Source of the DNA: a virus
Reading direction: 5' to 3' (one strand)
UHGV virus genome: UHGV-0123328
Length of the DNA stretch: 34,442 nucleotides
Shown here: in pieces, positions 1 through 34,442 of the stretch
Position numbering within the stretch: the stretch's first letter is position 1
Layout: the number at the start of each line of letters is the position of its first letter
The notes under the pieces: model-generated
The model's input: the letters and a program-made list of their open reading frames with translations, nothing else
What the model was told of the DNA's origin: nothing
Database searches by the model: none
Position numbers and translations under genes: made by a program

Positions 1-1271
1 TGGACGCGCCGATTGGCTACATGGGTTCCTTCAAGAATCTGTGCGACAAGCGCGGCGATACCACCAGCTTCGATGAATACTGGAAGAAAGACTCCACCGC
101 CGAGCTGTACCACTTCATCGGTAAAGATATTGTTTACTTCCACAGCCTGTTCTGGCCTGCCATGCTGGAAGGCAGCAACTTCCGCAAGCCGTCCAACCTG
201 TTTGTTCATGGCTATGTGACGGTGAACGGCGCGAAGATGTCCAAGTCTCGCGGCACCTTTATTAAAGCCAGCACCTGGCTGAATCATTTTGACGCCGACA
301 GCCTGCGTTACTACTACACTGCGAAACTCTCTTCGCGCATTGATGATATCGATCTCAACCTGGAGGATTTCGTTCAGCGCGTGAATGCCGATATCGTGAA
401 CAAAGTGGTTAACCTGGCCTCCCGTAATGCAGGCTTTATCAACAAGCGTTTTGACGGCGTGCTGGCAAGCGAACTGGCTGACCCGCAACTGTACAAAACC
501 TTTACTGATGCCGCTGAAGTGATTGGCGAAGCATGGGAAAGCCGCGAATTTGGTAAAGCTATCCGTGAAATCATGGCATTGGCTGACCTGGCTAACCGCT
601 ATGTCGATGAACAGGCTCCGTGGGTGGTGGCGAAGCAGGAAGGACGCGATGCCGATCTGCAGGCGATTTGCTCTATGGGCATTAACCTGTTCCGCGTGCT
701 GATGACGTACCTGAAGCCGGTACTGCCGAAACTGACTGAACGTGCAGAAGCATTCCTGAATACAGAACTGACCTGGGATGGTATCCAGCAACCGCTGCTG
801 GGCCATAAAGTAAATCCGTTCAAGGCACTGTATAACCGCATCGATATGAAGCAGGTTGAAGCACTGGTGGAAGCATCCAAAGAAGAAGTGAAAGCCACAG
901 CCGCACCGGTAACTGGCCCACTGGCTGACGACCCGATTCAGGAAACTATCACCTTTGACGACTTCGCCAAAGTTGACCTGCGCGTGGCGCTGATTGAAAA
1001 CGCGGAGTTTGTTGAAGGTTCTGACAAACTGTTGCGCCTGACACTGGATCTCGGTGGTGAAAAGCGTAATGTCTTCTCAGGCATCCGTTCTGCTTATCCA
1101 GACCCACAGGCACTGATTGGTCGTCACACAATTATGGTGGCTAACCTGGCTCCGCGTAAGATGCGCTTCGGTATCTCTGAAGGCATGGTGATGGCTGCTG
1201 GCCCTGGCGGAAAAGATATCTTCCTGTTAAGCCCGGATGCTGGTGCTAAACCAGGCCACCAAGTTAAGTAA
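1..1271 (+). CDS. metG: Methionyl-tRNA synthetase, C-terminal portion (5' truncated by the window edge; reading frame begins at nt 3)
   Basis: Translation (…[19 protein letters not shown]…KMSKSRGTF…ending AKPGHQVK) matches the C-terminal region of enterobacterial MetG as I recall it, including the KMSKS class I synthetase motif and the C-terminal tRNA-binding domain. Uninterrupted ORF to the TAA at 1269-1271. Confidence 0.96.
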
Positions 1272-1291
1272 CTAAACAACCATTCTTCACA

Positions 1292-1318
1292 ATGCCCGGC
1301 AACACGCTGGGCATTTTC
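1292..1318 (+). terminator. Rho-independent terminator of metG
   Basis: Inverted repeat ATGCCCGGC-aacac-GCTGGGCAT followed by TTTTCAT, about 20 nt after the metG stop. Confidence 0.6.
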
Positions 1319-1432
1319 ATATAGACACAATCCCTCCTGATTTACACAAGCCCTAAAACAATTTGTTTTCTACCTTTTGTTGATTGAGATAATAAGCCAC
1401 ATAAGAAAATAAATTGTTTCGGAGTGGTTGAA

Positions 1433-1732
1433 ATGTTGAACATTACCCAAGCCTACCAGGTGGCATTGATCAGTTCATCTCATACATCAGAGGAAGATGC
1501 TCGCCGATTCATGATCGCAAGCAATGAGCTGGATTGGGTTTCGCAAATTGACGGCGGTTGTATTGTCCACGCCGGGTTACAGGATGATGTCTGGAAAGGC
1601 GACTTGCGTCGATATGGTATATCCGAAGGCGCAATTGCTAACATTCAGAAAGTACTTGATGTAGGCTTTGACTCTGTACATTTTGATTGTGGTGCGCCGA
1701 TCGTTGAAGGGCTTGAGTGCTGGTGTTGGTAG
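1433..1732 (+). CDS. Hypothetical protein (99 aa; ORF track starts at GTG 1424)
   Basis: ORF with GGAG 8 nt upstream of ATG 1433; preceded by two AAACA-N3-TGTTT-like palindromes (1356-1368, 1406-1420). No recognisable domain. Confidence 0.5.
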   Translation: MLNITQAYQVALISSSHTSEEDARRFMIASNELDWVSQIDGGCIVHAGLQDDVWKGDLRRYGISEGAIANIQKVLDVGFDSVHFDCGAPIVEGLECWCW

Positions 1733-1902
1733 AGTGTATAAGCGGATCAATGAGTTACGGAAACAGTTAATAATGAGGAGCTTGTAATAAGCTGTATACC
1801 CTAGAAAAGCTAGACTAGGGAATAAAATGACGTGAAACTGGGCGAGACAGTAAATAATTCCGAATGATAATTGAACAAATAACCCCTTGCTCGGAGCTTG
1901 GA

Positions 1903-3093
1903 ATGACTGATACCGCTTTTTCAAAATCGTTACAAAAAGAAGTCGATCCTGAGCAGTACTTGGCGCTAAAGAATTTAGATGACAGCTCGGTTCATGCTAT
2001 TGCCCGTGACGATATCATCTGCCCCATTTGCAAAGTTGGAGGTGGTTCGTTCGTTAGAGCCACTAGGAATGGTGGCTATCACAAGAAGGCGCATTTCAGA
2101 TTTACCGGTGAAGATGGTCAAGGCCATCATCCATCATGTGATTTCTATGGAGATAGACTAACATCTGAGGTGAAGCAGCACCTTGTCTCATTCACAAAAG
2201 ATCGAACAAAGTATTCGCAGGTAATACGAAAGCTGGTCTGTGCCGGCATACAGGAAGGGATATTTACTCAAGAAAAAATGTGGCAGATGAGGGAATGGTT
2301 CTTCAATAAGCGAAAGGATTCCACATTTGAAATATGGTTAGAAAGCGAGCATTTAGACTGGCTTTATTATATTAGTGGGTTACGTGATGCATATCTAGCA
2401 TGGACAACTCCTGATATTCTACCTTTCGCGCCCATTCAGGTTACTGTGCCTGGTTTTTCTTGGAAGCGTGCGATTGACAAAGAGGTGCTAAGAGTTCACA
2501 TCAAGACTCTCCAGCAATTGCGTGAAATTTCAGTCTCACATAGAGACATTGCTGTAATCTTAGAACACATAAACAATAATCGTGACCGCACAATTCTCGA
2601 TCCATCGCATTTGGAGGACGAGATAAGTAAGACCTATAAGCTTACTAGTTTTGTGATGGGCAATTACATTGAGTTTCAGACAAAAACGGTTAGCGACAGA
2701 GCATACGGGGAAGCTAAGTTTCTGGCATTTGCAGCACTTTTGTTGTTCGTGTCAGATTGGGACCTCAACATTGCTATTGGTAAGTTTTCTAAGATTGCCA
2801 GAGTGAAGGAGGTTGATGACATGCTGGCTGGTAATTTCATTGGTCTTAATCCTTACTTCCGATACGACCTGGCTAATGCAGTGAAGAGATTGCAGGATAA
2901 CTGGCCGATTGAATACCAAGAGTTGGAGCATTGGAATGTTGAGAAATCCATGCGTGACGCATATGAAAAGTGGCGTGCGACAGAGCCTGAATTCGCTCCA
3001 CCCCTATTGCCAGACTTGTATATTGCCAAACATGAGAAAGAAGTCGCACAAGACGAGCAAGTCAGGCAGTGGATTGAGAACGGGGATGTTTGA
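1903..3093 (+). CDS. Hypothetical protein with N-terminal Cys/His cluster (396 aa from ATG 1903; alternative ATG 1864 gives 409 aa)
   Basis: Long ORF in a roughly 42% GC region; GGAG 6 nt upstream of ATG 1903. N-terminal CPIC…H…HHPSC arrangement suggests a zinc-binding ribbon. No other motif recognised. Confidence 0.6.
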   Translation: MTDTAFSKSLQKEVDPEQYLALKNLDDSSVHAIARDDIICPICKVGGGSFVRATRNGGYHKKAHFRFTGEDGQGHHPSCDFYGDRLTSEVKQHLVSFTKDRTKYSQVIRKLVCAGIQEGIFTQEKMWQMREWFFNKRKDSTFEIWLESEHLDWLYYISGLRDAYLAWTTPDILPFAPIQVTVPGFSWKRAIDKEVLRVHIKTLQQLREISVSHRDIAVILEHINNNRDRTILDPSHLEDEISKTYKLTSFVMGNYIEFQTKTVSDRAYGEAKFLAFAALLLFVSDWDLNIAIGKFSKIARVKEVDDMLAGNFIGLNPYFRYDLANAVKRLQDNWPIEYQELEHWNVEKSMRDAYEKWRATEPEFAPPLLPDLYIAKHEKEVAQDEQVRQWIENGDV

Positions 3094-3229
3094 GTGTAAT
3101 TAGCTTAATCAATCAGTTGATAATGGCGGTCACAATTTGATTCTTTTCTATAAGAATCCGTTGATCGCCACTACTCTTCTTCCATACCTGCAATCATACC
3201 CTTAAATATCAATAGGTTACTGTTGTTTA

Positions 3230-3990
3230 AGCCAATAAGAAAACAACTAAATAACAGATCAACGAAACATCAACGCTTTCACCCGATTTGGTCTAAAAAA
3301 TTGACGTTTTCACACATCACTGCTTATACCCGTAATTCTACACAGCAGACAGCGCCACAGCGTCCAATTTTCACCACAGACGACCCAACACACTACCAAC
3401 AAAAACACACGCTCAAAATCGCTCCCGTTGCGTTACACAACCATATAAACAACTTATTTTCAGGTATAACAAAACAACTAAATAACACATATGCCATTCC
3501 CCATAACAACCAACCTCTTTATGGCAGGCTACCGAAAAGACCCACCTCTTCTTCTCAGGCTATCGGACAACCAACCTAACTTTCACAGGCAATCCGAAAA
3601 CATTCATACGCGCAATACCCACGACACGCCATTACCCAAACAGCGAAGAAACACCAGAATCACTGAAACCCCAACGAAGCCTGTAACCGCAAGGTTTCTC
3701 TCAATCCCAAAAGACACGAAACATAACAATCACGGGAAACGCCATTACCCAATACACGAATAACTACAAAAGCCCTTCACGCACTCCAGACAAACAACTC
3801 AAACACAATAACGAAAGCAATCGCCCACCTGCCATTACTCCATACACGGAGAAGAACAATCACCAAAACGACGAGAACACCCCATAGAAGAACCACCGCA
3901 AAACGAACGAAACCACATACACCGACAGAGAGAACAACACGCCCAATTCACCAACAGAAATAGTCGCCGTATAGAACGTTCTGGAAGGGG
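3230..3990 (+). other. A+C-rich, G-depleted non-coding tract with three copies of a GCCATTAC(C/T)C-N-ATACACG motif
   Basis: Extreme strand compositional skew visible by eye. Motif copies at about 3626-3641, 3738-3758 and 3829-3849. Only low-complexity ORFs on the plus strand and none of 60 aa or more on the minus strand. Confidence 0.6.
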
Positions 3991-4174
3991 GTGAGCATTA
4001 ACGCCTATAGAGAGGTTGAGACAGATAAAACACGAAGAAAACACAACATGTATAGCGAAGAAGCAAGGTATGTATAAGTGGGGAGGGAAGGAGGGGTGTC
4101 GCCTCCTTTTTCGTATTTATTCAACTCCTGATTTTATCCCCCGTAACACCCCTACGGTCAGCCTTCGGTCCATA

Positions 4175-4309
4175 CAGGGAAAAGGCTGCATCCCGCTACA
4201 GAAACGGCTGGGTTGCCTTCGGGGAACGGCTGGGGATTTTCAGGGAAACGGTCGAGTTGCCTGTGTGGATTTCGGGAAAAGGCTCGATGCCGGTTCAGGA
4301 ACGGCGGCG
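4175..4309 (+). repeat. Iteron-like direct repeat array 1 (six copies of C(A/G)GGRAAMRGC at 21-32 bp spacing)
   Basis: Copies start at 4175, 4199, 4220, 4241, 4273 and 4296: cagggaaaaggctg, cagaaacggctgg, cggggaacggctgg, cagggaaacggtcg, cgggaaaaggctcg, caggaacggcggcg. Confidence 0.7.
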
Positions 4310-4622
4310 TACCGGTATAGCGAGAGGGAGAGTTGCGGCTACCCACCTGTAATGTGCGGGAAGAAGAGAGGCGCTCACGTGCAGGCGAACTTACTTACCG
4401 CTGGATTCCCTCTGAATGCCCAGCTACAGCGTAATTGTGCCAGACAGCCAACGGGTCACAATCGATTTCAGTAGGTTTTCGGGGAGATGATTATTCTGCC
4501 CACCAGCCACCTTCGGCCACTAAATCAGAATAATGTAAAAAGTGTACTCGGTACTGAACCTGAAAACTCACTGCCAAAACCACATTCACCGGAATAAAAT
4601 CCTTTTTCGCCTGTGCGTTATT

Positions 4623-4660
4623 GCGATAATAACACCAACGAGAAAACAAGTTGTTTAAGG
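4623..4660 (+). promoter_or_regulatory. Conserved promoter/operator-like module, copy 1 (GCGATAAT…AGAAAACAAGTTGTTTAAGG; palindrome 4644-4656)
   Basis: Nearly identical to the copies at 6760-6796 and 7245-7284. Palindrome AAACA-agt-TGTTT ends 12 nt before ATG 4669. Confidence 0.6.
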
Positions 4661-4668
4661 ATTGCTTT

Positions 4669-4998
4669 ATGTTTGCAAATATCGACATCAACCAAATCAA
4701 GAAATTAACTCAAAAAGAGTTTGATCAGTTTTATGAGTTAGAAGGTTGGTCTTCCACTCTGATCAATTCGCGGTGGGTGCTTGAGCTGATGACTCGTGAT
4801 GACGCACCTGCTTTGATGATTTGCGACATGGGTGAAGATGCTGACTTTATGGATATGAGCGAATTTTGTGTGGACACATACAACCGCAGCCAGAAGTACT
4901 ACTTCACATGCGATAGCGAAAATGACGTGATTTCTAAGGTCTATCTTCACCTCGTCCAGCATTGGGACGTTCAGGAGTTTCTTGAAGTATTCGAGTAA
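4669..4998 (+). CDS. Hypothetical small protein (109 aa; ORF track starts at TTG 4651)
   Basis: ORF with AAGGA Shine-Dalgarno 8 nt upstream of ATG 4669; conserved upstream module; stem-loop 5008-5026 downstream. Confidence 0.6.
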   Translation: MFANIDINQIKKLTQKEFDQFYELEGWSSTLINSRWVLELMTRDDAPALMICDMGEDADFMDMSEFCVDTYNRSQKYYFTCDSENDVISKVYLHLVQHWDVQEFLEVFE

Positions 4999-5007
4999 CC
5001 CCAACCA

Positions 5008-5034
5008 AAGCCAGCATTGCTGGCTTAATTTCTC
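5008..5034 (+). terminator. Stem-loop / putative terminator (AAGCCAGC-att-GCTGGCTT followed by a T-rich run)
   Basis: 8-bp perfect stem and T-rich tail, 10 nt after the stop at 4998. Confidence 0.5.
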
Positions 5035-5151
5035 TATAGCCGCAGGGAAGAACCTGCATATCGCTCATGCACCTGATCAATATGCTTTGTAGCCGTTTTC
5101 TTACTGGTATTATTTACGCCATTGAGAAAACAAGTTGTTTACGGAGTTGTG

Positions 5152-5463
5152 ATGAAAAAATCATTGGTTCTTGGTCTGGACAAAGACCAGAAGAGAAAAG
5201 AGAAGCCTGCACTGGTTGCTCAATTAACTTTGCTAGACATCGTTGCCAATGGAACCTCTATTCGTCTGTTCCGTGAAACAGCGGTGTCTTTCGATAAAAA
5301 CACCTTTACTCGTTATGTAATGAATGTTCGTCGCCAGCGTGGAAAAGGCTGGATGGCATTTCAAAGAATGTGGCCGGAACATCAGCTCGAACTGGCTTTG
5401 ATGGAAGTTAACCGCGTGGCCCAGCAAGAAATTCAGAGAGCATCAGTGATGGCAATAGCCTGA
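5152..5463 (+). CDS. Hypothetical small basic protein (103 aa; ORF track start 5122)
   Basis: ACGGAG Shine-Dalgarno 5 nt upstream of ATG 5152; AAACA-agt-TGTTT palindrome at 5128-5140; terminator downstream. Confidence 0.6.
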   Translation: MKKSLVLGLDKDQKRKEKPALVAQLTLLDIVANGTSIRLFRETAVSFDKNTFTRYVMNVRRQRGKGWMAFQRMWPEHQLELALMEVNRVAQQEIQRASVMAIA

Positions 5464-5497
5464 TAATGTGCAAGTGGTAATTAGTCGACAGTACGAC

Positions 5498-5527
5498 AGC
5501 CCCGCCATCCTTACGGGGCTTTTTTGT
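5498..5527 (+). terminator. Rho-independent terminator
   Basis: AGCCCCG-ccatcctta-CGGGGCT followed by TTTTTTG. Confidence 0.7.
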
Positions 5528-5589
5528 ATTGTAAGTACATACTTACGATCATAGAATAGAAAAATAACCAATACACTACGGAGAGTGAA

Positions 5590-5985
5590 ATGACCGTTAA
5601 ACGCGAAAAACTGACAGTTGATGTTTACTATGCCTCTGAAACCGCCGAAGGTAAGAATGTGGCAAAAATCACCGTTGTTACGTACAACACCGAAACTGGT
5701 GCCGAAGTCCAGGCCAGTACGATCGTGCGTAAAGGTGATGCCTCCGGCGGCGAGTACGCGACTCAATACCAGTCTATTTTCGATGCAACTGACCCGCTGC
5801 TGCTGAAAATCGAGAACTACTTCCGCCAGGTTGATGAAGAGGTGTTTGAACCAATGATGAATATGGTTAACACCGTATTCGCCTCCAACCTGAATACCAA
5901 CACTACCTGGATTGGTCAGTACGGCCTGCGCATTACCTCTGGCATTCCTGCCGACACCTTAATCCCTGAAAGCGTATTCGCTTAA
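5590..5985 (+). CDS. Hypothetical protein (131 aa)
   Basis: ORF with GGAG Shine-Dalgarno; preceded by the GTAAGTA-ca-TACTTAC palindrome (5531-5546); hairpin plus T-run downstream (5994-6024). Confidence 0.6.
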   Translation: MTVKREKLTVDVYYASETAEGKNVAKITVVTYNTETGAEVQASTIVRKGDASGGEYATQYQSIFDATDPLLLKIENYFRQVDEEVFEPMMNMVNTVFASNLNTNTTWIGQYGLRITSGIPADTLIPESVFA

Positions 5986-5993
5986 TCCTCTTT

Positions 5994-6024
5994 AAATGGC
6001 GCGCAAACCGCGCCATTTTATTAT
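5994..6024 (+). terminator. Rho-independent terminator
   Basis: AAATGGCGCG-caaac-CGCGCCATTT followed by TATTAT. Confidence 0.65.
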
Positions 6025-6102
6025 GCCCGATAACAATTTGTTTTCTGCCTTATCTGATTTGTGAAAATGATTTCACTGAAGCAACTTAATAAGGAAACCA
6101 TC

Positions 6103-6477
6103 ATGGGACTTGATATCTATATCGAGACACAGCCTAAAAACGATCTGAATAACGAGGCATCCAGAAAGCAGGTTGCTTACTTCCGTAAGTTCAATGCGCT
6201 CGTTGGGTGGATGGAGCGCAACGTAGGTGAAGTCGAAAATTGTGAGCTTTTAGAATTAACGATGAATGACATTTGTTTTCTGAAGGCTCATTTGATGCAC
6301 ATAAACGAAAGTAATTGCGAAGAGTACTTGCCTACCCGGGAAGGTTTTTTCTTCGGCAGTCAGGAGTACGATGAAGGTTACTGGCATGATGTGGGGCAGT
6401 TGAAAGAGCTTGTGGAAGATCTGATTAAGAACCACGACTTTCACAATAACAGACTGACCTTCTGCGCCTGGTGGTAA
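6103..6477 (+). CDS. Hypothetical protein (124 aa from ATG 6103; ORF track starts at GTG 6061, alternative ATG 6067)
   Basis: Strong TAAGGAAACC Shine-Dalgarno before ATG 6103; AACA-att-TGTTT palindrome at 6031-6043 upstream. Confidence 0.55.
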   Translation: MGLDIYIETQPKNDLNNEASRKQVAYFRKFNALVGWMERNVGEVENCELLELTMNDICFLKAHLMHINESNCEEYLPTREGFFFGSQEYDEGYWHDVGQLKELVEDLIKNHDFHNNRLTFCAWW

Positions 6478-6479
6478 AT

Positions 6480-6623
6480 ATGGGCGATTTCAAGAAACGC
6501 CTGAAGGAAAGAGCCGAGATGGTCAGAAAGCAAAACGCCTCTTCTGTCATCAGATACGCAAGGCAGTTTAGTCGCAACAACAAATCAGTTGAGGAAAAGA
6601 TCCTTAGCGTAATCGGGCGATAA
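6480..6623 (+). CDS. Possible small basic protein (47 aa), translationally coupled to the preceding gene
   Basis: ATG 6480 lies 2 nt after the upstream stop; Lys/Arg-rich ORF ending immediately before stem-loop 6627-6654. Not in the ORF track because it is under 60 aa. Confidence 0.3.
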   Translation: MGDFKKRLKERAEMVRKQNASSVIRYARQFSRNNKSVEEKILSVIGR

Positions 6624-6626
6624 TTA

Positions 6627-6654
6627 TTAAGACCACCAGCATTGGTGGTCTTAA
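6627..6654 (+). terminator. Stem-loop TTAAGACCACCA-gcat-TGGTGGTCTTAA (putative terminator or RNA processing/stability element)
   Basis: 12-bp perfect stem. A covarying twin occurs at 7098-7125. Confidence 0.5.
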
Positions 6655-6759
6655 ATGACTTTTAATAACCGAAGGTTAGTTTGAAACCTGGCTATCAACT
6701 TCCAGAACCTTTCTTGTGTATTCAGCCTGTATTAACTTCTTTTATGCCTTATCTACACT

Positions 6760-6796
6760 GCGATAATTACACCAACAAGAAAACAACATGTTTACG
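6760..6796 (+). promoter_or_regulatory. Conserved promoter/operator-like module, copy 2 (palindrome AAACA-aca-TGTTT at 6781-6793)
   Basis: GCGATAATTACACCAACAAGAAAACAACATGTTTACG; near-identical to copies at 4623-4660 and 7245-7284. Confidence 0.6.
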
Positions 6797-6812
6797 CAGT
6801 GAGGATATGCTC

Positions 6813-7094
6813 ATGACTGATTTCACCATTACCCCTAAAGCACAAAATGTATTTCTTGAATCATGGCTGGACTTGCCGGAAACAGAACAGCAAGAAATGG
6901 ATCATGTGGATTATGACGAGCAGGTAAGCACGCGATTCTTCCACTTTGAGGGCTGCGTTTACGACATTGCCGACTTCATGCGAGATGACCGCTTCCCTGA
7001 ATGGCACGCCAGTTATCCACTAAACGCCTTCGCCATGCTGATGATCCGTGTGGGTGATTCAGGGGATACCATCGACATCGGTCTGCTCCACTAA
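6813..7094 (+). CDS. Hypothetical small acidic protein (93 aa; ORF track start 6681)
   Basis: GAGGA Shine-Dalgarno 7 nt upstream of ATG 6813; conserved module upstream; stem-loop downstream. Confidence 0.55.
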   Translation: MTDFTITPKAQNVFLESWLDLPETEQQEMDHVDYDEQVSTRFFHFEGCVYDIADFMRDDRFPEWHASYPLNAFAMLMIRVGDSGDTIDIGLLH

Positions 7095-7097
7095 AGA

Positions 7098-7125
7098 TTA
7101 AGGCCACCAATGCTGGTGGCCTTAA
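7098..7125 (+). terminator. Stem-loop TTAAGGCCACCA-atgc-TGGTGGCCTTAA
   Basis: 12-bp perfect stem, compensatory to the 6627-6654 copy (A:T pair replaced by G:C). Confidence 0.5.
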
Positions 7126-7244
7126 ATGACCATCCTGTTTCCCGCAGGCTAAAAACACCAACCTCTTACCTCCAGGCAACCGACAAACCCACCTGTTCCC
7201 GTCCGGCTACCGCAACTTTCCACTTTGACGCCTTATTCGTACAA

Positions 7245-7284
7245 CGATAATTAACGCCAACAAGAAAACAATTTGTTATTTACG
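7245..7284 (+). promoter_or_regulatory. Conserved promoter/operator-like module, copy 3 (palindrome 7266-7278)
   Basis: ACGATAATTAACGCCAACAAGAAAACAATTTGTTATTTACG upstream of ATG 7299. Confidence 0.6.
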
Positions 7285-7298
7285 ATAAGGAATTAATC

Positions 7299-7781
7299 AT
7301 GAATTTTATCGCTACTGTAAACGCACCCGCACATGGCAATATCGCTGTAACGTTCTCTGACATTGAAAAACGAGTACTTGGTGCCTGGCGTCACAATGAG
7401 ACGGTAGAACTGTCAGAACAAGAAAAATGCATTATTGCACGCGACATCATTGGCAATCGTCGTTACTCGCGGGTATTTGAGAAAGCATATGTGGTAAATT
7501 CTGGGTTCGGAACGTTCGTCTTTCCGGTGCGCTCAGGGCGATTCTGCCAGTCCAAGCTGATTGAGTTCGCTACGCAGATTTCTGTCTGGATTAAAACTCA
7601 ATCGTCGTTCAAATTTTCCGACGATGAAGCAGTATCGCAGGGGATGCGGATCGCCAACAATGCGATTAAATGCAAAAACATTACGTATACCGCTGGCGTT
7701 GATACATGGAAACTGTTTTGCGCTAACTTTATGCTGAATGTATACGCAAGCAACCGCATCCACATCCTTGATGGCGTGTAA
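7299..7781 (+). CDS. Hypothetical protein (160 aa)
   Basis: TAAGGA Shine-Dalgarno 7 nt upstream; conserved module upstream; terminator 7790-7813 downstream. Confidence 0.65.
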   Translation: MNFIATVNAPAHGNIAVTFSDIEKRVLGAWRHNETVELSEQEKCIIARDIIGNRRYSRVFEKAYVVNSGFGTFVFPVRSGRFCQSKLIEFATQISVWIKTQSSFKFSDDEAVSQGMRIANNAIKCKNITYTAGVDTWKLFCANFMLNVYASNRIHILDGV

Positions 7782-7789
7782 CTGAGAAG

Positions 7790-7813
7790 AGGGCCAGAAA
7801 CGGCCCTTTCTCT
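7790..7813 (+). terminator. Rho-independent terminator
   Basis: AGGGCC-agaaac-GGCCCT followed by TTCTCT. Confidence 0.6.
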
Positions 7814-7830
7814 ATAGCCACCAGCTGCCG

Positions 7831-7910
7831 CAGGGAAATTTTCAGAAACGGCGAGGAACGTATTCATGAGCCGACGGGAAACGGCCAGGATTTTTTCGGG
7901 AAACGGCGGG
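7831..7910 (+). repeat. Iteron-like direct repeat array 2 (four copies; same family and orientation as 4175-4309)
   Basis: cagggaaatt, cagaaacggcgagg, cgggaaacggccagg, cgggaaacggcggg. Extended match GGATTTT(TT)C(A/G)GGGAAACGG shared with array 1. Confidence 0.7.
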
Positions 7911-8335
7911 GGTCGCCTTTATGTAGAAAACTGAGCGGGAGAAACCCGGAATCGCGCCAGAAATTGCGTAGCGGCGCTGGGGTATCGCTGGTGGGGGTTT
8001 CAGCCCCTGGGCCATCCAGATAGCTTTCGCTATGTGATTATGTGAATCCGTGGGTAAATCACTGTAAGCGCGTACACGTTGCCCAACGTGGCAATCATAT
8101 GCGAGCGGACACAGAACAACACAAAATGCCGATCCGCGCCGACAATTAAACGCGGATCACATAGCAAGAATAAAAGCCAATGATTAACCATACACCATAA
8201 CGCAATATAACGCGATTTAAGCGCGTTAATGCGCTAAGTAATGGGTATGTACTGGTAAGGATATAAAAGCGCGTCTATGGCGTTATTTTGGCGCTTATTT
8301 TTATGTTGTTGGAGTGAGTTAAAGACAATAAAAAA

Positions 8336-8401
8336 GCGCCATCATTGGCGCGTTATGGTGGGAGTATTGGAAACGAAAAAAGCGCCCACAGTGGGCGCTC
8401 G
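8336..8401. terminator. Pair of GC-rich hairpins (GCGCCA-tcat-TGGCGC and AGCGCCCA-ca-TGGGCGCT) flanked by A and T runs; likely bidirectional terminators
   Basis: Perfect stems with AAAAAA 5' and, for the second, TTTTATTT 3'. Same family as the hairpin at 8653-8669. Confidence 0.55.
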
Positions 8402-8404
8402 ATT

Positions 8405-8635
8405 TTATTTATGTAAACTGATTTCAAATCCCATTTCTACAAACGCTTTTAACATTAAAAATATATCAGCGTCATTCACGTCTGCTTTTTTTCGCTCCTG
8501 GTCGCTCAATAAGTCAATTTTGCGCGTCGTTTCATCGATAAACTCGACTGCGCGCCCAGCGTAACCAGCGATCCCAGCGATGCGATTAACAAAATATTCA
8601 TTGCGCACGTTAACGCCAGCGATAAGAATAAACAT
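8405..8635 (-). CDS. Hypothetical small protein (76 aa)
   Basis: AAGGAG Shine-Dalgarno 6 nt upstream of the ATG; bracketed by GC-rich hairpins. Confidence 0.5.
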   Translation of the reverse strand: MFILIAGVNVRNEYFVNRIAGIAGYAGRAVEFIDETTRKIDLLSDQERKKADVNDADIFLMLKAFVEMGFEISLHK

Positions 8636-8682
8636 GATTAAGCTCCTTAAAAGCGCCCATAGTGGGCGCCAGATTCCATTAA

Positions 8683-9333
8683 TTACGCTTTGAAAGCATC
8701 AGCCAGATAGTTATAGAAATCATTTTTAATAAAGCGATATTGCTGAGTGCCAGCTTTGGCGCTCCCAGCTCCTTTGACTTTTTCAACAAGTCCCAGACGT
8801 TCGCAAAGATTGATAAGCTGGTTGGCTTGAGTGTATCCTGCGTCTAATTTTATTTCGTTGGCTTTTTTCGCTTCATTCATTAAATCGAAAACAGCGCCAT
8901 TTGTGAACGTCTCGATCTCGTCGTTAATCATATCGATTAATGCGAATACACGAGATCCGGACATATCAGCGACGGAATAAACACACTTTCCAGCTTTAAT
9001 GGATTTAACCAGATAAACCAGTTTTTCCAGAGAATAACTGTTAGTCATTGCATCACGGAAAAAAACTTCTGGCGCTTGTTTGCTTGCTTTGATCGCATAG
9101 TAGAAAACAGAGCATAATTTTTCGTCTTCTACAGCGTTTACAACGTTGTTGATGAAGTAAGCAAGTTTAGTGGTCGCAGCTTGCATATTTGCTTTGTCTG
9201 CTTTAGTGTGCGTACCATTTTTATAATGTTCGTTATATGTTTGAGTTGCCAGATCTGCTTTTTCGCGCAGTTCATCGGATACAATGGAAGCAGCTTCAAT
9301 GATGGATTTTTTAGAAATGATAATGTTAGTCAT
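8683..9333 (-). CDS. Hypothetical protein (216 aa), AT-rich moron-like gene
   Basis: Clean ORF of about 40% GC with its own upstream intergenic region (9334-9570); hairpin 8653-8669 immediately downstream. Confidence 0.6.
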   Translation of the reverse strand: MTNIIISKKSIIEAASIVSDELREKADLATQTYNEHYKNGTHTKADKANMQAATTKLAYFINNVVNAVEDEKLCSVFYYAIKASKQAPEVFFRDAMTNSYSLEKLVYLVKSIKAGKCVYSVADMSGSRVFALIDMINDEIETFTNGAVFDLMNEAKKANEIKLDAGYTQANQLINLCERLGLVEKVKGAGSAKAGTQQYRFIKNDFYNYLADAFKA

Positions 9334-9567
9334 GATTTCAATCCTTAGTATAAAATTTAATTGTCGTTAGCTATTTCGCTTTCGATGAGTCCAATTATCG
9401 ATATTAGAAAAAAGATTGCAAGCGTTTTTTTAAAATTTTTTGCAGGGATGAAAGTCCTAGAAATAAAAGCGAGATCGTCGAAGGTGTTCCCTAAATAAAT
9501 AATCGATTCCGGCTTTTGACCTTATATATTTATACGGGGGAGAATTGAAAGGGTATTAAATGAATGG

Positions 9568-9601
9568 CATGTAAAATAATAACCGGACTTAGCCGGTTAT
9601 T
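9568..9601 (-). terminator. Rho-independent terminator for the 173-aa gene
   Basis: TAACCGG-acttag-CCGGTTA with a T-run following on the minus strand. Confidence 0.65.
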
Positions 9602-9614
9602 ACCCTTATAGAAA

Positions 9615-10136
9615 TTAAAACGGAAGGATTCGTTCAACCCAATCGAAGAAAATAAGAATTTTTCTGCCGTCTTTCAACTTAAGTGTGACTAGGCAGGCAT
9701 CAACGCCATCTGACGTTCCCTCAATTTCGCGGCCGTCTGCCATGTAGACCCTTATAGATTGGCCGTTTTGATAAGCCTTGCGACATATCTTAAAAAAATC
9801 ACGACGTGATGGCTGGTTGTCTACATAGTCAGGGTGTATTGTTAGTCTCCCTTTGAAATCGTAATCAATGCCATCAATTACGCCTGATTCAATTGTGCTA
9901 ATGCGCTCAAGTGGGAGCCTTATACGATTTTCTTTGTCAAATGGAGTTGGACAAAGGTCAACTTTGTTACGAGATGACATGAGACCATAAACGTACATGC
10001 AAAACACTTGGCCGTCTTCGAGAGTGACTCTTACAGGAAATTTAGCCCCCCGCCAGAAGAGCAAGGTGCGTTCAGCATGTTCGTAGTCTCGCGGCCATAC
10101 TTCAGCCGGTATGCCGTAGGTGATGTCTTTAACCAT
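9615..10136 (-). CDS. Hypothetical protein (173 aa) with an internally repeated (R)VxLxDG motif
   Basis: ORF with its own terminator. Motifs VRVTLEDGQ, IRVYMADGR and VTLKLKDGR suggest repeated small beta-rich units. Confidence 0.6.
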   Translation of the reverse strand: MVKDITYGIPAEVWPRDYEHAERTLLFWRGAKFPVRVTLEDGQVFCMYVYGLMSSRNKVDLCPTPFDKENRIRLPLERISTIESGVIDGIDYDFKGRLTIHPDYVDNQPSRRDFFKICRKAYQNGQSIRVYMADGREIEGTSDGVDACLVTLKLKDGRKILIFFDWVERILPF

Positions 10137-10238
10137 AGTCTACCTTTTTAAGTCTTTTTTGGTCATTATATACATCTCTATGATGCGTAGACAGACTAAC
10201 CGTACATTCCACCAAAAATTGATTATGGAATAAGTTTC

Positions 10239-11039
10239 ATGAAGAATGGGATGAATAAAAAATACTCATTAGCATTGTTAATAGCGGCTTTACTATTAAC
10301 AGGTTGTGATTCTGATGAAGAGCGAGCCATAAATCTAGTTGAAAAGGATATTCGCTCTACACTGCTAGATCCTGATGCTGGTCGGTTCACGAATATGCGA
10401 GCTATTCAGTTAGGTGAAAATAGCTATTCATATATGGTATGTGGAGAGGTGAATGGCAAAAACGTCTTGAACGCCTATACAGGTGCGACCGCATTCAATG
10501 CACACATCTTTGATGTTCGTGAACGTAACCCGATTGTATTCGTTACAATGGATAAAAGTACCAACTCGGCAAGAGAACGATTACGTTTTGAACGCCAAAA
10601 TCTAGCATGTAAAGAAAATGGTGTGAAACTTTATCTGGAAAACGAATCTAAAATCAGGAAGGAAAAAGAGAAAATAGATGATTTAAAAAAAACTCCATTA
10701 GGTCAGGCTGTGTTTGATGCTGCAAGTGACTCGACATATGTGAGTAGAGAGTTGGGCGAATCGAGAGGTGTTAGTGAAGTGTATGCAAGAGAAAATGATA
10801 AATATGCCCTTGTTAGCGTCACCAATTATGACACTCCTGACTTTTACAAATTTAGGAAAAAAGACAACGGTGAATTAGAACCTGTTAGAGGGCTGTCTTA
10901 TACCGGCTATCCATTCGCAGTTGCGCTGTGCCATTCTGAACAAACAGATTATGACAAATGCATAACAGAAGAAGAAATCAGGTTGCTTCGAGACGAAAAG
11001 AATAAGCTCGACGATTTTGTCGTACCACCAGAAGAATAA
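10239..11039 (+). CDS. Predicted lipoprotein (266 aa; alternative start ATG 10251)
   Basis: N-terminal signal peptide ending in the lipobox LLTGC; Lys/Glu-rich C-terminal region. Transcribed divergently from the 173-aa gene. Confidence 0.65.
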   Translation: MKNGMNKKYSLALLIAALLLTGCDSDEERAINLVEKDIRSTLLDPDAGRFTNMRAIQLGENSYSYMVCGEVNGKNVLNAYTGATAFNAHIFDVRERNPIVFVTMDKSTNSARERLRFERQNLACKENGVKLYLENESKIRKEKEKIDDLKKTPLGQAVFDAASDSTYVSRELGESRGVSEVYARENDKYALVSVTNYDTPDFYKFRKKDNGELEPVRGLSYTGYPFAVALCHSEQTDYDKCITEEEIRLLRDEKNKLDDFVVPPEE

Positions 11040-11097
11040 CATATACAAAATATTTAATTGCTGTAAAATTTAATCGTTCAGACATAGGGAAAGCCCG

Positions 11098-11140
11098 ACG
11101 CCCTCGACAAATCTTTTTGGTATCGTCGAGGGCGTGTTTC
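11098..11140 (+). terminator. Stem-loop (11-bp perfect stem ACGCCCTCGAC / GTCGAGGGCGT, 16-nt loop) after the lipoprotein gene
   Basis: Perfect inverted repeat followed by GTTTC; weak T-run. Confidence 0.4.
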
Positions 11141-11427
11141 AGATATGCATCCTATTGAACTCTTCAGATTTATAGGTAGATAGCGTTAATTGGCGTTTTT
11201 GTTCTTCTCTTTTTTGCAAATTTCATCACATGCAATATCATCTACTATATTTCTTAGGTCACACGTTTTTATAAATTGTCGCATATATCCTCCGAATTTC
11301 TTCGGAGACGAAGCCTACAAATATCATTCAGCCTATCAAGATCTTTTTTTTTCAGCCGAAGGTATATACATTCAAAAATGTGATGAGTGTCACATGCAGG
11401 TGCTCTCATACACCTGCATGTAGACTA

Positions 11428-11994
11428 TTAATCATTCAATAATCTATATTTTCTTTTGATTAAATCTTCACCTTTTTTGGTGAACACAAAACCAAATTGC
11501 GATTTTTTGTTCAGCCTAAGGACTCTGTTATCCAACGCATCGGTTGATGGAATCAATGTTTGATCATCTATCCAATTAAGTAGCGTAAGAAAGTTCAGCA
11601 GCCTCAACGTTGTTGTGCGAAGCTCTTTCGATATATTTTCAATGCTGGCAATTCGTCTTTCTTTTTTCTCAGGTGGTACAGATAATTGTTCTTGAGGTTT
11701 CGTGGATAGATAATCAATTTCGTTTGCAGCATCGAATGATATGTGTGGCGTTATTTTGCTAAAAAAGCCTTTCGCTGACTCACTTGATAATAAACCAGAC
11801 CTATTCATATCGTTTGTTATTCTGTACAGGAGTGGACTGTGTTTCATTTCAGGATAACGTTGATAAAAGTTAAGCAATTCAAAAGCAGCATTAGCGCCAA
11901 CAAGAAAATCAGAAGGATCGCTGACTTTCCAGAAAGAATGATTTTTCTTAGCGCCAGTGGTGTCAACAAATGATAATTCTTTTAACCAACTCAT
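11428..11994 (-). CDS. Hypothetical protein (188 aa from ATG 11994; ORF track start 12027)
   Basis: Last gene of the minus-strand helicase operon. AAAGGAG Shine-Dalgarno before ATG 11994. Inverted repeat CATGCAGGTG-N8-CACCTGCATG (about 11394-11421) downstream. Confidence 0.6.
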   Translation of the reverse strand: MSWLKELSFVDTTGAKKNHSFWKVSDPSDFLVGANAAFELLNFYQRYPEMKHSPLLYRITNDMNRSGLLSSESAKGFFSKITPHISFDAANEIDYLSTKPQEQLSVPPEKKERRIASIENISKELRTTTLRLLNFLTLLNWIDDQTLIPSTDALDNRVLRLNKKSQFGFVFTKKGEDLIKRKYRLLND

Positions 11995-12027
11995 GATGTG
12001 CTCCTTTCTAACAAGTGAGCACATCAT
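11993..12027 (-). promoter_or_regulatory. Perfect 11-bp inverted repeat (ATGATGTGCTC / GAGCACATCAT) enclosing the ribosome-binding site and start codon of the 188-aa gene
   Basis: On the mRNA strand: AUGAUGUGCUC-acuuguuagaaag-GAGCACAUCAU-G. The Shine-Dalgarno sits in the loop/stem junction and the AUG at the 3' end of the stem. Confidence 0.5.
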
Positions 12028-12059
12028 AGAATTAGTAGATAGGGGGTAAATATGAAATG

Positions 12060-12338
12060 TTACGGCAACCTGCTCAGTATTTCCTCTAAATCTTTTTTTG
12101 TCATATTGGAGTTTTCATAGATGCGCATGATTTTCTCACGCGTCTTAGCGGAAACCCCAACAGCAGATGTGACTTTGTCAAATTCAGCCATAGTCATCGT
12201 CTCCAGAATGGCATTGATAACTTCAGCCTTAGACATCTTGATTTTTTTCTCTTTGAGTTTTATTTGAAATTTTCCAAGTTTTTCATTGGCCTTATCAGAC
12301 AATGCCACTTGGCAATAAGTTGTTTTCTTTTCGCTCAT
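12060..12338 (-). CDS. Hypothetical small protein (92 aa), Lys/Glu-rich
   Basis: ORF starting 3 nt after the helicase stop (translational coupling). Confidence 0.55.
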   Translation of the reverse strand: MSEKKTTYCQVALSDKANEKLGKFQIKLKEKKIKMSKAEVINAILETMTMAEFDKVTSAVGVSAKTREKIMRIYENSNMTKKDLEEILSRLP

Positions 12339-12340
12339 AA

Positions 12341-13900
12341 CTAATCTCGTTTCAGAACTCCAAAATCGAATGCGCCATCAATAGGCAATACACCTTCTGC
12401 AAAGCCAGGTGTGGTGTCGATGATGTGTTTTCGCTCATAAGAGTGAGACAACAGGTATTTGTTGCTAATGTCAATGAAATCAGTGATAAAACACACGTTT
12501 GCCTGATTCTTCTTGGCTCGTAAGCCACGACCGACACGCTGTCTCATTTCAACTTCTGCTTTCCCACCACCAGCAAGAATGACCGCACCAACGCTTGGCA
12601 CATCAACACCAACATCCAGAATAGTCGAGCCTATTAAAACATCTATTTCACCAGACGCTAAACTGTTCAGCTTTGCTTGCCTTGTCGACTGGTTCGATTC
12701 CCCATAAATGAAGTCAACTCTAAGGCCGGACTCTTTCATCATTTCCATCAGGATTTGCCCGTGGCGTTTAAGACGAACCAGAGTCATACAATTGAGAGAA
12801 TGTTGCTTATAGAGCAATGCTTCGCGAACAATGGCCTCATTACGTCCCAAATTATACACGATCCCCAACTGATAAGCCTTTTGGTAGGCTGTGCTCATAC
12901 CTACTCTAAAATTGAGGTGTTTGTTGGCAAGTTCCGCCTTTATTCTGACCTCGTCTGGCTTGTAGGCAACTTTATGATAAAGGAAGTACGGTTTTGCCAG
13001 AATGCCTCGATCAATCAGGTACTTTTCTGTGACTTTGATTTCAATTCGCCCAGCCACAGCCATCAGACGCATGTTGGCTTCTGTAGAATCCTTCATGAAC
13101 GGCGTGGCCGTAAGTGCCAGACGATAGTCTGCGTTCACACATAATCTGGCAATGTCATAGAAATTAGAACCTGAAGACTCATGCGCCTCTTCCAGAATAA
13201 GCAGAGACACACTTGAAAGGAAGCGTTTCACCAAGTCCCGACGTTTGAGGTGGTAGCTCTTCTTATCTGGAGTTGCATCGCGTGGTGGTTCTTCAAGGAA
13301 ACTTGCCAGAGTTTGAACTGTAGCGACGTTGATATGTCGTGATACCTGGAACTCACCAGAGCCAATGACTCCAACCTTTTGGTCTTTTAACCACGGTTCG
13401 CCATTTTCGGCGCGGTAGTCGATGGATCTCTGGAAGTTTTCGGCCATTTGAAACATCAGAACAGAGCGGGTTGTTAAAAATAATGTCATTCGACCGATAC
13501 GTGCAGCTGCTTTGCAGGCAACATTAGATTTCCCGCCACCAGTAGCGATCTGCGCAATCATCATTCCCTCTCGAACCAGTGTTTCCACAGTCTGATCCTG
13601 ATACGCATAATCAGGATTGTATGGGAATGGGTTAACCGCCGGATTTGGTTTACCAAGCGCCGGGGCTTTGTCTTTGCGGATATGAACACATTTGATGCCC
13701 GCCTTGTTCAAGTTCGCCGCTACAGGCTTGGCAAAGCCAGCAGGGAACGAGTTTTTACTCCAGTTGAACATCGTGCTTGTGCCCTTCCAGTCGCCAGTCT
13801 CGACTTCGTAGCTCAACATCTGTTGCACCATTTGCTTTACCTTGTCATCTGCGCCAGAAATAAGCGCATTAACTGCGTTAGATACAATCCGAACAGTCAT
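12341..13900 (-). CDS. Superfamily 2 DEAD/DEAH-box helicase (519 aa), probable phage replication/recombination helicase
   Basis: Motif I ATGGGKS, motif II LILEEAHE, motif III LTATP and motif VI QRVGRGLR. AAGGAAAGAGG Shine-Dalgarno before the ATG at 13900. Confidence 0.8.
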   Translation of the reverse strand: MTVRIVSNAVNALISGADDKVKQMVQQMLSYEVETGDWKGTSTMFNWSKNSFPAGFAKPVAANLNKAGIKCVHIRKDKAPALGKPNPAVNPFPYNPDYAYQDQTVETLVREGMMIAQIATGGGKSNVACKAAARIGRMTLFLTTRSVLMFQMAENFQRSIDYRAENGEPWLKDQKVGVIGSGEFQVSRHINVATVQTLASFLEEPPRDATPDKKSYHLKRRDLVKRFLSSVSLLILEEAHESSGSNFYDIARLCVNADYRLALTATPFMKDSTEANMRLMAVAGRIEIKVTEKYLIDRGILAKPYFLYHKVAYKPDEVRIKAELANKHLNFRVGMSTAYQKAYQLGIVYNLGRNEAIVREALLYKQHSLNCMTLVRLKRHGQILMEMMKESGLRVDFIYGESNQSTRQAKLNSLASGEIDVLIGSTILDVGVDVPSVGAVILAGGGKAEVEMRQRVGRGLRAKKNQANVCFITDFIDISNKYLLSHSYERKHIIDTTPGFAEGVLPIDGAFDFGVLKRD

Positions 13901-13982
13901 AAACCTCTTTCCTTAGTGCCTTTTGTATGTTATTTGGCTATTATAATAAGTAAGTGATTACTTAGTGGATTGTAGCAATAAA

Positions 13983-14663
13983 ATGGATGTAAAAATCACG
14001 ATTTTGCAGGTTGATGTTGCCAACCTTCGCCCGAATACCTGGAACACCAATTCGGTTGGTGCGCAGAATTTTGAAAAACTGAAAGGTTCTATCGAAAAAT
14101 TGGGCTTTTTTAAGCCAATTTTGGCTCGTGAACTTGAAGATGGATTTTTTGAAATCCTCGGCGGCGAACATCGCTGGCGTGCTGCTATTGAGCAAGGAAT
14201 TTCAACGGTTCCGGTGCTTTCTGTGGGCAAAATTAGCGATGTCGTAGCTAAACAGATGTCACTGGTGGACAACGAGCGATACGGTGAAGACGACCAAATC
14301 GCATTGCAACGCTTCATTGAAGAAATTCAGTCAGAACTTGACTATCAACTGTCTGAAATCGCCCCGTATGACGACGAAATCTCGATGGTTTTAGCAAAAG
14401 AGGCGGCAATCGACCTTGAAGCACTGGAGGCGTTGTCTCGTGGTAGTGATGAGCCTGTCGATACCGACAAACGAGAGAAAACCGAACGTGTCGGTGCGGA
14501 ACATCAGACCATGCGCTTCAAAGTAACTTTCGATGCGTCAGATCGCGTTGCAGAAACCATAAAAAACATCATCAAAGACCAGGCAATTAATACTGGCAAT
14601 GAAATGGAAAACGCTGGTGAGGCTCTGGTGTGGCTGGTCGACTACTACAAGGAGCGTATGTAA
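13983..14663 (+). CDS. ParB/Srx N-terminal-domain protein 1 (227 aa from ATG 13983; ORF track starts at GTG 13965)
   Basis: ParB-like N-terminal signature region (…FEILGGEHRWRAAIEQGISTVPV…); acidic C-terminal half. Confidence 0.65.
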   Translation: MDVKITILQVDVANLRPNTWNTNSVGAQNFEKLKGSIEKLGFFKPILARELEDGFFEILGGEHRWRAAIEQGISTVPVLSVGKISDVVAKQMSLVDNERYGEDDQIALQRFIEEIQSELDYQLSEIAPYDDEISMVLAKEAAIDLEALEALSRGSDEPVDTDKREKTERVGAEHQTMRFKVTFDASDRVAETIKNIIKDQAINTGNEMENAGEALVWLVDYYKERM

Positions 14664-15331
14664 TGACCAAAAAGTTTGAAATCGTATATCGCGACCCGGC
14701 AGATCTTATTCCCTATGAGATGAATGCCAAAAAGCATGATGAACAGCAGATCCGAGATCTGGCCGCAGCCATTAAAAAGCGCGGATTTGACCAGCCAATT
14801 ACGGTCGATAAGAACGACGTAATTATTACTGGCCACGGCCGCCGTGAGGCTGCAATTTTTGCTGGACTTGAGCGCGTACCGGTTATTGTTCGCGATGATC
14901 TCAGTGATGACGAGGTTCGTGCGAAGCGCCTTGAAGATAACCGACTTGCCAGCATTGATTACGATGCAATTAAGCTACAGAAAGAGCTTGAGTCGCTTGT
15001 TCTGGACGATATCGAGGTTTTCGGCTTCGAAGAGCGTGAGTTGAATGTTCTCGTTGGCAGTATGACAGAAGAAATGGACACCGACTCGCTAGTTATCGAT
15101 CTTGGCGAAGAAACTAAACGACAGAAGGATGAACACACCGAGATCAGTCGTGAAGTTGCAGCGGAAGAAGTACGTGTTGTCGACGTATTGGGCTTTAAAA
15201 CGCTCCCTGCTGGCTCTGCCATTGTTGTTGGTGATTTGCTTGCCCATATGGAAGAAATGACGGGAGAAAGCGGGGTAGACGCATTTGTGGCATATGCGGA
15301 GAAGATCTCTTCCGGGGAGATGGCTGCATGA
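14663..15331 (+). CDS. ParB/Srx N-terminal-domain protein 2 (222 aa; ORF track start 14630)
   Basis: …ITGHGRREAAIFAGLERVPVIV… ParB-like motif. ATG overlaps the upstream stop (TAATG), with AAGGAG Shine-Dalgarno. Confidence 0.65.
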   Translation: MTKKFEIVYRDPADLIPYEMNAKKHDEQQIRDLAAAIKKRGFDQPITVDKNDVIITGHGRREAAIFAGLERVPVIVRDDLSDDEVRAKRLEDNRLASIDYDAIKLQKELESLVLDDIEVFGFEERELNVLVGSMTEEMDTDSLVIDLGEETKRQKDEHTEISREVAAEEVRVVDVLGFKTLPAGSAIVVGDLLAHMEEMTGESGVDAFVAYAEKISSGEMAA

Positions 15332-15993
15332 GCAAATACATCATCAACGTATCGTTTCAGACACGCGTAAATAAAACCACGCGCACGTTGGAAATCGCTG
15401 AGTCGTTCGGGCTTGGCCTGGACGAAAAAGAGTGGACGCTTTACGACAATCTGGAGCTGGAAGTGAAGCAGGGCGATGTGGTGTACATCACCGGCCAATC
15501 CGGTTCCGGCAAATCCGTTGTGCTGCGCGAGTTGCAACGACAGATGAAGGATGAAGGGCTGTCTGTAGCCTCCATCGATGATTTTACCTTCGATAATGAG
15601 GTTAACGTCATCGATCAGTTGGGCAAAACGACCAGTGATGCGCTTGGGTTGTTATCTATGGCTGGTCTGAACGATGCATATCTGTTTGTTCGCAAGCCTT
15701 CTGAAATGTCAGACGGCCAGAAATATCGTCTCAAGATTGCCAAACTGATTGAGTCAGGCGCTAAAGTATGGGCTGCTGACGAGTTCGGCGCTGTTCTCGA
15801 CCGTGTAACCGCTCAGGTTGTGGCGTCTAACCTCCAGCGTGCCGCTCGAAAGGTTGGTGCGACGGTAATGGTGGCGACGACTCACGAAGACCTGAAGAAC
15901 GCGCTGCGCCCTGATATGCAGATCACCAAGCACTACAAAGAACGCGTGAAGGTGGAATATCACAATGGTAGTCATGATGAGGTCCATTCATGA
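15328..15993 (+). CDS. Minimal ABC-type ATPase (221 aa, nucleotide-binding domain only)
   Basis: Walker A GQSGSGKS, ABC signature-like MSDGQKYRL, Walker B VWAADEF and H-loop ATTHE in canonical order. Start overlaps the upstream stop (ATGA). Confidence 0.7.
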   Translation: MSKYIINVSFQTRVNKTTRTLEIAESFGLGLDEKEWTLYDNLELEVKQGDVVYITGQSGSGKSVVLRELQRQMKDEGLSVASIDDFTFDNEVNVIDQLGKTTSDALGLLSMAGLNDAYLFVRKPSEMSDGQKYRLKIAKLIESGAKVWAADEFGAVLDRVTAQVVASNLQRAARKVGATVMVATTHEDLKNALRPDMQITKHYKERVKVEYHNGSHDEVHS

Positions 15994-16607
15994 CGGACAT
16001 CATCATTAAACGCTACCGCCCTGAAGAGTTTCCGCGTCATCTGGACTTTCTGGAGCGAATGACTGTTACAAAGGGAACTGTAGAGGACTGGCACGCTCTT
16101 AAGTCGCTTCACTACAAAACAGACGGCAAACCTTTCGCGCCAACTTACTATCGCTGCGAACTTGATGACCGTCTGGTGGGCGTCGTGGTTATGGCTTACC
16201 CGAAACTACTGTTGGCACCTCGCCACCGCATGTTTCCTAAGTTGAAACCAACCACTAATACCACCGTGGCTAACCAGTACTGGGGTCGGTACGTGAATAA
16301 CAACTTTGCGGTGATCAGTCGCTCAGTTGTGGATACTCAGTATCGTGGCGTAGGCGTCTCTTATAGAATGATTAACCTGGTTAGCAGGATGCATGACCGG
16401 CCAATCATTGAGATCCAGTCCTCGATGAGCAAATACAATCCCTTCGCCATGAAAGCAGGGTTTAAGTTCATCCGCCCTGAGCGACCGAAGAGCTATGAAA
16501 GTGCACTGCGTGTATTCCAGCGCCATTTCCGTTCCGACCCGGGTGATAACGAGGCGATCGTCAAAGAGTTGTTCGCAATGAGCGAGTCTCGTCGTCGCCG
16601 TGCGTGA
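15990..16607 (+). CDS. GNAT-fold (acetyltransferase-like) protein (205 aa)
   Basis: Motif-A-like VVDTQYRGVGVSYRMINLV and motif-B-like NPFAMKAGFKFI. Start overlaps the upstream stop (ATGA). Confidence 0.5.
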   Translation: MTDIIIKRYRPEEFPRHLDFLERMTVTKGTVEDWHALKSLHYKTDGKPFAPTYYRCELDDRLVGVVVMAYPKLLLAPRHRMFPKLKPTTNTTVANQYWGRYVNNNFAVISRSVVDTQYRGVGVSYRMINLVSRMHDRPIIEIQSSMSKYNPFAMKAGFKFIRPERPKSYESALRVFQRHFRSDPGDNEAIVKELFAMSESRRRRA

Positions 16608-16875
16608 TCTGGTGGCGGACTACCACAAGAACAGTTCCCTGGCAAAAGCTGGGCGGAATCGTGGCACGACGATTCAGGACATTGCCGACAGTCTGGTGGA
16701 CGAGGCCAGCATTGTGAAGCTGCTCAAGGACATTCACAACCTGAGCTTTACGTCTCCGTTGTATGGTGTGTATCGAAACCCTGACTTTGGTCGTCGACTG
16801 CCTGACACGCTGCCACTGCTGGCATTCGACAAACAACCTTTGGATAAACCGTTGGAAATTGCTTTACCGGCATAA
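16600..16875 (+). CDS. Hypothetical small protein (91 aa, GTG start overlapping the upstream gene by 8 nt)
   Basis: ORF continuing the operon; no recognisable motif. Confidence 0.45.
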   Translation: MRDLVADYHKNSSLAKAGRNRGTTIQDIADSLVDEASIVKLLKDIHNLSFTSPLYGVYRNPDFGRRLPDTLPLLAFDKQPLDKPLEIALPA

Positions 16876-16884
16876 GGATTTGCC

Positions 16885-17151
16885 ATGACGTTAACCGATA
16901 AACAAAAGGACATCATCAAAACGCTCAATCTCGGTTATGAGCGAGGTCATCTACTTGATCTGGACGAATTGCTTGAAGTTTTGCCGTACAAGACAACAAA
17001 GCAAAGTATCCAGTTCTCAATTCGCGCTCTGATAAAAAAGGGGCTGGTGGAGAAAGGGCATACGCGCCAACGCAGTGACAATCGCTATCACCGCCGGACT
17101 CTTGGGTTAACCACTTTAGGTCGAGCCAAAGCGAAGTTACTGGTGATGTAA
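16885..17151 (+). CDS. Small basic protein with a possible helix-turn-helix (88 aa); candidate regulator
   Basis: ORF 10 nt after the previous gene; the segment TTKQSIQFSIRALIKKGLV resembles an HTH recognition helix. Sits immediately upstream of the large palindrome and packaging genes. Confidence 0.45.
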   Translation: MTLTDKQKDIIKTLNLGYERGHLLDLDELLEVLPYKTTKQSIQFSIRALIKKGLVEKGHTRQRSDNRYHRRTLGLTTLGRAKAKLLVM

Positions 17152-17175
17152 TCGGTCTGGGAGCTTATTTAAAGA

Positions 17176-17230
17176 CCTGCTTCTGTATATATAAATAATA
17201 AGTAACTTATTAAATATATACGGAAGCAGG
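17176..17230. promoter_or_regulatory. Large imperfect palindrome (about 27-bp arms, CCTGCTTC…GGAAGCAGG) centred on AATAAGTAACTTATT
   Basis: Arms CCTGCTTCTGTATATATAAATAATAAGT and ACTTATTAAATATATACGGAAGCAGG. Located between the regulator-like gene and the small terminase gene. Confidence 0.6.
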
Positions 17231-17347
17231 CTTAGTAAGACATGCCCAGACCTAATTAAACACCCCAGAAAACAAGTTGGTTAGCAGATGCAGTAAACAA
17301 GTTGTTTTAGAGCGCATGGACGCGCTCTGTGTGTTTTAGAGGGATCT

Positions 17348-17980
17348 ATGACGGTCGAAAAAGACGAGGTAAAAACTCGCCTGACACCAGCGGAGTGGGC
17401 CGAAGCTGAAGCCAAATGGACGTCAGGCGAATATACACTCTCAAAGCTGGAGGAAGAGTACGGCATTCGTCGTGAAACACTCTCCAGACATTTCAAAAAG
17501 CGAGGATTAGAGAAAGGCGCGGACTCTGTTGGGAAGATGGTTCGTGAGTCTCTTAAATCTGACGCAGAGCTTCGCGCTAAAGCCCGTGCGGAAAAGATAG
17601 AAGAACGTCGTACACGTTATGACGGCTGGGCGTATGCGTTGGGGCAGATGGTGATGGTCGAAGTCACTACGGCCAAACGTGAGGGTAAGCCTTTAGGGGC
17701 GATTGAGGATTCTCTCAAGAGCTTACAGAGAGCCAGTAATACCCTTGCAAAATGCTTTGAAGTTTCGTCCAAAGCATTGGGCATGGATCATGCGGAAAAT
17801 GACGAGGAAGAAATTCCGAACCTGGTATTTGGTGAGCTTACGCCTTCCCAGGTGGCGAAATTACGTCAGGAAGACGACGAGCCTGAAATCATCGATGACG
17901 AATTGCTTGAGACGTTGGAAGAAGAAGCTCTAAGCGAATTTGATGCGACAGATGATGGAAGTGAAGGGGAGGACGAATAA
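17348..17980 (+). CDS. Terminase small subunit (210 aa), putative
   Basis: Immediately upstream of and overlapping the large terminase (TAATG). N-terminal helix-turn-helix-like segment (YTLSKLEEEYGIRRETLSRHFKKRG) and strongly acidic C-terminus. Confidence 0.6.
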   Translation: MTVEKDEVKTRLTPAEWAEAEAKWTSGEYTLSKLEEEYGIRRETLSRHFKKRGLEKGADSVGKMVRESLKSDAELRAKARAEKIEERRTRYDGWAYALGQMVMVEVTTAKREGKPLGAIEDSLKSLQRASNTLAKCFEVSSKALGMDHAENDEEEIPNLVFGELTPSQVAKLRQEDDEPEIIDDELLETLEEEALSEFDATDDGSEGEDE

Positions 17981-19236
17981 TGGCAATCCCGTCCTCGCTC
18001 AGTCTTGTGCAACTGCATTCTGGACAGATGAAAGTCTTCCAGTCTCCGCATCGATTTAAAGTTGTTTGTGCTGGTCGACGCTGGGGAAAATCCCGGTTGT
18101 CGATCTCCACTATTATTCGTGCGGCGGCAAAGGAAAAAAAGCAAAGAGTCTGGTATGTCGCTCCTACTTACCAGATGGCTCGCCAGATTTTGTGGGACGA
18201 TCTACAGGAAGTTCTGCCTCGTAAGTGGGTTAGGAAAAAGAACGACACCACGATGACAATCGTGTTGAAGAACGGTTCGGAGATCGCCCTCAAAGGTGCT
18301 GATAAGCCTGACACTCTGCGCGGCGTAGCGTTGCATTTTGTAGTGCTTGATGAATTTCAGGATATGAAGGCTGACACCTGGTACAAGGTGTTACGACCTA
18401 CTCTTTCATCGACACGCGGCGGTGCACTGATCATTGGTACGCCAAAAGGCTTCTCGGAATTTCACAAACTGTGGACTATAGGCCAGAACGTAGAGCTGCA
18501 AAGAAAGGGACAGTGGAAGAGCTGGCAGTTTGTAACTGCCGATTCTCCGTTTGTACCTACGGCGGAAATTGAAGCTGCTAAGAACGATATGGACCCGAAA
18601 TCGTTCGCTCAGGAGTACCTGGCGAGCTTTGAGAACATGTCAGGGCGCGTTTACTACCCGTTCGATCGTAACGTGCATGTAAAACCGCTTCAGTTCAACC
18701 CTCGGTTGCCTATATGGGTAGGGCAGGACTTCAACATTGACCCGATGTCTTCAGTAATTTTGCAACCTCAGCCAAATGGTGAGCTATGGGCAATTGATGA
18801 ATTGGTGCTCTTTTCCTCTAACACGGCAGAGGTTTGTGATGAGCTTGAGAGACGCTTCTGGCGCTGGAAATCACAGATAACGGTATTTCCAGATCCGGCA
18901 GGTGCTTATCGCCAACATGCTCGCGGGGAGTCTGACGTCGACATATTCAAAGAGAAGGGATTCTTACGTGTCGATTATTCGAAAAAGCACCCGCCAATTG
19001 CGGATCGTGTTAATGCTGTTAACCGAATGCTGATGACCGCATCTGGAGATATCCGGCTGTATATCGATCCGAAGTGCAAGCATTTGATTGATTCACTGGA
19101 AAAAGTCATCTACAAGCCTGGAACACGAGATATGGATAAGACAGGTGGCATTGAGCATAGTGCAGACGCATTGGGCTATCCAGTACATCGTAGGTATCCA
19201 GTCAAAAACCGTGTTATTCTTGGTGGTTCTCGATAG
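17980..19236 (+). CDS. Terminase large subunit (418 aa)
   Basis: Walker A VCAGRRWGKS and Walker B HFVVLDEF in the N-terminal ATPase; Asp-rich RNase H-like C-terminal nuclease region; position before the portal gene. Confidence 0.85.
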   Translation: MAIPSSLSLVQLHSGQMKVFQSPHRFKVVCAGRRWGKSRLSISTIIRAAAKEKKQRVWYVAPTYQMARQILWDDLQEVLPRKWVRKKNDTTMTIVLKNGSEIALKGADKPDTLRGVALHFVVLDEFQDMKADTWYKVLRPTLSSTRGGALIIGTPKGFSEFHKLWTIGQNVELQRKGQWKSWQFVTADSPFVPTAEIEAAKNDMDPKSFAQEYLASFENMSGRVYYPFDRNVHVKPLQFNPRLPIWVGQDFNIDPMSSVILQPQPNGELWAIDELVLFSSNTAEVCDELERRFWRWKSQITVFPDPAGAYRQHARGESDVDIFKEKGFLRVDYSKKHPPIADRVNAVNRMLMTASGDIRLYIDPKCKHLIDSLEKVIYKPGTRDMDKTGGIEHSADALGYPVHRRYPVKNRVILGGSR

Positions 19237-19262
19237 GTAAGTAATTATCTAAGGTTATTCAA

Positions 19263-20837
19263 ATGGAATTGAACGACAAACAAATTAAGGATCTGGTGGC
19301 GCGACGCCACCCGGAATACGAAAAGAAAAAAGAACATTGGGACTTCCTCGCCAGCACTTACGCTGGCGGGCGTGGTTGGTTTACAGACAATATCTTTCGT
19401 TACTTTAAAGAGGGAGATCAGGAGTTTAAGGAGCGAGTTGAACGTGCTTATCGCTTCAACCACACTCGTGAGGTGGTAAACCTCATCAACAAATATCTCT
19501 TTAAAGAAGACATTCATAGAAATATCGAAGAGGCACCAGAGCAGATCCGCAATTTCTGGAAACGTGCGACTCGCCAGAATGCCTCTATTGACTCATTTAT
19601 GGCCGCTATTGATTTGCAGTCGTCTATTTACGGTCGCATATGGGTTGTTGTCGATAGCACGATGAGTGGTGATGTTGAGTCAGTAGCTGACGAGAAAAAG
19701 AAAGATGCTCGCGCCTACGCCTACTGGATTTCACCTCAGCAAATGCTGGATGTGGCATGGGACGACGACGGGAATATGTTGTGGGCGTTAATTGTGGAAG
19801 TCGCTCGTGATGACGCAGATCCTTTTACTTCTACAGGTCAGGAATACCAACGTTATCGTCTGTGGACACAAAACGAGTGGTATCTGTTCCGCGAGGAAGT
19901 GAAGAAGGGCGCTGGTGGAGCAGGTCGCCGTCAGGCAAAAGTTATTTTAGAGGATAGCGGTGAGCATAATCTCGGCGTAGTTCCTGTGTTTCCTGTTGAT
20001 TGTATTGGAGAAAGTGAATCACCGTATTTCAGCCCATCGTTGATCGATGATATCGCTTATCTTGATCGTGCGGTTGCAAACTATCTGTCAAACCTTGATG
20101 CCATTATTCAGGATCAGACATTTAGCCAGTTGGCTATACCGGTACAGTCGCTTTTACCTGGTGATGAAAACCACACTAAAGTGCTTGAAATGGGCACAAA
20201 GCGAGTCTTCACCTACGATTCTGAAGGTGGAAACCAGCCGTTTTATCTGTCACCAGACCCGAAACAAGCTCAGATGATCATCACTACGATTAAGACGGTG
20301 ATTAACGAAATCTACCATTCAGTTGGTGTAGCTGGTGAGCGAACGAAGCAGGACAACGCACAGGGAATCGATAATTCATCTGGTGCCGCAAAAATGTATG
20401 ACTTCCAGCGTGTAAATAGCTTGCTTGTCACAAAAGCAGAGCGTCTGGAAAGGGCTGAACGCCAAATCATGCTACTGGTTGCGAAATGGATGGGGGCAGA
20501 TCTGGACGAAGACCACTCTTTAATTGCGTATCCAGAAAGTTTCGATATTCGTGGCCTTACTGATGAATTTTCTGTTGCCGAGAAACTGTCATTACTTCAG
20601 GCACCGGACTCTGTACGTCGTCACCAGATGGAAATGCTTATTGAGAAGATTTTCCCGAACATTACTGAGGCGATGAAAAAGGAATTTGATAAAGATCTCT
20701 TGAATTTTCCTCCAAAAAATGATCTAAATACCCTTGAAAATAAGTCAGTACTTACTTATGATCGTGGTACGGCCCAAGAAAGCGGGCAAGATCAACCCCG
20801 AGGGAATGGGGACTCATCTACTCAAGAGAACGAGTGA
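19263..20837 (+). CDS. Portal protein (524 aa)
   Basis: Size and position directly after the large terminase; acidic C-terminal tail. Confidence 0.75.
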   Translation: MELNDKQIKDLVARRHPEYEKKKEHWDFLASTYAGGRGWFTDNIFRYFKEGDQEFKERVERAYRFNHTREVVNLINKYLFKEDIHRNIEEAPEQIRNFWKRATRQNASIDSFMAAIDLQSSIYGRIWVVVDSTMSGDVESVADEKKKDARAYAYWISPQQMLDVAWDDDGNMLWALIVEVARDDADPFTSTGQEYQRYRLWTQNEWYLFREEVKKGAGGAGRRQAKVILEDSGEHNLGVVPVFPVDCIGESESPYFSPSLIDDIAYLDRAVANYLSNLDAIIQDQTFSQLAIPVQSLLPGDENHTKVLEMGTKRVFTYDSEGGNQPFYLSPDPKQAQMIITTIKTVINEIYHSVGVAGERTKQDNAQGIDNSSGAAKMYDFQRVNSLLVTKAERLERAERQIMLLVAKWMGADLDEDHSLIAYPESFDIRGLTDEFSVAEKLSLLQAPDSVRRHQMEMLIEKIFPNITEAMKKEFDKDLLNFPPKNDLNTLENKSVLTYDRGTAQESGQDQPRGNGDSSTQENE

Positions 20838-20858
20838 TAAGTAACAAAAGGAATTTTT

Positions 20859-21746
20859 ATGAATCTGTGGCAAATGCTTTTGGCCCGTCGTGGTCTGATG
20901 GATGTCGCTGAAGCGCATGAGCGTGGAGGCGCTGGCGGTGTAGCTGCTGATAATGAGCAGAGTACACAAGATCCTGACAAACAGGGTGAACAAAAAGAGC
21001 AGCCGAAGGGCGATGACGAATACGCTGGCATGACTCAGGAAGAGTTACTGGCCGAACTTCGTAAAACCAAGAAAGCTGGTGCTGAACTGCTGAAGGAGAA
21101 CATGAAGCGCAAAGAGAAAGAGCGCACATTGGCCGATCAGCTTGCTCAGTACGGTGATATCGATCCGGCTCGTGCTCGCCAGCTTTTAGAAGCTGAACAG
21201 GCCGCAGAAAACGCACGTCGTGAGGCGGAGCAAGCTGAACTGGAGCGTCGTGGTGAGTTCGATGCTGTTAAAAAACAGATGATCGAAGCACACCAGGCAG
21301 AGCTGGCACAGCGTGACGAACGTTATGCAGCACTGGAAAGTGAAAACGCATCACTGAAATCTCAATTAGTCGAGATGACCGTGGGCGCTTCCTTCAGTAA
21401 CTCTCTCTTCCTACGTGACAAAGTTCTGATGACCCCGGCAAAAGCCCGCGTGATCTACGGTTCTCATTTTGAAGTGGGTGAAGACGGTAGCGTAGTGGGT
21501 TATGACAAACCGGCAGGTCACAAAGAACGAGCTGTTCTGGTTGACGGTGAAGGTAAGCCGTTGCCGTTTGAATCCGCGATTGAACGCATTGTGCGGGCAG
21601 ATCCGGAAGCTGACGCATTGATGCGTAGCGAAGCCAAGCAGGGTGTAGGCTCACATTCCAAATCGACCTACACAATATCCCAACCGAAGAACAAGTCGAC
21701 TATGGATAAGTTGGCCTCCGGTCTGGGGAAAATTGGACTTAAGTAA
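20859..21746 (+). CDS. Head scaffolding protein (295 aa), putative
   Basis: Highly charged, coiled-coil-like sequence (AELLKENMKRKEKERT…AEQAAENARREAEQAELERR…) between the portal and capsid genes. Confidence 0.65.
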   Translation: MNLWQMLLARRGLMDVAEAHERGGAGGVAADNEQSTQDPDKQGEQKEQPKGDDEYAGMTQEELLAELRKTKKAGAELLKENMKRKEKERTLADQLAQYGDIDPARARQLLEAEQAAENARREAEQAELERRGEFDAVKKQMIEAHQAELAQRDERYAALESENASLKSQLVEMTVGASFSNSLFLRDKVLMTPAKARVIYGSHFEVGEDGSVVGYDKPAGHKERAVLVDGEGKPLPFESAIERIVRADPEADALMRSEAKQGVGSHSKSTYTISQPKNKSTMDKLASGLGKIGLK

Positions 21747-21771
21747 CATCTAAATCAAAGGGAATTGATAG

Positions 21772-22647
21772 ATGCCATTACTGCGTGAAGAAGCTGAAAA
21801 GCTGTCTAACAACGAACTTGAACAGGGTGTGATCGAAACTATCATCGATCGCGATGACCTGTTTGCCATCCTGCCTTTTATGAAAATTAATTCAAAGGCA
21901 TATCTGTACAACCGTGAAAAAACGCTGAGTGAAGCTACCTTCATCGACGTTAACGACACCATCCCTGAAGGTGCAGCAACCTTCGAAGAATGCGTTGCGA
22001 AACTGCGTATTCTGGCTGGTGACGTAGACGTTGATAAATTCCTGGCAACCACTATGGCCGACACCAATAACCAGTTGGCTATTCAGGTTCGTCAGAAAGT
22101 TAAAGGTCTGGCTCGTGCGTTCCGTCGCAACCTGATTTTGGGTGACTCCAGCTCCAACACCAAAGCGTTCGACGGCATTCCACGCCTGATGCACGCAGAT
22201 CAGAAGATCGATATCGCCGGTGCATCTATGACTTTCTCTATGTTCGACGAACTGGTCGATGCGGTGAAAGATCTTGGTGCTGACTGCATCATGATGCGTT
22301 CAGAGCACCTGCGTGCTTACCGTGCGCTGCTGCGTACAGTAAACGTAGGTCCGTCTGAAATCATGATGGAGAACTTCGGTCGTCCGATGCTGTGTCATAA
22401 CGGCGTTCCGTTCATCATCAACGACTTCATCCCGACCGATTCTGGCAAAGCAAGCATCTACTGCCTGCATCTGTCAGAAGAGAACGGCGTTACTGGTCTG
22501 TATGGCGGCGACAACGCAGGTATCGTTGTTGAAAACATTGGTACTGTACAGAACAAAGACGCAGTACGTACCCGTGTGAAGTGGTACTGCTCTCTGGCGA
22601 ATAAGCACGATAAGGCTATCGCTGCACTGACCAATGTAAAAATTTAA
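21772..22647 (+). CDS. Major capsid protein (291 aa), putative
   Basis: Position after the scaffold gene; followed by a strong terminator at 22680-22709, typical of high-expression capsid genes. Confidence 0.7.
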   Translation: MPLLREEAEKLSNNELEQGVIETIIDRDDLFAILPFMKINSKAYLYNREKTLSEATFIDVNDTIPEGAATFEECVAKLRILAGDVDVDKFLATTMADTNNQLAIQVRQKVKGLARAFRRNLILGDSSSNTKAFDGIPRLMHADQKIDIAGASMTFSMFDELVDAVKDLGADCIMMRSEHLRAYRALLRTVNVGPSEIMMENFGRPMLCHNGVPFIINDFIPTDSGKASIYCLHLSEENGVTGLYGGDNAGIVVENIGTVQNKDAVRTRVKWYCSLANKHDKAIAALTNVKI

Positions 22648-22679
22648 TCAGTGAAGTAGATAAGTAATTATCTATGTTA

Positions 22680-22709
22680 AAGGGTGGGCTATACGCCCAC
22701 CCTTTTTGT
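22680..22709 (+). terminator. Rho-independent terminator after the capsid gene
   Basis: AAGGGTGGGC-tatac-GCCCACCCTT followed by TTTTGT. Confidence 0.75.
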
Positions 22710-22720
22710 AGGAGCGAGAA

Positions 22721-23380
22721 ATGCCAGAACAAAAGATGAAGATTACGGAAGAGGCATTTTCGGATTTTACGGGGCATATGTGCCGTGCCGGATTTACCAA
22801 TTCTATCTCCGATGAACCTTTAACAGAGCGACAACAAAGTCAGCTATCTGCTTGTTTGCAGGCGGTTCCCTTCTCCCAATCCGTAAACATAACCCCGGCT
22901 TCACCGTCAGTTTTGGTTGGGAAAACTGTTCAACTTAGTGCAGGTATTACTATGGGTAAGAGTGCCAGTTCATTCACCTGGAAGTCAGCCAATGATCAAA
23001 TTGCAACCGTCAACGGCACTGGATTAGTAACTGGCGTAGCACCAGGCAAAGTGAAAATTACCGCAACTGATCAGGAAACCCAGCTTTCCGCGTCAGTGGA
23101 AGTCACCGTAAATCCGGTAGCCGTTCAATCCGTAACGGTAACGCCAGACTCAACCTCTGTTGAGAAAGGGAAATCAGTCAGTCTGAAAGCGAATGTTCAG
23201 CCGTCAAATGCGACGAATAAGGCAGTTACCTGGTCTTCCAAAAATAAAGACAAGGCAACGGTAGACCAGAGCGGGAACGTTACTGGTGTAGAAGTTGGCA
23301 CTGCGACGATTGAGATCGTTTCCCAAGATGGTAGCCACAAAGCGACAGCAACTGTAGAAGTTACTGCCGCACAGGAATAA
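22721..23380 (+). CDS. Ig-like (Big_2-type) domain protein (219 aa), probable capsid decoration or accessory protein
   Basis: Two tandem segments with the bacterial Ig-like pattern (…VTGVAPGKVKITATDQ… and …VTGVEVGTATIEIVSQDG…). Confidence 0.65.
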   Translation: MPEQKMKITEEAFSDFTGHMCRAGFTNSISDEPLTERQQSQLSACLQAVPFSQSVNITPASPSVLVGKTVQLSAGITMGKSASSFTWKSANDQIATVNGTGLVTGVAPGKVKITATDQETQLSASVEVTVNPVAVQSVTVTPDSTSVEKGKSVSLKANVQPSNATNKAVTWSSKNKDKATVDQSGNVTGVEVGTATIEIVSQDGSHKATATVEVTAAQE

Positions 23381-23424
23381 CCGATATTGGGCGGCTTTCG
23401 CCGCCTAAGTGGAGAGAAAGCGTT

Positions 23425-23859
23425 ATGAAACCAGCAAAAATTGTTTTATTAGAACCGCAATTTTCCGGTTATTCGGGAATGTTGTGCGGCGTTCAGTTCG
23501 AGAACGGGGTGTCCGTAGCGGAGTTGCCTTTTATCGATCAGCAAAGGATTTGTGCCTCAATGCGAGCATCAACAGTCGAGGGCAAAAATGTTTCTCCGTC
23601 TGCCGCATACAGTGATCGTGGCGAGTTGACCGCAGACCTGATTACCGAGCCAGCAGCACCTGACATTGTGCCAATGAAACGTGGGACACCAGATGAACCG
23701 GCCAAACAGATCCAGACTTTCACACGAGAAGAGTTGGAGTCAATTGCAGACAATGAAGGCATTGCCGGTCTACGTGTGATTGGTAATCAGGTTGGTGTCA
23801 AAGCGAAAGGAATTGTCGAGATGATTGAAGGCATCCTGAAAGCACAAGGCGGTGAGTAA
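23425..23859 (+). CDS. Hypothetical head-tail region protein (144 aa)
   Basis: ORF in the head-to-tail interval; function assigned by position only. Confidence 0.55.
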   Translation: MKPAKIVLLEPQFSGYSGMLCGVQFENGVSVAELPFIDQQRICASMRASTVEGKNVSPSAAYSDRGELTADLITEPAAPDIVPMKRGTPDEPAKQIQTFTREELESIADNEGIAGLRVIGNQVGVKAKGIVEMIEGILKAQGGE

Positions 23860-24692
23860 TGGCGCAGATCGACTCGTATCGTAGCGGTGAAGCTGTTTCC
23901 CTTTCATTTGCCTTCAACGTGCTGGATATCGAATCTGCTACCTACACAGTAAAGGACAGCACCGGGGCTATTCTCGTTGATGGCGAGCCGCTAGAAATTA
24001 CCAGCGGTCAAATGTCGATTCCGGTTGTCGTGTCGGCTGAATATAACCAGCTCTCTGAGAAAGAACGCGATCTGCGGTACGTCATTGTGAAGGCTGTTGC
24101 ATCGGGTCTGACGCATGAAGAGCGGCAAATGTATGTTCTGCTGAATAGTTTTGAACTGTCGATACCAGAACAGTCGTTTGCAACTGTCGCTGATGCTCAA
24201 ATGCAGGCGATCGATATGCTGAATGGGGACACTTTGCTGTCGGATGGTGAAGGCTTAATGCGCAAGCGTCTCATTGAGGCTACCAGACGAATTAAAACTT
24301 TACCGTTCTCAATCCGCAAAATTCTACGTATCGACTTTGACCGATACGATCGCCCTCAAAATATGCTGAATGTGTATGACATTCCGTGGGGAGCAGATGG
24401 AGCGTACCGGCATGATTTAGTCGATTGGGAAAAGATGACGCAGGAGAAGTTTGAAGAGTTCCCTGACTACTTCAAAGAAGCGTTGATGCTTGCCGTTGTC
24501 AACGAAGCGTGTGAGATCGCAAATGGCAATGATGTAGCCGCAGCACGAGAGGATGGCATTTTGTCAGAGTCCATCGGTGAAACAACCAACATGTACCGTA
24601 CCGGTAAAGCTGCAAACGTGCATGTGGCTCGTAGTACCTGGCGCTTGCTGGTCAGTTACATCAACAACCGTATGATTGTTCGCCGTGCGTAA
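23859..24692 (+). CDS. Hypothetical head-tail region protein (277 aa)
   Basis: Start overlaps the upstream stop (TAATG); function assigned by position only. Confidence 0.6.
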   Translation: MAQIDSYRSGEAVSLSFAFNVLDIESATYTVKDSTGAILVDGEPLEITSGQMSIPVVVSAEYNQLSEKERDLRYVIVKAVASGLTHEERQMYVLLNSFELSIPEQSFATVADAQMQAIDMLNGDTLLSDGEGLMRKRLIEATRRIKTLPFSIRKILRIDFDRYDRPQNMLNVYDIPWGADGAYRHDLVDWEKMTQEKFEEFPDYFKEALMLAVVNEACEIANGNDVAAAREDGILSESIGETTNMYRTGKAANVHVARSTWRLLVSYINNRMIVRRA

Positions 24693-24771
24693 CGCCAGTC
24701 GCATTATTTACTTTTGGTCGAAAGGGTTTTTGGCCAGTAATGAGAGCGACCGACAACAACAGGGAGAGAGC

Positions 24772-25116
24772 ATGAATATTTCGTGGCAAACAGAAATTGC
24801 GATCTACCGCTTTGGCGCAAAGAACGTTTACGGCGAGGCGCAATTACAATTCGTCAGGAAGACGAATGTCGGCGTGGTTAAGTTCGAACAGAGTAATGAG
24901 AAATCGTCAGTTCGTGCTGATAGCTCTGGTAGTCGTGGTAAGGCGAGTCTGGAGCTGTTTGATGCTGTGTTAGTTGTCCCTTTAGAAGCGGCTGTACAAC
25001 TTGATGATGTGCTGATCCTTGAAGGTCAAAAATTAAAGGTGTCCAGTGTTCATCGCCGCTGGGGGCTACGAGGAAGACCTGGGCATCTTGAAGTAGGGGC
25101 GAATATATGGGTCTGA
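24772..25116 (+). CDS. Hypothetical head-tail joining protein (114 aa; ORF track start 24676)
   Basis: AGGGAGAGAG Shine-Dalgarno before ATG 24772. Confidence 0.55.
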   Translation: MNISWQTEIAIYRFGAKNVYGEAQLQFVRKTNVGVVKFEQSNEKSSVRADSSGSRGKASLELFDAVLVVPLEAAVQLDDVLILEGQKLKVSSVHRRWGLRGRPGHLEVGANIWV

Positions 25117-25580
25117 AATACGATGCGCATCAGTTCAAACGTGCGGGGAATCGACTCAACAACAGCCAGAAAGCATTTAAGCGATATCTTATCCGGGACA
25201 TGGAAAAGCTGGCGCGTTTGGTTGAGCGTCTCAGCCGTGCAATGGCCCCGCTGGAAACCGGATCTCTGGAGACAGCCATCTTTGCCAGGGTGATTAAAGA
25301 AGGTTATTCAGGGCTGCGTATTGAGCTTTCTGTGTCTGGAGCAAAACCACGTCAGGGGCATCCGGGCGTAGAAGTAGGTGACTATGCTAAGTACATGGAG
25401 CTGGGTAAATACCGACTCGGTTATCTTTCTCGAATGAAGAACGTGACAAACCCACCAATTGCCGGTGTTAAACCCCGTGTTGGGCCACACTTTCTGGAAA
25501 GAGCGGTGGAAATTAGCGAGAAGCAGTTCTCAGAAGCGATTCTTGAGGCTGCCAGAAAAGCCGGATTTACGAGAGGTTAA
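25107..25580 (+). CDS. Hypothetical head-tail protein (157 aa)
   Basis: Overlaps the preceding gene by 10 nt; position only. Confidence 0.55.
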   Translation: MGLKYDAHQFKRAGNRLNNSQKAFKRYLIRDMEKLARLVERLSRAMAPLETGSLETAIFARVIKEGYSGLRIELSVSGAKPRQGHPGVEVGDYAKYMELGKYRLGYLSRMKNVTNPPIAGVKPRVGPHFLERAVEISEKQFSEAILEAARKAGFTRG

Positions 25581-25581
25581 T

Positions 25582-25965
25582 GTGTTTATTGAAGCGTTTG
25601 CAAGTTTGATGCAGAAGGCAAAGATTGGCACGGTCGGGACTGACATTTTCTGTCACTACTTGCCTGCCAATGTGAAATCTGGCGTCCTGCTTATTAACCC
25701 AAATACCGGCATCAGCATCGATCATGAGCTACAGGGCTTTTATCACGAATCATTCACAATCATTGTGCGTGGTTCGTCAATTACTACGACGGTTGAGAAA
25801 GCCCATAAAATCATTGAGATGTTTCCAGTAGAGGAAACGGAATCTGGTGGTGTTTATTTTCGACTTGTACGACCGATGGCGATGCCAATCATTTATCCCA
25901 AAAATGATGGGGCATTAATAGAAGCAGGCATTCCTGTTGAATTTGCTGGCTATTTATTGAATTAA
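25582..25965 (+). CDS. Hypothetical tail-completion-region protein (127 aa from GTG 25582; alternative ATG 25609)
   Basis: GAGAGG Shine-Dalgarno upstream of GTG; the ORF track entry 25459 overlaps the previous gene. Confidence 0.5.
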   Translation: MFIEAFASLMQKAKIGTVGTDIFCHYLPANVKSGVLLINPNTGISIDHELQGFYHESFTIIVRGSSITTTVEKAHKIIEMFPVEETESGGVYFRLVRPMAMPIIYPKNDGALIEAGIPVEFAGYLLN

Positions 25966-26039
25966 CTCAATTAGTAAGTATATACTTACTATTAGCGCAA
26001 TGAATGCGTAGAATTAACGGAAAAAGGAGTTTTCCATCA

Positions 26040-26786
26040 ATGTCTAATACCCATGTAAAAAACATCAAACTTGGTGCCTGTAAGGTGTCGTTTGGTGGTG
26101 TGGATTTGGGTTACACCAAAGGTGGTGTTCAGGTTGAAGTAGCCACTGAAACGCTGAAAGTCACCGTCGATCAGTTGGGGCAGACCGTAATTTCCGAATT
26201 AGTTCAGGGGCGCAACATTACCATCACCGCGCCTCTGGCTGAGTCTGTACTCCAAAACATGGTTGACCTGATGCCTGGTTCTACTCTGAGCGAAGATGAC
26301 AGCTCTGTCACGATCACATCTGCACAGGGCGTTAACCTGATTGATGTGGCGAAGGAGCTGGTTCTGACTCCGCAGGACACCACCGACTATGTGTTGACCA
26401 TCCCGAAAGCGGCAACCGCGGGCAACTTCACTATGACCTACCAGTCTGATGATGTTCGTGTGTTCTCTGTTCAGTTCAGCGCATACCCGGATGATGAAGG
26501 CGTTCTGGGCAAAATGAGCGGTCCTAAACCGGTAAAAACTGTGTCGATCTCACCGGAATCTCCAACCGTAAAAGCTGGAGAAACTGTGCAACTGACAGCC
26601 GAAATCACTCCAGCTGATGCCGCAGACAAAACCGGTGTTTGGGAATCCGAAGACCAGGAAAAGGCCACGGTAGATCAAACGGGTCTGGTACGTGGTGTGG
26701 CGCAGGGTTCTACAAATATCTCCTTCACCAGCAATAGCGGTGGTAAGAAGGCAACTAAGTCAGTAACGATTAACCCCGCAGATTAA
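26040..26786 (+). CDS. Major tail (tube) protein with C-terminal Ig-like domain (248 aa; ORF track start 26004)
   Basis: AAAAAGGAG Shine-Dalgarno before ATG 26040; C-terminal Big_2-like segment; position before the G/GT chaperone and tape measure, as for lambda gpV. Confidence 0.7.
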   Translation: MSNTHVKNIKLGACKVSFGGVDLGYTKGGVQVEVATETLKVTVDQLGQTVISELVQGRNITITAPLAESVLQNMVDLMPGSTLSEDDSSVTITSAQGVNLIDVAKELVLTPQDTTDYVLTIPKAATAGNFTMTYQSDDVRVFSVQFSAYPDDEGVLGKMSGPKPVKTVSISPESPTVKAGETVQLTAEITPADAADKTGVWESEDQEKATVDQTGLVRGVAQGSTNISFTSNSGGKKATKSVTINPAD

Positions 26787-26798
26787 TCAGTAATTAAG

Positions 26799-26826
26799 CA
26801 GAGGCTCAGGATGAGCCTCTCTTTTA
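26799..26826 (+). terminator. Rho-independent terminator after the major tail gene
   Basis: GAGGCTC-aggat-GAGCCTC followed by TCTTTT. Confidence 0.65.
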
Positions 26827-26841
26827 AAAGGATTTTAACCA

Positions 26842-27159
26842 ATGACCAAATTACTCGATCTCGATTCCATTCTGCCTCCGAAGAAAAGCATCAAATTTGG
26901 CGGTCAGGAATATCCCATCGTTGAAATGACGGTAGGTCTGTTCGTTTCCATCAAGCAGATGGAAGGCAAAGATCTCATGAACATGTCTCCTGTTGAGCAA
27001 GTGACAGCTTATGCAGATCTGGTTCGTAAGGTTATCCCTTCAGTACCTGACGAAGTTCTTGAAAAACTGACTGTTCCGCAACTCCAGCAGATCTTCACCT
27101 TCGCTATGGAAGTGATTGATGAAGAAAACGAAAAAGCGGCTGGCGAAGGGGCAAAGTAA
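26842..27159 (+). CDS. Tail assembly chaperone (gpG-like, 105 aa)
   Basis: Small acidic ORF directly upstream of the tape measure gene, with an overlapping -1 frame ORF open from 27123 to 27509. Confidence 0.7.
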   Translation: MTKLLDLDSILPPKKSIKFGGQEYPIVEMTVGLFVSIKQMEGKDLMNMSPVEQVTAYADLVRKVIPSVPDEVLEKLTVPQLQQIFTFAMEVIDEENEKAAGEGAK

Positions 27160-27509
27160 TTTCCCGCGATGAATCCGGGACAAGGACCGTCTCAATAGAT
27201 CTCGGATTCTATTTCAGTCGTGTAGTTGCTCACTACGCCGTGTCGCCATTAGAGCTACTGAACGTTCCTCTCACGATGTTCTGGATGCTCAGTCGCAATA
27301 TAGACCGTCTGCGTGCGGAAGAGGATGTCCGCAACTTACAAGTCGCTCGTGCGTCCCAGGCGGATGGCGAGGCTGTGAAGGCGTTCATGGAGGGTTTGCA
27401 ACTCAGGATTGGAAGACCAGTCGTAACAGATAAAGTCTACGATCCAAGCCAGGATAAGGCAGACCCTGACGCCAAAGAGCAACTGATGCAAATATTTGGC
27501 AGAGGATGA
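26842..27509 (+). CDS. Tail assembly chaperone fusion (gpGT-like) via a programmed -1 frameshift near 27123-27156
   Basis: The -1 frame is open from 27123 (preceded by TGA at 27120-27122) to 27509, overlapping the 3' end of the G ORF. Conserved G/GT arrangement in lambda-like tail modules. Exact slip site not resolved. Confidence 0.45.
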
Positions 27510-27516
27510 CAAGGGA

Positions 27517-30500
27517 ATGTCACAAAACGTAGAGTTTATCCTGTCGCTGGAAGACAAACAGTTTACAGCGTCAATCGATCGTGCGGGGAAACTGCTTACT
27601 CGATTTGGTGAGCAGGTAACAAAGCCTGCTCAAAAAATCCAAACCTTTGAACGCTCTTTGGGTTCGGTCGCCCGTATCATTGGCGTTCTGGAAAGCAAGC
27701 TCGATTCTACGGCAGATAAACTACAGGATGTAGCTGCCGGTTTTGAGCTTGCTTCAGATGCTACGCGTAAAATGCGTGGCAACATCACCAGCCTCAATTC
27801 TGGTCTTAAAGCCCTGATTGAGCGCGTCGATACGACAACTTCTTCAGTAGATAAACTCACCGCGTCATTACGTAAAGTGCAATCAGAGCTAAATGATTTC
27901 TCTGATTGGGCGACCTATGCAAGCAAAAGCGCAAGCCGCTTTGGTACGGAGGTCAAAGAAGCCTCTGCGTCCGTGAGTGGCATGAATACGCGCCTTAATA
28001 CCACGACGAAGCGACTCAGTAATTGGGGTGTCACAACGAGTCAGGCTGCCGAGGGACTGAAAAAGGTTCGTGAGCAGATGGACGAAGTTATCGGACGTCA
28101 GCAACTGATTAGCAAGCCGGTACGCGTTCGTACATCTGGAAGTGGCGATGGTGGTAGCGGGCGGCGTAGCGGCGCTTCTGGCCATAGCGGTAAAAGTAAC
28201 GAAGGAGGTATGTTCTCTGGCCTTCGTGGCAACATTTTCCTGCTTGGCGAGATCGGAGATGCAGCCAGAACGGTTACTGACATCATGTTTGGGTGGCAGA
28301 AGCCTATTGTTGAAGCTGCGGCCGAAATGGAACGTATGCGGGTGATGCTTCGAGGGTTGAATAAGGAGAAGTCCAACCCGGGCCAGGCTGCCGCTGATGA
28401 TATGAAGTACATCGTAGACATGGCGCAAAATGCGCCGTTCGCGATGCAGGCGTTAACAGATTCCTTCGTGAAGTTTCGTTCTGCTGGCTTAGATCCAACC
28501 GATGGTTCTCTGAAGGCGCTGGTGGACTCCGTTGCTCGTTTTGGTGGTGATAGTGAGCTGTTGAAACGTGCGGCTGTGGCCGTTCAGCAGATGTCCGGTA
28601 AGGGCGTTGTGTCAATGGAAGAGCTACGTCAGCAATTAGGTGAAGCCGTTCCTAACGCGATGCAGGCAATGGCAGACGCCGCAGGCATCACTATGGGGGA
28701 ACTGACTAAAGCCGTTGCCAGCGGTACGGTTGAGGCAAAACAGGCGTTGTCTCTGATGTTTGTTGGTCTGCGTGCGGAGAATGAGAACGCAGCGAAAGAC
28801 ATGATGCAAACCTACACAGGTGCGCTGGCGCAACTTCAGACGTCATTCACGTTATTTGCTGATCGGGTTGGTCAGGCCGGATATCTGGATTCTCTATCGA
28901 AGGGGATGAAAGAACTGGCTTCAATCATGAATAGCGCCGAAGGGATTTCGTTTGCCAATTCTTTAGGTTCGGGGTTAACAACGGCAATCGATGGGTTGCG
29001 TCAGCTTGCTCAATGGTTAGCAAAGAACCAAGAGCTGGTGATTAATCTCGGTAAGGTCGTGGCCGCGATGGTTGCGTTCAAACTGATGCGAGCAGGGATC
29101 ATGGGGGTAGTTGGCGCAGGCAGCCAGATGGTTAGCACCTTTGCCACGATGGCGACCGCCATACAGACTCCATTTAACCTCGGCGCTACAGCAGTAACCC
29201 GATTCAATCGTGCGGCACGTATGGGGCTGGCTCCGATCCCCTCTCTTATTTTCGCCATCCGTGGGGCGATTACGGGGCTTAAAGGCGCTTTTGCTGGCCT
29301 GACTGCGTTTATTGCGGCGAATCCGATAGGTTTTGTTTTCACTGCTGCAATGACCGCTGTTGCTGGCTTAATCACGTATATGACCATGCTTCGTAGCGAA
29401 ACTTCAAAGGTCGTTGACGAGATTAGGAAAATACCAGAAGCGATGACGGCGGCTAAACGTGCACAGATGGCCGAGTATAAAGCGCGTCTTGAGCAACAAA
29501 TCACGCAAAAGGAACAAGAGTTAAAATCTGGCGAAAAGGTGGTTTATGGGCCGGGTATGGCCGGAACTACAGTAAAGATTAATCATGATGAACGTAAGCG
29601 AATAGAAAATGAGCTAAATGAACTTCGTAAGAAACGCGATGAAACCAATGAAACTATTGCCAGAGGGGATTTGGCTGTAGCCAAACGTCTGGCAAAAGAG
29701 ACGGCAGAATCCCAGATAGAGAAAATACTCGAAGAGAATAGAGACTTTGCGGCAACGTTCGTGAAAGCTCGTCAGGAGGCTCTGGAGAAAATCCAGAAAA
29801 TCAAGGATGACGGTTCACTTTCGGATGACGAAAAGAACAAGCTATTGGCACCGTTACGTGAAACGGTAAACAAAAGCTATCTGGAGCCTGCGCAAAAACT
29901 GGTTGATTCACTTTCTTCTCGTAAGAATGCGACCGAGAAGCAAATCGCGACTCTTAATGATCAGCTTGAAAAAGCGAAAAAGGAAGGAAATACCGAGCAG
30001 ATTCAGAAACTGCAAGGAAGTATTCGTGGCTATCAGGAGCATTTGGAAGTCGTTGCTCAGGAACTGACTCAGGCAGAGTTTAAGAGGGATAACGCGGCCA
30101 AAAGTGGTAATGGCTTAGTGTCAATCAATGGAGATGTTCTTGGGTTAGGTACAACTGATAAAGCTGCTCAGAAGGCGCTGGCGCAATATATGCGAAACCA
30201 GATGGATTCTGCGACTTATCAACGTACTTTGCCTGACGGCACTCCGATGATGGACTTCGAAGGTAAGCCGATTATTGGGCCTAAACAACTCAAGACGCAG
30301 CTTAATTTGCAGAAAGCATCCAGCGCCAGCTCTCTGGAGAAAATGAGCGATGAAGAGCGTGCCGCAGCCATTGCTGCACTGACTAAAGCTCGTGAACAGG
30401 ATGCAGCAGCTGCCGAGAAAGCAGCCCAACGATCAGCTAACGCCTCGCAGCGTGCGGCCAAGAAGGAACAGGCAGCGCAACAGAAACTGGCAGCCGGATA

Positions 30501-32094
30501 CCAGAAGGCTCTGGACAAAGCCGATCAGCTTATGGGGCAAATGGGTGAAAGCTCTAAGGCTACGGTATCGTTTGATCAGTCTCTTCGCGATACAACGAAA
30601 TCGCTGACAGATTTGGCTAATGCGGTTCCTAACGAGTTCATCACTCAAGAGATGATCGACAAGGCGAAAAAACGTCTTGAAGACCTCAAAAATGCGACAC
30701 CTGAATATCGCGAGATGTTTAATCGCCGCAATGTTGAGCAGATGATCTCCACTTGGGCACCGAAGGCGGATTCCATTATTAGTGCTGGCTATACGCCGTC
30801 TCGCGAAGAGAAAGTTGCTGATTTCGAAGACACCTACAACCGCAATCTCAAAGCGTTGATAGAACTTCGTGATAAGGCGTCTGATCCTAAAGTTGTGGCG
30901 CTTTATACAAAGAAAATCAATCAACTGATTGCTGCTGGCAATACCGCGCTTATTAAAGAGACGGGGACTGCGACGCAGAAGTTGGCACTGGAATACGAAA
31001 ACCTGGCAGAGCAGATCGAAAGCACCTGGACTGATTTGTTTAGTGGCTTAACTGATGTCCTGACTGATTTCGTTATTAACGGGAAGATGAGCTTCTCCAG
31101 CCTATCTCAGTCCATTTTGAAAGATATCACCAATATGGTCGTGAAGTCGCAGATCACGCTGCCTCTAATGAACATGTTGGGGATGGGAACCACCGCAGCT
31201 GGTAGTTCACAGAGTGGTAATTTGCTCACCGGGGTTGCTTCCGCAGTTGCCAATCAAGGTGTGCGCATAAGCAACACTGTTAATGGCGACAAGTCGGTAG
31301 GAGAAGCCACGAAGGAGACGTCCAGTTCGGTAACTGGATTGGGGCAAACGACACAGCAGACCACCAGCGCAATTGGCACAGCAACAAATGCGATTGGTAG
31401 CTGGGTATCAGGGCTATTTGATAGCACCGAAGCCAAAGATGCTGAGACAAAAGCAGTGAAGGATTCCATCTTCTCGATGCAGAACCTCAGCTCTGTTACC
31501 GGCGCTCTGTCTGCCGCGTTTGCAATGCTTGGAGCTAATGCTTCCGGCTCTGGTAATAAGTGGTTGAATTTCGGCGCGACAGTTGCATCTGGTTTGGTTT
31601 CAGTATGGGCTGGTGGTGGATTCGATGGATTGATGTCCGGTTCTTCTGGCTCAACTTCCGGGTTCAACAATCTGACCAGTTCTGCTGCCGATGGCACGAA
31701 TGGCATTCCTGCAATTCCGAAGTTTGCAAATGGTGGCATATTCGGAAAAGACGGCGTGATCCCGCTCCGGGCATACCAGAAAGGCGGTATCGCCAACTCA
31801 CCTCAATTGGCGTTGTTTGGGGAAGGCGATATGAATGAGGCGTATGTTCCATTGCCTGATGGTCGAACAATCCCTGTAACGCTCAGTACCGATGGTATGA
31901 GTGGAGGAGGAAATGTTCTTTCTCCGGTATCAATTGAGATCAACGTCCATAGTGACGGTAGCACAACTGAATCCGGCGATACAGAAAGCATATGGAACAA
32001 TGCCGCTCAACGGATGAAAGCAATCGCGCTTGAGACTATCGCTCAAGAGAAACGCCCTGGCGGATCACTCAACCCAAACACTCAACGTAACTAA
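27517..32094 (+). CDS. Tail tape measure protein (about 1525 aa from ATG 27517; ORF track starts at TTG 27496)
   Basis: Very long ORF with coiled-coil-rich segments and Gly/Ala-rich hydrophobic stretches, between the G/GT and M/L/K/I genes. Confidence 0.85.
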   Translation: MSQNVEFILSLEDKQFTASIDRAGKLLTRFGEQVTKPAQKIQTFERSLGSVARIIGVLESKLDSTADKLQDVAAGFELASDATRKMRGNITSLNSGLKALIERVDTTTSSVDKLTASLRKVQSELNDFSDWATYASKSASRFGTEVKEASASVSGMNTRLNTTTKRLSNWGVTTSQAAEGLKKVREQMDEVIGRQQLISKPVRVRTSGSGDGGSGRRSGASGHSGKSNEGGMFSGLRGNIFLLGEIGDAARTVTDIMFGWQKPIVEAAAEMERMRVMLRGLNKEKSNPGQAAADDMKYIVDMAQNAPFAMQALTDSFVKFRSAGLDPTDGSLKALVDSVARFGGDSELLKRAAVAVQQMSGKGVVSMEELRQQLGEAVPNAMQAMADAAGITMGELTKAVASGTVEAKQALSLMFVGLRAENENAAKDMMQTYTGALAQLQTSFTLFADRVGQAGYLDSLSKGMKELASIMNSAEGISFANSLGSGLTTAIDGLRQLAQWLAKNQELVINLGKVVAAMVAFKLMRAGIMGVVGAGSQMVSTFATMATAIQTPFNLGATAVTRFNRAARMGLAPIPSLIFAIRGAITGLKGAFAGLTAFIAANPIGFVFTAAMTAVAGLITYMTMLRSETSKVVDEIRKIPEAMTAAKRAQMAEYKARLEQQITQKEQELKSGEKVVYGPGMAGTTVKINHDERKRIENELNELRKKRDETNETIARGDLAVAKRLAKETAESQIEKILEENRDFAATFVKARQEALEKIQKIKDDGSLSDDEKNKLLAPLRETVNKSYLEPAQKLVDSLSSRKNATEKQIATLNDQLEKAKKEGNTEQIQKLQGSIRGYQEHLEVVAQELTQAEFKRDNAAKSGNGLVSINGDVLGLGTTDKAAQKALAQYMRNQMDSATYQRTLPDGTPMMDFEGKPIIGPKQLKTQLNLQKASSASSLEKMSDEERAAAIAALTKAREQDAAAAEKAAQRSANASQRAAKKEQAAQQKLAAGYQKALDKADQLMGQMGESSKATVSFDQSLRDTTKSLTDLANAVPNEFITQEMIDKAKKRLEDLKNATPEYREMFNRRNVEQMISTWAPKADSIISAGYTPSREEKVADFEDTYNRNLKALIELRDKASDPKVVALYTKKINQLIAAGNTALIKETGTATQKLALEYENLAEQIESTWTDLFSGLTDVLTDFVINGKMSFSSLSQSILKDITNMVVKSQITLPLMNMLGMGTTAAGSSQSGNLLTGVASAVANQGVRISNTVNGDKSVGEATKETSSSVTGLGQTTQQTTSAIGTATNAIGSWVSGLFDSTEAKDAETKAVKDSIFSMQNLSSVTGALSAAFAMLGANASGSGNKWLNFGATVASGLVSVWAGGGFDGLMSGSSGSTSGFNNLTSSAADGTNGIPAIPKFANGGIFGKDGVIPLRAYQKGGIANSPQLALFGEGDMNEAYVPLPDGRTIPVTLSTDGMSGGGNVLSPVSIEINVHSDGSTTESGDTESIWNNAAQRMKAIALETIAQEKRPGGSLNPNTQRN

Positions 32095-32136
32095 CTATCG
32101 ACTGCCCCGACCGGGGCAGTCTCACAAGGATGTGAG

Positions 32137-32472
32137 ATGGAAAGACAAACGTTTAATTGGTATCCAGATTACGAATCTGAAAAGAGCGTAAAACCGAATG
32201 TAACGGTACTTAATTTTGGTGATGACTACGAGCAGCGACAGGCTCAAGGTCTTAATCGTATTAAAGAAGAATGGTCGTTAACCTTTACCAGATCATACAA
32301 CGAAATTAATGCAATCGATGACTTCCTGACTGAGCGATCAGGCGTTGAATCGTTCTATTGGGTTAATCCAAGAGGCAAGCAGATTGTAGTTGTATGTGAC
32401 AGTCATACGGTCAAGCGATATCAGGGGTACTGTGTCTTAACTGCTACATTCAGACAAGTATTTGAGGCTTAA
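32137..32472 (+). CDS. Minor tail protein (lambda gpM-like, 111 aa)
   Basis: Size and position after the tape measure gene. Confidence 0.65.
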   Translation: MERQTFNWYPDYESEKSVKPNVTVLNFGDDYEQRQAQGLNRIKEEWSLTFTRSYNEINAIDDFLTERSGVESFYWVNPRGKQIVVVCDSHTVKRYQGYCVLTATFRQVFEA

Positions 32473-32521
32473 GTATCTGGATAAGTAAGTACTAATTTAC
32501 TATCATTGTGGCGCTGACAGG

Positions 32522-33253
32522 ATGTTAGCGCCTACTTATTTCAAGGATGAAACAATGGGAATTAAAGCTGATATTCAGAGCTTATCTCCCTCTGCACTCA
32601 TTGAGTTGTTCGTACTGGATATGTCGAACACAACTTCAGGGGGGAAGTTATTCTTCCACGCCGGAACAAACGAACTGATGCAACCGGTCGTCTGGCAAGG
32701 AGTGACATACGAGCCGTGGCCAATCAAAGCATCAGGCTTTGACAAAACTGGCCAGGGAACGTTGCCACGTCCAAAAATTCAGGTATCGAACTTTGCCGGA
32801 ACCGTCTCTGCGGAAGTTCAGGCGAACGACGATCTTGTTGGCTGCCGCATTATTCGCAAGATGACGCTGGCTCGCTTCCTCGATGCCGTTAATTTTAAAG
32901 ACGGCAACCCAACAGCAGATCCAAACCAACATTTCCCGGATGAAATGTGGTTTATCGAACAGAAAACTCTCGAAACTCATCAGGTTGTCGAGTTTGAATT
33001 GTCCAGTGTGTTCGATTTGATGGGGGTGCAACTGCCGTATCGTCAGATCATTAAAAACACCTGCCCGTGGAAATACCGAGGGCCAGAATGCGGCTATACC
33101 GGTCCATATTTCGACAAAAATAACCAGCAGACGTCTATGTCTGGTGCTGATTACTGCACAAAACGTTATGACGCCTGTAATGCGCGTCGGAATTATTTTG
33201 CCAACGGAGTGATCCATTTTGGCGGGTTTATTGGAGCTACGCGATATGGGTAA
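32522..33253 (+). CDS. Minor tail protein (lambda gpL-like; alternative start ATG 32555)
   Basis: Cysteine cluster CPWKYRGPECGY…C…C in the C-terminal region; position between the M-like and K-like genes. Confidence 0.75.
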   Translation: MLAPTYFKDETMGIKADIQSLSPSALIELFVLDMSNTTSGGKLFFHAGTNELMQPVVWQGVTYEPWPIKASGFDKTGQGTLPRPKIQVSNFAGTVSAEVQANDDLVGCRIIRKMTLARFLDAVNFKDGNPTADPNQHFPDEMWFIEQKTLETHQVVEFELSSVFDLMGVQLPYRQIIKNTCPWKYRGPECGYTGPYFDKNNQQTSMSGADYCTKRYDACNARRNYFANGVIHFGGFIGATRYG

Positions 33254-34043
33254 TAAAGCAATCCCTGAGCTTGGCTCTGATGTTATGCAGCAAATCTATC
33301 TCTGCGCCATAAATCGCTACCCTAATGAAGCGTGTGGCTTTCTGGTGAGAACTAATGGCGACAAATATCGCTTTATGGAAGCGCGAAATGTTTCGGAGAA
33401 CCCGCAGAACACTTTTGTAATGCACGTTGACGACATTATGGCGGCGGAGGATGCAGGTGACGTAATCGCAATCTGGCATTCACATACTGATGAATCAGCA
33501 GAAGCATCTGATGCCGATCGTGCAGGCTGTGAAGCGACGGAAGTTCCGTGGATGATTCTGGCTATTCGCAAGAATGTTGAGGGAGATGCCCCTTTCCATT
33601 TTAGCGAGATGAATGTGATCACACCTGATGGTTTCGAAATGCCATACCTGGGCAGACCGTATGTATTTGGCGTATTCGATTGCTGGATGTTGTGTCGGGA
33701 CTATTTGAAGCGTGAGTTTAACGTCGAACTAAACCCGAACGCACACCTGCATATTCCATCGTGGTACACCGGCGATAACGACATTCTCGATCAGAACTAC
33801 CGTAACGAGGGATTGGTGCGTCTTGCGCCCGGAACAGAGCCTCAACGTGGGGACATCTTCTTTATCCAATACGGGAAAATGCCTGACCACTGCGCGGTTT
33901 ATATCGGCGATGGAATGATTCTTCATCACCAGATCGACCGCCTTAGTTGTCGTGCTTATTACGGCGGAATGTATCAGAAACATACGACGCATCACTTGCG
34001 TCACAGAGACTTGCTCAAGGGAGATGAGACGTGTCTGAGTTAG
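33219..34043 (+). CDS. Tail tip protein (lambda gpK-like) with MPN/JAMM-like and NlpC/P60-like motifs (alternative start ATG 33246)
   Basis: AIWHSHTDESAEASD (H-x-H…D JAMM-like) in the N-terminal half and a Cys-containing FDCWMLC in the C-terminal half; overlaps the L-like gene. Confidence 0.75.
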   Translation: MAGLLELRDMGNKAIPELGSDVMQQIYLCAINRYPNEACGFLVRTNGDKYRFMEARNVSENPQNTFVMHVDDIMAAEDAGDVIAIWHSHTDESAEASDADRAGCEATEVPWMILAIRKNVEGDAPFHFSEMNVITPDGFEMPYLGRPYVFGVFDCWMLCRDYLKREFNVELNPNAHLHIPSWYTGDNDILDQNYRNEGLVRLAPGTEPQRGDIFFIQYGKMPDHCAVYIGDGMILHHQIDRLSCRAYYGGMYQKHTTHHLRHRDLLKGDETCLS

Positions 34044-34442
34044 TTCATGTGCAGCTTGGCGGCCCTATGGCCAAACATTTTGGCCGCCACTGGCATCTAA
34101 AGGTGCGCAATACAAAACAGGCTCTGGATTTAATTGAGGCCAACAAGCCTGGGTTTAAAGCATGGATGAAGCGCAATATCAAAACCTATGACCGTTACCA
34201 CATCCAGATCACCAATAAACAGGGCCACAAGTGGTCTGTTGACGAAAGTGAATATCAGATGATGGGGCAGTCTGACAACATTGCCAAAATCCGCATTACA
34301 CCTGTTCCGCGAGGAAGCGGTGGATCTGCTTTTGGGTGGTTTCAGACGGTAGTAGGGGCCGCTTTGTTGGTTGTATCGGCGGTAGTGATGCCTGCTTTAG
34401 CACCTCTCGGTTTGTCACTGATGATGGGCGGCATGCCCGTAT
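34031..34442 (+). CDS. Tail assembly protein (lambda gpI-like), 3' truncated by the window edge
   Basis: GTG start overlapping the K-like stop; Gly/Ala-rich hydrophobic C-terminal segment (…GSGGSAFGWFQTVVGAALLVVSAVVMPALAPLG…), as I recall for gpI. Confidence 0.65.
   Translation, partial: MSELVHVQLGGPMAKHFGRHWHLKVRNTKQALDLIEANKPGFKAWMKRNIKTYDRYHIQITNKQGHKWSVDESEYQMMGQSDNIAKIRITPVPRGSGGSAFGWFQTVVGAALLVVSAVVMPALAPLGLSLMMGGMPV

Follow-up and report, generated by a model that had tools for sequence, protein, structure and literature searches.

The question raised by positions 1272-3093 of the window (the whole stretch of DNA that was analysed, 34,442 nt) is what two genes are doing directly behind metG, the gene for methionine-tRNA ligase. 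A sequence-only reading had described them as a foreign two-gene cargo unit at the junction of a chromosome and a prophage, encoding proteins of 99 aa and of 396 or 409 aa. Both open reading frames are present (1433-1732 and 1903-3093, plus strand), but the analysis assigns them to an SSU5-type phage-plasmid, as genes that are independent of each other.

Comparisons of the whole window with other sequences showed an SSU5-type phage-plasmid, ~110 kb in size in E. coli, throughout, with 95-99% identity to the E. coli phages PhiR41_1, CMS-2020a and Cyrano, 99.6% to the plasmid p3PT-111kb and 81% to SSU5 over the structural genes. The identity is collinear and includes the morphogenesis genes, and together with residence on plasmids of ~100-115 kb it places the element in the SSU5 supergroup; all E. 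coli matches to the second gene are on plasmids, nearly all of them 107-115 kb. The 3' part of metG (21-1271, plus strand; annotated on p3PT-111kb) and apbC are bordered by phage-plasmid genes on both sides and are host-derived cargo borne by the plasmid. The proposed chromosomal junction is thereby lost, and the comparison of metG flanks that was to define an insertion boundary revealed none, as all chromosomal metG matches (5,422 of 5,422) are only ~91% identical and the homology stops exactly at the metG stop codon, at 1271, with nothing homologous downstream. A phage-plasmid-encoded metG has been described in MDR S. sonnei (PMC12452169), and the metG-carrying SSU5-group phage-plasmids of Shigella sonnei and E. 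coli resemble the present one in element type and in the plasmid-borne metG; this literature treats metG, without a description of the variable slot or the large protein discussed below.

As had been noticed, metG is followed by an intrinsic terminator (1291-1315, plus strand), a strong hairpin with a 10-bp stem, a 5-nt loop and the U-run UUUUC (RNA fold -16.9 kcal/mol, z -4.96), and the region behind it is lower in GC (0.431, and 0.434 for the second gene, against 0.521 in metG; GC3 0.44 in the second gene against 0.59). The argument drawn from this, that the two genes are compositionally foreign, turned out to be inverted. The GC content of the early region of the element (4651-13000) is 0.419, so that the two genes, with 43%, fit in with it and the compositional outlier, the foreign segment, is metG with its 0.52.

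The first gene (gene 1; 1433-1732, plus strand) encodes a 99-aa DUF5983 (YeeW-like) protein, matching Pfam PF19419 with 39.5 bits (cut-off 27; profile positions 3-90 of 90 covered) and phrog_5003 with an E value of 1e-47. An alternative start giving 102 aa (1424-1732) was rejected for the 99-aa form on the basis of the RefSeq annotation of p3PT-111kb and the position of the Shine-Dalgarno sequence (GGAG, 1421-1424). Homologues with 43-45% identity are found in the equivalent position in pHCM2, Klebsiella p2 and SSU5. The operator family AAACA-N3-TGTTT, claimed to precede this gene, was recovered by a pattern search; with at most one mismatch AAACANNNTGTTT gave 11 matches where 2.25 were expected, a number reached in none of 100 shuffles, and two copies precede gene 1, a perfect palindrome at 1356-1368 and another at 1407. 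The latter (AAATAAATTGTTT, 1407-1419) lies in the standard early-gene leader of the element (1388-1424, plus strand) between a -10 box (GATAAT, 1388-1393) and the Shine-Dalgarno sequence, an arrangement that recurs at 4644, 5128, 6781 and 7266. A 173-aa regulator of the element, encoded at 9615-10136, is a candidate for the protein that binds the palindrome. Gene 1 is a regular early-region gene, with the operator placed between its putative -10 box and ribosome-binding site. By its match above the curated Pfam cut-off it resembles YeeW/DUF5983 of CP4-44-type islands, where the copies are located downstream of cbtA (PMC10790755; bioRxiv 10.64898/2026.06.09.728211). Unlike these, it has metG as upstream neighbour and a phage-plasmid operator leader, and cbtA/cbeA are absent within ~8 kb on either side in the annotation of the 99.6%-identical plasmid.

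When the segment behind gene 1 was aligned (blastn) with other E. coli SSU5-type elements, the homology was found to break at 1731 and to resume at 3106-3117, which delimits a cassette slot (1732-3105, plus strand). The slot is filled by the second gene (1903-3093, plus strand; from now on referred to as X) in the window, by 12 bp in PhiR41_1, by 220 bp in CMS-2020a and by 785 bp with a 244-aa gene in Cyrano, the last giving no match against PADLOC. Among the ~200-231 plasmids with the metG-DUF5983 arrangement, X occupies it in 36 E. coli genomes, the Cyrano cassette in 29 and the 220-bp filler in ~95. The slot is thus polymorphic and holds one gene, with at least four alleles (X, the 244-aa gene, the 220-bp filler or nothing). 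The proposed two-gene unit does not agree with this; the operator is found at gene 1 only, it is X alone that is swapped or absent in relatives, and the homologues of X elsewhere come without DUF5983. No operator palindrome was found between 1733 and 1902, in front of X, where a consensus scan instead located a putative promoter-like site (GAGACA, 16 nt, GATAAT; 1844-1871, plus strand), and X homologues elsewhere likewise bring their own TGATAAT-like -10 box and GGAGCC-N4-ATG. X is dispensable, mobile accessory cargo, a self-contained one-gene cassette with its own promoter-like site.

Past the cassette boundary the conserved backbone contains a stable hairpin (3124-3170, plus strand; the fold of 3094-3230 gave -29.2 kcal/mol, z -3.46), possibly a terminator or an RNA stabiliser. 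Searches of the downstream A/C-rich region for codon periodicity, DnaA boxes and tandem repeats found none of these, and an Rfam search of positions 1-12000 of the window at E ≤ 1 gave no match. Iteron-like repeats were observed at 4201-4310.

Of the two possible starts of X, that of the 409-aa form (1864-3093) was rejected on the RefSeq annotation of p3PT-111kb, a GGAG ~9 nt before 1903 and a Met1 at 1903 that is invariant in the family; the 396-aa protein matches PHROG 12525 with an E value of 5.7e-210 (residues 14-408 of the 409-aa form on profile positions 1-396 of 399). The family comprises 177 representatives and is sparse, though widely distributed. X is a real gene under strong purifying selection (dN/dS ~0.1), with dN/dS values of 0.126 against pHCM2 and 0.059 against Pectobacterium and the substitutions concentrated at third codon positions. 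The N-terminal cluster CPIC…H…HHPSC pointed out earlier is there, as C40-P-I-C43 (codons 2020-2031, plus strand), the first zinc knuckle, and H75-H-P-S-C79 (codons 2125-2139, plus strand), the second half of a putative CCHC zinc site, and none of C40, C43, H75 and C79 varies among 74 homologues, which reach down to ~20% identity. A confident AlphaFold (AF2) model (pLDDT 81.9, pTM 0.72) proposes a beta-rich, zinc-ribbon-like N-terminal domain, with beta-strands 48-67 after the CPIC motif, and an all-helical C-terminal part; residues 70-87 are of low confidence and were modelled without metal. The four invariant ligands, their CxxC … HxxxC order and the beta-hairpins are those of a zinc ribbon of CCHC type, and X would bind zinc at this site.

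That X carries no other recognisable motif had also been stated, and the structure and profile searches asked for agree, returning phrog_12525 only. X matched no Pfam family above noise and the 74 family members gave scattered noise only, at most two members per Pfam family; neither an HTH nor a WYL domain was detected with Pfam in X or its family. Against PADLOC-DB 2.0.0 the only match was SP_VI (E 0.007 over 30 residues), a PDB sequence search with the family profile gave only noise (E 0.82) and a fold search with the model no match. An enzymatic, toxin or membrane domain could not be recognised, and no paper was found in the literature under accession, locus tag or PHROG id. Neither gene is a core gene, and neither is homologous to a housekeeping function.

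In the loci harbouring X homologues, located with a 15-sequence alignment (a second search with a broad alignment gave almost no additions), the homologue is a single gene. These loci belong to Proteobacteria and cyanobacteria and are found on plasmids, within prophages and in islets of the chromosome. The plasmid pHCM2 of S. Typhi encodes an 87%-identical X, Pectobacterium has a homologue in a stand-alone chromosomal islet after ychF and in Klebsiella lambdoid prophages it is placed between the replication genes and the antiterminator, while in the IncX1 accessory region it lies beside NACHT or AbiD genes, in Pantoea it adjoins a RES-domain gene and in Acinetobacter it is near SIR2. Among 50,697 phage genomes X occurs in SSU5-type records only and is absent from virulent phages, and 2.9 million IMG/VR contigs contain ~30 X loci, several at most ~1 kb from the contig end. 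All-vs-all clustering of 744 neighbour ORFs from 59 loci revealed no conserved partner, and in the sampled loci DUF5983 never accompanies X outside SSU5-type elements.

A number of these neighbourhoods contain defence genes. GajA/GajB (Gabija) lie near X in 11 of the 59 loci in mixed orientations, with X directly upstream of gajA and in the same orientation in lineages of Sphingomonas, Pseudomonas and Xanthobacter, and in Halomonas/Vreelandella X directly follows hamB (Hachiman), again co-oriented. Twenty further sampled neighbours included full-length matches to HamB, Drt1a and LmuA (all E = 0) and LmuB, as well as to a type IV restriction enzyme, PDC-S28 and NERD+UvrD, and a CBASS SMODS cyclase is also among the neighbours; several others gave no match against PADLOC, except AbiD on an S. 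Dublin plasmid. The commonest Pfam families are AAA_15, OLD-TOPRIM, UvrD, ResIII, RVT, integrase and T4SS. A scan of one to two neighbours per locus, with no matched control set, placed a defence gene with a strong PADLOC or Pfam match within 5 kb of X in at least ~20 of the 59 loci, the systems being Gabija, Hachiman, Lamassu, DRT, CBASS and restriction genes. X as an accessory component of Gabija was considered and rejected, the adjacency to gajA/gajB being neither obligate nor fixed, and the name GajC was likewise discarded, as type II GajC is a MazF-like protein (PMC13069673).

Because its relatives elsewhere adjoin known anti-phage systems, X is a candidate immunity (or counter-immunity) gene. 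The earlier suggestion of defence cargo can be kept for X, a mobile accessory gene for which the apparently defence-rich neighbourhoods of its homologues leave defence cargo the best single guess. The reading preferred here, at somewhat less than even confidence, is a stand-alone, single-gene defence factor against incoming phages or plasmids. The invariant CCHC zinc ribbon and the conserved N-terminus would recognise nucleic acid or an invader protein, and the helical C-terminal part, with its UBA-like three-helix bundle, would bind or block rather than catalyse; expression of X in the lysogen is presumed, as are a defence phenotype and its mechanism. X resembles single-gene anti-phage systems (PD-T4, PD-T7 and PD-Lambda genes, AbiD/AbiH-type) in being an autonomous gene with its own promoter-like site, in occupying a polymorphic slot of a temperate element (prophage, satellite and plasmid hot spots) and in its sparse, patchy taxonomy and co-location with other defence systems. 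Counting against this reading, X is absent from PADLOC 2.0 and DefenseFinder 1.3 finds no system in pHCM2-like elements (preprint 10.1101/2025.09.12.675607), and single-gene defences, unlike inhibitors, seldom lack a recognisable enzymatic, toxin or membrane domain. For Klebsiella p2 a plasmid-dependent drop in phage plating has been published, which was left out of the evidence for X because the authors assign it to a restriction-modification system.

In the main rival reading, itself rather unlikely, X would serve mobile elements in counter-defence or establishment, as a non-enzymatic inhibitor that is produced soon after entry and neutralises a host immune system, the SOS response or restriction. 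The model, with its zinc ribbon and helical binding-type modules and without a catalytic fold, would suit such a role, and the carriers are phage-plasmids, conjugative plasmids and prophages. Small early genes surround X, in a plus-strand block that includes an orphan methyltransferase, HumD and DUF5983. In pHCM2 and SSU5 a gap of 9-32 bp separates it from the preceding gene and it is operonic with the operator-controlled genes of an early block, a position that fits an early, phage-serving function and counts against defence. Anti-defence genes such as ArdA, KlcA, PsiB, Gad1 and Had1 occur in plasmid leading and phage early regions, and X is like them as a non-enzymatic, binding-type protein among small early genes sharing a repeated promoter/operator. 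However, virulent phages lack X, which with its 396 aa exceeds the usual size of an inhibitor, intact defence systems adjoin many of the homologues on large chromosomal contigs, and the Pectobacterium islet stands alone in a chromosome; directly upstream of and co-oriented with gajA, or after hamB, an inhibitor of those systems would be self-defeating.

That X directly adjoins complete systems of more than one kind in the same orientation (Gabija in three lineages, in Halomonas/Vreelandella Hachiman) would suit a regulator or adaptor of defence islands, functionally BrxR/CapW-like, which senses a signal and controls or assists neighbouring immune operons without being an effector, and the zinc ribbon and helical domains could bind DNA. 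This is improbable, as X has no detected HTH or WYL domain, most loci lack an adjacent system in a fixed arrangement and X in the phage-plasmid, the prophage and the Pectobacterium islet is alone, with nothing to regulate. Still harder to maintain is a backbone function of SSU5-type elements (e.g. replication, partition or packaging) tied to the downstream non-coding, iteron-like region; SSU5, pHCM2 and Klebsiella phage-plasmids, which are without metG, share with the E. coli elements the syntenic order DUF5983, X and ~1.4 kb of non-coding DNA, but most E. coli members (PhiR41_1 and Cyrano among them) lack X or have something else in its place though the non-coding region is kept, homologues elsewhere lack that region, and natural, complete phage-plasmids without X argue against such a role. 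A foreign two-gene insertion between a chromosomal metG and an integrated prophage has practically no probability left, as it has only the GC step at 1271/1272 in its favour, against full matches that are all on ~110 kb plasmids, the diverged chromosomal metG without downstream homology and the phage-plasmid genes flanking metG and apbC.

If the single-gene defence reading is taken further, X may be the founder of a new, structurally novel single-gene immune family that acts through non-catalytic zinc-ribbon recognition, a mechanism so far undescribed; this is put forward more tentatively than the defence role. The family of X extends over Proteobacteria and cyanobacteria, and among its carriers are SSU5-type phage-plasmids (including pHCM2), lambdoid prophages and IncX1 plasmids.

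E. coli, Shigella, S. Typhi (pHCM2) and Klebsiella frequently carry SSU5-type phage-plasmids, which have already been tied to antibiotic tolerance through their metG copy. The true cargo portion of the locus is now delimited as the one-gene slot. X, a conserved structural orphan whose relatives appear to cluster with Gabija, Hachiman, Lamassu, DRT and CBASS, is a concrete and cheap candidate for defence and counter-defence screening. If inert, it would be an unremarkable hypothetical gene of a variable region; if protective, widespread clinical "cryptic" plasmids in which no defence system is detected would carry one.

The 5' end of the window lies within metG, which ends with a stop codon at 1271 and is followed on the plus strand by a strong intrinsic terminator at 1291–1315 (fold -16.9 kcal/mol, z -4.96). 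The first 6 kb show 97–99.6% identity to ~110-kb E. coli plasmids, the remainder 95–99% identity to the E. coli phages PhiR41_1, CMS-2020a and Cyrano, and the Salmonella phage SSU5 is 81% identical across the terminase, capsid and tail genes; by these matches the window is a piece of an SSU5-supergroup phage-plasmid. The prophage junction proposed at metG by an earlier, sequence-only reading was wrong: in the annotation of plasmid p3PT-111kb, metG and the divergently transcribed apbC are flanked on both sides by phage-plasmid genes. Chromosomal E. coli matches (5,422/5,422) reach only ~91% identity and end exactly at the metG stop codon, and SSU5, pHCM2 and the Klebsiella relatives lack metG at the corresponding place; metG/apbC is thus the host-derived cargo. 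The pair (21–1271 and upstream; 5980–9271 in the p3PT-111kb locus L001) keeps the divergent layout that it has on the chromosome, and the SSU5-type phage-plasmids that carry it are those of the E. coli clade, again ~91% identical to the chromosomal copy. A phage-plasmid-encoded metG has been described in MDR Shigella sonnei, where it was linked to tolerance (PMC12452169); both the element and its metG are already known.

Two plus-strand open reading frames, 1433–1732 and 1903–3093, are indeed present after the metG terminator, and the region 1272–3093 is more AT-rich than metG (GC 0.431 and 0.521, respectively). It had been regarded as compositionally foreign, a view that must be abandoned, as 43% GC is the ordinary composition of the early region, the block of small plus-strand genes of the element (0.419 for 4651–13000). 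The first gene encodes an ordinary DUF5983 protein of 99 aa (PF19419, 39.5 bits with the cut-off at 27; also phrog_5003), a family otherwise known only from CP4-44-type islands, where the YeeW-like gene lies downstream of cbtA (PMC10790755); a 102-aa form starting at GTG was not supported. Its leader contains, in order on the plus strand, a -10 box (GATAAT, 1388–1393), a copy of the palindrome AAACA-N3-TGTTT (1407–1419) and a Shine-Dalgarno sequence (1421–1424) followed by the ATG. This standard layout recurs before the small genes at 4644, 5128, 6781 and 7266 and therefore supports the earlier suggestion that the gene is wired into the regulon of the element. The palindrome is enriched in the window (11 matches, 2.25 expected; 0/100 shuffles reach 11). 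In front of several small early genes between 1356 and 7278 its position is constant, with the -10 GATAAT on one side and the Shine-Dalgarno sequence on the other, and two more copies, at 17270 and 17295 (17270–17307), directly precede the small terminase gene; the linear genome records of SSU5 and Cyrano begin at about 17213. The copies look like a scattered-operator regulon, such as that of P1 C1, or a 5'-UTR element, and could work on DNA or within the 5' UTR.

The second gene, here referred to as X (1903–3093, plus strand), encodes 396 aa. This start is the one annotated in the 99.6%-identical plasmid p3PT-111kb and is an invariant Met1 in family alignments; a 409-aa form from the ATG at 1864 was rejected as it has no ribosome-binding site. 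The N-terminal Cys/His cluster noticed previously consists of CPIC (residues 40–43) and HHPSC (residues 75–79), and its four putative ligands C40, C43, H75 and C79 are invariant in an alignment of 74 homologues, down to ~20% identity, together with M1, S7 and E13, while T4, Q18, D37, R130, W132, W286, G310, N311, G314 and P317 are nearly invariant. Residues 1–20 (1903–1960), M-x-x-T-A-[YF]-S … E-[LIV]-D-x-E-Q, rank with the most conserved stretches of the family, and the invariance of S7 and E13 at the extreme N-terminus is unusual; a functional surface adjoining the putative zinc site is suggested. When comparing X with its counterparts in pHCM2, SSU5 and Klebsiella, substitutions concentrate at third codon positions within the gene, a periodicity wholly gone 3' of the stop codon, and dN/dS is 0.126 against pHCM2 and 0.059 against a Pectobacterium copy. 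A profile search of 1.84 billion representatives revealed only 177 family proteins, almost all 360–400 aa and of one common architecture. The AlphaFold model is confident (pLDDT 81.9, pTM 0.72), and in it the N-terminal part, which surrounds the CxxC…HxxxC site, is beta-rich, the rest of the chain being helical. As the sequence-only reading had indicated, there is no other recognisable motif: no match was found in Pfam, PADLOC or PDB sequences, nor by Foldseek against PDB and BFVD. The gene is real and under constraint, and its product is an orphan.

Homology to other E. coli SSU5-type elements stops at 1731 and restarts at 3106–3117. The slot thus delimited (1732–3105) holds X in the window, 12 bp in PhiR41_1, 220 bp in CMS-2020a and a gene for a 244-aa coiled-coil protein in Cyrano. 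Among complete E. coli genomes, where ~200–231 plasmids have the metG-DUF5983 arrangement, X is found in 36 (on plasmids in all), the Cyrano cassette in 29 and the 220-bp filler in ~95. The filler (2960–3179 in locus L016) is non-coding, and the Cyrano gene (6506–7240 in locus L002) has no PADLOC match. The two genes do not form the single cargo unit proposed earlier: X is a cassette separate from the DUF5983 gene, and a dispensable one. The 170-nt spacer upstream of X contains a promoter-like site (1844–1871) and no palindrome. DUF5983, X and ~1.4 kb of non-coding DNA follow one another in the same order in pHCM2, Klebsiella and SSU5 (amino acid identity of X 87%, 69% and 57%), with a gap of only 9–32 bp between X and the preceding gene in pHCM2 and SSU5. 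Given this synteny and the variable slot, X is an old yet dispensable resident of the SSU5 supergroup.

Downstream of X (3094–4650), ~800 nt of non-coding DNA (3200–4000) consist on the plus strand of 70–77% A+C, with G down to 8%. Codon periodicity is absent from this region and indels are numerous, but it still has 65–70% identity to the pHCM2, SSU5 and Klebsiella elements and is kept where X is absent. It has no Rfam match and is closed by an intrinsic terminator (4085–4111); the ORFs 3223–3579 and 3491–3763, CDS in some phage records, look spurious. Such a C-rich, G-poor transcript would be ideally suited to Rho loading or to a role as protein-sponge RNA. Iteron-like repeats, GRAACGGC(T/G)GGG (11 matches with ≤2 mismatches, 3.8 expected), form two intergenic clusters 3.6 kb apart, 4201–4310, with three successive copies at 22-bp spacing, and 7845–7911, and may be bound by a protein that acts in replication, partition or regulation. 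Another indel hot spot is situated at 4641–4657, where p3PT-111kb and PhiR41_1 have ~360 extra bp with a 71-aa gene between duplicated promoter/operator copies; from this arrangement the repeated leaders may be recombination points shuffling small early genes.

Homologues of X are found as single genes in diverse contexts. Pectobacterium has one in a two-gene islet that follows ychF; in Klebsiella lambdoid prophages the gene is placed between O/P (replication) and Q (antiterminator), with a Panacea-domain gene and a pyocin nearby; and IncX1 plasmids carry it in the accessory region, next to a NACHT protein or AbiD. In Pantoea it adjoins a RES-domain gene, and in Acinetobacter SIR2 and PIN genes are close by. 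When species-representative genomes were scanned, 63 loci were obtained, spread over cyanobacteria and the alpha, beta and gamma classes of proteobacteria, and clustering of their neighbours found no conserved partner. The commonest neighbours are Gabija GajA and GajB (11 loci), and in three unrelated lineages (Sphingomonas, Pseudomonas antarctica and Xanthobacter/Prosthecomicrobium) X is located directly upstream of gajA-gajB, 70–120 bp away and in the same orientation; the Halomonas/Vreelandella homologue comes immediately after hamA-hamB. Tight adjacency to Gabija or Hachiman (L044, 8001–13240; L051, 7992–11955; L066, 7632–13046; L017, 3673–9134) thus recurs with different complete defence systems. 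Full-length matches among 20 further large neighbours, one per locus, included HamB, Drt1a and LmuA (each E = 0) as well as LmuB, PDC-S28, NERD+UvrD and a restriction enzyme of type IV. Also recurrent near X are a CBASS cyclase, reverse transcriptases, integrases, ResIII helicases, TniQ and genes for type IV secretion. With incomplete neighbour sampling, a recognised defence system lies within 5 kb of X in at least ~20 of 59 loci, which by our rough estimate would exceed the background about tenfold. Virulent phages lack the family: among 50,697 phage genomes, the only matches are SSU5-type records, and IMG/VR holds only ~30 loci, several within ~1 kb of a contig end.

From the anatomy, selection, mobility and neighbourhoods observed we infer zinc binding, the timing of expression and a phenotype: on the best-supported reading, the likeliest role of X is immunity to phages or plasmids entering the cell. 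It would be an autonomous accessory gene, its presumed zinc ribbon and conserved N-terminus forming the recognition part and its helical part acting by binding or blocking. The strongest alternative is a role in counter-defence or establishment. It is favoured by three features: X has no catalytic domain, lies in the early block and, in pHCM2 and SSU5, is arranged as in an operon. Against it, X is absent from lytic phages and stands co-oriented beside Gabija and Hachiman operons that are intact. A role as regulator or adaptor is less likely, since X stands alone in several contexts, and so is a backbone function, since complete phage-plasmids such as PhiR41_1 and Cyrano naturally lack X.

X belongs to no family described so far; PADLOC 2.0 does not include it, and no mention of its accessions was found in the literature. 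A 2025 survey using DefenseFinder 1.3 reports no defence system in pHCM2-like elements (10.1101/2025.09.12.675607), and these elements encode X. In kind, X is similar to the single-gene hot-spot cargo of temperate elements in defence islands, but differs in having a fold without known match and no effector domain. As an immunity gene X is not a demonstrated system but a concrete, testable candidate.

Follow-up and report, generated by a model that had tools for sequence, protein, structure and literature searches.

Introduction

Rho-dependent terminators and attenuators, for instance tR1 of phage lambda with its rutA and rutB sites or the leaders of mgtA, corA and rho, are untranslated and unstructured, rich in C and poor in G. 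Iteron-containing origins that are activated by transcription or primed by RNA are known from lambda (ori/pR), P1 (oriL/P53), ColE1 (RNA II) and P4, in which ori and crr are two separated arrays. The sponge RNAs CsrB/CsrC, RsmY/Z and CrcZ are long and non-coding and contain numerous short repeats that share one orientation. Finally, the injection-stop (first-step-transfer) region of T5, a large siphovirus, is gene-free over more than 1 kb and contains many direct and inverted repeats; to our knowledge, no strand asymmetry is known for it.

We analysed a window of 34,442 nucleotides (virus genome UHGV-0123328), the sequence of an SSU5/pHCM2-type phage-plasmid, which contains a non-coding tract (3338-3990, + strand) that is rich in A and C, poor in G and T, structure-free and almost devoid of start codons. 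Like Rho terminators, this tract lies untranslated between transcription units, and in vivo the transcript signal falls steeply where the tract begins. Unlike known rut regions, it is 5-8 times longer, is also depleted in U and has a conserved length, and it comes with repeat families that are conserved, with internal operator sites and with promoter-like elements of its own. As in the transcription-activated origins, a putatively repressor-controlled promoter-like element precedes 22-bp-phased repeats by several hundred nt, two arrays lie kilobases apart, and RNase HI and an own replisome are encoded; however, the iterons bear no relation to those of the resident RepA, no initiator was found among the neighbours, and in contrast to the highly structured ColE1 RNA II the leader is poor in G and unstructured. 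The tract is also as long, non-coding and rich in same-orientation repeats as the sponges, but GGA in loops and AANAANAA are not enriched, there are no hairpins presenting a motif, and it is silent in lysogens. With the T5 region the module shares the absence of genes over more than 1 kb and the many direct and inverted repeats, and in the SSU5 record its distance to one end is ~12 kb; this is a resemblance only.

Phage-plasmids of the SSU5/pHCM2 type occur frequently in clinical Escherichia, Klebsiella, Enterobacter and Salmonella and bring resistance genes with them. Literature searches returned no description of the tract and no detailed account of the lysis-lysogeny switch or lytic origin of these elements. 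If the tract gates transcription through Rho, it would show how arbitrary cargo can be taken up without transcription leaking into lytic functions; should it instead belong to the lytic origin or encode an RNA decoy, the inability of a sequence to pair would itself be what selection had favoured, which would be a new principle of design. Either way, it offers clear targets for experiment.

Results

The tract belongs to a core module of SSU5/pHCM2-type phage-plasmids

The tract is part of an unannotated module of 1.5 kb (3112-4668), present in 826 plasmids from at least six enterobacterial genera. The original prediction had assumed a prophage, and this setting had to be corrected to a phage-plasmid, as 249 placements fell on plasmids and none on chromosomes. 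The module is a core part of the SSU5/pHCM2-type phage-plasmids and their largest conserved non-coding region, and the tract occupies the same place in hundreds of them. In the RefSeq entries (PGAP) for the most similar plasmids, the 1.4-kb query has no annotated CDS. The upstream ORF of 396 aa (1903-3093) is real. Relatives swap it for unrelated genes and retain the non-coding module, so the link that had been drawn between the tract and this gene does not hold. The module lies exactly between a variable cargo island expressed in lysogens and the operator-controlled early genes; searches of the neighbouring proteins in Pfam, PHROGs, NCBIfam and PDB gave no functional lead.

In all lineages the tract measures 652-713 nt, with G fractions of 0.13-0.19, T fractions of 0.14-0.18 and a C/G ratio of 1.5-2.5, and the A+C bias is also present at variable alignment columns. 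A distant clade without alignable tract sequence keeps the architecture, composition and length. Within the E. coli lineage, pi was 0.027 in the tract, 0.034-0.072 at third codon positions and 0.066-0.106 in neighbouring spacers. With a diversity 2.5-4 times below that of the spacers and below that of third codon positions, the tract is, on this measure, under purifying selection. That it is a decayed gene or a functionless by-product of mutation bias is hardly credible. Long accidental ORFs, some of them annotated by depositors, would fit such an origin; the low diversity, the persistence of architecture, length and composition in the unalignable clade, and the lack of similarity to the 160-aa gene of a paralogous module speak against it. 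We likewise rejected a pseudogene copy of this 160-aa gene, as the tract and the paralogous module share only repeat, iteron and operator elements.

The tract is extreme in composition, non-coding and unstructured

Across 3230-3990, A+C rises to 76%; in 300-nt windows the maximum of 0.76 stands against 0.50 ± 0.04 for the window (z 5.9). The base fractions of the tract proper are 0.395 (A), 0.325 (C), 0.133 (G) and 0.147 (T). In 200-nt windows over 3201-3900 we observed a GC skew of -0.39 to -0.52 and an AT skew of +0.22 to +0.60, both of which reverse to a G-rich state past ~3950, and C/G was 2-5 in every 78-nt window between 3120 and 3900. This agrees with the G-depleted, A+C-rich + strand and the subsequent G-rich switch that had been described, as well as with the G-run string, GTGGGGAGGGAAGGAGGGGTG, which we found at 4078-4098. 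In a 112-kb plasmid 99.6% identical to the window, of which about 105 kb were scanned, A+C never exceeds 0.62 elsewhere, and the tract is the sole extreme of A+C and strand asymmetry in this replicon. An explanation by replication skew was rejected, because along the rebuilt plasmid the cumulative GC skew runs monotonically and reaches its extremes at repA.

Start codons are depleted about 12-fold in the tract (4.6 per kb vs 56 per kb), and Shine-Dalgarno-like motifs occur at 1.5 per kb vs 9 per kb. No reading frame is conserved: stops occur in all six frames in 29/29 lineages, and 1-nt indels and frameshifts split relatives that are 95% identical, for which we rejected a protein-coding reading. 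Long chance ORFs arise in the tract because T and G are rare, and the ORFs that some depositors annotated are absent from close relatives. A conserved low-complexity protein was looked for and none was found; the region is indeed non-coding, as the original prediction had it.

The tract hardly folds. Its folding energy is -0.117 kcal/mol/nt, compared with -0.300 ± 0.033 for 20 background segments, and the tracts of relatives reach -0.15 to -0.21 kcal/mol/nt. The folding z was -0.45 on the + strand and +0.2 on the - strand. Neither conserved structure nor covariation was found inside the tract, with an RNAalifold SCI of at most 0.1 across 3458-3990, and Rfam gave zero matches at the gathering score; at E ≤ 10, two weak matches at chance level, far under the gathering score, fell outside the tract. 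A structured non-coding RNA, one of the options first considered for this region, was rejected on these grounds.

Sponges for CsrA or Hfq fared no better. A CsrA sponge was suggested by AUACAcGGA, which resembles the SELEX consensus, and was rejected as GGA is not enriched (4 motifs vs 5.8 ± 1.7 in shuffles; 6.1 per kb vs 14 per kb in the remaining window). A CrcZ-like Hfq/Crc sponge was also rejected with its motifs at shuffle level, namely two AANAANAA sites for 2.1 expected and one (ARN)n with n ≥ 4 for 0.8 expected.

Operator-flanked promoter-like elements at the left boundary

Homology to all relatives begins at 3112, directly after the variable cargo genes, with a hairpin or inverted repeat that we call Block A (3112-3171, + strand). 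RNAfold predicts it in every lineage, at -13 to -20 kcal/mol. Its outer stem pairs GGCGGTCA (3125-3132) with TGATCGCC (3162-3169) and its inner stem GATTCTT (3139-3145) with AAGAATC (3152-3158); the stems enclose a conserved TTTCTATAAG, and a C/T-rich run comes next. The inner stems are lineage-specific, and the outer stem of the distant clade is wholly different (GTCAACCTCT/AGAGGTTGAT). The following C-rich, G-poor linker (3172-3235, + strand; CCCCACCCCTCCAACC... in relatives) is poorly conserved and has the highest pi within the E. coli lineage (0.106).

The linker is followed by an operator-like site, AAGAAAACAACTAAATAACA (3237-3256, + strand), near-invariant in 29 lineages. A genuine promoter-operator located elsewhere in the plasmid has 19 nt in common with it, its counterpart in the distant clade is a full palindromic operator, AAGAAAACAACTTGTTTG, and an exact 16-nt repeat of it occurs 231 bp downstream, at 3472. 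The site looks like a degenerate early promoter-operator with no gene after it. Two direct repeats TCAACG (3259-3264 and 3270-3275, + strand) are found in all lineages including the distant clade, with inverted CGTTGAY copies at ~3114, 3159 and 3300, the first of which reads CGTTGAC in relatives and AGTTGAT in the window.

A promoter-like element occupies 3301-3330 (+ strand), with TTGACG (3301-3306), a spacer of 17 nt and TTATAC (3324-3329), or else a spacer of 18 nt and TATACC. An A-tract lies just upstream and the predicted start is at ~3336-3338. The hexamers are near-invariant in the 29 lineages, with a spacer that varies in sequence and is constant in length, and the distant clade has TTGACA-N17-TTACAC. 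A consensus promoter scan did not call this element, since its -10 lacks the final T. Operator-like sites flank it on both sides; these operator-flanked promoter-like elements, which belong to the tract itself, had been overlooked. On the other side of the tract, no minus-strand promoter was called, and candidates picked by eye were weak and not conserved.

A possible Rho-dependent gate between cargo and early genes

Published strand-resolved RNA-seq data (GSE154648) are available for Cyrano (OV696614), a phage-plasmid 96.7% identical to the window, in five lysogen conditions. The upstream gene CYRAN_102 reaches a log2(FPKM+5) of 9.2 (~585 FPKM), and its transcript ends no later than 3223, close to or at the conserved boundary hairpin. 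Over CYRAN_103, which corresponds to window positions 3223-3579 and takes in the first third of the tract, the values remain at 2.32-4.27 (0-14 FPKM). The first 240 nt past the putative start are nearly free of reads in 5/5 conditions, and the sequence downstream of this start remains near-silent even when the neighbouring early gene CYRAN_105 rises about 30-fold. The original prediction presupposed transcription across the region; in lysogens, the + strand was silent over the 3223-3579 stretch covered.

The reading that we prefer, tentatively and at less than an even chance, is that the tract is an untranslatable, structure-free leader or insulator for Rho loading, which controls the entry of transcription into the region of the iterons and early genes. 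It would be the main part of a transcription unit that is non-coding and under repressor control, and polymerase would arrive either out of the variable cargo island or from the promoter-like elements (~3237 and 3301-3330). Made on the + strand almost only of A and C, the RNA would be unable to pair, nearly lack starts and Shine-Dalgarno motifs, and have C in excess of G over ~650-700 nt. Polymerase in the tract would be uncoupled from ribosomes, and the transcript would expose a continuous surface for Rho loading, so that the tract may act as a Rho-dependent barrier or attenuator. In lysogeny, this barrier would shield the G-run/iteron block and the early-lytic genes from transcription; in lytic growth, transcription would pass only once termination is overcome. 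Firing of the promoter-like elements, action of Rho at this site and regulated read-through are our inferences.

On the + strand the tract shows every sequence feature of a Rho substrate, in line with the earlier proposal; it is not, as also claimed, an appendage of the 396-aa gene. A Rho gate is favoured by the excess of C over G, the low folding energy, the scarcity of starts and Shine-Dalgarno motifs, the lack of a conserved frame, the A+C bias kept even in the unalignable clade, the low pi, the conserved hexamers with operator-like sites on either side, the place of the module between cargo and early genes, and the contrast between CYRAN_102 and CYRAN_103. Several observations weigh against a Rho gate. 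A rut site needs ~80-150 nt and not 700, and the 750 nt are not needed to stop upstream transcripts, as these have already ended by 3223 at the hairpin. Depletion of U is not a requirement of Rho, the conserved length and the repeat families (the 33-nt unit and GCCATTAC) are not explained by Rho loading, and the promoter-like element has a -10 without the usual final T and is followed by 240 near-silent nt. Antitermination sites of the nut/boxB or ops type were also considered; sites with a partial likeness by eye were rejected, as they are not conserved in the lineage of the window.

Repeat families inside the tract

The thrice-repeated motif noted earlier was recovered. Copies of GCCATTACYC(M)AWACACG(GAGAAGAAC) lie on the + strand at 3628-3656, 3741-3769 and 3831-3859 and are conserved in relatives; the three GCCATTACYC..ACACG matches compare with 0.12 expected, and 0/100 shuffles reach three. 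A degenerate fourth copy is present at 3493-3502 (+ strand). Relatives carry two additional GCCATTACYC copies, SSU5 having five, and in the distant clade the GCCAT core occurs three times (two exact GCCATT(A/C)C and one found by eye). The view that these repeats are not random drift is borne out by their retention in relatives. Distances between the GCCATTAC repeats are irregular and do not follow the helical phase.

The earlier inventory was right about these three copies and missed further families, i.e. a 33-nt unit and the operator-like sites at 3237, 3446 and 3471. Three tandem units of ~31-33 nt, ACC(C/A)ACCTCTT-N5-CAGGCTACCGAAAAG, span 3509-3601 (+ strand) and sit in helical phase (~31 bp). 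In the window and in SSU5 the unit is also found three times at 7129-7212, before the promoter of the 160-aa gene. Repeat copy number varies between lineages, and Tandem Repeats Finder reported no repeats. An internal operator-like pair consists of the palindrome TAAACAACTTATTTTCA (3446-3462) and AAAACAACTAAATAACA (3471-3487). It matches the dispersed operator GAGAAAACAAGTTGTTTA, of which the window has seven sites against 0.06 expected, is kept in relatives as TAAACAAGTTGTTTTCA, and gives, over 3446-3487, a local conserved palindrome signal in the structure analysis of relatives. At the 3' end of the tract, a block TTCACC..AGAAATAGTCGCCGTATAGA.CGTT (3945-3982, + strand) shows a conservation of 0.88-0.90.

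Such repeats would also suit a trans-acting non-coding RNA of ~750 nt, made early in lytic growth, that serves as a structure-free scaffold or decoy, a reading we consider unlikely. Its motifs (CAGGCUACC, GCCAUUACYC..ACACGGAG and the operator copies) would titrate a host or phage factor that binds single-stranded RNA, with Rho itself or an FljA-like regulator as candidates. Short, irregular repeats of one orientation and lineage-dependent number in an unstructured RNA point in this direction, as do early-type promoter-operator elements with no gene behind them, a terminator-like hairpin at 4085-4112 in the window lineage, and a PF03614 (FljA-like) regulator encoded 5.5 kb downstream. FljA acts on the 5' leaders of mRNAs. 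However, CsrA-type GGA and Hfq-type (ARN)n and AANAANAA motifs are at shuffle level, the hairpin is weak and without covariation outside the window lineage, no Rfam family matches, and the predicted RNA has never been seen. A further, rather improbable reading is that a two-letter, non-pairing alphabet was selected as such, the A/C-only early-lytic RNA of ~750 nt either decoying Rho or another factor or acting as a naked leader that fires a lytic origin.

The G-run block, the iterons and the right boundary

Past the tract, GTATAAG, the G-run block (4078-4098) and a pyrimidine arm cover 4068-4112 (+ strand). In the window lineage, a terminator scan called a terminator-like hairpin followed by TTTTT at 4085-4112. 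In relatives the hairpin is predicted in all lineages but is weak, with a consensus of -6.3 kcal/mol and a G-U-dependent stem, and compensatory pairs amount to 0/9. A switch by long-range pairing of the G-run block with the 33-nt repeats was rejected: the duplexes reach -22 to -29 kcal/mol, and dinucleotide shuffles are equally good. A conserved A+T-rich block, CGTATTTATTCAA..TGATTTTATCCCCCGTAAC (4113-4146, + strand), is also present in the distant clade.

Six iteron-like repeats, G(G/A)RAA(A/C)MGGCTG, follow at 4177-4310 (+ strand), spaced by 22-23 bp with one gap of ~31 bp; they adjoin the tract, and none of the six lies inside it. A second array of the same motif is found 3.6 kb away, at 7830-7910. 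At the same place, the distant clade has different 22-bp-phased repeats, four copies of TTTGGGAAG. The iterons do not match those of RepA (ATCCACTRTAGAGAG-type), and repA is 33 kb away, for which reasons we rejected a plasmid origin or a RepA copy-control array.

These arrays raise the possibility, on the doubtful side, that the whole 1.5-kb module is a lytic origin (ori-lyt) with its control region, the tract being a protein-binding platform or a leader. Transcribing the tract from a repressor-controlled promoter would then switch on or prime the G-run/iteron block beside it. Among the proteins of the element are RNase HI and a replisome of its own (DnaE, DnaB-like helicase, primase, ligase), and it has a separate plasmid replicon as well, with repA 33 kb away, from which it follows that a second, lytic origin must exist somewhere. 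Six repeats phased by ~22 bp directly after the tract and a second array 3.6 kb off would be apt for such an origin, and the differing repeats of the distant clade behave like iterons co-evolving with an initiator; the uniqueness of the tract in the genome, its conserved length and the helical phase of the 33-nt units point the same way. On the other hand, no initiator gene was found among the neighbours with Pfam, PHROGs, NCBIfam or PDB, neither a DnaA-box cluster nor a clear unwinding element was found, and the cumulative GC skew has no signal at the tract. In addition, DNA-binding arrays need no strand-asymmetric composition over 800 bp, the GCCATTAC repeats are irregular and out of phase, a G-poor RNA disfavours R-loops, and Rho would remove a C-rich RNA before the iterons.

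Direct-repeat arrays are also typical of centromeres. The plasmid has two ParB-family genes and ParA/MinD-like ATPases, and no canonical parABS was seen beside repA in the parts inspected. It is nevertheless very improbable that the module is a partition centromere or nucleoprotein site for the two ParB-like proteins (13965-15331): the arrays lie 10 kb away from their genes, and strand asymmetry and promoter-operator elements would be left unexplained.

The right boundary of the module (4622-4668, + strand) consists of an extended -10 promoter, TGcGATAAT (4622-4630), the operator GAGAAAACAAGTTGTTTA (4640-4657) and a Shine-Dalgarno sequence, after which the first small early gene begins with an ATG at 4669.

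The tract belongs to a conserved phage-plasmid module

We compared the 1.4 kb around the A+C-rich tract (about 3230-3990) with sequence databases. The region matches 243 complete E. coli genomes, always on plasmids of about 110 kb and never on a chromosome, and no annotated feature underlies it among the best matches listed. The phage records matched are Cyrano (96.7% identical), CMS-2020a, PhiR41_1 and Klebsiella phage-plasmids, and Salmonella phage SSU5 matches at 67.7% over 88% of the region. By these plasmid-only and phage matches, the window is an SSU5/pHCM2-type phage-plasmid. In PLSDB, 826 plasmids match the region (Klebsiella, Escherichia, Enterobacter, Salmonella, Citrobacter, Cronobacter and others), as do Kluyvera and Buttiauxella genomes and IMG/VR contigs. 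For comparison, we retained 29 non-redundant regions, 59-97% identical. A literature search found no paper describing the region.

Among relatives, homology starts sharply at about 3112 and the gene on the 5' side varies: it encodes the 396-aa protein (1903-3093 in the window), a GIY-YIG nuclease with a hypothetical protein, DUF1380 proteins, or is a DUF262 gene on the opposite strand. The tract is thus not the tail of the 396-aa gene, since that gene is swapped while the conserved module begins at about 3112. On the 3' side, small genes of unknown function are accompanied by a PF03614 (FljA-like) regulator, ParB-like genes, and terminase and virion genes; the neighbouring proteins gave no functional lead for the tract. 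Directly upstream of the cargo island are metG, encoding a full methionyl-tRNA synthetase, and an ApbC/MinD-like ATPase gene (window 21-1271 and upstream; 14881-18172 in the related sequence L004); in Cyrano lysogens the ATPase gene is expressed at about nine times background. In the 205-kb K. michiganensis plasmid pJNQH491-1 (L018) just the first 460 bp of the module are left, beside a DUF262 gene and a type I restriction-modification system; this piece is what remains of a phage-plasmid that became fused with a large plasmid.

The module opens with a boundary hairpin around TTTCTATAAG (3112-3171; about 2873-2956 in IMG/VR contig L117 and 2700-2785 in L126, from a distant clade), whose loop is constant and whose stems differ by lineage. 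In L117, homology ends exactly at this loop. Because of this break and the switching stems, the hairpin may mark a junction for recombination or cargo exchange, or a site for a recombinase, besides being a terminator.

The tract keeps its composition and is under selection

The original prediction described an A+C-rich, G-depleted stretch switching abruptly to G-rich sequence, and skew and windowed composition confirmed it. GC skew is -0.39 to -0.52 and AT skew +0.22 to +0.60 across 3201-3900, and both reverse after about 3950. Base fractions over 3338-3990 are A 0.395, C 0.325, G 0.133 and T 0.147; A+C peaks at 0.76 in 300-nt windows, compared with 0.50 ± 0.04, and never exceeds 0.62 elsewhere in about 105 kb of a 99.6%-identical plasmid. 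The predicted thrice-repeated motif was recovered as GCCATTACYC..ACACG at 3628, 3741 and 3831 (three matches versus 0.12 expected by chance), and the G-run string at 4078-4098. A replication-skew origin of the asymmetry gave no signal and was dropped.

Every lineage has 0.13-0.19 G, 0.14-0.18 T and a tract of 652-713 nt, and the bias persists where alignment columns vary (A 0.31, C 0.34, G 0.19, T 0.15). In the distant clade, in which identity of the flanking 103-aa protein falls to about 50%, the tract interior has no alignable similarity. This clade keeps the TTTCTATAAG hairpin with a different, still pairing outer stem, a full operator, two TCAACG repeats, TTGACA-N17-TTACAC, and a tract of about 690 nt (63-71% A+C) that contains internal operators and the motifs CAGGCA and GCCATT. 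In place of the G-run block, the sequence turns abruptly G-rich and bears four TTTGGGAAG copies at 22-bp spacing (L126 3615-3690), which look like another iteron family in the equivalent place; also present are the conserved A+T block, the early promoter and GRAAACGG iterons.

Among 28 sequences of the E. coli lineage, nucleotide diversity in the tract is 0.027, versus 0.034-0.072 at third codon positions in the next two genes and 0.066-0.106 in neighbouring spacers. The tract is under purifying selection, which makes a lack of any function scarcely credible. As a family-wide feature the tract is real and selected; its mechanism is a proposal.

The tract is neither coding nor structured

Stops occur in all six frames within 3335-3990 in 29 of 29 lineages, so a protein-coding tract was rejected; a pseudogene reading also failed. 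Long plus-strand ORFs shift frame between relatives 95-96% identical (217 aa versus 86 aa, for example), and arise by chance because T is rare here and stop codons need T. No frame is kept across the 29 lineages, and a conserved low-complexity protein is absent from the relatives, as the non-coding prediction implied.

A structured non-coding RNA, also proposed, did not hold up when both strands were folded: 3338-3990 (653 nt) gave -76 kcal/mol (z = -0.45) on the plus strand and -170 kcal/mol (z = +0.2) on the minus strand. Per nucleotide, the tract folds at -0.117 kcal/mol, versus -0.300 ± 0.033 for 20 other window segments; relatives' tracts fold at -0.15 to -0.21. Sliding RNAalifold gave SCI ≤0.1 across 3458-3990, with local signals confined to the boundary hairpin, the operator palindrome and the G-run hairpin. 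The last resembles an intrinsic terminator in the window lineage and is weak across lineages (-6.3 kcal/mol, 0 of 9 pairs compensatory). Rfam gave no match at gathering score and two weak, chance-level ones at E ≤10, both outside the tract.

Operator-like sites flank a promoter-like element

Downstream of the hairpin and a variable C-rich linker (3172-3235) come an operator-like site (3237-3256), two TCAACG repeats (3259 and 3270) and a promoter-like element, an A-tract followed by TTGACG-N17-TTATAC (3301-3330). In the 29 regions its hexamers are near-invariant; spacer length is kept and spacer sequence varies. Within the tract lie an internal operator pair (3446-3487), three 31-33-nt units (3509-3601), the GCCATTAC repeats (3628-3859; two further copies in relatives) and a conserved block (3945-3982). 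A variable stretch (3991-4067) leads to GTATAAG, the G-run block and a pyrimidine arm (4068-4112), a conserved A+T-rich block (4113-4146) and six iteron-like repeats 22-23 bp apart (4177-4310). After a second variable stretch (4330-4600), an extended -10 promoter, operator and Shine-Dalgarno sequence (4622-4668) directly precede the first small gene. In SSU5, pHCM2, and E. asburiae and Citrobacter relatives, this second stretch, between the iterons and the early promoter, holds an extra small minus-strand ORF (L002 7409-7651, L009 2930-3172, L015 2924-3166, L010 2935-3273), absent from the window lineage; transcripts of this ORF would extend leftward into the iterons and tract.

The palindromic operator GAGAAAACAAGTTGTTTA occurs seven times in the window (0.06 expected). 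A scan with AAGAAAACAAnTTGTTTA of a 112-kb plasmid assembled from the window together with L004, L016 and L017 gave 26 hits, palindromes being counted on both strands, or about 20 distinct sites; those in the window include 1355, 3446, 4640, 5124, 6777, 7262, 17266 and 17291. Most are on the plus strand; a -10-like element (extended -10 TGnGATAAT) lies about 9 nt 5' of the site, and a Shine-Dalgarno sequence with ATG follows 10-25 nt 3' of it. Such dispersed operators, reminiscent of those of P1 C1, define a genome-wide early regulon; candidate binders are an HTH repressor or the FljA-like regulator. A 173-aa protein (9615-10136, minus strand) matches PF03614, repressor of phase-1 flagellin, FljA (2e-79). 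Salmonella FljA acts on an mRNA leader and, since an FljA-like protein is encoded here, operators adjoining Shine-Dalgarno sequences might act at the RNA level.

The 3237 site resembles a promoter-operator of the early regulon, with no gene after it. Together with 3446/3471 it flanks the TTGACG..TTATAC element on both sides, and the window holds two identical 16-mers 231 bp apart, a layout that would permit repression through DNA looping.

The plus strand of the tract is silent in lysogens and may load Rho

Strand-resolved RNA-seq of E. coli LF82 carrying Cyrano covers five conditions (PMC9928086, S1 Table). CYRAN_103, corresponding to window 3223-3579 (plus strand), has a log2(FPKM+5) of 2.32 in LB, meaning zero reads, and at most 4.27 across the conditions, while upstream CYRAN_102 reaches 5.6-9.2 (PMC9928086). 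CYRAN_104 (about 4070-4474) shows 2.6-4.7, and CYRAN_105 up to 7.5-7.8 in macrophages (PMC9928086). Because CYRAN_103 is near zero while CYRAN_102 is expressed, the plus strand of the tract, as read from 3223-3579, is silent in lysogens, and cargo-gene transcription reaches no further than 3223, stopping at the boundary hairpin and C-rich linker.

C exceeds G by two- to fivefold in all 78-nt windows of 3120-3900. Start codons number 4.6 per kb in the tract versus 56 elsewhere, and Shine-Dalgarno-like motifs 1.5 versus 9. A and C cannot pair with each other, and RNA without G and U lacks AUG, GUG and UUG, Shine-Dalgarno sequences and U-tracts; naked C>G RNA is a textbook substrate for Rho. The A/C alphabet would thus yield naked RNA suited to Rho. 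We tentatively favour, at somewhat less than even chances, an untranslatable, structure-free, Rho-loading leader or insulator: transcribed only with the operators unoccupied, it would control the passage of transcription into the G-run/iteron block and early genes. The Rho idea of the original prediction is the best available but only partly supported, agreeing with the composition and the lack of structure and coding; conserved length, repeat families and U depletion are left unexplained.

Asymmetry between the strands suggests that selection acts on just one of them, with RNA the likelier target because DNA-binding arrays need no such asymmetry. A trans-acting early RNA serving as decoy or scaffold appears improbable, and a centromere-like site far more so. 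A CsrA and Hfq sponge was dropped, the motifs not being enriched, as was long-range pairing between the G-run block and the 33-nt repeats, which equalled or fell below shuffles.

A second module and replication context

The element encodes DnaE, a DnaB-like helicase, primase, ligase, 5'-3' exonuclease and RNase HI, so that a distinct lytic origin is to be expected. RepA is 33 kb distant, and the RepA iterons (ATCCACTRTAGAGAG) bear no relation to the GRRAAMMGGC repeats of the module. That the tract is part of this origin, with transcriptional activation or priming, is a rather doubtful reading, behind Rho loading and ahead of a trans-acting RNA.

A paralogous module has three 33-nt units at 7129-7212, directly 5' of the promoter of its 160-aa gene, and an iteron-like array at 7830-7910 (GGGAAACGGC twice, 22 bp apart, plus CAGAAACGGCG); SSU5 has both. 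In both modules the array follows the 33-nt units by about 700 nt. Chi octamers (GCTGGTGG) occur at 4500-4507 (minus strand), kept in E. coli and Klebsiella lineages within an otherwise variable spacer, and at 7111-7118 (plus strand), where the octamer contributes to a terminator hairpin. In the distant clade, the corresponding spacer likewise contains Chi and its complement (L126, about 4008 and 4058).

Follow-up and report, generated by a model that had tools for sequence, protein, structure and literature searches.

Paired direct-repeat arrays on either side of a small-gene block in an SSU5/pHCM2-type phage-plasmid

The window, the whole 34,442-nucleotide stretch of UHGV virus genome UHGV-0123328, derives from a phage-plasmid of the SSU5/pHCM2 type with 98% identity to Escherichia phage Cyrano (pLF82; complete genome 108,379 bp). 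The replicon type of the element is IncFIB. Two conserved, non-coding arrays of short direct repeats flank a block of small accessory genes. The repeat unit has the consensus Y-R-GGGAAA-M-GGC (GGGAAACGG type), and every unit lies on the + strand.

4175-4305, + strand: array 1, six direct repeats with anchor-to-anchor distances of 22, 22, 22, 31 and 22 bp
4175-4186, + strand: array 1 unit 1, CAGGGAAAAGGC
4199-4208, + strand: array 1 unit 2, CAGAAACGGC
4220-4230, + strand: array 1 unit 3, CGGGGAACGGC
4241-4252, + strand: array 1 unit 4, CAGGGAAACGGT
4273-4283, + strand: array 1 unit 5, CGGGAAAAGGC
4296-4305, + strand: array 1 unit 6, CAGGAACGGC
7831-7907, + strand: array 2, three full units and one truncated unit, spaced by 12, 33 and 22 bp
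7831-7839, + strand: array 2 truncated unit, CAGGGAAAT, its CAGGG invariant in relatives
7843-7852, + strand: array 2 unit, CAGAAACGGC
7875-7885, + strand: array 2 unit, CGGGAAACGGC
7897-7907, + strand: array 2 unit, CGGGAAACGGC, with a TTTT just before it that is nearly invariant among relatives

The presence of two same-orientation arrays of a shared short repeat, as reported in the first-pass annotation, is confirmed by direct reading and by clustering above chance. The six units given there for array 1 stand, with the end at 4305 instead of 4309; array 2 is real but is not made of four equal copies. The motif GRAAMGGC occurs 13 times in the window versus 5.2 +/- 2.0 expected (0 of 100 shuffles reached 13), and nine of these matches fall within the two array loci, all on the + strand. 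The complete Cyrano genome contains 20 matches, nine of them in the two array loci, with no further cluster across its 108,379 bp. Copies of the 8-mer with one mismatch are in modest excess in the window (36 versus 25 expected; 1 of 100 shuffles reached 36), the majority of them outside the arrays. The related copy previously placed at 3733-3743 is present (GGGAAACGCC, 3734-3743) but single and isolated; for this reason, and given where most one-mismatch copies lie and how modest their excess is, it is left out of the element.

Two unit subtypes alternate, GGGAAAAGGC(TGG) and (C)AG(G)AAACGG(G/T), so that the true super-period is about 44 bp. All of the spacings (12, 22, 31, 33-34 and 43-44 bp) are near whole numbers of helical turns, and the spacer of each 22-bp unit contains a smaller conserved patch, (T)GCC/CCG. 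The extended match between the arrays described earlier is also real, with 76% identity over 37 nt (4215-4251 versus 7870-7906). Within array 2 the motif columns are 95% identical among relatives, versus 76% for the spacers and 77% for the remaining gap, and invariant columns amount to 59% in the motif versus 16%. The register is maintained across elements of Escherichia, Salmonella, Klebsiella, Enterobacter, Citrobacter and Cronobacter despite diverged spacers, and relatives differ in copy number only by whole 22- or 44-bp units. With the register kept and the cores conserved above the spacers, the description of regularly phased repeats in non-coding DNA holds. The Yersinia pestis plasmid pMT1 contains array 2 and lacks array 1, so that, if pMT1 is stably maintained, plasmid replication and partition can proceed without array 1.

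An ORF of 152 aa (4016-4474) spans array 1 and is annotated as CYRAN_104 in OV696614, and this annotation is what favours reading the arrays as protein-coding. Neither the ORFs overlying array 1 nor those over the A+C-rich stretch match a PHROG or Pfam family, and PGAP has no annotation over the array-1 region, leaving the 152-aa ORF uncalled. No reading frame is kept among relatives; it is broken in both close and distant ones, which also differ by gained or missing units in steps of 22 bp, and even a relative with 98% identity disrupts the frame annotated in Cyrano. The degenerate coding sequence that the first-pass annotation had weighed against its own proposal is excluded on these grounds. 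A chance cluster is likewise excluded, by the motif counts in the window and in Cyrano and by conservation across genera. Coding sequence or coincidence together retain next to no probability as an explanation.

The sequences around the arrays are conserved as well.

4085..4112, + strand: intrinsic-terminator-like hairpin and T-run, a 10-pair stem followed by TTTTTCGTATTTATT, in all relatives
4113..4174, + strand: conserved leader from the terminator to array 1, ATTTATTCAAsTCCTGATTTTATCCCCCGTAAC...
7788..7809, + strand: G+C-rich hairpin directly 3′ of the 160-aa gene, AGAGGGCC-agaaac-GGCCCTTT
7908..8404, no strand assigned: what is left of the conserved, non-coding 620-bp gap that separates convergent genes, with an identity of 65-96% in relatives, Y. 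pestis pMT1 among them

The first hairpin marks the end of the A+C-rich non-coding sequence that precedes array 1. Conservation in the array-1 region is highest in the leader after this hairpin, with 80-87% identity even in Klebsiella elements. The hairpin at 7788..7809 is terminator-like with a weak T-tract and is conserved in relatives; it was read directly from the sequence, the terminator scan not having flagged it. Its loop holds a GAAAC(GG) copy (GAAACGGC, 7797-7804) just upstream of array 2. The remainder of the gap contains a palindrome (ACGTTGC-CCAACGT), AAGCGCG-type repeats and three minus-strand terminator-like hairpins, and no covariation support for RNA structure was found in it. 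The flanks of the arrays are also paralogous. Each array is preceded by a hairpin or terminator, a triplet of 30-bp repeats lies 670-700 bp upstream of each, and TAT(A)G...G(C)GGGAG follows both, a similarity judged by eye and not scored by a tool. The best reading is that a single non-coding cis-element, restricted to phage-plasmids of the SSU5/pHCM2/pMT1 type, is present in two paralogous copies, arrays 1 and 2; as a whole, this reading is given about an even chance of being right.

The small-gene block between the arrays ranges from 1.4 to 4.4 kb among relatives, with 1-5 promoter/operator units, while the arrays are retained. This variation would suit the suggestion that the arrays mark recombination boundaries of the cassette block. 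The comparison of relatives did not bear this out: block size does vary, but no deletion or fusion has its end-points in the arrays, and none of about 85 loci carries a fused or single hybrid array. The repeated 55-76-bp promoter/operator segment of each cassette is a more obvious substrate for exchange, and no recombinase gene is adjacent (the integrase lies at 41 kb in Cyrano), which leaves a boundary function improbable in the extreme.

Phased direct repeats in non-coding DNA, with cores more conserved than spacers, are the signature of protein-binding sites, and to this extent the initiator- or partition-site proposal of the first-pass annotation survives. The parts that fail are the assignments to the plasmid initiator and to the partition operon. 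A 22-bp period and two sets of repeats are typical of RepA-type iteron replicons, and the IncFIB typing would agree with extra RepA iterons that serve, like P1 oriR/incA, as an origin or in copy-number/incompatibility control. The RepA gene of Cyrano (60,633-61,688), however, is flanked by its own iterons of 21-bp period, whose consensus CTCTCTATAGTGGATA is unrelated to GGGAAACGG. No GRAAMGGC copy is found near repA in Cyrano, the arrays are about 35 kb from the RepA iterons, and pMT1 dispenses with array 1, so that this identity is scarcely credible. Neither array is adjoined by a DnaA box or an AT-rich unwinding element, nor is a partition operon next to them, ParA lying at 29 kb in Cyrano. 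The arrays are part of neither the RepA (IncFIB) replicon nor the partition locus, and a function in the phage phase is inferred for them.

The interpretation preferred here, at roughly even confidence, is that the arrays are paralogous double-stranded-DNA binding-site arrays for a protein encoded by the element, which would serve phage-phase replication or regulation and possibly bridge the two sites. Each 22-bp unit would dock one protomer of this sequence-specific protein. As the units are about two, in places about three, helical turns apart, bound protomers would share one face of the helix and bind cooperatively, building a short filament that is 3 to 6 protomers long. Two such filaments of the same polarity, 1.4-4.4 kb apart astride the variable small-gene block, could pair and loop the block out. 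This could resemble the bridging of ori and crr by P4 alpha, or the handcuffing of two iteron sets by initiators. The arrays may supply the recognition sites of an origin or enhancer for lytic replication by the element's own T4-like replisome, or they may bracket and control the early accessory-gene block. The origin option is weakened by the lack of a DnaA box, of a strongly A+T-rich unwinding element and of an adjacent initiator gene.

In P4, one protein, the alpha primase-helicase, binds both repeat clusters (octamer TGTTCACC), and both are needed in cis. The present arrays are similar to P4 ori and crr (type I iterons) in that one short direct repeat forms two clusters, separated by a few kb, on a phage-plasmid-like element, but no alpha-like protein or initiator gene is near them. 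The iteron origins of the RepA/RepE/pi type (P1 oriR and incA, F, R6K, pSC101) also have direct repeats of about 22 bp in 3-7 copies, often as two sets that can be handcuffed. Unlike these, the arrays lack a DnaA box, an AT-rich element and an adjacent rep gene, while the element's own RepA iterons differ and lie elsewhere. Bacillus phage SPP1 contains two separate clusters of initiator-binding direct repeats (G38P boxes) at oriL and oriR, a further phage element with this arrangement. The SPP1 boxes adjoin an AT-rich region and oriL is inside the initiator gene, neither of which is true here.

Another role that uses multiple phased sites is recognition by a terminase small subunit, in which case the arrays would be pac or cosB-like sites for the start of DNA packaging. 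The reverse complement of the unit, CCGTTTCCC, includes CGTTTCC, which forms the core of the R sites that gpNu1 recognises in lambda cosB. The distance downstream to the terminase genes (17348-19236) is about 9.4 kb, and opposite-strand operons intervene. No Nu1-like Pfam domain is recognised in the small terminase, and packaging would have no need of two arrays 3.6 kb apart. A packaging function is very unlikely.

An RNA-level role is a stronger contender than packaging, though still unlikely. The arrays would be transcribed, either during the lytic cycle or when transcription runs through the upstream hairpins, into multi-site targets or decoys for an RNA-binding protein, with short hairpins (3-4 bp CCG/CGG stems) displaying GGGAAA in their loops. 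The obvious candidate is encoded 1.7 kb downstream.

9615..10136, - strand: FljA-family protein (PF03614), candidate binder under the RNA-level reading

The gene matches PF03614 with E = 2e-79. The predicted structure consists of two tandem Sm/Hfq-like domains (pLDDT 85), and 50/50 of the PDB matches listed for the model are Hfq, which would fit RNA binding. The hosts Klebsiella and Y. pestis are not known to bear flagella, and their elements retain the gene, so the protein should have a target inside the element. The gene and the arrays co-occur in every element examined, and a Serratia relative lacks both. It has been reported, as cited in PMC2652032, that Salmonella FljA blocks translation of fliC mRNA, an activity that accords with an RNA target. 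Array 2 and the E. coli fliC 5′ UTR have in common the 12-mer TGAGCCGACGGG plus GAAAC; this match is not significant genome-wide, equal or higher-scoring windows occurring elsewhere in Cyrano, and elements from other genera do not keep the 12-mer.

The role would be similar to the sponging of CsrA by CsrB/RsmZ, which also contain many short purine-rich GGA-containing motifs about 20 nt apart, possibly in hairpin loops. The arrays differ from these in having no Rfam match, no promoter, near-background lysogen expression and rigid spacing; an RNA sponge is not expected to hold its spacers within 1 bp. No sigma-70-like promoter was found upstream. In RNA-seq of lysogens only, not induced cells, CYRAN_104 has a log2(FPKM+5) of 2.6-4.7 with a floor of 2.32; the array-1 region is essentially untranscribed, near background, in contrast to the FljA-like gene, which is expressed. 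The folding energies do not improve on those of shuffles (z = -1.6, +0.7, +0.7, 0.0).

Evidence awkward for pure duplex-DNA binding comes from 4-bp GCCG...CGGC stems around two array-2 units. These are 87.5% paired versus 7-37% in slid controls, and their outer pairs vary GC/CG and GC/AU. This amounts to some compensatory change, which an RNA or single-strand role would predict and a duplex one does not require. In helix 2, however, the outer position is unpaired in 10 of 18 sequences, and the inner pairs are invariant.

For the preferred docking of a protein on duplex DNA, two loci encode candidate binders.

13983..15331, + strand: two adjacent ParB N-terminal-domain proteins (226 and 222 aa), putative binders
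8683..9333, - strand: 216-aa protein, coiled-coil in its N-terminus and winged-helix-like in its C-terminus, a weakened candidate

The ParB-like proteins, which the first-pass annotation had put forward for binding assays, may be the binders. This ParB N-domain pair is encoded 6 kb from the arrays, and its first member aligns to Spo0J/ParB/Noc structures (E = 3e-9). In sequence, the core GGGAAAC is similar to the half-sites that helix-turn-helix domains of the ParB/Noc type bind, being intermediate between those of Noc NBS (GGGAAAT; full site ATTTCCCGGGAAAT) and parS (GTGAAAC; full site TGTTTCACGTGAAACA), with P1 parS box A a further site of this family. In contrast to the canonical sites, which are palindromes bound by dimers, only direct repeats occur here, and no palindromic version of the core is present anywhere in the genome. 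The two proteins are assigned by their match to the ParB N-domain, and an HTH in them is putative. Among the neighbours that have a DNA-binding-like domain, the 216-aa protein is the most obvious choice. Its candidacy is weakened by a 63%-identical homologue in a Serratia plasmid that has no arrays within 8 kb.

The two short-repeat arrays lie in an element of replicon type IncFIB. Over bases 3400-8300, the window shares 98% identity with Escherichia phage Cyrano (OV696614), which is the phage-plasmid pLF82 of E. coli LF82, and 98.3% with the E. coli plasmid p88COLEC-2. More distant kin of this interval are Salmonella phage SSU5 and Klebsiella phage-plasmids. The gene order around the arrays is given below.

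Features of the window around the repeat arrays
21-1271: methionyl-tRNA synthetase gene, 3′ part
1864-3093: 409-aa gene
3094-4668: ~1.5 kb carrying no annotation by PGAP (the NCBI pipeline)
4601-4664, 5085-5139, 6726-6801 and 7223-7279, with an inverted copy at 6027-6046: 55-76-bp repeated segment ending in GAAAACAAnnTGTTT, preceding each small gene
4669-7781, + strand: seven small genes
7299-7781: gene of the 160-aa protein next to array 2
7782-8404: 620-bp gap
following the gap, − strand: 76-aa, 216-aa and FljA-family genes, with a UvsW-like helicase further on
8683-9333, − strand: the 216-aa protein (related stretch in L213/L214, 7921-8648)
further downstream: a pair of ParB-N-domain genes at 13983-14663 and 14663-15331, followed by an ABC-type ATPase, the terminase genes and the virion module
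17348-17980: terS, the small terminase gene

Both arrays are found in the sequence as the first-pass annotation had described them, with a shared repeat in the same orientation. Array 1 (4175-4305) contains six units and array 2 (7831-7907) contains three full units and one truncated unit, all on the + strand and built on the core GGGAAACGG. Anchored on the RAAMGG core, the units are spaced by 22, 22, 22, 31 and 22 bp in array 1 and by 12, 33 and 22 bp in array 2. Unit subtypes alternate between GGGAAAAGGC(TGG) and (C)AG(G)AAACGG, and the deeper period is therefore ~44 bp. The longer match between the arrays (repeat family D9), also seen at first reading, is real and covers 37 nt at 76% identity. 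In the window, 13 copies of the octamer GRAAMGGC were counted where 5.2 ± 2.0 are expected, a number reached by none of 100 shuffles, and nine of these copies fall in the two array loci. The same loci, at 95.3 and 99.0 kb of the complete Cyrano genome, hold 9 of its 20 copies, and no third cluster is found in that genome. Copies of the 8-mer with one mismatch show a modest excess in the window (36 vs 25 expected), and most lie outside the arrays. For this reason the isolated GGGAAACGCC at 3734, which had been listed as a related copy near 3733-3743, is present but is not counted as part of an array.

In all, 713 plasmid records carry the array-1 region and 769 carry the array-2 region, in both cases from Escherichia, Klebsiella, Enterobacter, Salmonella, Citrobacter and Cronobacter. 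The plasmid pHCM2 of S. Typhi is among the carriers, while Yersinia holds the array-2 region only, in 55 records that correspond to pMT1 of Y. pestis. SSU5, a virion-forming phage, has both arrays in the same architecture. In a distant relative from Klebsiella quasipneumoniae, with neighbour proteins only 30-54% identical, GAAACGG-type arrays are found at both places. About 85 related loci were gathered through the 160-aa protein adjoining array 2, for which no PDB, Pfam or NCBIfam relative was found, profile search included. Across 15 divergent representatives of array 2, identity is 95% in the motif columns, 76% in the spacers and 77% in the rest of the gap, with invariant columns at 59% vs 16%. 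The 22/22/22/31/22 register of array 1 is unchanged in elements with diverged spacers, and its copy number of 3-6 among relatives changes in whole 22- or 44-bp units. When viral contigs were searched with the pattern GGGAAACGG-N8-30-GGGAAACGG, the SSU5-like loci among the matches listed were all 22-bp spaced; other spacings mixed in among those matches are taken as chance. The two phased repeat arrays are real, conserved and non-coding, and are part of the phage core of SSU5-type phage-plasmids, not of the RepA/Par plasmid module. In the literature searched on SSU5/pHCM2/pMT1 origins, iterons, packaging ends, Cyrano and PhiR41, no account of the repeats was found. Phage-plasmids of this type are common in clinical Enterobacteriaceae, with more than 700 plasmid records carrying the arrays.

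A coding origin of the repeats was considered, as the Cyrano annotation places a hypothetical CDS, CYRAN_104, over array 1, where PGAP calls none. No PHROG or Pfam family is found for this ORF, whereas every real small gene has its own PHROG. No reading frame over array 1 stays open across relatives, the frame being already broken in a 98%-identical relative, and any frame would be shifted wherever 22-bp units are gained or lost. The degenerate, protein-conserved coding sequence that had been named as grounds for abandoning the array reading is thus not what the relatives contain, and CYRAN_104 is rejected as an explanation, since neither frame nor protein sequence is kept. Public hypothetical CDSs over array 1 are CYRAN_104 (9670-10074 of L001, the OV696614 record) and SSU5_109 (2113-2310 of L218, JQ965645); both are most probably spurious. 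As accounts of the arrays, coding sequence and chance are both very improbable.

The surroundings of the two arrays are also alike. A hairpin or terminator lies just upstream of each, at 4085-4112 (from a terminator scan) and at 7788-7809 (read by eye from the sequence), and a TAT(A)G...G(C)GGGAG-like segment follows both, a likeness that was again read by eye. Triplets of a 30-bp repeat are located 670-700 bp upstream of each GGGAAACGG array (3509-3599 and 7129-7216). From these shared hairpins, downstream segments and triplets, a larger module containing both kinds of repeat appears to have been duplicated. The 30-bp repeat has the form ACCNACCT-N9-CAGGCTAYCG..., in three tandem copies per set.

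The block between the arrays spans 1.4 to 4.4 kb among relatives, and each of its genes has its own promoter region with the palindrome GAAAACAAnnTGTTT. The segment ending in this palindrome resembles a common promoter with an operator for a dimeric repressor; it also looks like a cassette-shuffling substrate. The suggestion that the arrays themselves are recombination boundaries of the block fared poorly when relatives were compared: no array-to-array fusion product is present among the ~85 related loci, and such a role is given very little credence.

The earlier reading of the repeats as iteron-like stands in part. The arrays are tandem direct repeats of period ~22 bp, as in iterons (17-22 bp repeats, period ~22 bp), but an adjacent Rep gene, an A+T-rich element and a DnaA box are all missing. 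No Rep-like domain is found in the neighbouring genes, and the 40-bp windows beside both arrays are 35-65% A+T, with none strongly A+T-rich. No match to the DnaA box TTATCCACA with at most one mismatch lies in or adjoining either array; the nearest TTATCCACA-like boxes, at 6749, 6905 and 7013, are at least 800 bp from array 2. Cumulative GC skew over the whole Cyrano genome rises monotonically and gives no origin signal, as expected if skew tracks the mostly + strand gene orientation. With the usual companion features absent, an origin function for the arrays is neither supported nor refuted.

The plasmid replication and partition loci of the element lie elsewhere. RepA is encoded at 60.6-61.7 kb of Cyrano, 35 kb from the arrays, with iterons of its own on either side; these, CTCTCTATAGTGGATA of 21-bp period, share nothing with GGGAAACGG. 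There is scarcely any likelihood that the arrays are iterons of RepA. ParA is at 29.3 kb in Cyrano, so that the arrays, at 95.3 and 99.0 kb, are not adjacent to the parA-parB operon, and no palindromic or inverted arrangement of the array motif resembling a 14-16-bp ParB/Noc-type site is found in the window or the Cyrano genome. The loss of array 1 from pMT1 indicates that this array is dispensable for plasmid replication and partition, given the stable maintenance of pMT1. Judged from the positions of RepA and ParA and from the different RepA iterons, the arrays do not appear to be a plasmid origin or centromere. Recognition by the terminase (cosB/pac) is a similarly faint prospect: terS is 9.4 kb from array 2, and the arrays are neither in nor beside the small-terminase gene.

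The arrays may be described as putative iteron-like binding-site arrays. The reading favoured here, held at about even confidence, is that a protein encoded by the element would dock cooperatively on one face of duplex DNA at both arrays and possibly bridge them; its role would lie in phage-phase replication or in governing the accessory-gene block. Outside the RepA and Par loci, no other conserved cis-acting candidates stand out as clearly, and the arrays offer precise targets of ~130 bp and ~80 bp. If they form a second origin, they would explain the amplification of copy number on induction; if they act as a control or looping element, they would mark the regulatory boundary of an accessory-gene hotspot.

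Most evidence favours double-stranded DNA as the form in which the arrays act. Spacer lengths are rigidly conserved, and each spacing is near a whole number of helical turns. An RNA-level role, tied to the FljA-like protein with its tandem Sm domains, is an unlikely rival. CCG/CGG stems of 3-4 bp can be drawn around most units, with GGGAAA in the loop. Across 18 aligned sequences, pairing in the two clearest 4-bp stems reaches 87.5%, compared with 7-37% in slid controls. The outer pairs of these stems vary (GC/CG, 10/5; GC/AU, 5/3); the inner pairs never vary, and 10 of the 18 sequences are unpaired at the outer position of one stem. Such pairing and variation point weakly to RNA or single strands. 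However, no promoter-like site was found for the arrays, and the rigid spacers speak for duplex DNA. No Rfam family is matched at the gathering threshold; at E ≤5 only chance-level matches appear, none within the arrays. Fold energies of single sequences, for both arrays and both strands, are no better than those of shuffles, with z-scores that are not significant. RNAalifold gives a positive (penalising) covariation term for the conserved gap after array 2. The RNA-seq data for the arrays come from lysogens, and in LF82 lysogens the expression of CYRAN_104 is near background, at log2(FPKM+5) of 2.6-4.7, with CYRAN_103 at the 2.32 floor in LB (supplementary table, PMC9928086).

The FljA-family protein (‘repressor of phase-1 flagellin’, PF03614; 9615-10136, − strand) is one of three candidate binders. 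Its model (pLDDT 85) contains two tandem Sm/Hfq-like domains, each of a helix and five strands, and all 50 PDB fold matches listed are Hfq. The gene accompanies the arrays in all elements examined, as judged from family members within SSU5-like elements, and is conserved in the phage-plasmids of Klebsiella and Y. pestis. These hosts are non-flagellate, and the protein therefore probably has its target within the element. The 5′ UTR of fliC is the reported target region of FljA. An exact 12-mer, TGAGCCGACGGG, followed by GAAAC is common to array 2 (7866-7886) and the fliC 5′ UTR of E. coli K-12 (L211, 2150-2170, − strand). This region is the top-scoring fliC-leader match in the window; windows that score as well or better are found elsewhere in the phage-plasmid genome. 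The 12-mer itself is confined to the Escherichia lineage and is not kept in other genera. The similarity is only a lead. That the arrays are nucleic-acid targets or decoys of this adjacent protein, with its modelled tandem Sm/Hfq-like fold, is rated as quite improbable. If it were true, the SSU5/pHCM2/pMT1 elements would have a circuit of their own, made up of an RNA-binding protein of Sm type and multi-site repeat arrays; this circuit might couple to the untranslated A+C-rich 900 nt that precede array 1, and would govern the early accessory-gene block or the plasmid/phage life switch. It would amount to a CsrA/CsrB-like sponge system, carried by a mobile element and built on a new protein family. 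In LF82, the FljA-family gene CYRAN_114 is induced in macrophages, from a log2 value of ~4.2 to ~8.

The second candidate is the pair of ParB-N-domain proteins, both of which align to Spo0J/ParB/Noc structures; the alignment with Spo0J reaches the HTH region only weakly. The HTH of the ParB family recognises half-sites such as GTGAAAC (in parS) and GGGAAAT (at the Noc site); the array core, GGGAAAC, is intermediate between the two. Sites of ParB and Noc are palindromic, however, whereas the array motif has no palindromic copy in the genome. The operon of these genes (13983-16607) encodes the two ParB N-domain proteins, the ABC-type ATPase and a further protein of ~200-300 aa; it is directly upstream of the terminase genes and is conserved in pMT1 and pHCM2. 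The two proteins carry the CTP-binding box as GEHRWRA and GHGRREA.

The third candidate is the 216-aa protein adjoining array 2, which is unusually conserved (84-86% identity across genera). Its model (pLDDT 73, moderate confidence) consists of a coiled coil and a winged-helix-like C-terminal domain, with only weak fold matches (E 0.07 or worse) to winged-helix proteins. The putative recognition-helix residues are invariant in an alignment that included a Serratia homologue. This homologue, 63% identical, is encoded by a Rep3-type plasmid in which no GGGAAACGG-type array is found within 8 kb of the gene, which weakens the case for the protein as binder. It was set aside on the moderate-confidence model, the weak fold matches and the occurrence of a homologue in the absence of arrays. 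The Serratia gene sits beside a UvsW-like helicase and a ParB-N protein, which suggests a mobile gene cluster (216-aa, 92-aa-like, helicase and ParB-like genes) common to unrelated replicons.

The gap after array 2 (7908-8404) is 65-96% identical over the whole 620 bp, Y. pestis pMT1 included, and no covariation support for an RNA was found in it. It contains a perfect palindrome, ACGTTGC-CCAACGT (~8078-8092), and repeats of AAGCGCG/AACGCG in a run at 8190-8300; three terminator-like hairpins lie on its minus strand. Upstream of array 1, ~900 bp of A+C-rich non-coding sequence (3150-4050, + strand) end in the terminator at 4085-4112. The composition of this stretch (A 0.39, C 0.30, G 0.14, T 0.18; GC skew −0.44, AT skew up to +0.58) is kept in nearly all relatives, and the stretch is silent in lysogens. 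No family is found for the ORFs inside it. One possibility is a long unstructured CA-rich RNA, serving as a target of Hfq/Sm proteins or as a zone for Rho loading; another is a DNA element with strand asymmetry.

Follow-up and report, generated by a model that had tools for sequence, protein, structure and literature searches.

In the plasmid prophages P1 and P7, immunity reportedly relies on the C1 repressor and dispersed operators. Mycobacteriophage L5 is said to carry many short, asymmetric repressor sites (stoperators) at which gp71 blocks elongation, and Streptomyces phage phiC31 reportedly has a 17-bp inverted repeat beside highly conserved early promoters. Partition-linked proteins, including omega of pSM19035, KorB and KorA of RK2 and SopB of N15, act at repeated short sites. 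T4-type PeSL (promoter-early stem-loop) units are said to be mobile regulatory cassettes.

Here we describe a promoter of roughly 40-65 bp with a 13-bp palindrome, which stands ahead of about 16 genes of an SSU5-like phage-plasmid; no description of this module was found in the published literature. The window, 34,442 nucleotides of virus genome UHGV-0123328, is 98% identical to Escherichia phage-plasmid Cyrano (pLF82, SSU5-like). Our preferred reading, with a probability of roughly 0.6, is that each module is a sigma-70 promoter clamped by a dyad operator, and that together the modules make up a dispersed regulon run by one element-encoded DNA-binding protein. As a regulon, it is best likened to P1 C1, the L5 stoperators and pSM19035 omega.

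Like P1, the element is a plasmid prophage with one (here candidate) repressor and scattered operators overlapping the promoters of separate lytic or accessory operons, but C1 operators are asymmetric 17-mers (ATTGCTCTAATAAATTT), whereas the site here is a 13-bp perfect dyad fixed inside a conserved promoter. With ATTGCTCTAATAAATTT yielding no match in the window at up to three mismatches, the P1 C1 operator family was rejected. L5 and phiC31 similarly place one short site, in tens of copies, in short intergenic gaps and oriented with transcription; they are integrating actinophages with no sequence relation to this element, in which the site is fused to an extended -10 and is sometimes doubled at 51 bp. 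In the omega, KorB and SopB regulons, too, many promoters are repressed via repeated short sites, by a partition-linked DNA-binding protein; here the par link is putative. The KorB operator, with about 12 copies, is a 13-bp 6-1-6 palindrome as well, and N15 has single palindromes near phage promoters. However, omega binds heptad arrays, not single dyads, KorB belongs to the ParB-type HTH proteins, and no sequence similarity to the partition-regulator systems was found.

A repeated module and its target genes

The full unit runs from an extended -10 (TGnGATAAT) through 10-11 nt to AGAAAACAAnTTGTTT, a Shine-Dalgarno sequence and the ATG. Five full modules (-10-like hexamer, AGAAAACAAnTTGTTT and Shine-Dalgarno/ATG) lie in the window, at 1385-1419, 4622-4656, 5105-5140, 6759-6793 and 7246-7278, alongside partial copies, target genes and candidate regulators:

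1356-1371 (+): upstream-type operator AAACAATTTGTTTTCT before the 99-aa gene, centre 51 bp from the downstream copy
1385-1393 (+): extended -10 TGAGATAAT, from sequence and position profile
1404-1419 (+): downstream operator AGAAAATAAATTGTTT, one mismatch
1433-1732 (+): target gene, 99 aa, DUF5983 C-terminal domain, CYRAN_101 homologue
4622-4630 (+): extended -10 TGCGATAAT
4641-4656 (+): operator AGAAAACAAGTTGTTT, Shine-Dalgarno AAGGA directly after
4669-4998 (+): target gene, 109 aa, phrog_7645
5008-5026 (+): terminator-like hairpin, end of the preceding cassette
5105-5113 (+): extended -10 TGGTATTAT
5125-5140 (+): operator AGAAAACAAGTTGTTT
5152-5463 (+): target gene, 103 aa, phrog_5125
6031-6046 (+): upstream-type operator TAACAATTTGTTTTCT, geometry as at 1356, downstream copy decayed
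6060-6068 (+): extended -10 TGTGAAAAT
6103-6477 (+): target gene, 124 aa, phrog_7971
6627-6654 (+): terminator hairpin, near-identical to 7098-7125
6759-6767 (+): extended -10 TGCGATAAT
6778-6793 (+): operator AGAAAACAACATGTTT
6807-7094 (+): target gene, 95 aa, phrog_1845
7098-7125 (no strand assigned): terminator hairpin, cassette boundary
7246-7251 (+): -10 hexamer GATAAT, without the TG extension
7263-7278 (+): operator AGAAAACAATTTGTTA
7299-7781 (+): target gene, 160 aa, phrog_1641
12060-12338 (-): 92-aa protein with a ribbon-helix-helix-like pattern, CYRAN_117, expressed in the lysogen
16885-17151 (+): 88-aa MarR-like winged-helix protein (predicted model), CYRAN_123
17267-17282 (+): terS-leader operator a, AGAAAACAAGTTGGTT, with a weak -10-like CCTAAT ahead
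17292-17307 (+): terS-leader operator b, AGTAAACAAGTTGTTT, 25 bp from a
17310-17337 (+): GC hairpin GAGCGC-N6-GCGCTC with a U-rich run, terminator- or attenuator-like, between operator b and the terS start
17348-17980 (+): small terminase gene, target

The motif is strongly over-represented: AAACAA-N-TTGTTT (AAACANNNTGTTT) occurs exactly five times in the window against 0.09 expected, a count reached by none of 100 shuffles, and GAAAACAANNTGTT with at most one mismatch gives 15 strand-hits against 0.37 expected. Weak matches at 3448-3461(-) and 12314-12327(-) lie within genes and are probably due to chance. In the 108-kb Cyrano genome (87% coding, 13% non-coding), all nine perfect copies of the palindrome and 17 of the 18 with at most one mismatch are non-coding, counted after correction of two over-extended annotated starts. 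Equal frequency in coding DNA, the outcome that the sequence-only reading had named as fatal to a regulatory role, was thus not found, and the coordinates that it gave for the repeated copies all hold. Absent from it were the family-wide module, the two-operator form with its fixed 51-bp spacing, and the second, different dispersed palindrome that is present in the same genome.

Distribution, conservation and cassette exchange

With a 70-bp module as query, matches were obtained in 884 PLSDB plasmids. The module stands ahead of both orthologous and unrelated genes in SSU5, pMT1 and IMG/VR contigs, and the motif is kept at the orthologous terS, parA, helicase, cobT and nrdB sites. The distant relative Drgb1 retains the promoter half (AATwA..ATAAGAAAA) and has no dyad, a pattern that would be expected if the operator were a separable layer on the promoter.

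Modules and terminators coincide with points of gene gain and loss. Indels relative to PhiR41_1 and CMS-2020a break inside the palindrome (4641-4648 in the window) or in the twin terminators, and recombination between the 6627-6654 and 7098-7125 hairpins removes the 6659-7096 cassette in relatives. We compared this arrangement with that of the T4 PeSL cassettes, in which small ORFs in plastic regions are bracketed by a conserved promoter and a stem-loop terminator, and genes are gained and lost by recombination at the flanks. Similar bracketing is found here, with terminators at 5008-5026, 6627-6654 and 7098-7125 and break-points at 4641-4648 and in the twin terminators. PeSL units belong to virulent myoviruses and have no operator dyad, whereas here a temperate phage-plasmid is the host element and the promoter includes a candidate regulator site. 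As part of the preferred reading, and at the same strength, modules and look-alike terminators probably act as recombination joints for cassettes.

The repeats could also be a recombination footprint only, the palindrome having no regulatory protein partner and modules recurring because cassettes are copied with their flanks. Cassette indels in close relatives do break in modules and look-alike terminators, and modules share about 40 nt of near-identical sequence even where the genes behind them are unrelated. However, in lineages only about 50-80% identical elsewhere, the 13-mer is conserved far better than its surroundings in the module, it is kept at the old orthologous core sites of parA, helicase, nrdB and terS, and copies are strictly excluded from coding DNA, and we give this explanation very little credence.

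Promoter anatomy and operator geometry

From their sequence, we infer that the modules are sigma-70 promoters of the extended -10 type. A position profile was built from 61 non-redundant forward modules, of which 55 have the T equivalent to -7, 48 an xAxxxT hexamer in register and 24 the TG extension; all are oriented toward the downstream gene, with 8-42 nt between palindrome and ATG. In the window, the extended -10 pattern (TG at -15/-14, one base, A at -11, T at -7) is found at 4622 and 6759 (TGCGATAAT), 1385 (TGAGATAAT), 5105 (TGGTATTAT) and 6060 (TGTGAAAAT), the exceptions being 7246, which lacks TG, and the terS leader, with its poor hexamer. The GATAAT hexamer that had been placed upstream of each palindrome is present in four modules, but 5105 has TATTAT and the terS leader only CCTAAT. 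Module promoters have little or no -35, with a conserved GCCTT about 20 nt upstream, and because they lack a -35 they were not picked up by a generic -35/-10 scan of the window. Many core-gene modules have poor hexamers (CCTAAT, GGCTAT, AGCAAT) and may not fire alone, or may need another factor. Modules sit behind the terminator-like hairpins of the preceding gene, and each cassette therefore needs its own promoter.

The motif is a perfect 6-1-6 dyad that falls inside the RNA polymerase footprint relative to the inferred -10. Taking GATAAT as -12 to -7, the downstream operator spans about +8 to +20. A subset of modules has a second, inverted copy over the -35 region, at about -44 to -32 and centred near -38, the two centres lying exactly 51 bp (about five helical turns) apart. 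The spacing between copies takes discrete values, 51 bp (16 cases) or 25 bp (six cases). The sequence-only reading had every palindrome ending 10-25 nt before a Shine-Dalgarno and start; this fails for the upstream-type copies at 1356-1368 and 6031-6043, which lie 26 bp (centre to hexamer start) before the extended -10 TGAGATAAT (1385-1393) and TGTGAAAAT (6060-6068), and for the terS-leader copies, which lie 66 and 41 nt ahead of the ATG and are followed by the terminator-like hairpin.

The left flank AAGAAAA is conserved, asymmetric and strand-specific, and it persists in Drgb1, where the dyad is missing; some of the motif is accordingly assigned to the promoter or leader and not to the symmetric operator. 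That strand specificity, and the position of the palindrome in the predicted 5'-UTR, 0-30 nt ahead of the Shine-Dalgarno, would also suit an mRNA-leader element, that is, a 5'-UTR operator for a translational repressor or RNA-stability factor. Salmonella FljA acts on the fliC 5'-UTR, and the window encodes a full-length FljA homologue (9615-10136(-); PF03614, E = 2e-79), the candidate for such a role. However, predicted leader hairpins are no more stable than shuffles (z -0.6 to +1.1), Rfam gave no match at the gathering threshold over the whole window, and the palindrome stands anywhere between 8 and 42 nt from the ATG. Located upstream of the predicted start, with terminators ahead of them, the copies at about -38 would not be part of the mRNA, and a perfect dyad is what characterises a site in duplex DNA. 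An RNA-level element, which the sequence-only reading had allowed for, is on these grounds highly improbable.

The LexA box has the consensus CTGT-N8-ACAG. An SOS assignment was rejected, the 20-mer consensus having no match at up to three mismatches and the module motif differing in sequence and spacing.

Expression in the lysogen and candidate regulators

In lysogen RNA-seq data (S1 table of PMC9928086), the median for the first genes behind modules is 7.45 normalised counts, the background being 9.8. The proposal of a single dimeric regulator for dispersed genes is consistent with everything computed, and we infer such a function from the dyad 13-mer at a fixed place relative to the -10, its exclusively intergenic location, its family-wide conservation and the silence of the lysogen targets. 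The parA operon carries a site, yet stands at 5-9 times background.

Background RNA in the lysogen is equally compatible with activator-dependent promoters. The palindrome would then be an activator site or phage-specific promoter element, at which a lytic-phase protein recruits or remodels RNA polymerase; modules would fire only with that protein at the dyad, and genes would be silent in the lysogen because it is absent. Candidates are CYRAN_123 and CYRAN_37, a small winged-helix-like protein, both of which are at lysogen background (7.8 and 6.4 counts), as are the targets. The many core-gene modules with weak hexamers and no -35 favour such a scheme, as do the upstream copy, whose centre near -38 is close to class II activator positions, and CYRAN_123 itself, which has a winged-helix model with an invariant recognition helix and a gene abutting the two terS-leader sites. 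However, most copies lie only downstream of the -10, where repressors are typical and activators rare, the near-consensus extended -10 of accessory-gene modules should need no activator, and the 8-42-nt gap between palindrome and start leaves no room for another promoter. We therefore regard activation as unlikely.

CYRAN_123 is the 88-aa protein that had been put forward as regulator. It does model as a MarR-like winged helix, but it is at background in the lysogen, where the module genes are silent, and is therefore not the best candidate for a prophage-state repressor. CYRAN_117 is a secondary candidate, and CYRAN_37, CYRAN_45 and a ParB-like pair are also candidate DNA-binding proteins.

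The likeliest binder, with about one chance in three, is CYRAN_29, a putative ParG-like partner of ParA encoded outside the window. This small, basic-tailed protein of 119 aa has a basic, disordered N-terminal third and is encoded directly after a type Ib ParA of 222 aa, which lacks an HTH because its ATPase domain begins at residue 2. The locus thus has the type Ib layout, with a small candidate centromere-binding protein encoded after a small Walker ParA that has no DNA-binding N-domain. In eight diverged lineages, conservation across the parA promoter and leader peaks at the palindrome, which is a single dyad and not a repeat array. CYRAN_29 is expressed in the lysogen (89 counts), and homologues of 49-100% identity all keep its putative beta-strand SRTMS and helix FTRSDVIRAAI unchanged. 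Among its plasmid homologues, 736 of 797 are at least 90% identical, with a genus spread matching that of the module. As to a putative ribbon-helix-helix fold, the sequence pattern fits strand-helix-helix; the AF2 model has a mean pLDDT of 64, the match to NCBIfam aCcr1 (E = 2e-4) is below the cut-off, a Foldseek search gave no matches, and hhalign against ParG and omega gave nothing. Half-sites 7 bp apart would leave little space for two ribbon-helix-helix dimers.

The same data bear on whether the copies are instead dispersed partition (centromere-like) sites for ParA and CYRAN_29, as in the linear plasmid-prophage N15, with any effect on transcription secondary. One copy lies in the parA promoter and is its most strongly conserved block, CYRAN_29 and the module have matching genus distributions, and no classical repeat array is conserved beside the par genes, the ACAA/TTGT-rich stretch of Cyrano being absent from SSU5. 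However, copies are locked in position relative to the -10 and start codons, which partition does not require, pMT1 keeps four copies despite having replaced this par system, and the type Ib centromeres known to us are repeat arrays rather than single dyads. Primary partition sites are thus quite improbable.

In the preferred reading of promoters clamped by a dyad, each module would be a host sigma-70 extended -10 promoter with the dyad operator AAACAAnTTGTTT in the initially transcribed region, and a dimeric phage-plasmid-encoded protein would bind the dyads and shut the promoters. About 16 transcription units across the 108-kb element, comprising small accessory genes, parA, the replicative helicase, cobT, nrdB and the terminase leader, would form one regulon, silent while the element is a plasmid prophage and jointly released at an early stage of lytic growth. 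Conserved modules and look-alike terminators would serve as joints through which cassettes are gained and lost. CYRAN_29 may be a par auto-repressor recruited as global silencer. More doubtful is that the centromere-binding partner of a type Ib ParA was co-opted genome-wide, its dyad having spread to some 15-25 promoters; the 13-bp dyad would then ride a portable 64-bp promoter cassette to early and accessory promoters. If so, one protein would read both plasmid partition and the lysis-lysogeny state, and a gene captured between module and terminator would become regulated at once.

Among the large plasmids of Klebsiella, E. coli, Enterobacter and Salmonella, SSU5-like phage-plasmids rank with the commonest; SSU5-like elements are carried by about 800-900 PLSDB records, S. 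Typhi pHCM2-type plasmids and part of Y. pestis pMT1 among them, and these phage-plasmids also carry resistance genes. Their quiescence and lytic switch are essentially undescribed, and the module offers a handle for finding the regulator. It also corrects gene starts in public annotation and defines the early and accessory regulon of any family member from sequence alone. Finally, it would explain how newly gained small genes, probably with host-takeover or anti-defence functions, plug into the control circuit of the element.

The palindrome and its predicted promoter module

Window positions 4400-7500 share 98.2% identity with Escherichia phage Cyrano (OV696614), which is the 108-kb plasmid pLF82 of E. 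coli strain LF82, and 93-98% with three further E. coli phage-plasmids; the terminase genes are ~80% identical to those of Salmonella phage SSU5 and Klebsiella phage-plasmids. The window is laid out as follows:

Left end: 3' end of a phage-borne methionyl-tRNA synthetase (MetRS) gene, then a block of small genes
Centre: divergent regulatory and helicase region, then a ParB-like/ATPase operon
Right part: terminase, head and tail genes

The MetRS portion (21-1271; CYRAN_100 in Cyrano numbering) is carried by the phage-plasmid itself; SSU5 and the Pectobacterium plasmid Drgb1 lack the gene.

The sequence-only reading had placed a near-identical promoter/operator-like module before several small genes and in the leader of the small terminase gene (terS), and its coordinates were all correct on rechecking the window sequence. 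The motif AAACANNNTGTTT has five matches in the window (0.09 expected), and the longer GAAAACAANNTGTT, allowing at most one mismatch, has 15 strand-hits (0.37 expected). Across the whole Cyrano genome, the perfect form AAACAA-N-TTGTTT of this motif (the motif is here called class A) is by far the commonest 6-1-6 palindrome, and all nine copies fall in non-coding sequence, which makes up 13% of the genome. Allowing one mismatch gives 18 copies. The earlier reading had named equal frequency within coding regions as refuting its proposal; the motif is clearly not equally frequent there, 17 of the 18 being intergenic once two gene starts are corrected. Two copies read as coding solely through the too-far-upstream public starts of CYRAN_105 and CYRAN_110. 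As annotated in OV696614, these starts run through the promoter-operator module (window 4651-4668 and 6681-6806); the true starts are likely the ATGs with a Shine-Dalgarno at 4669 and 6807/6813. The Cyrano genes behind a palindrome are:

Core: terS (two copies), parA, a DnaB-like helicase gene, cobT, nrdB
Others: CYRAN_58, tciA, CYRAN_87, CYRAN_93, CYRAN_101 (two copies)
Rest: CYRAN_105, CYRAN_106, CYRAN_108, CYRAN_110, CYRAN_111

Our alignment covers 93 non-redundant instances, drawn from 45 SSU5-like IMG/VR loci as well as Cyrano, SSU5 and the window. The unit begins with gCCTT(t/a)t, ~12 nt, TGnGATAAT and a 10-11-nt spacer (consensus AACACCAACA), and continues with AGAAAACAAnTTGTTT(A), a Shine-Dalgarno and ATG. 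Among 61 forward modules, the last hexamer position is T in 55, an xAxxxT hexamer lies within a few bases of register in 48, and the TG extension is present in 24. The palindrome lies 8-42 nt (median 19) from the ATG in forward modules, which leaves no space for a promoter 3' of it, so the transcript should start at or before the palindrome. Each window module comes after a terminator-like hairpin of the preceding gene (5008-5026, 6627-6654, 7098-7125 and others), so every cassette requires a separate promoter, for which the module is, by sequence, the sole conserved candidate.

Some modules have an additional palindrome in inverted extended orientation (AAACAAnTTGTTTTCT). The spacing of neighbouring palindromes is quantised: 16 independent cases show 51 bp and six show 25 bp, terS leaders among the latter. 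The upstream type is exemplified in the window by:

1356-1371: upstream-type copy, paired with 1404-1419
6031-6046: upstream-type copy, downstream partner decayed

With GATAAT placed at -12 to -7, the downstream core would span about +8 to +20 and the upstream palindrome about -44 to -32.

Nature of the site and expression in the lysogen

The sequence-only reading had left the choice between a single dimeric regulator and an RNA-level element. As RNA, the palindrome could form at most a 4-5-bp A-U stem. Six leaders were folded and compared with dinucleotide shuffles; the five from small genes folded no better than their shuffles (z from -0.6 to +1.1), and the terS leader alone folded well (90 nt, z = -2.75), owing to a separate GC hairpin and not to the palindrome. 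An Rfam scan of the whole window returned no family match. Upstream copies precede the predicted start and lie behind terminators, and so would fall outside the gene's transcript. On these grounds we reject the RNA element and retain the regulator site. The motif is perfectly two-fold symmetric, it sits at two fixed positions on either side of the -10 and it is strictly kept out of coding DNA, all of which speaks for double-stranded DNA bound by a dimeric protein. The GC-rich hairpin of the terS leader and its U-run (17310-17337) separate the second of the leader's two class A copies from the terS Shine-Dalgarno. They may act as a terminator or attenuator that gates the late operon; the arrangement recalls Q-type antitermination leaders.

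A second palindrome, distinct from class A, is also dispersed, with the form (g)ATAAGTA-NN-TACTTAc(tTAT):

5532-5545, 13947-13964, 19234-19251, 20741-20758, 22661-22674, 25975-25988, 32482-32499: second palindrome
17199-17212: variant of the second palindrome

Cyrano has ~20 such sites (segments L001, L002 and L003), and all five perfect TAAGTA-NN-TACTTA copies are intergenic. Interspersed with class A modules, sites of this second motif precede tail, fibre, holin, portal-region and many DNA-metabolism genes. The half-site GTAAGT recurs, with a spacer 4 bp shorter, in the control region of CYRAN_45, and analogous sites in Drgb1 read TACGTA. This is probably a second control motif, for middle or late genes or for immunity.

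For every Cyrano gene, normalised counts in uninduced culture are available from the LF82 transcriptome (PMC9928086, S1 table). Against a background median of 9.8, first genes directly following a class A module reach a median of 7.45 (CYRAN_101, 7.5; CYRAN_105, 12.8; CYRAN_106, 12.2; CYRAN_108, 5.7; CYRAN_110, 6.7; terS, 7.1). The only class A targets over background are the parA operon (50, 89, 55), the helicase (21) and CYRAN_111 (25.5). That predicted near-consensus extended -10 promoters are silent in the lysogen argues for repression; dependence on an activator would give the same expression picture. In the macrophage time course (PMC9928086 S1), class A genes changed little from 1 h to 6 h (+0.31 log2) and genes behind the second palindrome rose more (+1.05; Mann-Whitney p = 0.029), which gives weak support for two classes, class A genes being earlier and second-palindrome genes later.

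Candidate binding proteins

To our knowledge, the palindrome resembles no known operator on inspection. The 88-aa protein at 16885-17151, which the sequence-only reading had put forward as a regulator, gave a confident MarR-like winged-helix model (pLDDT 82; Foldseek TM 0.7-0.76 to MepR, MarR and ZitR), and its recognition helix is invariant. Its part as regulator is doubtful, as expression in the lysogen is at background (7.8 counts), and a lytic-phase role would suit the modelled protein better than prophage silencing. CYRAN_37 resembles it in pattern and is likewise silent in the lysogen. Directly 5' of the winged-helix gene and terS lies an operon for two ParB/Srx N-domain proteins and two ABC-type ATPases (13965-16607), kept even in Drgb1; its ParB-like proteins are further candidates for binding either palindrome.

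CYRAN_45, an Xre-type repressor adjoining the integrase, is expressed in the lysogen; we downgraded it as a putative class A binder because its own control region bears a different conserved palindrome, GGTAAGTGCTTACY. Its absence from SSU5 is not decisive, since SSU5 is described as virulent. In the divergent CYRAN_45/46 control region (Cyrano L002 42600-42800), GGTAAGTGCTTACY and promoter-like blocks are conserved in five lineages. SSU5 lacks the entire CYRAN_40-46 block, integrase and repressor included, and this absence may explain its description as virulent. CYRAN_117 (12060-12338, minus strand) also shows lysogen expression and has a ribbon-helix-helix-like look, but Cyrano and SSU5 differ in its putative DNA-reading strand despite an identical motif, which counts against it.

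Phylogenetic profiling with the Y. pestis plasmid pMT1 was uninformative, as four backbone copies remain; with Drgb1 it separated dyad from promoter, with too many differing proteins to single out a binder. The Drgb1 annotation has an Hfq gene immediately before the helicase, as well as colicin-like genes (Drgb1 10310-10531, 16963-18942). A full-length FljA homologue in the window (9615-10136, minus strand; PF03614, E = 2e-79) is kept in SSU5 and pMT1 and absent in Drgb1. FljA is the Salmonella repressor of phase-1 flagellin, and the homologue is probably a host-directed moron that may let the phage-plasmid turn off host flagellin.

The candidate we favour, at roughly one in three, lies outside the window: CYRAN_29, encoded directly after ParA. 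Auto-repression in type Ib partition systems is carried out by the small partner protein. The ParA preceding CYRAN_29 has 222 aa and no DNA-binding N-domain. In CYRAN_29 itself the N-terminal third is basic and disordered, and the sequence fits a strand-helix-helix pattern. Its lysogen expression stands at 89 counts. Across eight lineages, no block of the parA promoter and leader is better conserved than the palindrome. Homologues of CYRAN_29 with 49 to 100% identity keep its putative reading strand SRTMS and helix FTRSDVIRAAI without change; 736 of 797 plasmid homologues have at least 90% identity, and their genus spread matches that of the module. As par auto-repressor, CYRAN_29 would recognise all other dyad copies too. 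Two points count against it: fold assignment attempts gave no confirmed fold, and the class A site is a single dyad with no repeat array. ACAA/TTGT tetramers upstream of Cyrano parA (L002 29095-29275) form the densest cluster in the genome (9 in 200 bp versus a mean of 2); we do not take this array for a centromere, as SSU5 has unrelated sequence in its place.

Distribution, turnover and related systems

SSU5 has palindromes at orthologous sites (terS twice, parA, helicase, cobT, nrdB) and also ahead of numerous small genes not in Cyrano, with 11 and 27 strand-hits (1.6 and 2.0 expected). Multi-copy IMG/VR loci are all SSU5-like; single matches elsewhere, on AT-rich, unrelated contigs, look like chance. 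A 70-bp two-operator module matches 884 PLSDB plasmids from Klebsiella, Escherichia, Enterobacter, Salmonella, Citrobacter and Shigella. pMT1 retains part of the backbone, including its four palindromes. The distant relative Drgb1 (median protein identity 52%) retains the promoter half (AATwA..ATCAaTAAGAAAA) 5' of several genes, parA included, and lacks the dispersed dyad, with AAACAA-type half-sites only at parA, at another spacing, and everted in the terS leader. The operator is thus a layer separable from the promoter.

Comparing window 1-9000 with the close relatives PhiR41_1 and CMS-2020a revealed turnover of cassettes. PhiR41_1 has an additional 370-bp cassette with its junction within the palindrome at 4641-4648; both relatives lack cassette 6659-7096, the junction falling within the near-identical terminators 6627-6654 and 7098-7125. 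The conserved flanks therefore double as recombination joints, the same behaviour as in T4-type PeSL elements, whose flanks act in this way. Another accessory-gene indel lies at 1732-3105, where both relatives have 12 nt instead of a 409-aa ORF (1864-3093).

A search of paper texts across the searchable literature found none of the four motif variants, and on SSU5 regulation we found nothing useful except the LF82/Cyrano transcriptome. Dispersed-operator regulons include P1 C1, the L5 stoperators and the phiC31 conserved inverted repeats, and, on plasmids, KorA/KorB of RK2 and omega of pSM19035. By analogy, the class A palindromes would functionally define such a regulon, and by sequence they belong to none of these; searches of the window for the P1 C1 operator and the LexA box found zero. 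Peculiar to the class A module are an operator built at fixed distance into a predicted extended -10 promoter, an optional second operator exactly 51 bp off, the portable promoter-gene-terminator cassette and, possibly, a link to partition. The regulatory principle is already familiar, and the partition-protein link, if true, would be a new twist. The SSU5-like family is large and clinically relevant, with a control circuit hitherto undescribed.

Follow-up and report, generated by a model that had tools for sequence, protein, structure and literature searches.

Seven small open reading frames, here named A to G, follow one another on the plus strand near the left end of the window, by which the whole 34,442-nt stretch of viral DNA analysed (UHGV-0123328) is meant. 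All seven were confirmed as listed in a first-pass annotation, including the 47-aa frame of gene E, and all are under purifying selection when compared to divergent alleles (dN/dS 0.03-0.32); for the 47-aa frame, 8 non-synonymous and 21 synonymous differences were counted against the relative L036. The proteins show no mutual similarity and are not paralogues (best cross-hit E=0.39), and no Rfam match at the gathering threshold was found anywhere in the window. The window corresponds to an SSU5/pHCM2/Cyrano-type phage-plasmid of E. coli; the region has 98% identity to Escherichia phage Cyrano and is matched by 722 plasmid records, mostly non-mobilizable. The element is a phage-plasmid and not the integrated prophage that had been implied before. 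As D and E have one promoter and one hairpin in common, the seven genes make up six predicted transcription units (A, B, C, D-E, F and G), and the locus is probably a variable accessory-gene array of this phage-plasmid, a probability meant for the explanation developed below as a whole. The features are collected in Table 1.

Table 1. Genes, control elements and repeats of the array and related sites elsewhere in the window
Feature	Position	Strand	Description
Two palindrome copies	1355..1420	+	on either side of the -10 of gene 1433-1732, at a distance of 51 bp; outside the array, same regulon
Left iteron-like cluster	4179..4305	+	six G(G/A)AA(A/C)GG(C/T) repeats, about 22 nt apart
A module	4601..4668	+	extended -10 TGCGATAAT 4622-4630; palindrome AAAACAAGTTGTTTA 4643-4657, 0 mismatches; then SD AAGGA; conserved in relatives
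Gene A	4669..4998	+	109 aa, pI 4.2, phrog_7645; in 35/81 relatives; dN/dS 0.03-0.10
Hairpin after A	5008..5026	+	core CCAGCATTGCTGG, no clear U-tract; dG -12.4, z -3.0
B module	5085..5151	+	TGGTATTAT 5105-5113; palindrome 5127-5141; at least 90% column conservation, 33 distinct sequences
Gene B	5152..5463	+	103 aa, pI 10.5, phrog_5125; near-core, 77/81 relatives
Terminator after B	5498..5526	+	canonical intrinsic, GC stem + U6; dG -21.9, z -5.5
C promoter	5529..5557	+	TTGTAA-17-TAGAAT; palindrome GTAAGT-ACAT-ACTTAC 5531-5546; without AAAACA palindrome
Gene C	5590..5985	+	131 aa, pI 4.5, phrog_2473
Terminator after C	5994..6022	+	GGCGCG stem + UUUUAUU; dG -14.9, z -3.3
D-E promoter	6030..6068	+	palindrome ATAACAATTTGTTTT 6030-6044 over -35; TGTGAAAAT 6060-6068
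Gene D	6103..6477	+	124 aa; 37/81 relatives; broad family, invariant MGLD..FRK.N..W..PT.GFFFGS
Gene E	6480..6623	+	47 aa, pI 11; start overlaps D stop (TAAATATG); dN/dS 0.03
Hairpin after E	6627..6654	+	dG -18, z -6.0; 93% match to 7098-7125
F module	6738..6812	+	TGCGATAAT 6759-6767; palindrome 6780-6794
Gene F	6813..7094	+	93 aa, pI 4.2, phrog_1845; wide family of ~90-aa proteins
Hairpin after F	7098..7125	+	dG -20.1, z -6.7
Three tandem 30-nt repeats	7129..7216	+	repeat family D2; also at 3509-3599
G module	7223..7298	+	TTGACG; GATAAT 7246-7251; palindrome 7265-7279
Gene G	7299..7781	+	160 aa, pI 9.2, phrog_1641; 81/81 relatives; SSU5-type elements only
Hairpin after G	7784..7812	+	dG -17.7, z -3.5
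Right cluster	7797..7907	+	four GAAACGGC repeats, same orientation; closes array
Two palindrome copies	17269..17308	+	25 bp apart, upstream of small terminase gene 17348-17980

A family of 55-nt direct repeats with 60-73% identity was found at 4601-4655, 5085-5139, 6738-6792 and 7223-7277. Its core, GAAAACAANTTGTTTA, has 22 matches in the window with three mismatches or fewer compared to 2.08 expected, a number reached in none of 100 shuffles. The module consists of an extended -10 promoter sequence and then a 15-bp palindrome, AAAACA-N3-TGTTT, which heads A, B, F and G and covers the -35 of D; C has no copy of it. Thus, the claim that each gene has its own conserved upstream module holds in full for A, B, F and G, whereas D has the palindrome over its -35 only and C has a different promoter. 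An operator at the D-like -35 position was also found in gene 1433 and in F of relatives, being there the first operator (O1) of a dual-operator promoter, and the D promoter of the window is without O2. The conserved extended -10 elements (TGnGATAAT or TGnTATTAT) are accompanied by a weak -35 and were not called by a consensus promoter scan; promoter-like sites overall were not enriched (8 vs. 14.5 expected). Module columns are at least 90% conserved among distinct sequences with a coding dS above 1.4 or saturated, and the palindrome is nearly invariant across genera despite saturated synonymous sites. The elements of the array recur even in a contig where the F and C homologues are just 42% and 34% identical.

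The palindrome of the C promoter is of another kind. Its GTAAG..CTTAC motif was found in Cyrano, besides the C promoter, in the CYRAN_45 promoter only, and in pJN2-26 an identical 13-mer, GTAAGTACTTACC, is present at the C promoter and at the own promoter of the CI-like repressor. The C palindrome matches the operator type of that repressor's own promoter.

Downstream of the genes, a stable hairpin was detected after each of the six units, just past the stop codon (dG -12.4 to -21.9 kcal/mol, z -3.0 to -6.7), with the same core after A, E and F. A stem-loop for every gene, as formerly described, is thus correct as regards six stable hairpins, but D and E share one, and a clear U-tract follows only B and C. 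As the other four hairpins are without such a tract, termination at them is only putative. Terminator-like sites between 3000 and 10500 numbered 16, compared to 7.2 expected.

The conserved part of the module is not specific to the array but is a candidate operator of a genome-wide regulon of about 18 sites. In the whole Cyrano genome 19 palindrome sites were counted, compared to 0-2 expected, most of them 25-90 nt upstream of plus-strand genes and in the fixed order -10, about 10 nt, palindrome and SD. The palindrome also precedes terS, parA, the helicase gene and the RNR-beta gene, and dual palindromes 51 bp apart flank promoters. We infer from this arrangement that the palindrome is the operator of a dimeric repressor encoded by the element itself. 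Purely by inference, the small protein encoded after ParA may be put forward as the candidate binder, although neither an RHH nor a ParB domain was detected by Pfam and PDB searches.

For A, B, F and G, the motif directly precedes the SD and is 11-20 nt upstream of the ATG, as would be expected if it were a translational operator acting at the RNA level in the 5' untranslated region, with a FljA-like protein or a RegA-like factor as its binder. In Salmonella, the target of FljA is the leader of the fliC mRNA, and a protein of the FljA family (PF03614, E=2e-79) is encoded 2 kb away (9615-10136). However, the motif is a symmetric palindrome without RNA folding (z +0.3 and +0.45), the paired sites are separated by about five helical turns, conserved copies that cover the -35 of D, of gene 1433 and, in relatives, of F lie upstream of the inferred start, and no copy was found near the FljA-like gene. 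The lack of an RNA fold, together with the position of some copies upstream of the -35, favours a DNA site, so an RNA operator seems very unlikely.

Expression was followed in public low-coverage RNA-seq data of a relative, LF82/Cyrano (PMC9928086, table S1). In the LB lysogen of this low-coverage set, the array genes (CYRAN_105-111) showed 5.7-25 normalised counts compared to a median of 9.8, except for E (CYRAN_109), which reached 58 and alone passed the 5-fold cut-off of the authors; A, B, C, D and F remained at 5.7-17, and G reached 25.5 (2.6-fold of the median). These gene-level values are unlike those of a single polycistronic message, an outcome that had been named as contrary to autonomous cassettes (E 58 vs. 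D 5.7; G 25 vs. F 6.7). The parA operon carries the palindrome, yet its lysogen expression was 36-101. In macrophage samples compared to LB, the increase was about 10-fold or more for A, about 8-fold for F and about 3-6-fold for the remaining genes. The log2 values in macrophages were 3.9-5.6 for terS and 3.0-4.1 for terL versus 5.7-7.8 for A, F and G, and the rise of the array genes under stress precedes that of the late genes measured. Weak promoters offer an alternative to repression for the low expression in the lysogen.

The same data bear on whether the units are classical morons, that is, lysogenic-conversion genes serving the host, with a palindrome that is unrelated or activating. The array resembles morons in that a gene with a promoter and a terminator of its own is inserted between others, a layout that fits the definition discussed in PMC2839356, and CYRAN_109 (E) is listed as a moron, 6-fold above background, with G 2.6-fold above. 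Nevertheless, five of the seven genes did not reach twice the prophage median in the lysogen, the palindrome is placed downstream of the -10, a repressing position, and it also precedes genes as clearly lytic as terS and those for the helicase and RNR-beta. Morons of lambdoid prophages are without conserved flanks and are expressed in the lysogen, whereas the genes of the array have conserved repeat flanks and, E excepted, low lysogen expression, their own promoter and terminator being recognized at the level of sequence. That the units are morons is therefore considered quite unlikely.

When the locus was compared among relatives, presence/absence polymorphism of the cassettes was found as anticipated, with 11 architectures in 81 loci and a gene order that never changes. 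B, C and G were present in 74-81 of the 81 loci and B-C-(F)-G forms a backbone conserved across genera, so that only some of the array is truly variable. B-C-(F)-G thus behaves as a fixed block, which for this part of the array counts against independent cassettes. The indel junctions of F, D/E and A lie inside hairpin, -35 and operator repeats, in 22-33-nt stretches that align to both repeat copies, and these three indels are independent. The D/E junction was located at 6734-6755; the hairpin after E is one arm of the repeat where F was gained or lost, with the junction in L002. Mosaic breakpoints are likewise within the repeated promoter/operator or hairpin elements, identity changing from 42-80% to 100% at module boundaries. 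At least 15 unrelated families were found behind such promoters, and the slot between F and G, that is, the spacer with the tandem repeats, holds other cargo in relatives, the tandem-repeat arrangement being also found in L102.

The constancy of gene order, the frequency of B, C and G and the spread of the palindrome beyond the array would be compatible with an ordinary conserved early operon, in which the shared sequences are an early-promoter consensus and the differences are due to random deletion or divergence. Three independent junctions within repeats, mosaic switches at module boundaries and unrelated cargo behind the same module argue against it, and we regard such an operon as unlikely.

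In T4-like phages, the crossovers of insertions, deletions and replacements fall inside promoter and stem-loop elements, the PeSLs (Arbiol et al. 2010, PMC2839356; Comeau et al. 2014, PMC4122927). As in those phages, small orphan genes are flanked here by a repeated element, a putative sigma-70-type promoter, and a stem-loop, in units that would be transcriptionally insulated; the regions holding these orphan genes are variable, and the crossovers of indels fall within the motifs. The likeness to T4-like hyperplastic regions noticed in the first-pass annotation is sound to this extent, but a PeSL is one composite motif, whereas promoter and hairpin are separate here, 60-170 nt apart. Moreover, the conserved core of the array is a palindromic operator common to replication, partition and packaging genes, the element is a temperate siphovirus-type phage-plasmid and not a lytic T4-like myovirus, and no sequence similarity of the array elements to PeSLs was found.

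The array is bracketed by the only two clusters of GAAACGGC repeats in the whole Cyrano genome, a bracket that, like the tandem repeats, is also found in the distant L102 contig, and an ORF-free A/C-rich tract of 900 nt lies just upstream. Such features recall a plasmid cis-acting region (origin, incompatibility locus or centromere), with the genes as passengers in a tolerant, non-essential spacer. Against this, the genes are under purifying selection, their regulatory modules are strongly conserved and in Cyrano RepA is encoded at a distance of over 30 kb, so a cis-acting region with mere passengers appears rather improbable. A cis-acting role of the locus is compatible with an array of repressor-controlled cassettes and does not exclude it.

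As regards the proteins, the absence of a recognizable motif was borne out by family and fold searches. None of the seven matched ArdA, Antirestrict or similar families in Pfam, NCBIfam and PADLOC, the Pfam and PDB searches with F gave no match, and the AF2 models of C (pLDDT 77.8) and G (pLDDT 85.5) had no fold match. Gene C is the fastest-evolving cassette (alleles with 37-98% identity, dN/dS about 0.3); a CARF or cyclic-oligonucleotide-binding protein was considered for it and rejected, as a Rossmann-like CARF fold was not found. Support for the earlier reading as a host-takeover or anti-defence set is indirect, and among known anti-defence families and folds no counterpart of an array protein was found. 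Relatives of D were found in conjugative elements two genes upstream of ardA in one case and directly upstream of an Antirestrict (klcA-type) gene in another, anti-restriction genes being present in only two of the six D-family contexts examined. These neighbours, the silence in the lysogen and the early rise under stress give a hint of anti-defence.

Other systems of dispersed operators were compared. As in the CUP/ArdK regulon of the IncN leading region, a repeated promoter with the site of one plasmid-encoded repressor is found, at least in sequence, ahead of several small genes, replication and regulatory genes are also headed by it, and the logic would be that the genes are expressed transiently when a new cell is entered. 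However, the operator sequence differs, the element enters as a virion and not by conjugation, no homologues of ArdK, ArdA or ArdB were found in the array, and the link is limited to conjugative elements in which a D-family relative has an ardA or klcA-type gene as its neighbour. In the phage-plasmid P1, the C1 repressor has many dispersed operators, often over promoters of single accessory or early genes. Here too a phage-plasmid would have one repressor, still a candidate, with many scattered operators, but C1 is an unrelated protein and its operator in P1 an asymmetric 17-mer, whereas the present one is a symmetric 15-mer and a separate CI-like repressor would act at C. Global repression by partition or maintenance proteins is exerted by KorB of RK2, omega of pSM19035 and ParG of TP228. 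With these the array shares a short palindrome at the par operon promoter and at many others, but its targets include phage lytic genes.

The explanation that we consider probable as a whole is that of a repressor-controlled cassette array with exchange at the modules. In five units, transcription would begin at a sigma-70 promoter whose extended -10 overlaps the palindrome, the predicted operator of a repressor. About a dozen further promoters would be under the control of this repressor, among them those of gene 1433, terS, parA, RNR-beta and the helicase gene. Unit C would instead be governed by the CI-like immunity repressor through its operator. As long as the element persists as a plasmid, in lysogeny, the units would be shut off; with the repressor missing or inactive, whether after entry into a naive cell or upon induction, each would fire independently and early. 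For the proteins, the most likely time of action is entry or early infection, and the most likely role is in anti-defence, host modulation or establishment. Because every unit has the same 40-70-bp regulatory flanks, homologous recombination could insert, delete or replace whole units without disturbing their neighbours; co-infecting or co-resident relatives would be the partners and the observed polymorphism the outcome. Such gain, loss and swap at repeated control elements would, as we propose, be in keeping with a set of genes for entry or anti-defence that evolves fast.

Over 4400-8000, the window has 98% identity to Escherichia phage Cyrano, which is the phage-plasmid pLF82 of E. coli LF82; the same query matched 12 phage records and 722 plasmid records, the latter mostly non-mobilizable replicons from Klebsiella, Escherichia, Enterobacter, Yersinia and Salmonella, with sizes of 98-137 kb among those listed; part of the array is also present on Yersinia pestis pMT1. 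Along the window, a plasmid-borne methionyl-tRNA synthetase gene is followed by the array, an FljA-family gene, UvsW-like helicase and ParB-like genes and, finally, terminase and tail genes. Because of the Cyrano identity, the plasmid matches and this gene order, the element is assigned to the phage-plasmids of the SSU5/pHCM2 type and is not an integrated prophage.

Coordinates of the features (in the window unless another sequence is named), presence of genes A to G (homologues CYRAN_105 to CYRAN_111) in 81 related loci and normalised counts of their homologues in the LF82 lysogen of the relative Cyrano (overnight LB, prophage median 9.8; low coverage; table S1 of PMC9928086)
Feature	Sequence	Coordinates	Strand	Loci with gene	LB lysogen count
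Methionyl-tRNA synthetase gene, 3' part	window	21-1271
A/C-rich tract	window	3150-4050
Module-like AAGCCAATAAGAAAACAACT near tract start	window	3229-3248
Tandem ~30-nt repeats	window	3509-3599; 7129-7216
Terminator-like hairpin, tract end	window	4085-4111
Iteron-like clusters	window	4179-4305; 7797-7907
Gene A	window	4669-4998	+	35/81	12.8
Gene B	window	5152-5463	+	77/81	12.2
Gene C	window	5590-5985	+	74/81	17.0
Gene D	window	6103-6477	+	37/81	5.7
Gene E (47 aa)	window	6480-6623	+	30/81	57.9
Gene F	window	6813-7094	+	59/81	6.7
Gene G	window	7299-7781	+	81/81	25.5
A indel junction, operator repeat	window	4632-4664 = 5116-5148
D-E indel junction, -35 repeat	window	6034-6055 = 6734-6755
F indel junction, 28-nt hairpin repeat	window	6627-6658 = 7097-7129
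FljA-family gene	window	9615-10136	-
Iteron-like clusters	Cyrano	95336-95455; 98956-99059
CYRAN_43	locus L088	40268-40822
CYRAN_98	locus L089	44270-44700
90-aa protein gene, F/G spacer	locus L003	6663-6935	-
90-aa protein gene, F/G spacer	locus L036	6497-6769	-
90-aa protein gene, F/G spacer	locus L009	6491-6763	-
Tandem 27-nt repeats	contig L102	1590; 5865-5941

The synthetase gene is complete in Cyrano (678 aa). The FljA-family protein ('repressor of phase-1 flagellin', PF03614, E=2e-79) is full-length and is kept in all relatives at 60-99% identity. The tract of about 900 nt, with a module-like sequence near its start and a terminator-like hairpin at its end, lacks a credible ORF and has 29-31-nt repeats inside. 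Its + strand is rich in A and C, and its strands are extremely asymmetric in composition (GC skew -0.44 to -0.49, AT skew up to +0.58); it could represent a long unstructured RNA or be origin- or centromere-like.

The seven ORFs of the first-pass annotation are all present and correctly delimited. Compared with divergent alleles of relatives, all of them showed dN/dS values of 0.03-0.32 and are thus under purifying selection, including the doubtful ORF E, with 8 non-synonymous against 21 synonymous differences. The seven proteins show no mutual relationship; therefore, their shared flanks are no by-product of gene duplication. These flanks consist of a 55-nt repeat family upstream of A, B, F and G and of six stable hairpins immediately 3' of stop codons (z -3.0 to -6.7), in a region where terminator-like sites occur at about twice the shuffled frequency. 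The proposal of six or seven autonomous units, each with its own upstream module and terminator, holds in part: every unit has its hairpin, but D and E form a single unit; A, B, F and G carry the module, whereas D has only part of it and C has a different promoter; and, of the stem-loops, only those behind B and C resemble a canonical intrinsic terminator.

Iteron-like G(G/A)AA(A/C)GG(C/T) repeats, spaced by about 22 nt, form two clusters in the same orientation that flank the array on both sides and are the sole two such clusters in the whole Cyrano genome. A set of three tandem repeats of about 30 nt (ACCAACCT...CAGGCTACCGAAAA) occurs twice, once within the A/C-rich tract and once shortly before the last cassette's promoter.

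The module has an invariant core, the 15-bp palindrome AAAACA-N3-TGTTT(T/A). An extended -10 (TGnGATAAT or TGnTATTAT) precedes it by about 10 nt, and the Shine-Dalgarno sequence follows directly. The palindrome was found 22 times in the window against 2.08 expected (up to 3 mismatches) and 19 times in the whole Cyrano genome against 0-2 in shuffles (up to 2 mismatches), the majority of the Cyrano sites being 25-90 nt upstream of + strand genes. In addition to A, B, D, F and G, the palindrome precedes terS (two sites, 25 bp apart), the type-Ib parA, the replicative helicase gene, cobT, the RNR beta subunit gene, a TciA-like gene, the gene at 1433 (two sites, 51 bp apart) and several genes of unknown function. 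The F promoter of SSU5, Klebsiella and Yersinia relatives has two copies 51 bp apart, over the -35 and near +5. Among distinct sequences with saturated synonymous sites in their coding regions, the conservation of every module column is at least 90%. The repeated element would be an operator of a genome-wide regulon, which changes the picture. Explanations at the RNA level were rejected, since an Rfam search of the window gave no match and the palindrome had no tendency to fold as RNA; because of this lack of folding, and because transcription is inferred to start downstream of some copies, we infer a DNA operator bound by a dimeric repressor. No paper with the palindrome string turned up in a full-text search of the literature.

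The palindrome, GAAACGGC repeats and tandem repeats of about 27 nt are shared by the 7.2-kb contig L102 (SRR5997683_39018, from a metagenome). This relative is distant: its F homologue has 42% and its C homologue 34% identity to the window's genes. Its array is of like design: small genes on the + strand are spaced by about 125 nt, each is followed by a hairpin, and AAAACA...TGTTT palindromes are present; the GAAACGGC copies lie on both sides of it, the tandem repeats are equivalently arranged, and its C promoter has a different palindrome, TATGTAAGCGAATACATA.

As for the protein that binds the palindrome, the best candidate is CYRAN_29, a 119-aa protein encoded after ParA: its operon promoter has the palindrome in standard geometry in both the E. 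coli and the Klebsiella elements, the lysogen expresses it, 736 of 797 plasmid records have it at 90% identity or more, a near-invariance matching that of the operator, and its sequence resembles a basic tail followed by a ribbon-helix-helix, a fold that domain searches on the protein did not confirm. Three other candidates were discarded. CYRAN_98, annotated as 'LexA-like peptidase S24', has a UmuD-like S24 domain, with a host LexA box (TACTGTATGTGTATACAGTA) upstream of its gene, and is not a repressor; no other gene of the element is induced as strongly by stress. The FljA-like protein has no palindrome in its own promoter, and a KdgR-type host factor, with the consensus AAACA-N-TGTTT, would require a different spacing. 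CYRAN_43 (184 aa, without known domain), which adjoins the integrase and the CI-like repressor and is expressed in the lysogen about 720-fold over the prophage median, is a further candidate regulator or exclusion factor. The full proposal, that a ribbon-helix-helix-like CYRAN_29, a partition repressor and not a CI-like one, silences around 18 promoters and that the array is an entry-phase anti-defence arsenal, is put forward as a long shot.

Cassette C appears, from its promoter, to be separately wired. This promoter (TTGTAA-17-TAGAAT) includes GTAAGT-ACAT-ACTTAC, and the only other GTAAG-N2-CTTAC site in Cyrano immediately follows the -10 in the CYRAN_45 promoter; CYRAN_45 is an HTH protein named putative repressor by the Cyrano authors. 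Klebsiella phage pJN2-26 has one and the same 13-mer, GTAAGTACTTACC, in the promoter of the repressor gene itself and in the C promoter. CYRAN_45-type repressors are 56-66% identical between genera, the C-promoter palindromes likewise vary between genera, and C is the fastest-evolving cassette. C would answer to the immunity repressor instead, which also changes the picture.

In the LF82 data, with the low coverage of that relative's element, intramacrophage samples compared to LB showed A up about 10-fold or more, F about 8-fold and the other array genes about 3-6-fold, and the UmuD-like SOS gene was strongly up; log2 values reached 3.9-5.6 for terS and 3.0-4.1 for terL versus 5.7-7.8 for A, F and G. 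This fits an array repressed in the lysogen and derepressed early, although the parA operon bears the same palindrome and yet is expressed in the lysogen. The expression levels also argue against most array genes being morons and against a single polycistronic message, the outcome that would have spoken against autonomous cassettes. The basic E (CYRAN_109) was about 10-fold above D, immediately upstream and overlapping it at TAAATATG, which points to a promoter inside the unit or to a stable 3' fragment that ends at hairpin 6627-6654. In Klebsiella-type arrays, F directly follows D, in the position of E.

As a contig scan with G yielded 6 loci only, IMG/VR loci were used for comparison. From all sources, 87 related loci were gathered, of which 81 had enough upstream sequence for architecture counts. 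These 81 fell into 11 architectures, always in the order A-B-C-D-E-F-G, and the junctions of the A, D-E and F indels each lay in a short stretch aligning to both repeat copies. In mosaic relatives, identity switched abruptly at module boundaries: against the window, locus L005 shows 95-100% identity in A, falls to 65-80% in B and 42-62% in C and is at 100% from about 6000 on, and locus L024 goes from 65-82% in F to 100% from 7188 on. The F/G spacer of some relatives has alternative cargo, encoding proteins of 310, 232, 83 and 80 aa and, on the minus strand, of 90 and 62 aa; the 90-aa protein, annotated as 'putative repressor-like protein' in SSU5, occupies in SSU5 and some relatives the position of the 30-nt repeats of the window. 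At least 15 unrelated families lie behind operator-bearing promoters in the array neighbourhood. The pattern is the same as that reported for the PeSLs of T4-like phages and parallels the CUP/ArdK regulon of IncN plasmids. The cassette polymorphism and T4-like shuffling expected in the first-pass annotation were largely borne out.

Pfam, NCBIfam and PADLOC searches with the seven proteins gave no fitting family, PHROGs matches were only to families of unknown function, and no solved relative was found. Profiles of the F and D families had no meaningful match in PDB or Pfam, the predicted models of G (pLDDT 85.5) and C (pLDDT 77.8) had no significant structural neighbours, and weak hits of C to CARF-like proteins were rejected as unsupported. 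F belongs to a wide family of about 90 aa with the motif W..DL..EFDY..FFRY.G..YDL..FMR..WHG. D belongs to a broad family with one member two genes upstream of ardA on an IncI-like plasmid, another immediately before an Antirestrict-family gene of a conjugative element, two in early/DNA-metabolism regions of large phages and two amid small unannotated genes. By guilt-by-association, this context is a modest hint that D may act in the entry phase; an anti-defence role of the array is a hypothesis.

Among clinical Escherichia, Klebsiella, Enterobacter and Salmonella, phage-plasmids of the SSU5/pHCM2 type are a common finding, and to our knowledge the regulation of these elements is largely undescribed. 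The analysis provides a concrete putative operator with a predicted regulon, a second wiring that ties C to the immunity repressor, a defined hotspot of recombination, with cargo that varies between otherwise near-identical plasmids, and a shortlist of small, conserved, early-induced proteins, one with relatives beside anti-restriction genes, for anti-defence and host-takeover screening. If the CYRAN_29 reading were true, the regulon would span packaging, replication and nucleotide-metabolism genes in addition to the array, a single protein would link the maintenance of the plasmid to the silencing of phage genes, and the recombination-driven array would be a virion-delivered counterpart of the leading region of conjugative plasmids. 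Independently of that reading, the analysis takes the idea of regulatory repeats as gene-shuffling vehicles, applied to lytic T4-like phages and to IncN plasmids, and extends it to temperate phage-plasmids.

Follow-up and report, generated by a model that had tools for sequence, protein, structure and literature searches.

The window, meaning the whole stretch of 34,442 nucleotides analysed here, is part of an SSU5/pHCM2/pMT1-type phage-plasmid and has 98% identity to Escherichia phage Cyrano. Two hairpins, HP1 and HP2, sit in the variable accessory-gene region of this element, in an array of small genes without assigned function. Every array gene comes with a promoter-like and leader motif of its own and ends in some stem-loop just past its stop codon (Table 1). 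The start codon of g8 was inferred from the Klebsiella ortholog, whose start is ATGACTGATTTC. Pfam and PHROG searches with the nine flanking genes returned families without known function throughout, and g7 matched no Pfam or PHROG family; the gene content therefore gives no clue to the role of the hairpins. In a sigma-70 and terminator scan, used for orientation only, promoter-like matches were not enriched (27, against 32.6 expected) and terminator-like matches were mildly enriched (30, against 19.5 expected). The Cyrano genes encode RecA/UvsX-, UvsY-, gp32-, UvsW-, SbcCD- and RuvC-like proteins, and the Cyrano integrase gene is about 55 kb from the hairpin locus. The locus was found in 238 of the 5,426 complete E. 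coli genomes, and none of its 243 places in these genomes was chromosomal.

Table 1. Genes, stem-loops and predicted signals around HP1 and HP2 (positions are those of the window).
Feature	Position	Strand	Description
Stem-loop after g3	5008..5026	+	8 bp, loop ATT; AAGCCAGC-att-GCTGGCTT; z -3.0
Canonical intrinsic terminator after g4	5499..5525	+	GCCCCG...CGGGGC then T6; score +19.5; contrast case
Canonical intrinsic terminator after g5	5994..6022	+	AAATGGCGCG...CGCGCCATTTTAT; score +13.2; contrast case
g7	6480..6623	+	47-aa ORF; E. coli clade only
HP1	6627..6654	+	Perfect 12-bp stem, loop GCAT; TTAAGACCACCA-gcat-TGGTGGTCTTAA; about 3-4 nt past the g7 stop codon
ATGAC extension of the repeat unit, HP1 side	6655..6659	+	Directly 3' of HP1
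g8 cassette	6655..7125	+	471 bp: spacer, promoter and leader, g8, HP2; present/absent unit among near-identical phage-plasmids
g8 predicted promoter -10 and conserved leader	6762..6798	+	GATAAT 6762-6767; palindrome AAAACAACATGTTT 6780-6793; repeat families D1, D3, D4 and motif search
g8	6813..7094	+	93-aa gene, PHROG 1845 (family without assigned function), conserved throughout the SSU5 family
HP2	7098..7125	+	Perfect 12-bp stem, loop ATGC; TTAAGGCCACCA-atgc-TGGTGGCCTTAA; 4 nt past the g8 stop codon
ATGAC extension of the repeat unit, HP2 side	7126..7130	+	Directly 3' of HP2
Untranslated C-rich, G-poor tract	7126..7225	+	41% C, 13% G; three 30-nt repeats 7129-7216; candidate Rho loading region
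g9 predicted promoter and conserved leader	7225..7283	+	TTGACG 7225-7230, 15-nt spacer, GATAAT 7246-7251; palindrome 7265-7279
g9	7299..7781	+	160-aa gene, PHROG 1641 (family without assigned function); constant right neighbour of the cassette site

HP1 and HP2 are the longest perfect hairpins of the window. By our own arithmetic, about 0.01 perfect stems of at least 12 bp with a loop of 3-8 nt would be expected by chance (34442 x 6 x 4^-12). The predicted RNA folds have energies of -18.0 kcal/mol for HP1 (z -4.27) and -20.1 kcal/mol for HP2 (z -4.68), and in both cases none of 200 shuffles was as good. The two stems differ at the sixth pair only, which is A:T in HP1 and G:C in HP2. In all these points, namely the hairpins, their coordinates, the paired difference and the ATGAC that follows both copies, the locus is exactly as an earlier note on this DNA had described it; the note had missed that the two loops are mutual reverse complements. 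The sequence TTAAATGAC follows the stem at HP1, at HP2 and in two further cassettes with hairpins, where the sequences further downstream are otherwise unrelated. The ATG of ATGAC starts frames of 8-9 codons in the E. coli clade. A mini-ORF after the hairpin was considered and rejected because there is no Shine-Dalgarno sequence and the Klebsiella variants have no ATG.

Several searches were made for similar sequences. The half-site pattern was enriched (15 matches, against 4.4 expected), with HP1 and HP2 as the only true matches. A search of the whole window with the Rfam 15 covariance models (E <= 1) gave no match to any curated RNA family. When the 51-nt hairpin was compared with phages by BLAST, only chance matches of 21-23 nt inside coding genes were obtained past four close relatives. 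The IMG/VR pattern scan, which used AAGNCCACCANNNNTGGTGGNCTT, also matched nine unrelated phage terminators (AAAAGCCCACCA...TGGTGGGCTTTT), and these were excluded as generic.

About 100 related loci gave 38 distinct hairpin variants, which formed the set for covariation analysis. In these variants, 86.8% of the cells are paired, and 7 of the 12 pairs are altered on both sides. The covariation score was 0.263, compared with 0.191 in shuffles (0 of 500 reached the observed value) and at most 0.145 when the partners were slid out of register. RNAalifold independently found a 9-pair stem with double changes in five pairs. Further covarying copies in relatives, from which the earlier note had proposed to build a covariance model, were thus obtained. 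The hairpin orthologous to HP2 follows g8 in all lineages examined (32-33 unique variants); it is present in SSU5, pMT1 and pHCM2, and in elements of Enterobacter, Citrobacter, Cronobacter, Klebsiella, Kluyvera and Buttiauxella. From genus to genus, the hairpin keeps its place at the gene end, although the sequence of the outer stem changes. The GGCCACC/GGTGGCC core (7-8 bp, GC) is almost invariant, and sequence-specific recognition, beyond structure, could be the cause.

The HP1 orthologs comprise eleven variants. At the sixth pair, 18 loci have G·T and two have G:C, and this window alone has A:T. As read from these sequences, the G·T pair of most relatives is the state that connects G:C to A:T. 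Since the HP1/HP2 difference is one step from this common intermediate, the single covarying pair is weak evidence by itself, and hairpin-templated (quasipalindrome) correction could have produced the paired difference without selection. The earlier note had argued from that pair to selection on the structure. The argument is supported by the conservation and covariation of the 38 variants, and is weak for the pair in the window taken alone.

The stem-loop after g3, which is conserved at this place in relatives, had been presented as a shorter relative of HP1 and HP2. It was rejected as a member of the HP family, since the covariance model gave 11.9 bits (E 0.36), the same score as for an unrelated stem-loop at 7786-7811, after the next gene past HP2. 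Judged by its sequence, it is a separate generic gene-end stem-loop with no specific relationship to the HP hairpins. In the 108-kb Cyrano genome, the covariance model found three copies, two of them strong and one weak.

HP1 and HP2 might be ordinary Rho-independent terminators that stop the host RNA polymerase after g7 and g8, a possibility that we consider rather unlikely. As in intrinsic terminators, the GC-rich hairpin lies a few nucleotides past the stop codon and before the next promoter, and a simple scan lists both hairpins as terminator-like. True U-tract copies also exist in relatives: the related hairpin GAGGCCACC-agcac-GGTGGCTTTTGT, found after another gene, has a U-tract. The SSU5 variant hairpin is followed by TCTTTTAT. 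Moreover, the promoter-early stem-loops (PeSLs) of T4-type phages gave efficient termination when assayed with a reporter (PMC2839356). However, of the features of an intrinsic terminator, HP1 and HP2 have the stable GC-rich stem-loop at the unit end and not the 3' U-rich tract. The tail UUAAAUGAC contains only 2-3 U, and the T-tract term is 1.9-2.0, compared with 3.9-4.9 in the neighbouring terminators. On a terminator score that is our own re-implementation with modern energy parameters, HP1 and HP2 are negative (-20.7 and -12.2), whereas the two canonical terminators two genes upstream are positive (+19.5 and +13.2). The absence of the U-tract after HP-type hairpins is conserved in most lineages. 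Because the U-tract is missing, the hairpin should be no efficient intrinsic terminator, and the first of the three roles suggested by the earlier note, a classical terminator, is unlikely.

A protective or attenuating 3'-end stem-loop, like those on Rho-dependent E. coli transcripts, appears to be the most likely role of HP1 and HP2. The Rho-dependent transcripts carry protective stem-loops at their 3' ends, which have no U-tract and are followed by an excess of C over G (Dar & Sorek 2018, PMC6061677). HP1 and HP2 are likewise stable gene-end hairpins with no U-tract and no requirement for an upstream A-tract. The excess of C over G just downstream is shared by HP2 (C 41%, G 13%) but not by HP1, which has no C-rich tract. 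The tract after HP2 has 40-44% C and 13-18% G in the E. coli, Yersinia and Klebsiella lineages; its 30-nt repeats were seen by a separate repeat search only and were not reported by Tandem Repeats Finder. The sequence after HP1 is T-rich (T about 39-40%, C about 21-22%, G 14%), so the proposed involvement of Rho agrees with HP2 but not with HP1. The stem-loops of PMC6061677 are not described as repeated or recombinogenic, whereas the HP hairpins are repeated and located at cassette junctions.

The mismatches of the variants bear on whether the structure acts as RNA. Read on the coding strand, the imperfect pairs are G·U in 38 cells and A·C in 5 cells; as the 38 variants are phylogenetically related, these counts are estimated to represent about 12 independent G·U events and about 2 A·C events. 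The plus strand gives the better fold for 23 variants and the minus strand for eight. This mismatch spectrum points to an RNA structure on the sense strand, and strand-asymmetric mutation could be an added source of the bias. Together with the conserved and covarying stem, the spectrum provides comparative support for an RNA 3'-end or stability element, the second role suggested in the earlier note.

The palindromes also undergo DNA-level events, because in-place hairpin flips are documented among relatives. At locus L062, the Klebsiella-type hairpin is found in reverse-complement form, with six positions changing together, and loops occur as the reverse-complement pairs GCAT/ATGC and CTGC/GCAG. 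The flipped variant, read on the coding strand, shows A·C mismatches, and another variant (L023/L052) has one G·G mismatch in the stem; the stem therefore tolerates some damage. Such flips are in favour of a reading in which the hairpins have no RNA function and are DNA palindromes kept by templated correction, gene conversion and flips, as passengers of the cassettes. The hairpin copies recombine among themselves, and the A:T pair of the window is exactly what the common G·T variant would become on templated correction. However, correction and conversion of this kind act alike on both strands and cannot account for the excess of G·U over A·C on the coding strand. The gene-end position is kept across genera despite the changing outer stem, and some stem-loop ends every array gene. 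The absence of any RNA function is therefore considered improbable.

The hairpins are also the places where gene content changes. HP1 and HP2 are spaced 471 nucleotides apart, start to start. PhiR41_1 and several IMG/VR contigs have a single hybrid hairpin, with the left flank of HP1 and the right flank of HP2. The full 841-bp query is carried by 99 E. coli plasmids and many others span 370 bp (841 minus 471); among the 238 E. coli plasmids, the deletion and full forms are about equally frequent. Elsewhere, this site has taken up a 1.1-kb gene cassette or another gene, and each of the two carries a hairpin copy of its own at its end; in SSU5, the hairpin is directly adjoined by a gene in convergent orientation. 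Gene identities form a mosaic along the loci, and gene content differs between relatives. Comparison of these loci shows that the repeat unit of about 35 bp (stem-loop plus AAATGAC) is the junction of cassette deletion, insertion and replacement. The crossover interval differs between deletion forms, being the left arm in L002/L005, the right arm in L003 and the 3' flank in L031. The varying crossover points indicate a homology-driven exchange with no fixed site. A recombination site, the third role suggested in the earlier note, thus gains comparative support, although not at a constant crossover point. Two of its three roles are supported in this way, because the structure covaries, the mismatches point to RNA and the hairpins are junctions.

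The unit might go beyond incidental homology and be a dedicated cassette-exchange site of SSU5-type phage-plasmids. In this case, the unit would extrude as a DNA hairpin, perhaps while the DNA is replicated, and the SbcCD, RuvC and UvsX machinery encoded by the element would act on it, which would actively stimulate cassette capture, loss and inversion at this single locus. This view is very doubtful; if true, the site would be a counterpart of the integron for promoter-bearing cassettes, guided by homology and structure.

In a further and highly improbable reading, the palindrome is a duplex or cruciform DNA site, for binding of a dimeric protein or for attC-like site-specific recombination. 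The nearly invariant GGCCACC/GGTGGCC core, the bounding of cassettes by the hairpin site, and the integrase and SbcCD-like nuclease encoded elsewhere on the element are consistent with this. Integron attC sites are also imperfect palindromes that end each mobile gene cassette at its 3' side. However, a DNA site would not be expected to show the G·U bias seen on the sense strand, there are just two strong copies per whole 108-kb genome, and, unlike integron cassettes, the cassettes here have their own predicted promoters. No attC core sites (RYYYAAC...GTTRRRY) were found in the hairpin sequence, and there is no adjacent IntI. The integron-like reading was rejected because the core sites are absent, the integrase gene lies about 55 kb off in Cyrano, and three different crossover intervals were found (L002/L005, L003 and L031). 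Sites for RNase III or another endonuclease, separating the cistrons of a read-through transcript in the style of T7 early mRNA, are considered extremely improbable: perfect 12-bp sense-strand duplexes do lie between the cistrons, but typical RNase III substrates are longer than 12 bp, the downstream genes all carry promoter motifs of their own, and there was no Rfam match.

REP elements are post-gene imperfect palindromes without a U-tract, which can stabilise the upstream mRNA and promote rearrangements. HP1 and HP2 differ from them in having no resemblance to the REP consensus, no copy on a chromosome (0 of 243 places) and a copy number of two; no RAYT transposase was seen near the hairpins. 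The closest analogue of the SSU5-type hairpin cassettes is the T4-type PeSL cassette (Arbiol et al. 2010, PMC2839356; Comeau et al. 2014, PMC4122927). There, small genes without assigned function in hyperplastic regions are flanked by a stem-loop repeat and a sigma-70-type promoter (PMC2839356, PMC4122927). T4-type myovirus genomes have about 50 copies per genome, which form five subclasses of one compact motif (PMC2839356). In both systems, the hairpin motif delimits the indels and replacements that distinguish close relatives (here the 471-bp indel and the inserted cassettes), the exchange is put down to homologous recombination on a short repeat, and the stems contain G-T pairs. The variable region is beside genes without assigned function in both, on an element with T4-like recombination genes. 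The differences are that the host here is a siphovirus-type phage-plasmid and not a T4-like myovirus, that there are two or three strong copies per genome and not about 50, and that the predicted promoters share a palindromic operator-like leader. Furthermore, the stem-loop and the predicted promoter, both repeated, are 100-170 nt apart, whereas they are fused in one compact motif in the PeSL.

Taken together, HP1 and HP2 are probably, at roughly 0.6, two copies of one gene-end RNA stem-loop family that doubles as cassette junctions. In the mRNA, the hairpin would mark the 3' end of the upstream cistron, shield it from 3'-5' exonucleases, and attenuate read-through toward the next unit. At HP2, the release of the polymerase would probably be Rho-dependent, in the adjoining C-rich untranslated tract, and the RNA would then be trimmed back to the hairpin. 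In the DNA, the hairpin unit would be the sole sequence common to otherwise unrelated cassettes and may serve as a short homology for recombination, by the host RecA or by the UvsX/UvsY/gp32/UvsW-type genes of the element; the array would therefore be modular. The in-place flips may be by-products of the palindromic DNA of the hairpin.

Phage-plasmids of the SSU5/pHCM2/pMT1 type are common in clinical Enterobacteriaceae. The gain and loss of hairpin-bounded cassettes is already described for T4-like phages; the present results extend the PeSL principle to another phage class, with no new mechanism. The stem also offers a clean natural case of the path from G:C through G·U to A:U. The results may be helpful for annotation of cassette boundaries, 3' UTR elements and over-called gene starts in public records. 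The variable accessory region consists of self-contained units of predicted promoter, gene and stem-loop, and the short conserved stem-loop unit as the swap point provides a testable rule for the gain and loss of small genes.

The region shares 98% identity with Escherichia phage Cyrano, whose genome is 108 kb, and further matches were found in the E. coli phage-plasmids CMS-2020a and PhiR41_1. The two 12-bp perfect stem-loops under study, HP1 and HP2, follow the small genes g7 and g8, respectively. A tblastn search with g8 (93 aa, 6813-7094), which lies between them, hit 758 PLSDB plasmids, mostly at ~78-100% identity (103 below 60%). The hits were from Escherichia, Klebsiella, Enterobacter, Citrobacter, Cronobacter, Salmonella, and Yersinia, and the plasmids include pHCM2 and Y. 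pestis pMT1, and phage SSU5 itself was matched in the phage collection. Thus, the window belongs to an SSU5-type phage-plasmid. The genes g1-g9 all fall in phage protein families of unknown function. The window starts inside a phage-plasmid-borne methionyl-tRNA synthetase gene (21-1271), which is annotated as MetRS in Cyrano and PhiR41_1. The public g8 start (CYRAN_110 in Cyrano, window 6744-7094) is an upstream ATG within the promoter/leader, giving 116 aa, and several PLSDB records label the 93-aa protein 'ABC transporter'; considering the ortholog starts and the lack of a family match, both look like annotation errors. The locus also occurs in L039 (JAEWTL010000044.1), labelled 'MAG: Bacillota bacterium', with most genes at 94-98% protein identity. 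The locus is that of an enterobacterial phage-plasmid, and the label most likely stems from a binning error or contamination.

The earlier note had located HP1, HP2, and a third hairpin (5008-5026), and re-reading of the sequence found all three positions exact. ATGAC directly follows both HP1 and HP2, and the stems differ only at the sixth pair (A:T vs G:C), as that note had reported; their loops, which it did not mention, are mutual reverse complements. Both hairpins start 4 nt past the respective stop codons. They are the two longest perfect hairpins within the 34-kb window, where chance alone would give about 0.01 such stems (our own arithmetic). Their predicted folding gave z-scores of -4.3 (HP1) and -4.7 (HP2), and none of 200 shuffles folded as well. 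Folding also confirmed the 8-bp hairpin at 5008-5026, which follows g3 (z -3.0), but its proposed place as a shorter relative was not upheld, since it scored at noise level with the covariance model built from 38 variants.

Hairpins, gene-end stem-loops, and palindrome copies in the window. The discriminant is of the d'Aubenton-Carafa type and was computed by us.
Feature	Location	Position	Sequence	Discriminant
HP1, stem-loop without T-tract	after g7	6627-6654	TTAAGACCACCA-gcat-TGGTGGTCTTAA	-20.7
HP2, stem-loop without T-tract	after g8	7098-7125	TTAAGGCCACCA-atgc-TGGTGGCCTTAA	-12.2
Stem-loop without T-tract	after g3			-11.8
Stem-loop without T-tract	after g9			-2.7
Textbook intrinsic terminator with T-tract	after g4	5499-5525		+19.5
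Textbook intrinsic terminator with T-tract	after g5	5994-6022		+13.2
Palindrome		1355-1369	AAAACAANNTGTTT	
Palindrome		1406-1419	AAAACAANNTGTTT	
Palindrome		3447-3460	AAAACAANNTGTTT	
Palindrome		4643-4657	AAAACAANNTGTTT	
Palindrome		5127-5141	AAAACAANNTGTTT	
Palindrome		6030-6044	AAAACAANNTGTTT	
Palindrome		6780-6793	AAAACAANNTGTTT	
Palindrome		7265-7279	AAAACAANNTGTTT	
Palindrome		17269-17282	AAAACAANNTGTTT	
Palindrome		17294-17308	AAAACAANNTGTTT	

About 100 related loci were gathered, and the sequence 3' of the g8 and g7 stop codons was extracted. Every lineage has a hairpin after g8, and 32-33 distinct versions of it occur. The core GGCCACC/GGTGGCC is nearly invariant; the outer stem is lineage-specific yet still paired, with TTAAGG/CCTTAA in E. 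coli vs GGAGGG/CTCTC(A) or GAGAG/CTCTT in Klebsiella and Cronobacter. The covariation alignment comprised 38 distinct variants located downstream of g7, g8, and three further genes; standard pairs make up 86.8% of its cells, and both-sided changes occur at 7 of the 12 stem pairs. The covariation score was 0.263, compared with 0.191 in shuffles (0 of 500 reached 0.263) and at most 0.145 with the partners slid. RNAalifold, supplied with no structure, recovered the same stem with 9 pairs. In L056, a more distant relative, the HP1 ortholog carries two additional double changes and a bulge. Across the loci, the sixth pair of HP1 is G·T in 18, G:C in 2, and A:T in this window only; therefore, the A:T/G:C difference traces to the path G:C to G·U to A:U.

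Several variants represent the hairpin inverted in place. The hairpin centre of locus L062, CCACCAGCATCGGTGG, matches the reverse complement of the Klebsiella-type CCACCGATGCTGGTGG exactly, an inversion that converts a G·U closing pair to A·C, and the loop pairs GCAT/ATGC and CTGC/GCAG were found on identical flanks. These flips and reversed loops show that the palindromes undergo template-switch or conversion events at the DNA level. Such events could make 'compensatory' changes without selection, which is the main caveat on an argument from a single pair. The compensatory-change argument of the earlier note is supported for the stem as it covaries across the 38 variants, but its single pair taken alone is open to a template-switch or conversion origin.

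Selection on a sense-strand RNA structure is best evidenced by the strand bias of the imperfect pairs. Within the ten inner pairs, 38 cells are G·T (coding-strand G·U) vs 5 that are A·C (other-strand G·U), and four of these five belong to two bulged variants and a single flipped hairpin. As a rough estimate, not counted on a tree, this represents ~12 independent G·U events vs ~2 A·C events. The coding strand folds better in 23 of 32 variants, and the other strand in 8. A protein site on the duplex, or mutation alone acting on a palindrome, should be strand-symmetric, and the bias was read as RNA selection for that reason. Transcription-linked mutational asymmetry could contribute to the G·U excess.

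The suggestion of a recombination site gained comparative support, in that the hairpins are cassette junctions. PhiR41_1, CMS-2020a, and several IMG/VR contigs lack exactly the 471-bp unit that separates HP1 from HP2, and have a single hairpin whose left flank is that of HP1 and whose right flank is that of HP2. The locus is present in 238 of 5,426 complete E. coli genomes, always plasmid-borne, and the 841-bp query is present in full in 99. Of 30 hits sampled at even spacing, 13 were full length, 13 spanned 370 bp (841 minus 471), three lacked the g7/HP1 side, and one covered just the final 23% of the query. The wider family has g8 throughout, so the single-hairpin form is a deletion between the two hairpin copies. 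The crossover lies 3' of the variable right-arm base in L031, between the loop and this base in L003, and in or before the loop in L002/L005; thus, exchange occurs at varying points within the homology, with no fixed site. At the same site, L018 and L057 carry a 1.1-kb gene with its own promoter and its own terminal hairpin copy (ACAAGGCCATCA-gcat-TGGTGGCCTTAA), and L102 carries a different gene ending in AGGCCACCAG-ttaacg-CTGGTGGCCT. In SSU5 and some Klebsiella elements, convergent genes are inserted directly 3' of the stem. L078 is a mosaic, in which g3, g4, and g9 are 97-99% identical to the window, and g5 and g8 share 36% and 79%. Together with L079 and L101 (all IMG/VR; g3, g4, and g9 at 96-99%, Klebsiella-type g5 at 36% and g8 at 79%), it indicates that alleles have been swapped, the breakpoints lying in the intergenic modules. 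Cyrano encodes RecA/UvsX-, UvsY-, gp32-, UvsW-, SbcCD-, and RuvC-like proteins, so efficient short-homology recombination in the element is plausible. The g7 start is ATGGGCGATTTCA (6480-6500) vs ATGACTGATTTCA (6813-6833) for g8, and in Klebsiella elements (L032, 5376-5400) g8 comes immediately after g6, across the TAAatATG junction seen here at g7; hence the block made up of g7, HP1, and promoter seems to have entered the first codons of g8 by recombination on very short homology.

A stem-loop occurs within a few nt of the stop codon at the end of every array gene, and most genes are preceded by a conserved promoter/leader motif, a GATAAT-type -10 followed by ..CCAACAAGAAAACAAGTTGTTTA.. (repeat families D1, D3, and D4). 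Therefore, the array is a chain of self-contained units, made up of a putative promoter, a leader, an ORF, and a stem-loop. With both strands counted, there are 16 copies of the palindrome AAAACAANNTGTTT, compared with 0.47 expected. The copies are either in the leader, just 3' of the GATAAT -10, or a short way 5' of the -35. The palindrome fronts g1, g3, g4, g6, g8, and g9 as well as a gene near 17.3 kb, and looks like a shared operator or 5'-UTR element co-regulating the cassette genes. Three tandem 30-nt C-rich repeats (consensus about ACCAACCTCTTnnnnnCAGGCTACCGAAAA) are found at both 3509-3599 and 7129-7216. The latter set, directly 3' of HP2 and upstream of the g9 promoter, is kept in pMT1, pHCM2, and Klebsiella elements; these could be rut-like RNA or protein-binding repeats. 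The ~1.5 kb at 3100-4650 has no convincing gene (two doubtful-looking hypothetical ORFs are annotated in Cyrano). Its plus strand is C-rich and G-poor (27% C and 19% G overall, with long stretches at 33-40% C and 8-14% G), and contains the internal repeats D6, D7, D15, and D16; a non-coding RNA or a plasmid site acting in cis could lie here. Another hairpin family with two copies, AAAAGCGCCCA-c/tag-TGGGCGCT, occurs at 8378-8412 and 8649-8683 (271 bp apart), and in the Klebsiella phage-plasmid L032 at 6917 and 7164 (247 bp apart). These hairpins look like bidirectional terminators.

An intrinsic terminator is unlikely for HP1 and HP2, as the tail UUAAAUGAC is a poor U-tract; the absence of a U-tract is conserved. 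TCTTTTAT follows the stem only in variants with an abutting convergent gene (SSU5 and L040). In SSU5 (L033, 4280-4314), the convergent repressor-like SSU5_116 sits directly 3' of the hairpin, two stop codons 29 nt apart flank it, and TCTTTTAT follows the stem, in the arrangement of a shared bidirectional terminator. The untranslated tract 3' of HP2 (100 nt) is 41% C and 13% G, and E. coli, Yersinia, and Klebsiella lineages all keep this composition (C 40-44%, G 13-18%). In E. coli, Rho-dependent transcripts have their steady-state 3' ends at a stable stem-loop that lacks a U-tract and is followed by C-over-G sequence; the stem shields these ends against PNPase and RNase II (PMC6061677). Because the U-less stem and the C-over-G tract match this configuration, it is proposed that the hairpins would define and protect mRNA 3' ends, and may attenuate the mRNA there, with Rho possibly acting 3' of HP2. 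HP1 is followed by T-rich rather than C-rich sequence, so the Rho step lacks support at HP1.

The search for further copies in relatives that the earlier note called for yielded many variants, but within Cyrano and the window the covariance model gave strong hits to HP1 and HP2 only. One weaker copy (22.9 bits), TAAAGGCCA-taagttg-TGGCCTTAAAT, is followed by the promoter motif and lies between Eaa- and Eae-like genes; a related copy with a true U-tract follows another gene in relatives. The hairpins do not qualify as integron attC sites by the criteria for these, they are not in Rfam, and a limited literature search found no paper on them in SSU5-type elements. The closest described system is PeSL of T4-type phages, in which repeated promoter and stem-loop motifs flank ORFans in hyperplastic regions and mediate modular shuffling through homologous recombination (PMC2839356, PMC4122927). 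HP1 and HP2 work like PeSLs but are not members; the host is a phage-plasmid, the gap between stem-loop and promoter is 100-170 nt, and the copies are few. As an RNA element, they fit the U-less protective stem-loops of Rho-dependent transcripts (PMC6061677). HP1 and HP2 are real and conserved features of an ordinary kind. From the loci compared, their evolutionary role as a cassette boundary is clear, and we infer that they would also have a role at mRNA 3' ends.

Follow-up and report, generated by a model that had tools for sequence, protein, structure and literature searches.

Dispersed operator-like TAAGTA dyads between the genes of an SSU5-like E. coli phage-plasmid

TAAGTA elements of the window

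The window, i.e., the whole stretch of DNA analysed, is UHGV virus genome UHGV-0123328 (34,442 nt, one strand), and its DNA is that of an SSU5-like E. coli phage-plasmid. The spacers between its genes carry a TAAGTA element, an 18-24-bp dyad of TA-phased tetranucleotides, (TARG)1-3 ... (CYTA)1-3, whose idealised form is GATAGGTAAGTACTTACCTATC. The initial annotation had reported seven such elements, and a check of the sequence found all seven exactly in place, together with the 14-mer TAAGTAATTATCTA common to the portal copy (19238-19251) and the post-capsid copy (22661-22674); that annotation had overlooked a strong copy at 20741-20758, within the portal gene, as well as half-sites at 20838 and 8235. 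What look like variable spacers between the arms are a TA-phased tetranucleotide array and not distinct elements, GTAAG and CTTAC being separated by 2 or 6 bp.

Upstream of the 131-aa gene, the palindrome GTAAGTAcaTACTTAC (5531-5546; feature 5529-5557, + strand) lies inside the sigma-70-like promoter TTGTAA-17-TAGAAT (9.9 bits sense vs 5.2 antisense), downstream of an intrinsic terminator and 44 nt ahead of the gene. The TGTATTGTAAGT block plus the -10 is ungapped in SSU5, Klebsiella pJN2-26 and pCAVP366-109, and the orthologues differ by substitutions inside the (TACN)n array, an alignment which rules out 4-bp indels between orthologues at this site. In the divergent helicase/ParB-like intergenic region, TAAGTAAGTGATTACTTA (13947-13964, no strand assigned) sits directly 3' of a weak + strand -10, TATTAT (13939-13944), and within the spacer of a weak - strand promoter, TCCACT-18-TATAAT; its orthologues are located at SSU5 99799, at Klebsiella L009 15947 and in pCAVP366-109. 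Most of the 26-nt TerL-portal spacer is occupied by TAGGTAAGTAATTATCTA (19234-19251, + strand), the first TAG of which is the TerL stop codon; sigma-70-like scoring gave no good promoter match at this site, and 15 of its 18 positions are invariant in four relatives, in which the following 12-18 nt barely align. Within the 3' end of the portal gene and ~90 nt ahead of the DUF6651 (scaffold-position) gene, TAAGTCAGTACTTACTTA (20741-20758; feature 20734-20762, + strand), with an SSU5 counterpart at 3545, occupies the spacer of TTGAAA-17-TATGAT, the region's top sigma-70-like match (10/12; 11.5 bits); the architecture is the one seen at SSU5 55689-55717 (TTGAAA-17-TATCAT). Immediately past the portal stop codon (TGATAAGTAA) lies a weak member, the half-site TAAGTAA (20838-20844, + strand), which is kept in SSU5 (3642) and Klebsiella (23358).

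The copy that follows the capsid gene, TAGATAAGTAATTATCTA (22657-22674, + strand), is located 9 nt 3' of the stop codon and 7 nt ahead of an intrinsic-terminator-like hairpin (22682-22698), with a weak promoter match; four relatives maintain its dyad, and at two symmetric positions the bases have changed in pairs (G-C to A-T; A-T, G.T, G-C). The perfect 20-bp palindrome TAGTAAGTATATACTTACTA (25972-25991; feature 25957-25991, + strand) precedes the Ig-like/major tail gene, and its centre forms the -10 of TTGAAT-18-TATACT (25957-25986; 9.8 bits). Promoter and palindrome are arranged in the same manner at SSU5 9054-9083, and the palindrome is missing from the equivalent spacer of pCAVP366-109. 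Ahead of the L-like gene, the TAAGTAtctggaTAAGTAAGTActaatttac array (32470-32506, + strand; orthologues at SSU5 15590 and Klebsiella 34789) overlaps TGGATA-17-TATCAT (32478-32506; 8.0 bits), and a hairpin (32510-32532) begins near the predicted transcript start. One element counted initially, 17197-17211, does not belong to the family: it is the centre of a ~55-bp palindrome, CCTGCTTCTGTATATA...TATATACGGAAGCAGG (17177-17231, no strand assigned), whose AT-rich middle reads AATAAGTaACTTATT by chance. This palindrome is from a separate family with three copies each in p88 and SSU5, and its fold, at -30.8 kcal/mol (z -8.5), is far more stable than those of the TAAGTA sites (-4 to -10). Window position 17213/17214 is where the SSU5 and Cyrano records begin.

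Distribution, conservation and promoter association

When intergenic and coding DNA of the window were compared, as the initial annotation had proposed, TAAGTA/TACTTA was found 15 times in 5.2 kb of the former and nine times in 29.3 kb of the latter, a strong intergenic excess rather than equal density. Markov simulations of intergenic DNA predicted 2.7-4.7 ± ~2 copies and none of 500 reached 15, which excludes plain AT-richness as the cause; the hexamer count in coding DNA equalled the Markov expectation and, thus, the excess is intergenic and does not reflect selection against the hexamer inside genes. The core TAAGTANNTACTTA, with up to two mismatches, gave 12 matches at eight loci of the window against 0.78 ± 0.84 in shuffles, none of 100 reaching 12. 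Counting as strong the copies that match TAAGTANNTACTTA at 10/12 positions or more, p88 (p88COLEC-2) has 34 intergenic vs 5 coding and SSU5 35 vs 6, an intergenic density excess of 30- to 65-fold. The motif does occupy the range 5531-32500 first ascribed to it but is not confined there, recurring over the whole ~105-110 kb genome; similarly, its placement at module boundaries held insofar as it is intergenic but not as a limit to structural genes, since copies are dispersed over structural, replication and nucleotide-metabolism regions and the latter two carry as many. Sites lie at a median of ~13 nt past the upstream stop codon and 15-100 nt ahead of the next start, several of them with a stop codon on one side and a terminator-like hairpin on the other. 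The motif is present in only 35-40% of spacers of at least 40 nt and is rare in the accessory region, where an AACAAnTTGTT motif is used instead. A search for tandem repeats in the A+C-rich stretch 3230-3990 found none.

Orthologous spacers of E. coli, Salmonella and two Klebsiella lineages retain the motif while the flanking sequence diverges. The exact 18-mer TAGGTAAGTACTTACCTA gave 31 matches among the 2.9 million viral contigs of IMG/VR, all on SSU5-like contigs with 71-98% blastn identity to SSU5/p88; in 30 of the 31 the alignment covered at least 46% of the contig, and in the remaining one 12-14% only. In a distant syntenic Acinetobacter plasmid no intergenic TAAGTA was found, and TCAGTCAGTACTGACT-type dyads stand at the equivalent places, the TAAG to TCAG change being mirrored by CTTA to CTGA; TCAG-N6-CTGA occurs there in seven intergenic vs two coding positions, and single viral contigs of ~107-110 kb carry 8-9 exact copies of the Acinetobacter type.

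Promoter-like sequences accompany the motif in a strand-dependent manner. The best sigma-70-like score within 45 nt of the motif was 6.59 bits sense vs 4.98 antisense (p = 3e-4; two genomes), and motif spacers exceeded position-matched spacers without the motif (3.70 and 3.74 bits; p = 1e-6). Scores of at least 8 bits were reached by 12 of 45 motif spacers vs 4 of 60 controls and 1.9% of random windows, where the promoter scores include, in part, bases of the motif itself. Four of the eight window sites (5529-5557, 20734-20762, 25957-25986 and 32478-32506) have a sigma-70-like promoter with 16-18 bp spacing on the strand of the downstream gene (8.0-11.5 bits); the others scored 1-6.7 bits, those at the TerL-portal spacer, the portal stop codon and the capsid gene being unconvincing. 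The palindrome overlies the -35, the spacer or the -10 in varying register, its centre lying mostly at ~-28 to -2 of the predicted start (full range ~-48 to +2) or, counted from the first base of the predicted -10 hexamer, between 36 nt upstream and 14 nt downstream. Repressor operators typically show variable register of this kind. Among the three roles initially suggested (phage-specific promoters, regulator binding sites or RNA processing sites), a regulator site at promoters is best supported, given the sense-strand promoter link and the copy at a repressor promoter described below, and a fixed phage-specific promoter element is less likely because the register varies.

Candidate regulators and rival explanations

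A putative repressor with an XRE-type helix-turn-helix is encoded beside the integrase, outside the window (Cyrano CYRAN_45; p88 18298-18684). The promoter of its gene, TTTACA-16-TAATAT, is followed by GGTAAGCACTTACC at ~+1, and across E. coli, Yersinia pMT and Klebsiella no part of the spacer is better conserved than this block; in the equivalent region of the Acinetobacter relative a dyad variant of its own is present. The predicted recognition helix, (K/E)NANN(L/I)SLIKSG, is kept in three of four TAAGTA-bearing lineages, one of them 38% identical overall, and reads KNPNILSLIKKG in the other Klebsiella lineage and KRPNVLSMIKSG in Acinetobacter. The link between repressor and motif is based on two contrasting lineages, which differ in host too, so that the binder could instead be a host factor or some other phage protein that is conserved. 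In a Cyrano lysogen the repressor is expressed and, despite near-consensus promoters, none of the genes at least 5-fold above background lies downstream of a window site (PMC9928086 Table 1). The HicB-type HTH protein (SSU5_054/CYRAN_50) was discarded as reader, being an antitoxin and not a phage regulator.

Several other explanations have to be weighed against a repressor. The dyad might be a positive promoter element, read at middle or late promoters by a phage activator or sigma-like factor made after induction. Lpa acts at P1 late promoters, which consist of a -10 and an inverted repeat near -22, and the sites studied here resemble these in that a -10 is combined with a spacer-region inverted repeat in place of a good -35 (the dyad centre at 5529-5557 lies near -24). 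Sense-strand promoters at the motif indeed often have a poor -35 (TTGTAA, TGGATA, TAGATA), the motif is undecayed in SSU5, which is without the repressor block, it is still present in lineages whose repressor and FljA-like protein have diverged strongly, it is rare in the accessory region with its different motif, and the +1 site at the repressor promoter could stop repressor synthesis in lytic growth. However, activators normally need fixed geometry, and the range of dyad centres given above varies by tens of bases, unlike the fixed element of P1; an inverted repeat held at ~-22 was not found. Moreover, at some sites the dyad covers the -10 or +1, a position at which a bound protein usually represses, several promoters are already 10/12 sigma-70 matches and hence need no activator, and the annotations include no sigma factor, known late activator or Lpa homologue; we consider an activator unlikely. 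A host DNA-binding or nucleoid protein as reader, with enterobacterial and Acinetobacter versions of the motif differing along with the host, would fit the retention of sites in SSU5 without the repressor and the observation that host genus predicts motif type better than does divergence of the repressor or FljA-like protein, both Klebsiella lineages retaining TAAGTA where Acinetobacter has TCAG. Against it stands the restriction of the exact 18-mer to SSU5-like contigs, other enterobacterial phages being without it, and such a reader seems very improbable. To our knowledge no known host regulator consensus matches, the RcsAB box and NarL heptamer probably being near misses only; the LexA SOS box CTGT-N8-ACAG (TACTGTATATNNATACAGTA) had no match in the window with up to three mismatches and was rejected as the identity of the sites.

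The dyads could also act in RNA, as hairpins for processing, stability or translational control, perhaps bound by an FljA-family protein. Salmonella FljA binds the fliC mRNA leader, and a full-length FljA-family protein is encoded at window 9615-10136 (PF03614, 2e-79). The position of the sites just past stop codons and shortly ahead of starts, two SSU5 copies that abut start codons (CCTATCATG) and the paired changes at the capsid site are in keeping with an RNA role. The results of folding speak against it: across 41 sites sense RNA did not fold better than antisense (-4.55 vs -4.59 kcal/mol; 17 vs 23 sites favoured; Wilcoxon p = 0.83), there was no G.U bias, the hairpins have little stability (-4.4 to -9.6 kcal/mol, z -1 to -3.6), and the covariance models of Rfam 15 gave no match at gathering score across the whole window. 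Also at odds with an RNA role are a site within a divergent promoter region and another ahead of the repressor gene. Nor is the motif itself an intrinsic terminator, the scan hits at 22682-22698 and 32510-32532 adjoining it and its own stems being AT-rich. The FljA-like protein is disfavoured as reader, since the motif is unchanged where this protein is only 38% identical and since the Acinetobacter relatives have analogous dyads, yet searching the plasmid collection at the protein level gave no FljA homologue in any Acinetobacter plasmid; its gene is absent from the lysogen-expressed genes (PMC9928086 Table 1), and the E. coli fliC leader has no convincing motif copy. The RNA-processing role first suggested is improbable. 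Finally, the dyads may have no regulatory role, as by-products of stop-rich AT-rich spacers or as module-exchange boundaries like T4-type cassettes. As tetranucleotide repeats, both lineage versions bring in a stop codon every 4 nt, all three frames are closed by TAAGTAAGTAA and by TGACTGACTGA, and many copies include or directly succeed the upstream stop codon. This would leave unexplained the dyad symmetry, the conservation against diverged flanks, the sense-strand promoter association and the 3- to 5-fold excess over Markov models of intergenic DNA; in addition, well under half of the longer spacers have the motif, and the sense-strand left arm of the Acinetobacter version is without stops. 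T4-type PeSL cassettes and REP elements are likewise short repeated intergenic palindromes near gene ends, but the present elements are conserved at orthologous positions rather than scattered by recent spread, have AT-rich weak stems in contrast to the GC-rich stems of REP, and show no link to mosaic junctions: in the one genome pair compared, SSU5/p88, 2 of 20 intergenic homology breakpoints fell within 40 nt of a site vs 2.4 expected, and a recombination or mosaic-boundary role was rejected on this basis. Absence of any regulatory role seems very improbable.

A tentative operator model

The TAAGTA dyads are most likely binding sites of one regulator, through which many phage genes would be switched jointly. 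The motif itself was not found described in the literature searched (on the motif and on SSU5 promoters, palindromes and RNA-seq). The reading we favour, tentatively and short of confidence, is that they are operators of one element-encoded DNA-binding regulator on or near sigma-70 promoters; we infer protein binding, the identity of the binder and the repressive effect. Some 30 copies would head many lytic transcription units, over or beside host-type promoters. In the plasmid-prophage state, the regulator would block RNA polymerase at the -35, spacer, -10 or +1 and keep these promoters silent, and induction would open them jointly. The most likely binder would be the XRE-type putative repressor (CYRAN_45 type), with an autoregulatory copy at ~+1 of its own promoter. 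Consistent with such a model are the many dispersed intergenic copies (34-35 vs 5-6 coding per genome) and the GGTAAGCACTTACC site at the repressor promoter in E. coli, Yersinia and Klebsiella. Counting against it are the 2-or-6-bp GTAAG-CTTAC separation, awkward for a rigid dimer, the unconvincing promoters at about half of the window sites and the sites ahead of terminator-like hairpins; counting against the repressor as binder is SSU5, which lacks the repressor-integrase block, yet has ~27 undecayed sites.

Known systems offer parallels. As with P1 C1, a single regulator would act on operators at many places around a ~100-kb plasmid prophage; many of these overlap promoters in differing register, and the repressor gene would itself be a target. 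The P1 C1 operator is an asymmetric 17-mer, ATTGCTCTAATAAATTT; this consensus had no match in the window with up to three mismatches, and the sites are not C1 operators. Unlike P1, the element studied here has an XRE-type HTH protein as its candidate repressor and dyads of phased tetranucleotides as its sites. Some of these also occur in the late structural region, control of which in P1 is indirect, via Lpa. The OB sites of RK2 KorB and the dispersed SopB sites of N15 are similar in comprising a dozen or so identical palindromes at varying promoter distance with global co-regulation. KorB, which belongs to the ParB family, has a palindrome of 13 bp that contains GC, in contrast to the ~30 AT-rich sites here; two ParB-N-domain proteins encoded in the window are candidate, putative readers. 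A further idea, in our estimation doubtful, is that dyads and reader form a co-evolving, lineage-specific 'address code' of a supercluster of ~100-kb phage-plasmids. One small regulator would then read a phased tetranucleotide array of flexible register rather than a fixed-spacing palindrome, the ~30 sites would silence nearly all lytic promoters, those of late genes too, and TAAG to TCAG in Acinetobacter would be a traceable change of specificity in protein and sites. The supercluster includes Yersinia pestis pMT1 and, presumably, Salmonella Typhi pHCM2.

SSU5-like phage-plasmids are common in E. coli, Klebsiella, Enterobacter, Salmonella and Yersinia, some with resistance genes, and the FljA-like and repressor genes were found in 831-865 plasmid records; how these elements maintain lysogeny and time lytic growth is essentially unstudied. 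With ~30 intergenic sites, several on near-consensus promoters, the motif provides a map of candidate transcription units, a testable regulon and a short list of candidate regulators, and the Acinetobacter variant is a natural specificity swap. If the TAAGTA dyads are operators, one protein would control most of the lytic programme, which would give a handle for inducing or curing these elements.

Occurrence and anatomy of the TAAGTA dyad

The initial annotation had placed seven TAAGTA-containing inverted repeats at operon junctions, and all seven are present in the window (5531-5546, 13947-13964, 17197-17211, 19236-19255, 22657-22676, 25972-25991 and 32481-32500). The element at 17197-17211 did not hold as a member of the motif, instead forming the AT-rich middle of a ~55-bp palindrome, and there had been no mention of a strong copy within the portal gene (20741-20758) or of the half-sites at positions 20838 and 8235. 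A higher density between genes than within them, proposed there as a check, was borne out, with 15 copies of TAAGTA/TACTTA across 5.2 kb of intergenic DNA versus 9 across 29.3 kb of coding DNA. Markov models based on the same intergenic DNA predict 2.7-4.7 intergenic copies, and a count of 15 was reached in 0 of 500 simulations. Since the hexamer frequency in coding DNA was as expected, the signal reflects enrichment between genes rather than depletion within them. When up to two mismatches were allowed, TAAGTANNTACTTA gave 12 matches at 8 window loci versus 0.78 ± 0.84 in shuffles. The original observation is confirmed and enlarged by these data.

When the sites were aligned on TARGTA, TA recurred each 4 bp over five units, TA(A/G)G TA(A)(G/T) TA(C)(T) TA(C/T)(C/T) TA, and the motif is a dyad in which TARG units are opposed to CYTA units. 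The spacing from GTAAG to CTTAC is exactly 2 bp (five cases) or 6 bp (three cases), all of them intergenic. Upstream of the 131-aa gene, TACATACTTACG and TACTTACCTACG both read (TACN)3 in a four-way alignment, and the register shift at this site is due to substitutions within the phased array. A 4-bp shortening of the Klebsiella site was rejected, as this alignment is gapless.

Genome-wide extent and conservation

The window is ~98.6% identical to the E. coli plasmid p88COLEC-2 (NZ_CP070908.1; p88) over 3107-34434, with 99.4% identity for the 20-kb structural segment that served as the initial query. Identity to the related phage-plasmid Cyrano is 99.3% over the structural genes, and identity is ~81% to Salmonella phage SSU5 and ~79.5% to Klebsiella phage-plasmids. 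Using the complete, annotated p88 (111 kb) and SSU5 (103 kb) for genome-wide counts, we found the hexamer at 43 intergenic (plus 3 edge) versus 24 coding positions in p88 and at 41 versus 18 in SSU5. Dyads with at least 10 of 12 matches numbered 34 intergenic versus 5 coding in p88 and 35 versus 6 in SSU5, a 30-65-fold excess in intergenic density. The motif is found in ~35-40% of spacers of at least 40 nt. The sites had been tied to structural-gene boundaries, where they are indeed present, but they are not restricted to them, since replication, recombination and nucleotide-metabolism genes are preceded by sites as frequently. In an unbiased count of perfect 5+5 dyads, TAAGT-N4-ACTTA ranked second among intergenic dyads and AAACA-N3-TGTTT first.

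In Klebsiella pJN2-26 the motif lies at orthologous spacers (23 intergenic or edge versus 8 coding in 45 kb), as it also does in a divergent Klebsiella lineage of ~70% identity (pCAVP366-109 and NZ_CP125183), with 14 matches in NZ_CP125183 versus 0.57 expected. Of the 18 motif positions in the TerL-portal spacer, 15 do not vary among four relatives, the bases after the motif barely aligning, and two pairs of symmetric positions co-vary at the capsid site. The exact 18-mer TAGGTAAGTACTTACCTA was found in 31 stretches among 2.9 million viral contigs, every one on DNA similar to SSU5/p88 by blastn.

The Acinetobacter baumannii plasmid NZ_CP035046 (stretch L045, 1-33712) has the same gene order of DnaE, AAA ATPase, HTH regulator, integrase, ligase, primase and DnaB, with no intergenic TAAGTA. 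Dyads of the TCAGTCAGTACTGACT type lie there immediately 3' of stop codons and in the control region of the regulator, and TCAG-N6-CTGA occurs at 7 intergenic versus 2 coding positions; the TAAG to TCAG change is matched by CTTA to CTGA in the opposite arm. The exact 16-mer TCAGTCAGTACTGACT recurs in 8-9 copies on individual ~107-110-kb IMG/VR viral contigs. Together, these analogous dyads indicate that the architecture is old and its letters are lineage-specific.

Other palindromes and gene content of the window

The ~55-bp near-perfect palindrome CCTGCTTCTGTATATA...TATATACGGAAGCAGG (window 17177-17231; -30.8 kcal/mol, z -8.5) precedes the gene in the small-terminase position, and the p88 and SSU5 genomes each have three copies of it. 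The GenBank entries of SSU5 and Cyrano start within this palindrome, which could serve as a site for packaging, partition or replication. Another intergenic palindrome, AACAANTTGTT, has six window copies (1357-1367, 4645-4655, 5129-5139, 6032-6042, 7267-7277 and 17296-17306) versus 0.08 expected, and 11-14 per genome. It sits immediately 5' of the ribosome-binding site (GAAAACAAnTTGTTTAAGGAG..ATG) or within promoter-like CCTTAAACAAnTTGTTTTCTGCC...TGnGATAAT, is clustered in the accessory region, which has few TAAGTA sites, and may represent a second class of operator or an operator acting on translation.

The gene order of the window runs from metG through small unknown genes to a leftward block including a FljA-family regulator, and on through a helicase and two ParB-N-domain proteins to terminase, portal, capsid and lambda-like tail genes. 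This phage-plasmid carries a methionyl-tRNA synthetase gene (1-1271), which adjoins a segment (1425-3106) with a 409-aa ORF (1864-3093; no Pfam match) in place of the DUF1380/IS1 segment of p88. An A+C-rich, ORF-free stretch of ~750 nt (3230-3990; GC skew -0.32, AT skew +0.31), in which no tandem repeats were found, is kept but unannotated in p88. The overlapping ORFs at 15990-16607 and 16600-16875 correspond to one 296-aa CDS in p88, of which the window copy appears frameshifted.

Predicted promoters at the sites and candidate regulators

An RNA role of the TAAGTA elements is improbable: hairpins at the motif in the window are weak (-4.4 to -9.6 kcal/mol), sense and antisense folding is equal over 41 co-directional sites (-4.55 versus -4.59 kcal/mol, p=0.83), and an Rfam search of the window gave no match. 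Hairpins 3' of the motif (22682 and 32510) start near the predicted transcript start. That the elements are a non-regulatory by-product seems the least probable of the accounts. In a test for a recombination role, intergenic SSU5/p88 breakpoints fell within 40 nt of a site in 2 of 20 cases versus 2.4 expected. Promoters were scored with a simple -35/-10 weight matrix, taking the best match within 45 nt of the motif. The results showed 6.59 bits on the gene strand versus 4.98 on the opposite strand (p=3e-4), and 3.70 and 3.74 bits on the two strands of motif-less spacers at equal distance from the stop codon; scores of at least 8 bits were reached in 12 of 45 motif spacers versus 4 of 60 controls and 1.9% of random windows. 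The good matches in the window are TTGTAA-17-TAGAAT (5529-5557, 3' of a terminator), TTGAAA-17-TATGAT (20734-20762, within the portal gene), TTGAAT-18-TATACT (25957-25986) and TGGATA-17-TATCAT (32478-32506); at 5529-5557, TGTATTGTAAGT and a TAnnAT -10 are kept at constant spacing in four relatives. The dyad overlies the -35, spacer, -10 or +1 depending on the promoter, its centre mostly at ~-28 to -2, and this variable register is more in keeping with an operator than with a fixed promoter element. An activator-dependent promoter element is an unlikely, though the next most plausible, reading. The leading explanation, which we hold tentatively, is that the sites are dispersed operators of an element-encoded regulator, over sigma-70-type promoters.

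The candidate reader CYRAN_45, a 128-aa HTH protein adjoining the integrase (proteins of this type: WP_001282576.1), was named putative master repressor in Cyrano and is expressed in the lysogen, where genes at least fivefold above background include none downstream of a window site (PMC9928086). Its promoter region contains TTTACA-16-TAATAT followed by GGTAAGCACTTACC, and no other part of the spacer is as well conserved as this block among E. coli, Yersinia pestis pMT and Klebsiella. A homologue is encoded on 865 plasmids, whose host range is that of the family plus Acinetobacter; hits also came from Moellerella and Thauera. Of four TAAGTA-bearing lineages compared, three share the predicted recognition helix (K/E)NANN(L/I)SLIKSG, one of these being just 38% identical overall, whereas the helix is KNPNILSLIKKG in the other Klebsiella lineage and KRPNVLSMIKSG in Acinetobacter; the apparent match of helix to motif is a correlation across few lineages, whose hosts differ too. 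Reading of the sites by a host factor is slightly less probable still than an RNA role. SSU5 lacks the entire repressor-integrase block, yet retains sites that are undecayed. The block absent from SSU5 (NC_018843; p88 17834-24024) holds the putative repressor, integrase, toxin, AbiGi and two of three tRNAs, and its absence is consistent with isolation as a plaque-forming phage. In Klebsiella NZ_CP125183 (stretch L110, 19385-19425), the spacer upstream of the divergent repressor gene has a separate 12-bp-arm palindrome, ACCCATAAATAA-atgc-TTATTTATGGGT, immediately upstream of the oppositely oriented neighbouring gene, and this palindrome could be that repressor's own, different operator.

The FljA-like protein (window 9615-10136, minus strand; full-length PF03614 match, 2e-79, 'repressor of phase-1 flagellin') is a weaker candidate reader than the CYRAN_45-type putative repressor. 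Its family is found among 50,697 phage records in SSU5-like elements only and in 831 plasmids, mostly of ~100-115 kb, with divergent versions (36-41% identical) in some Klebsiella relatives. However, the motif is the same where the FljA-like protein is 38% identical, Acinetobacter relatives have dyads whereas a protein search of the plasmid collection found a FljA homologue in 0 Acinetobacter plasmids, and the protein is absent from the lysogen-expressed genes.

The logic of the TAAGTA sites is comparable to that of the P1 C1 operators, to which they are unrelated in sequence. No earlier description of the motif was found in the literature searched, and the motif offers a first concrete entry point to how genes are regulated in this widespread and clinically relevant family of phage-plasmids.
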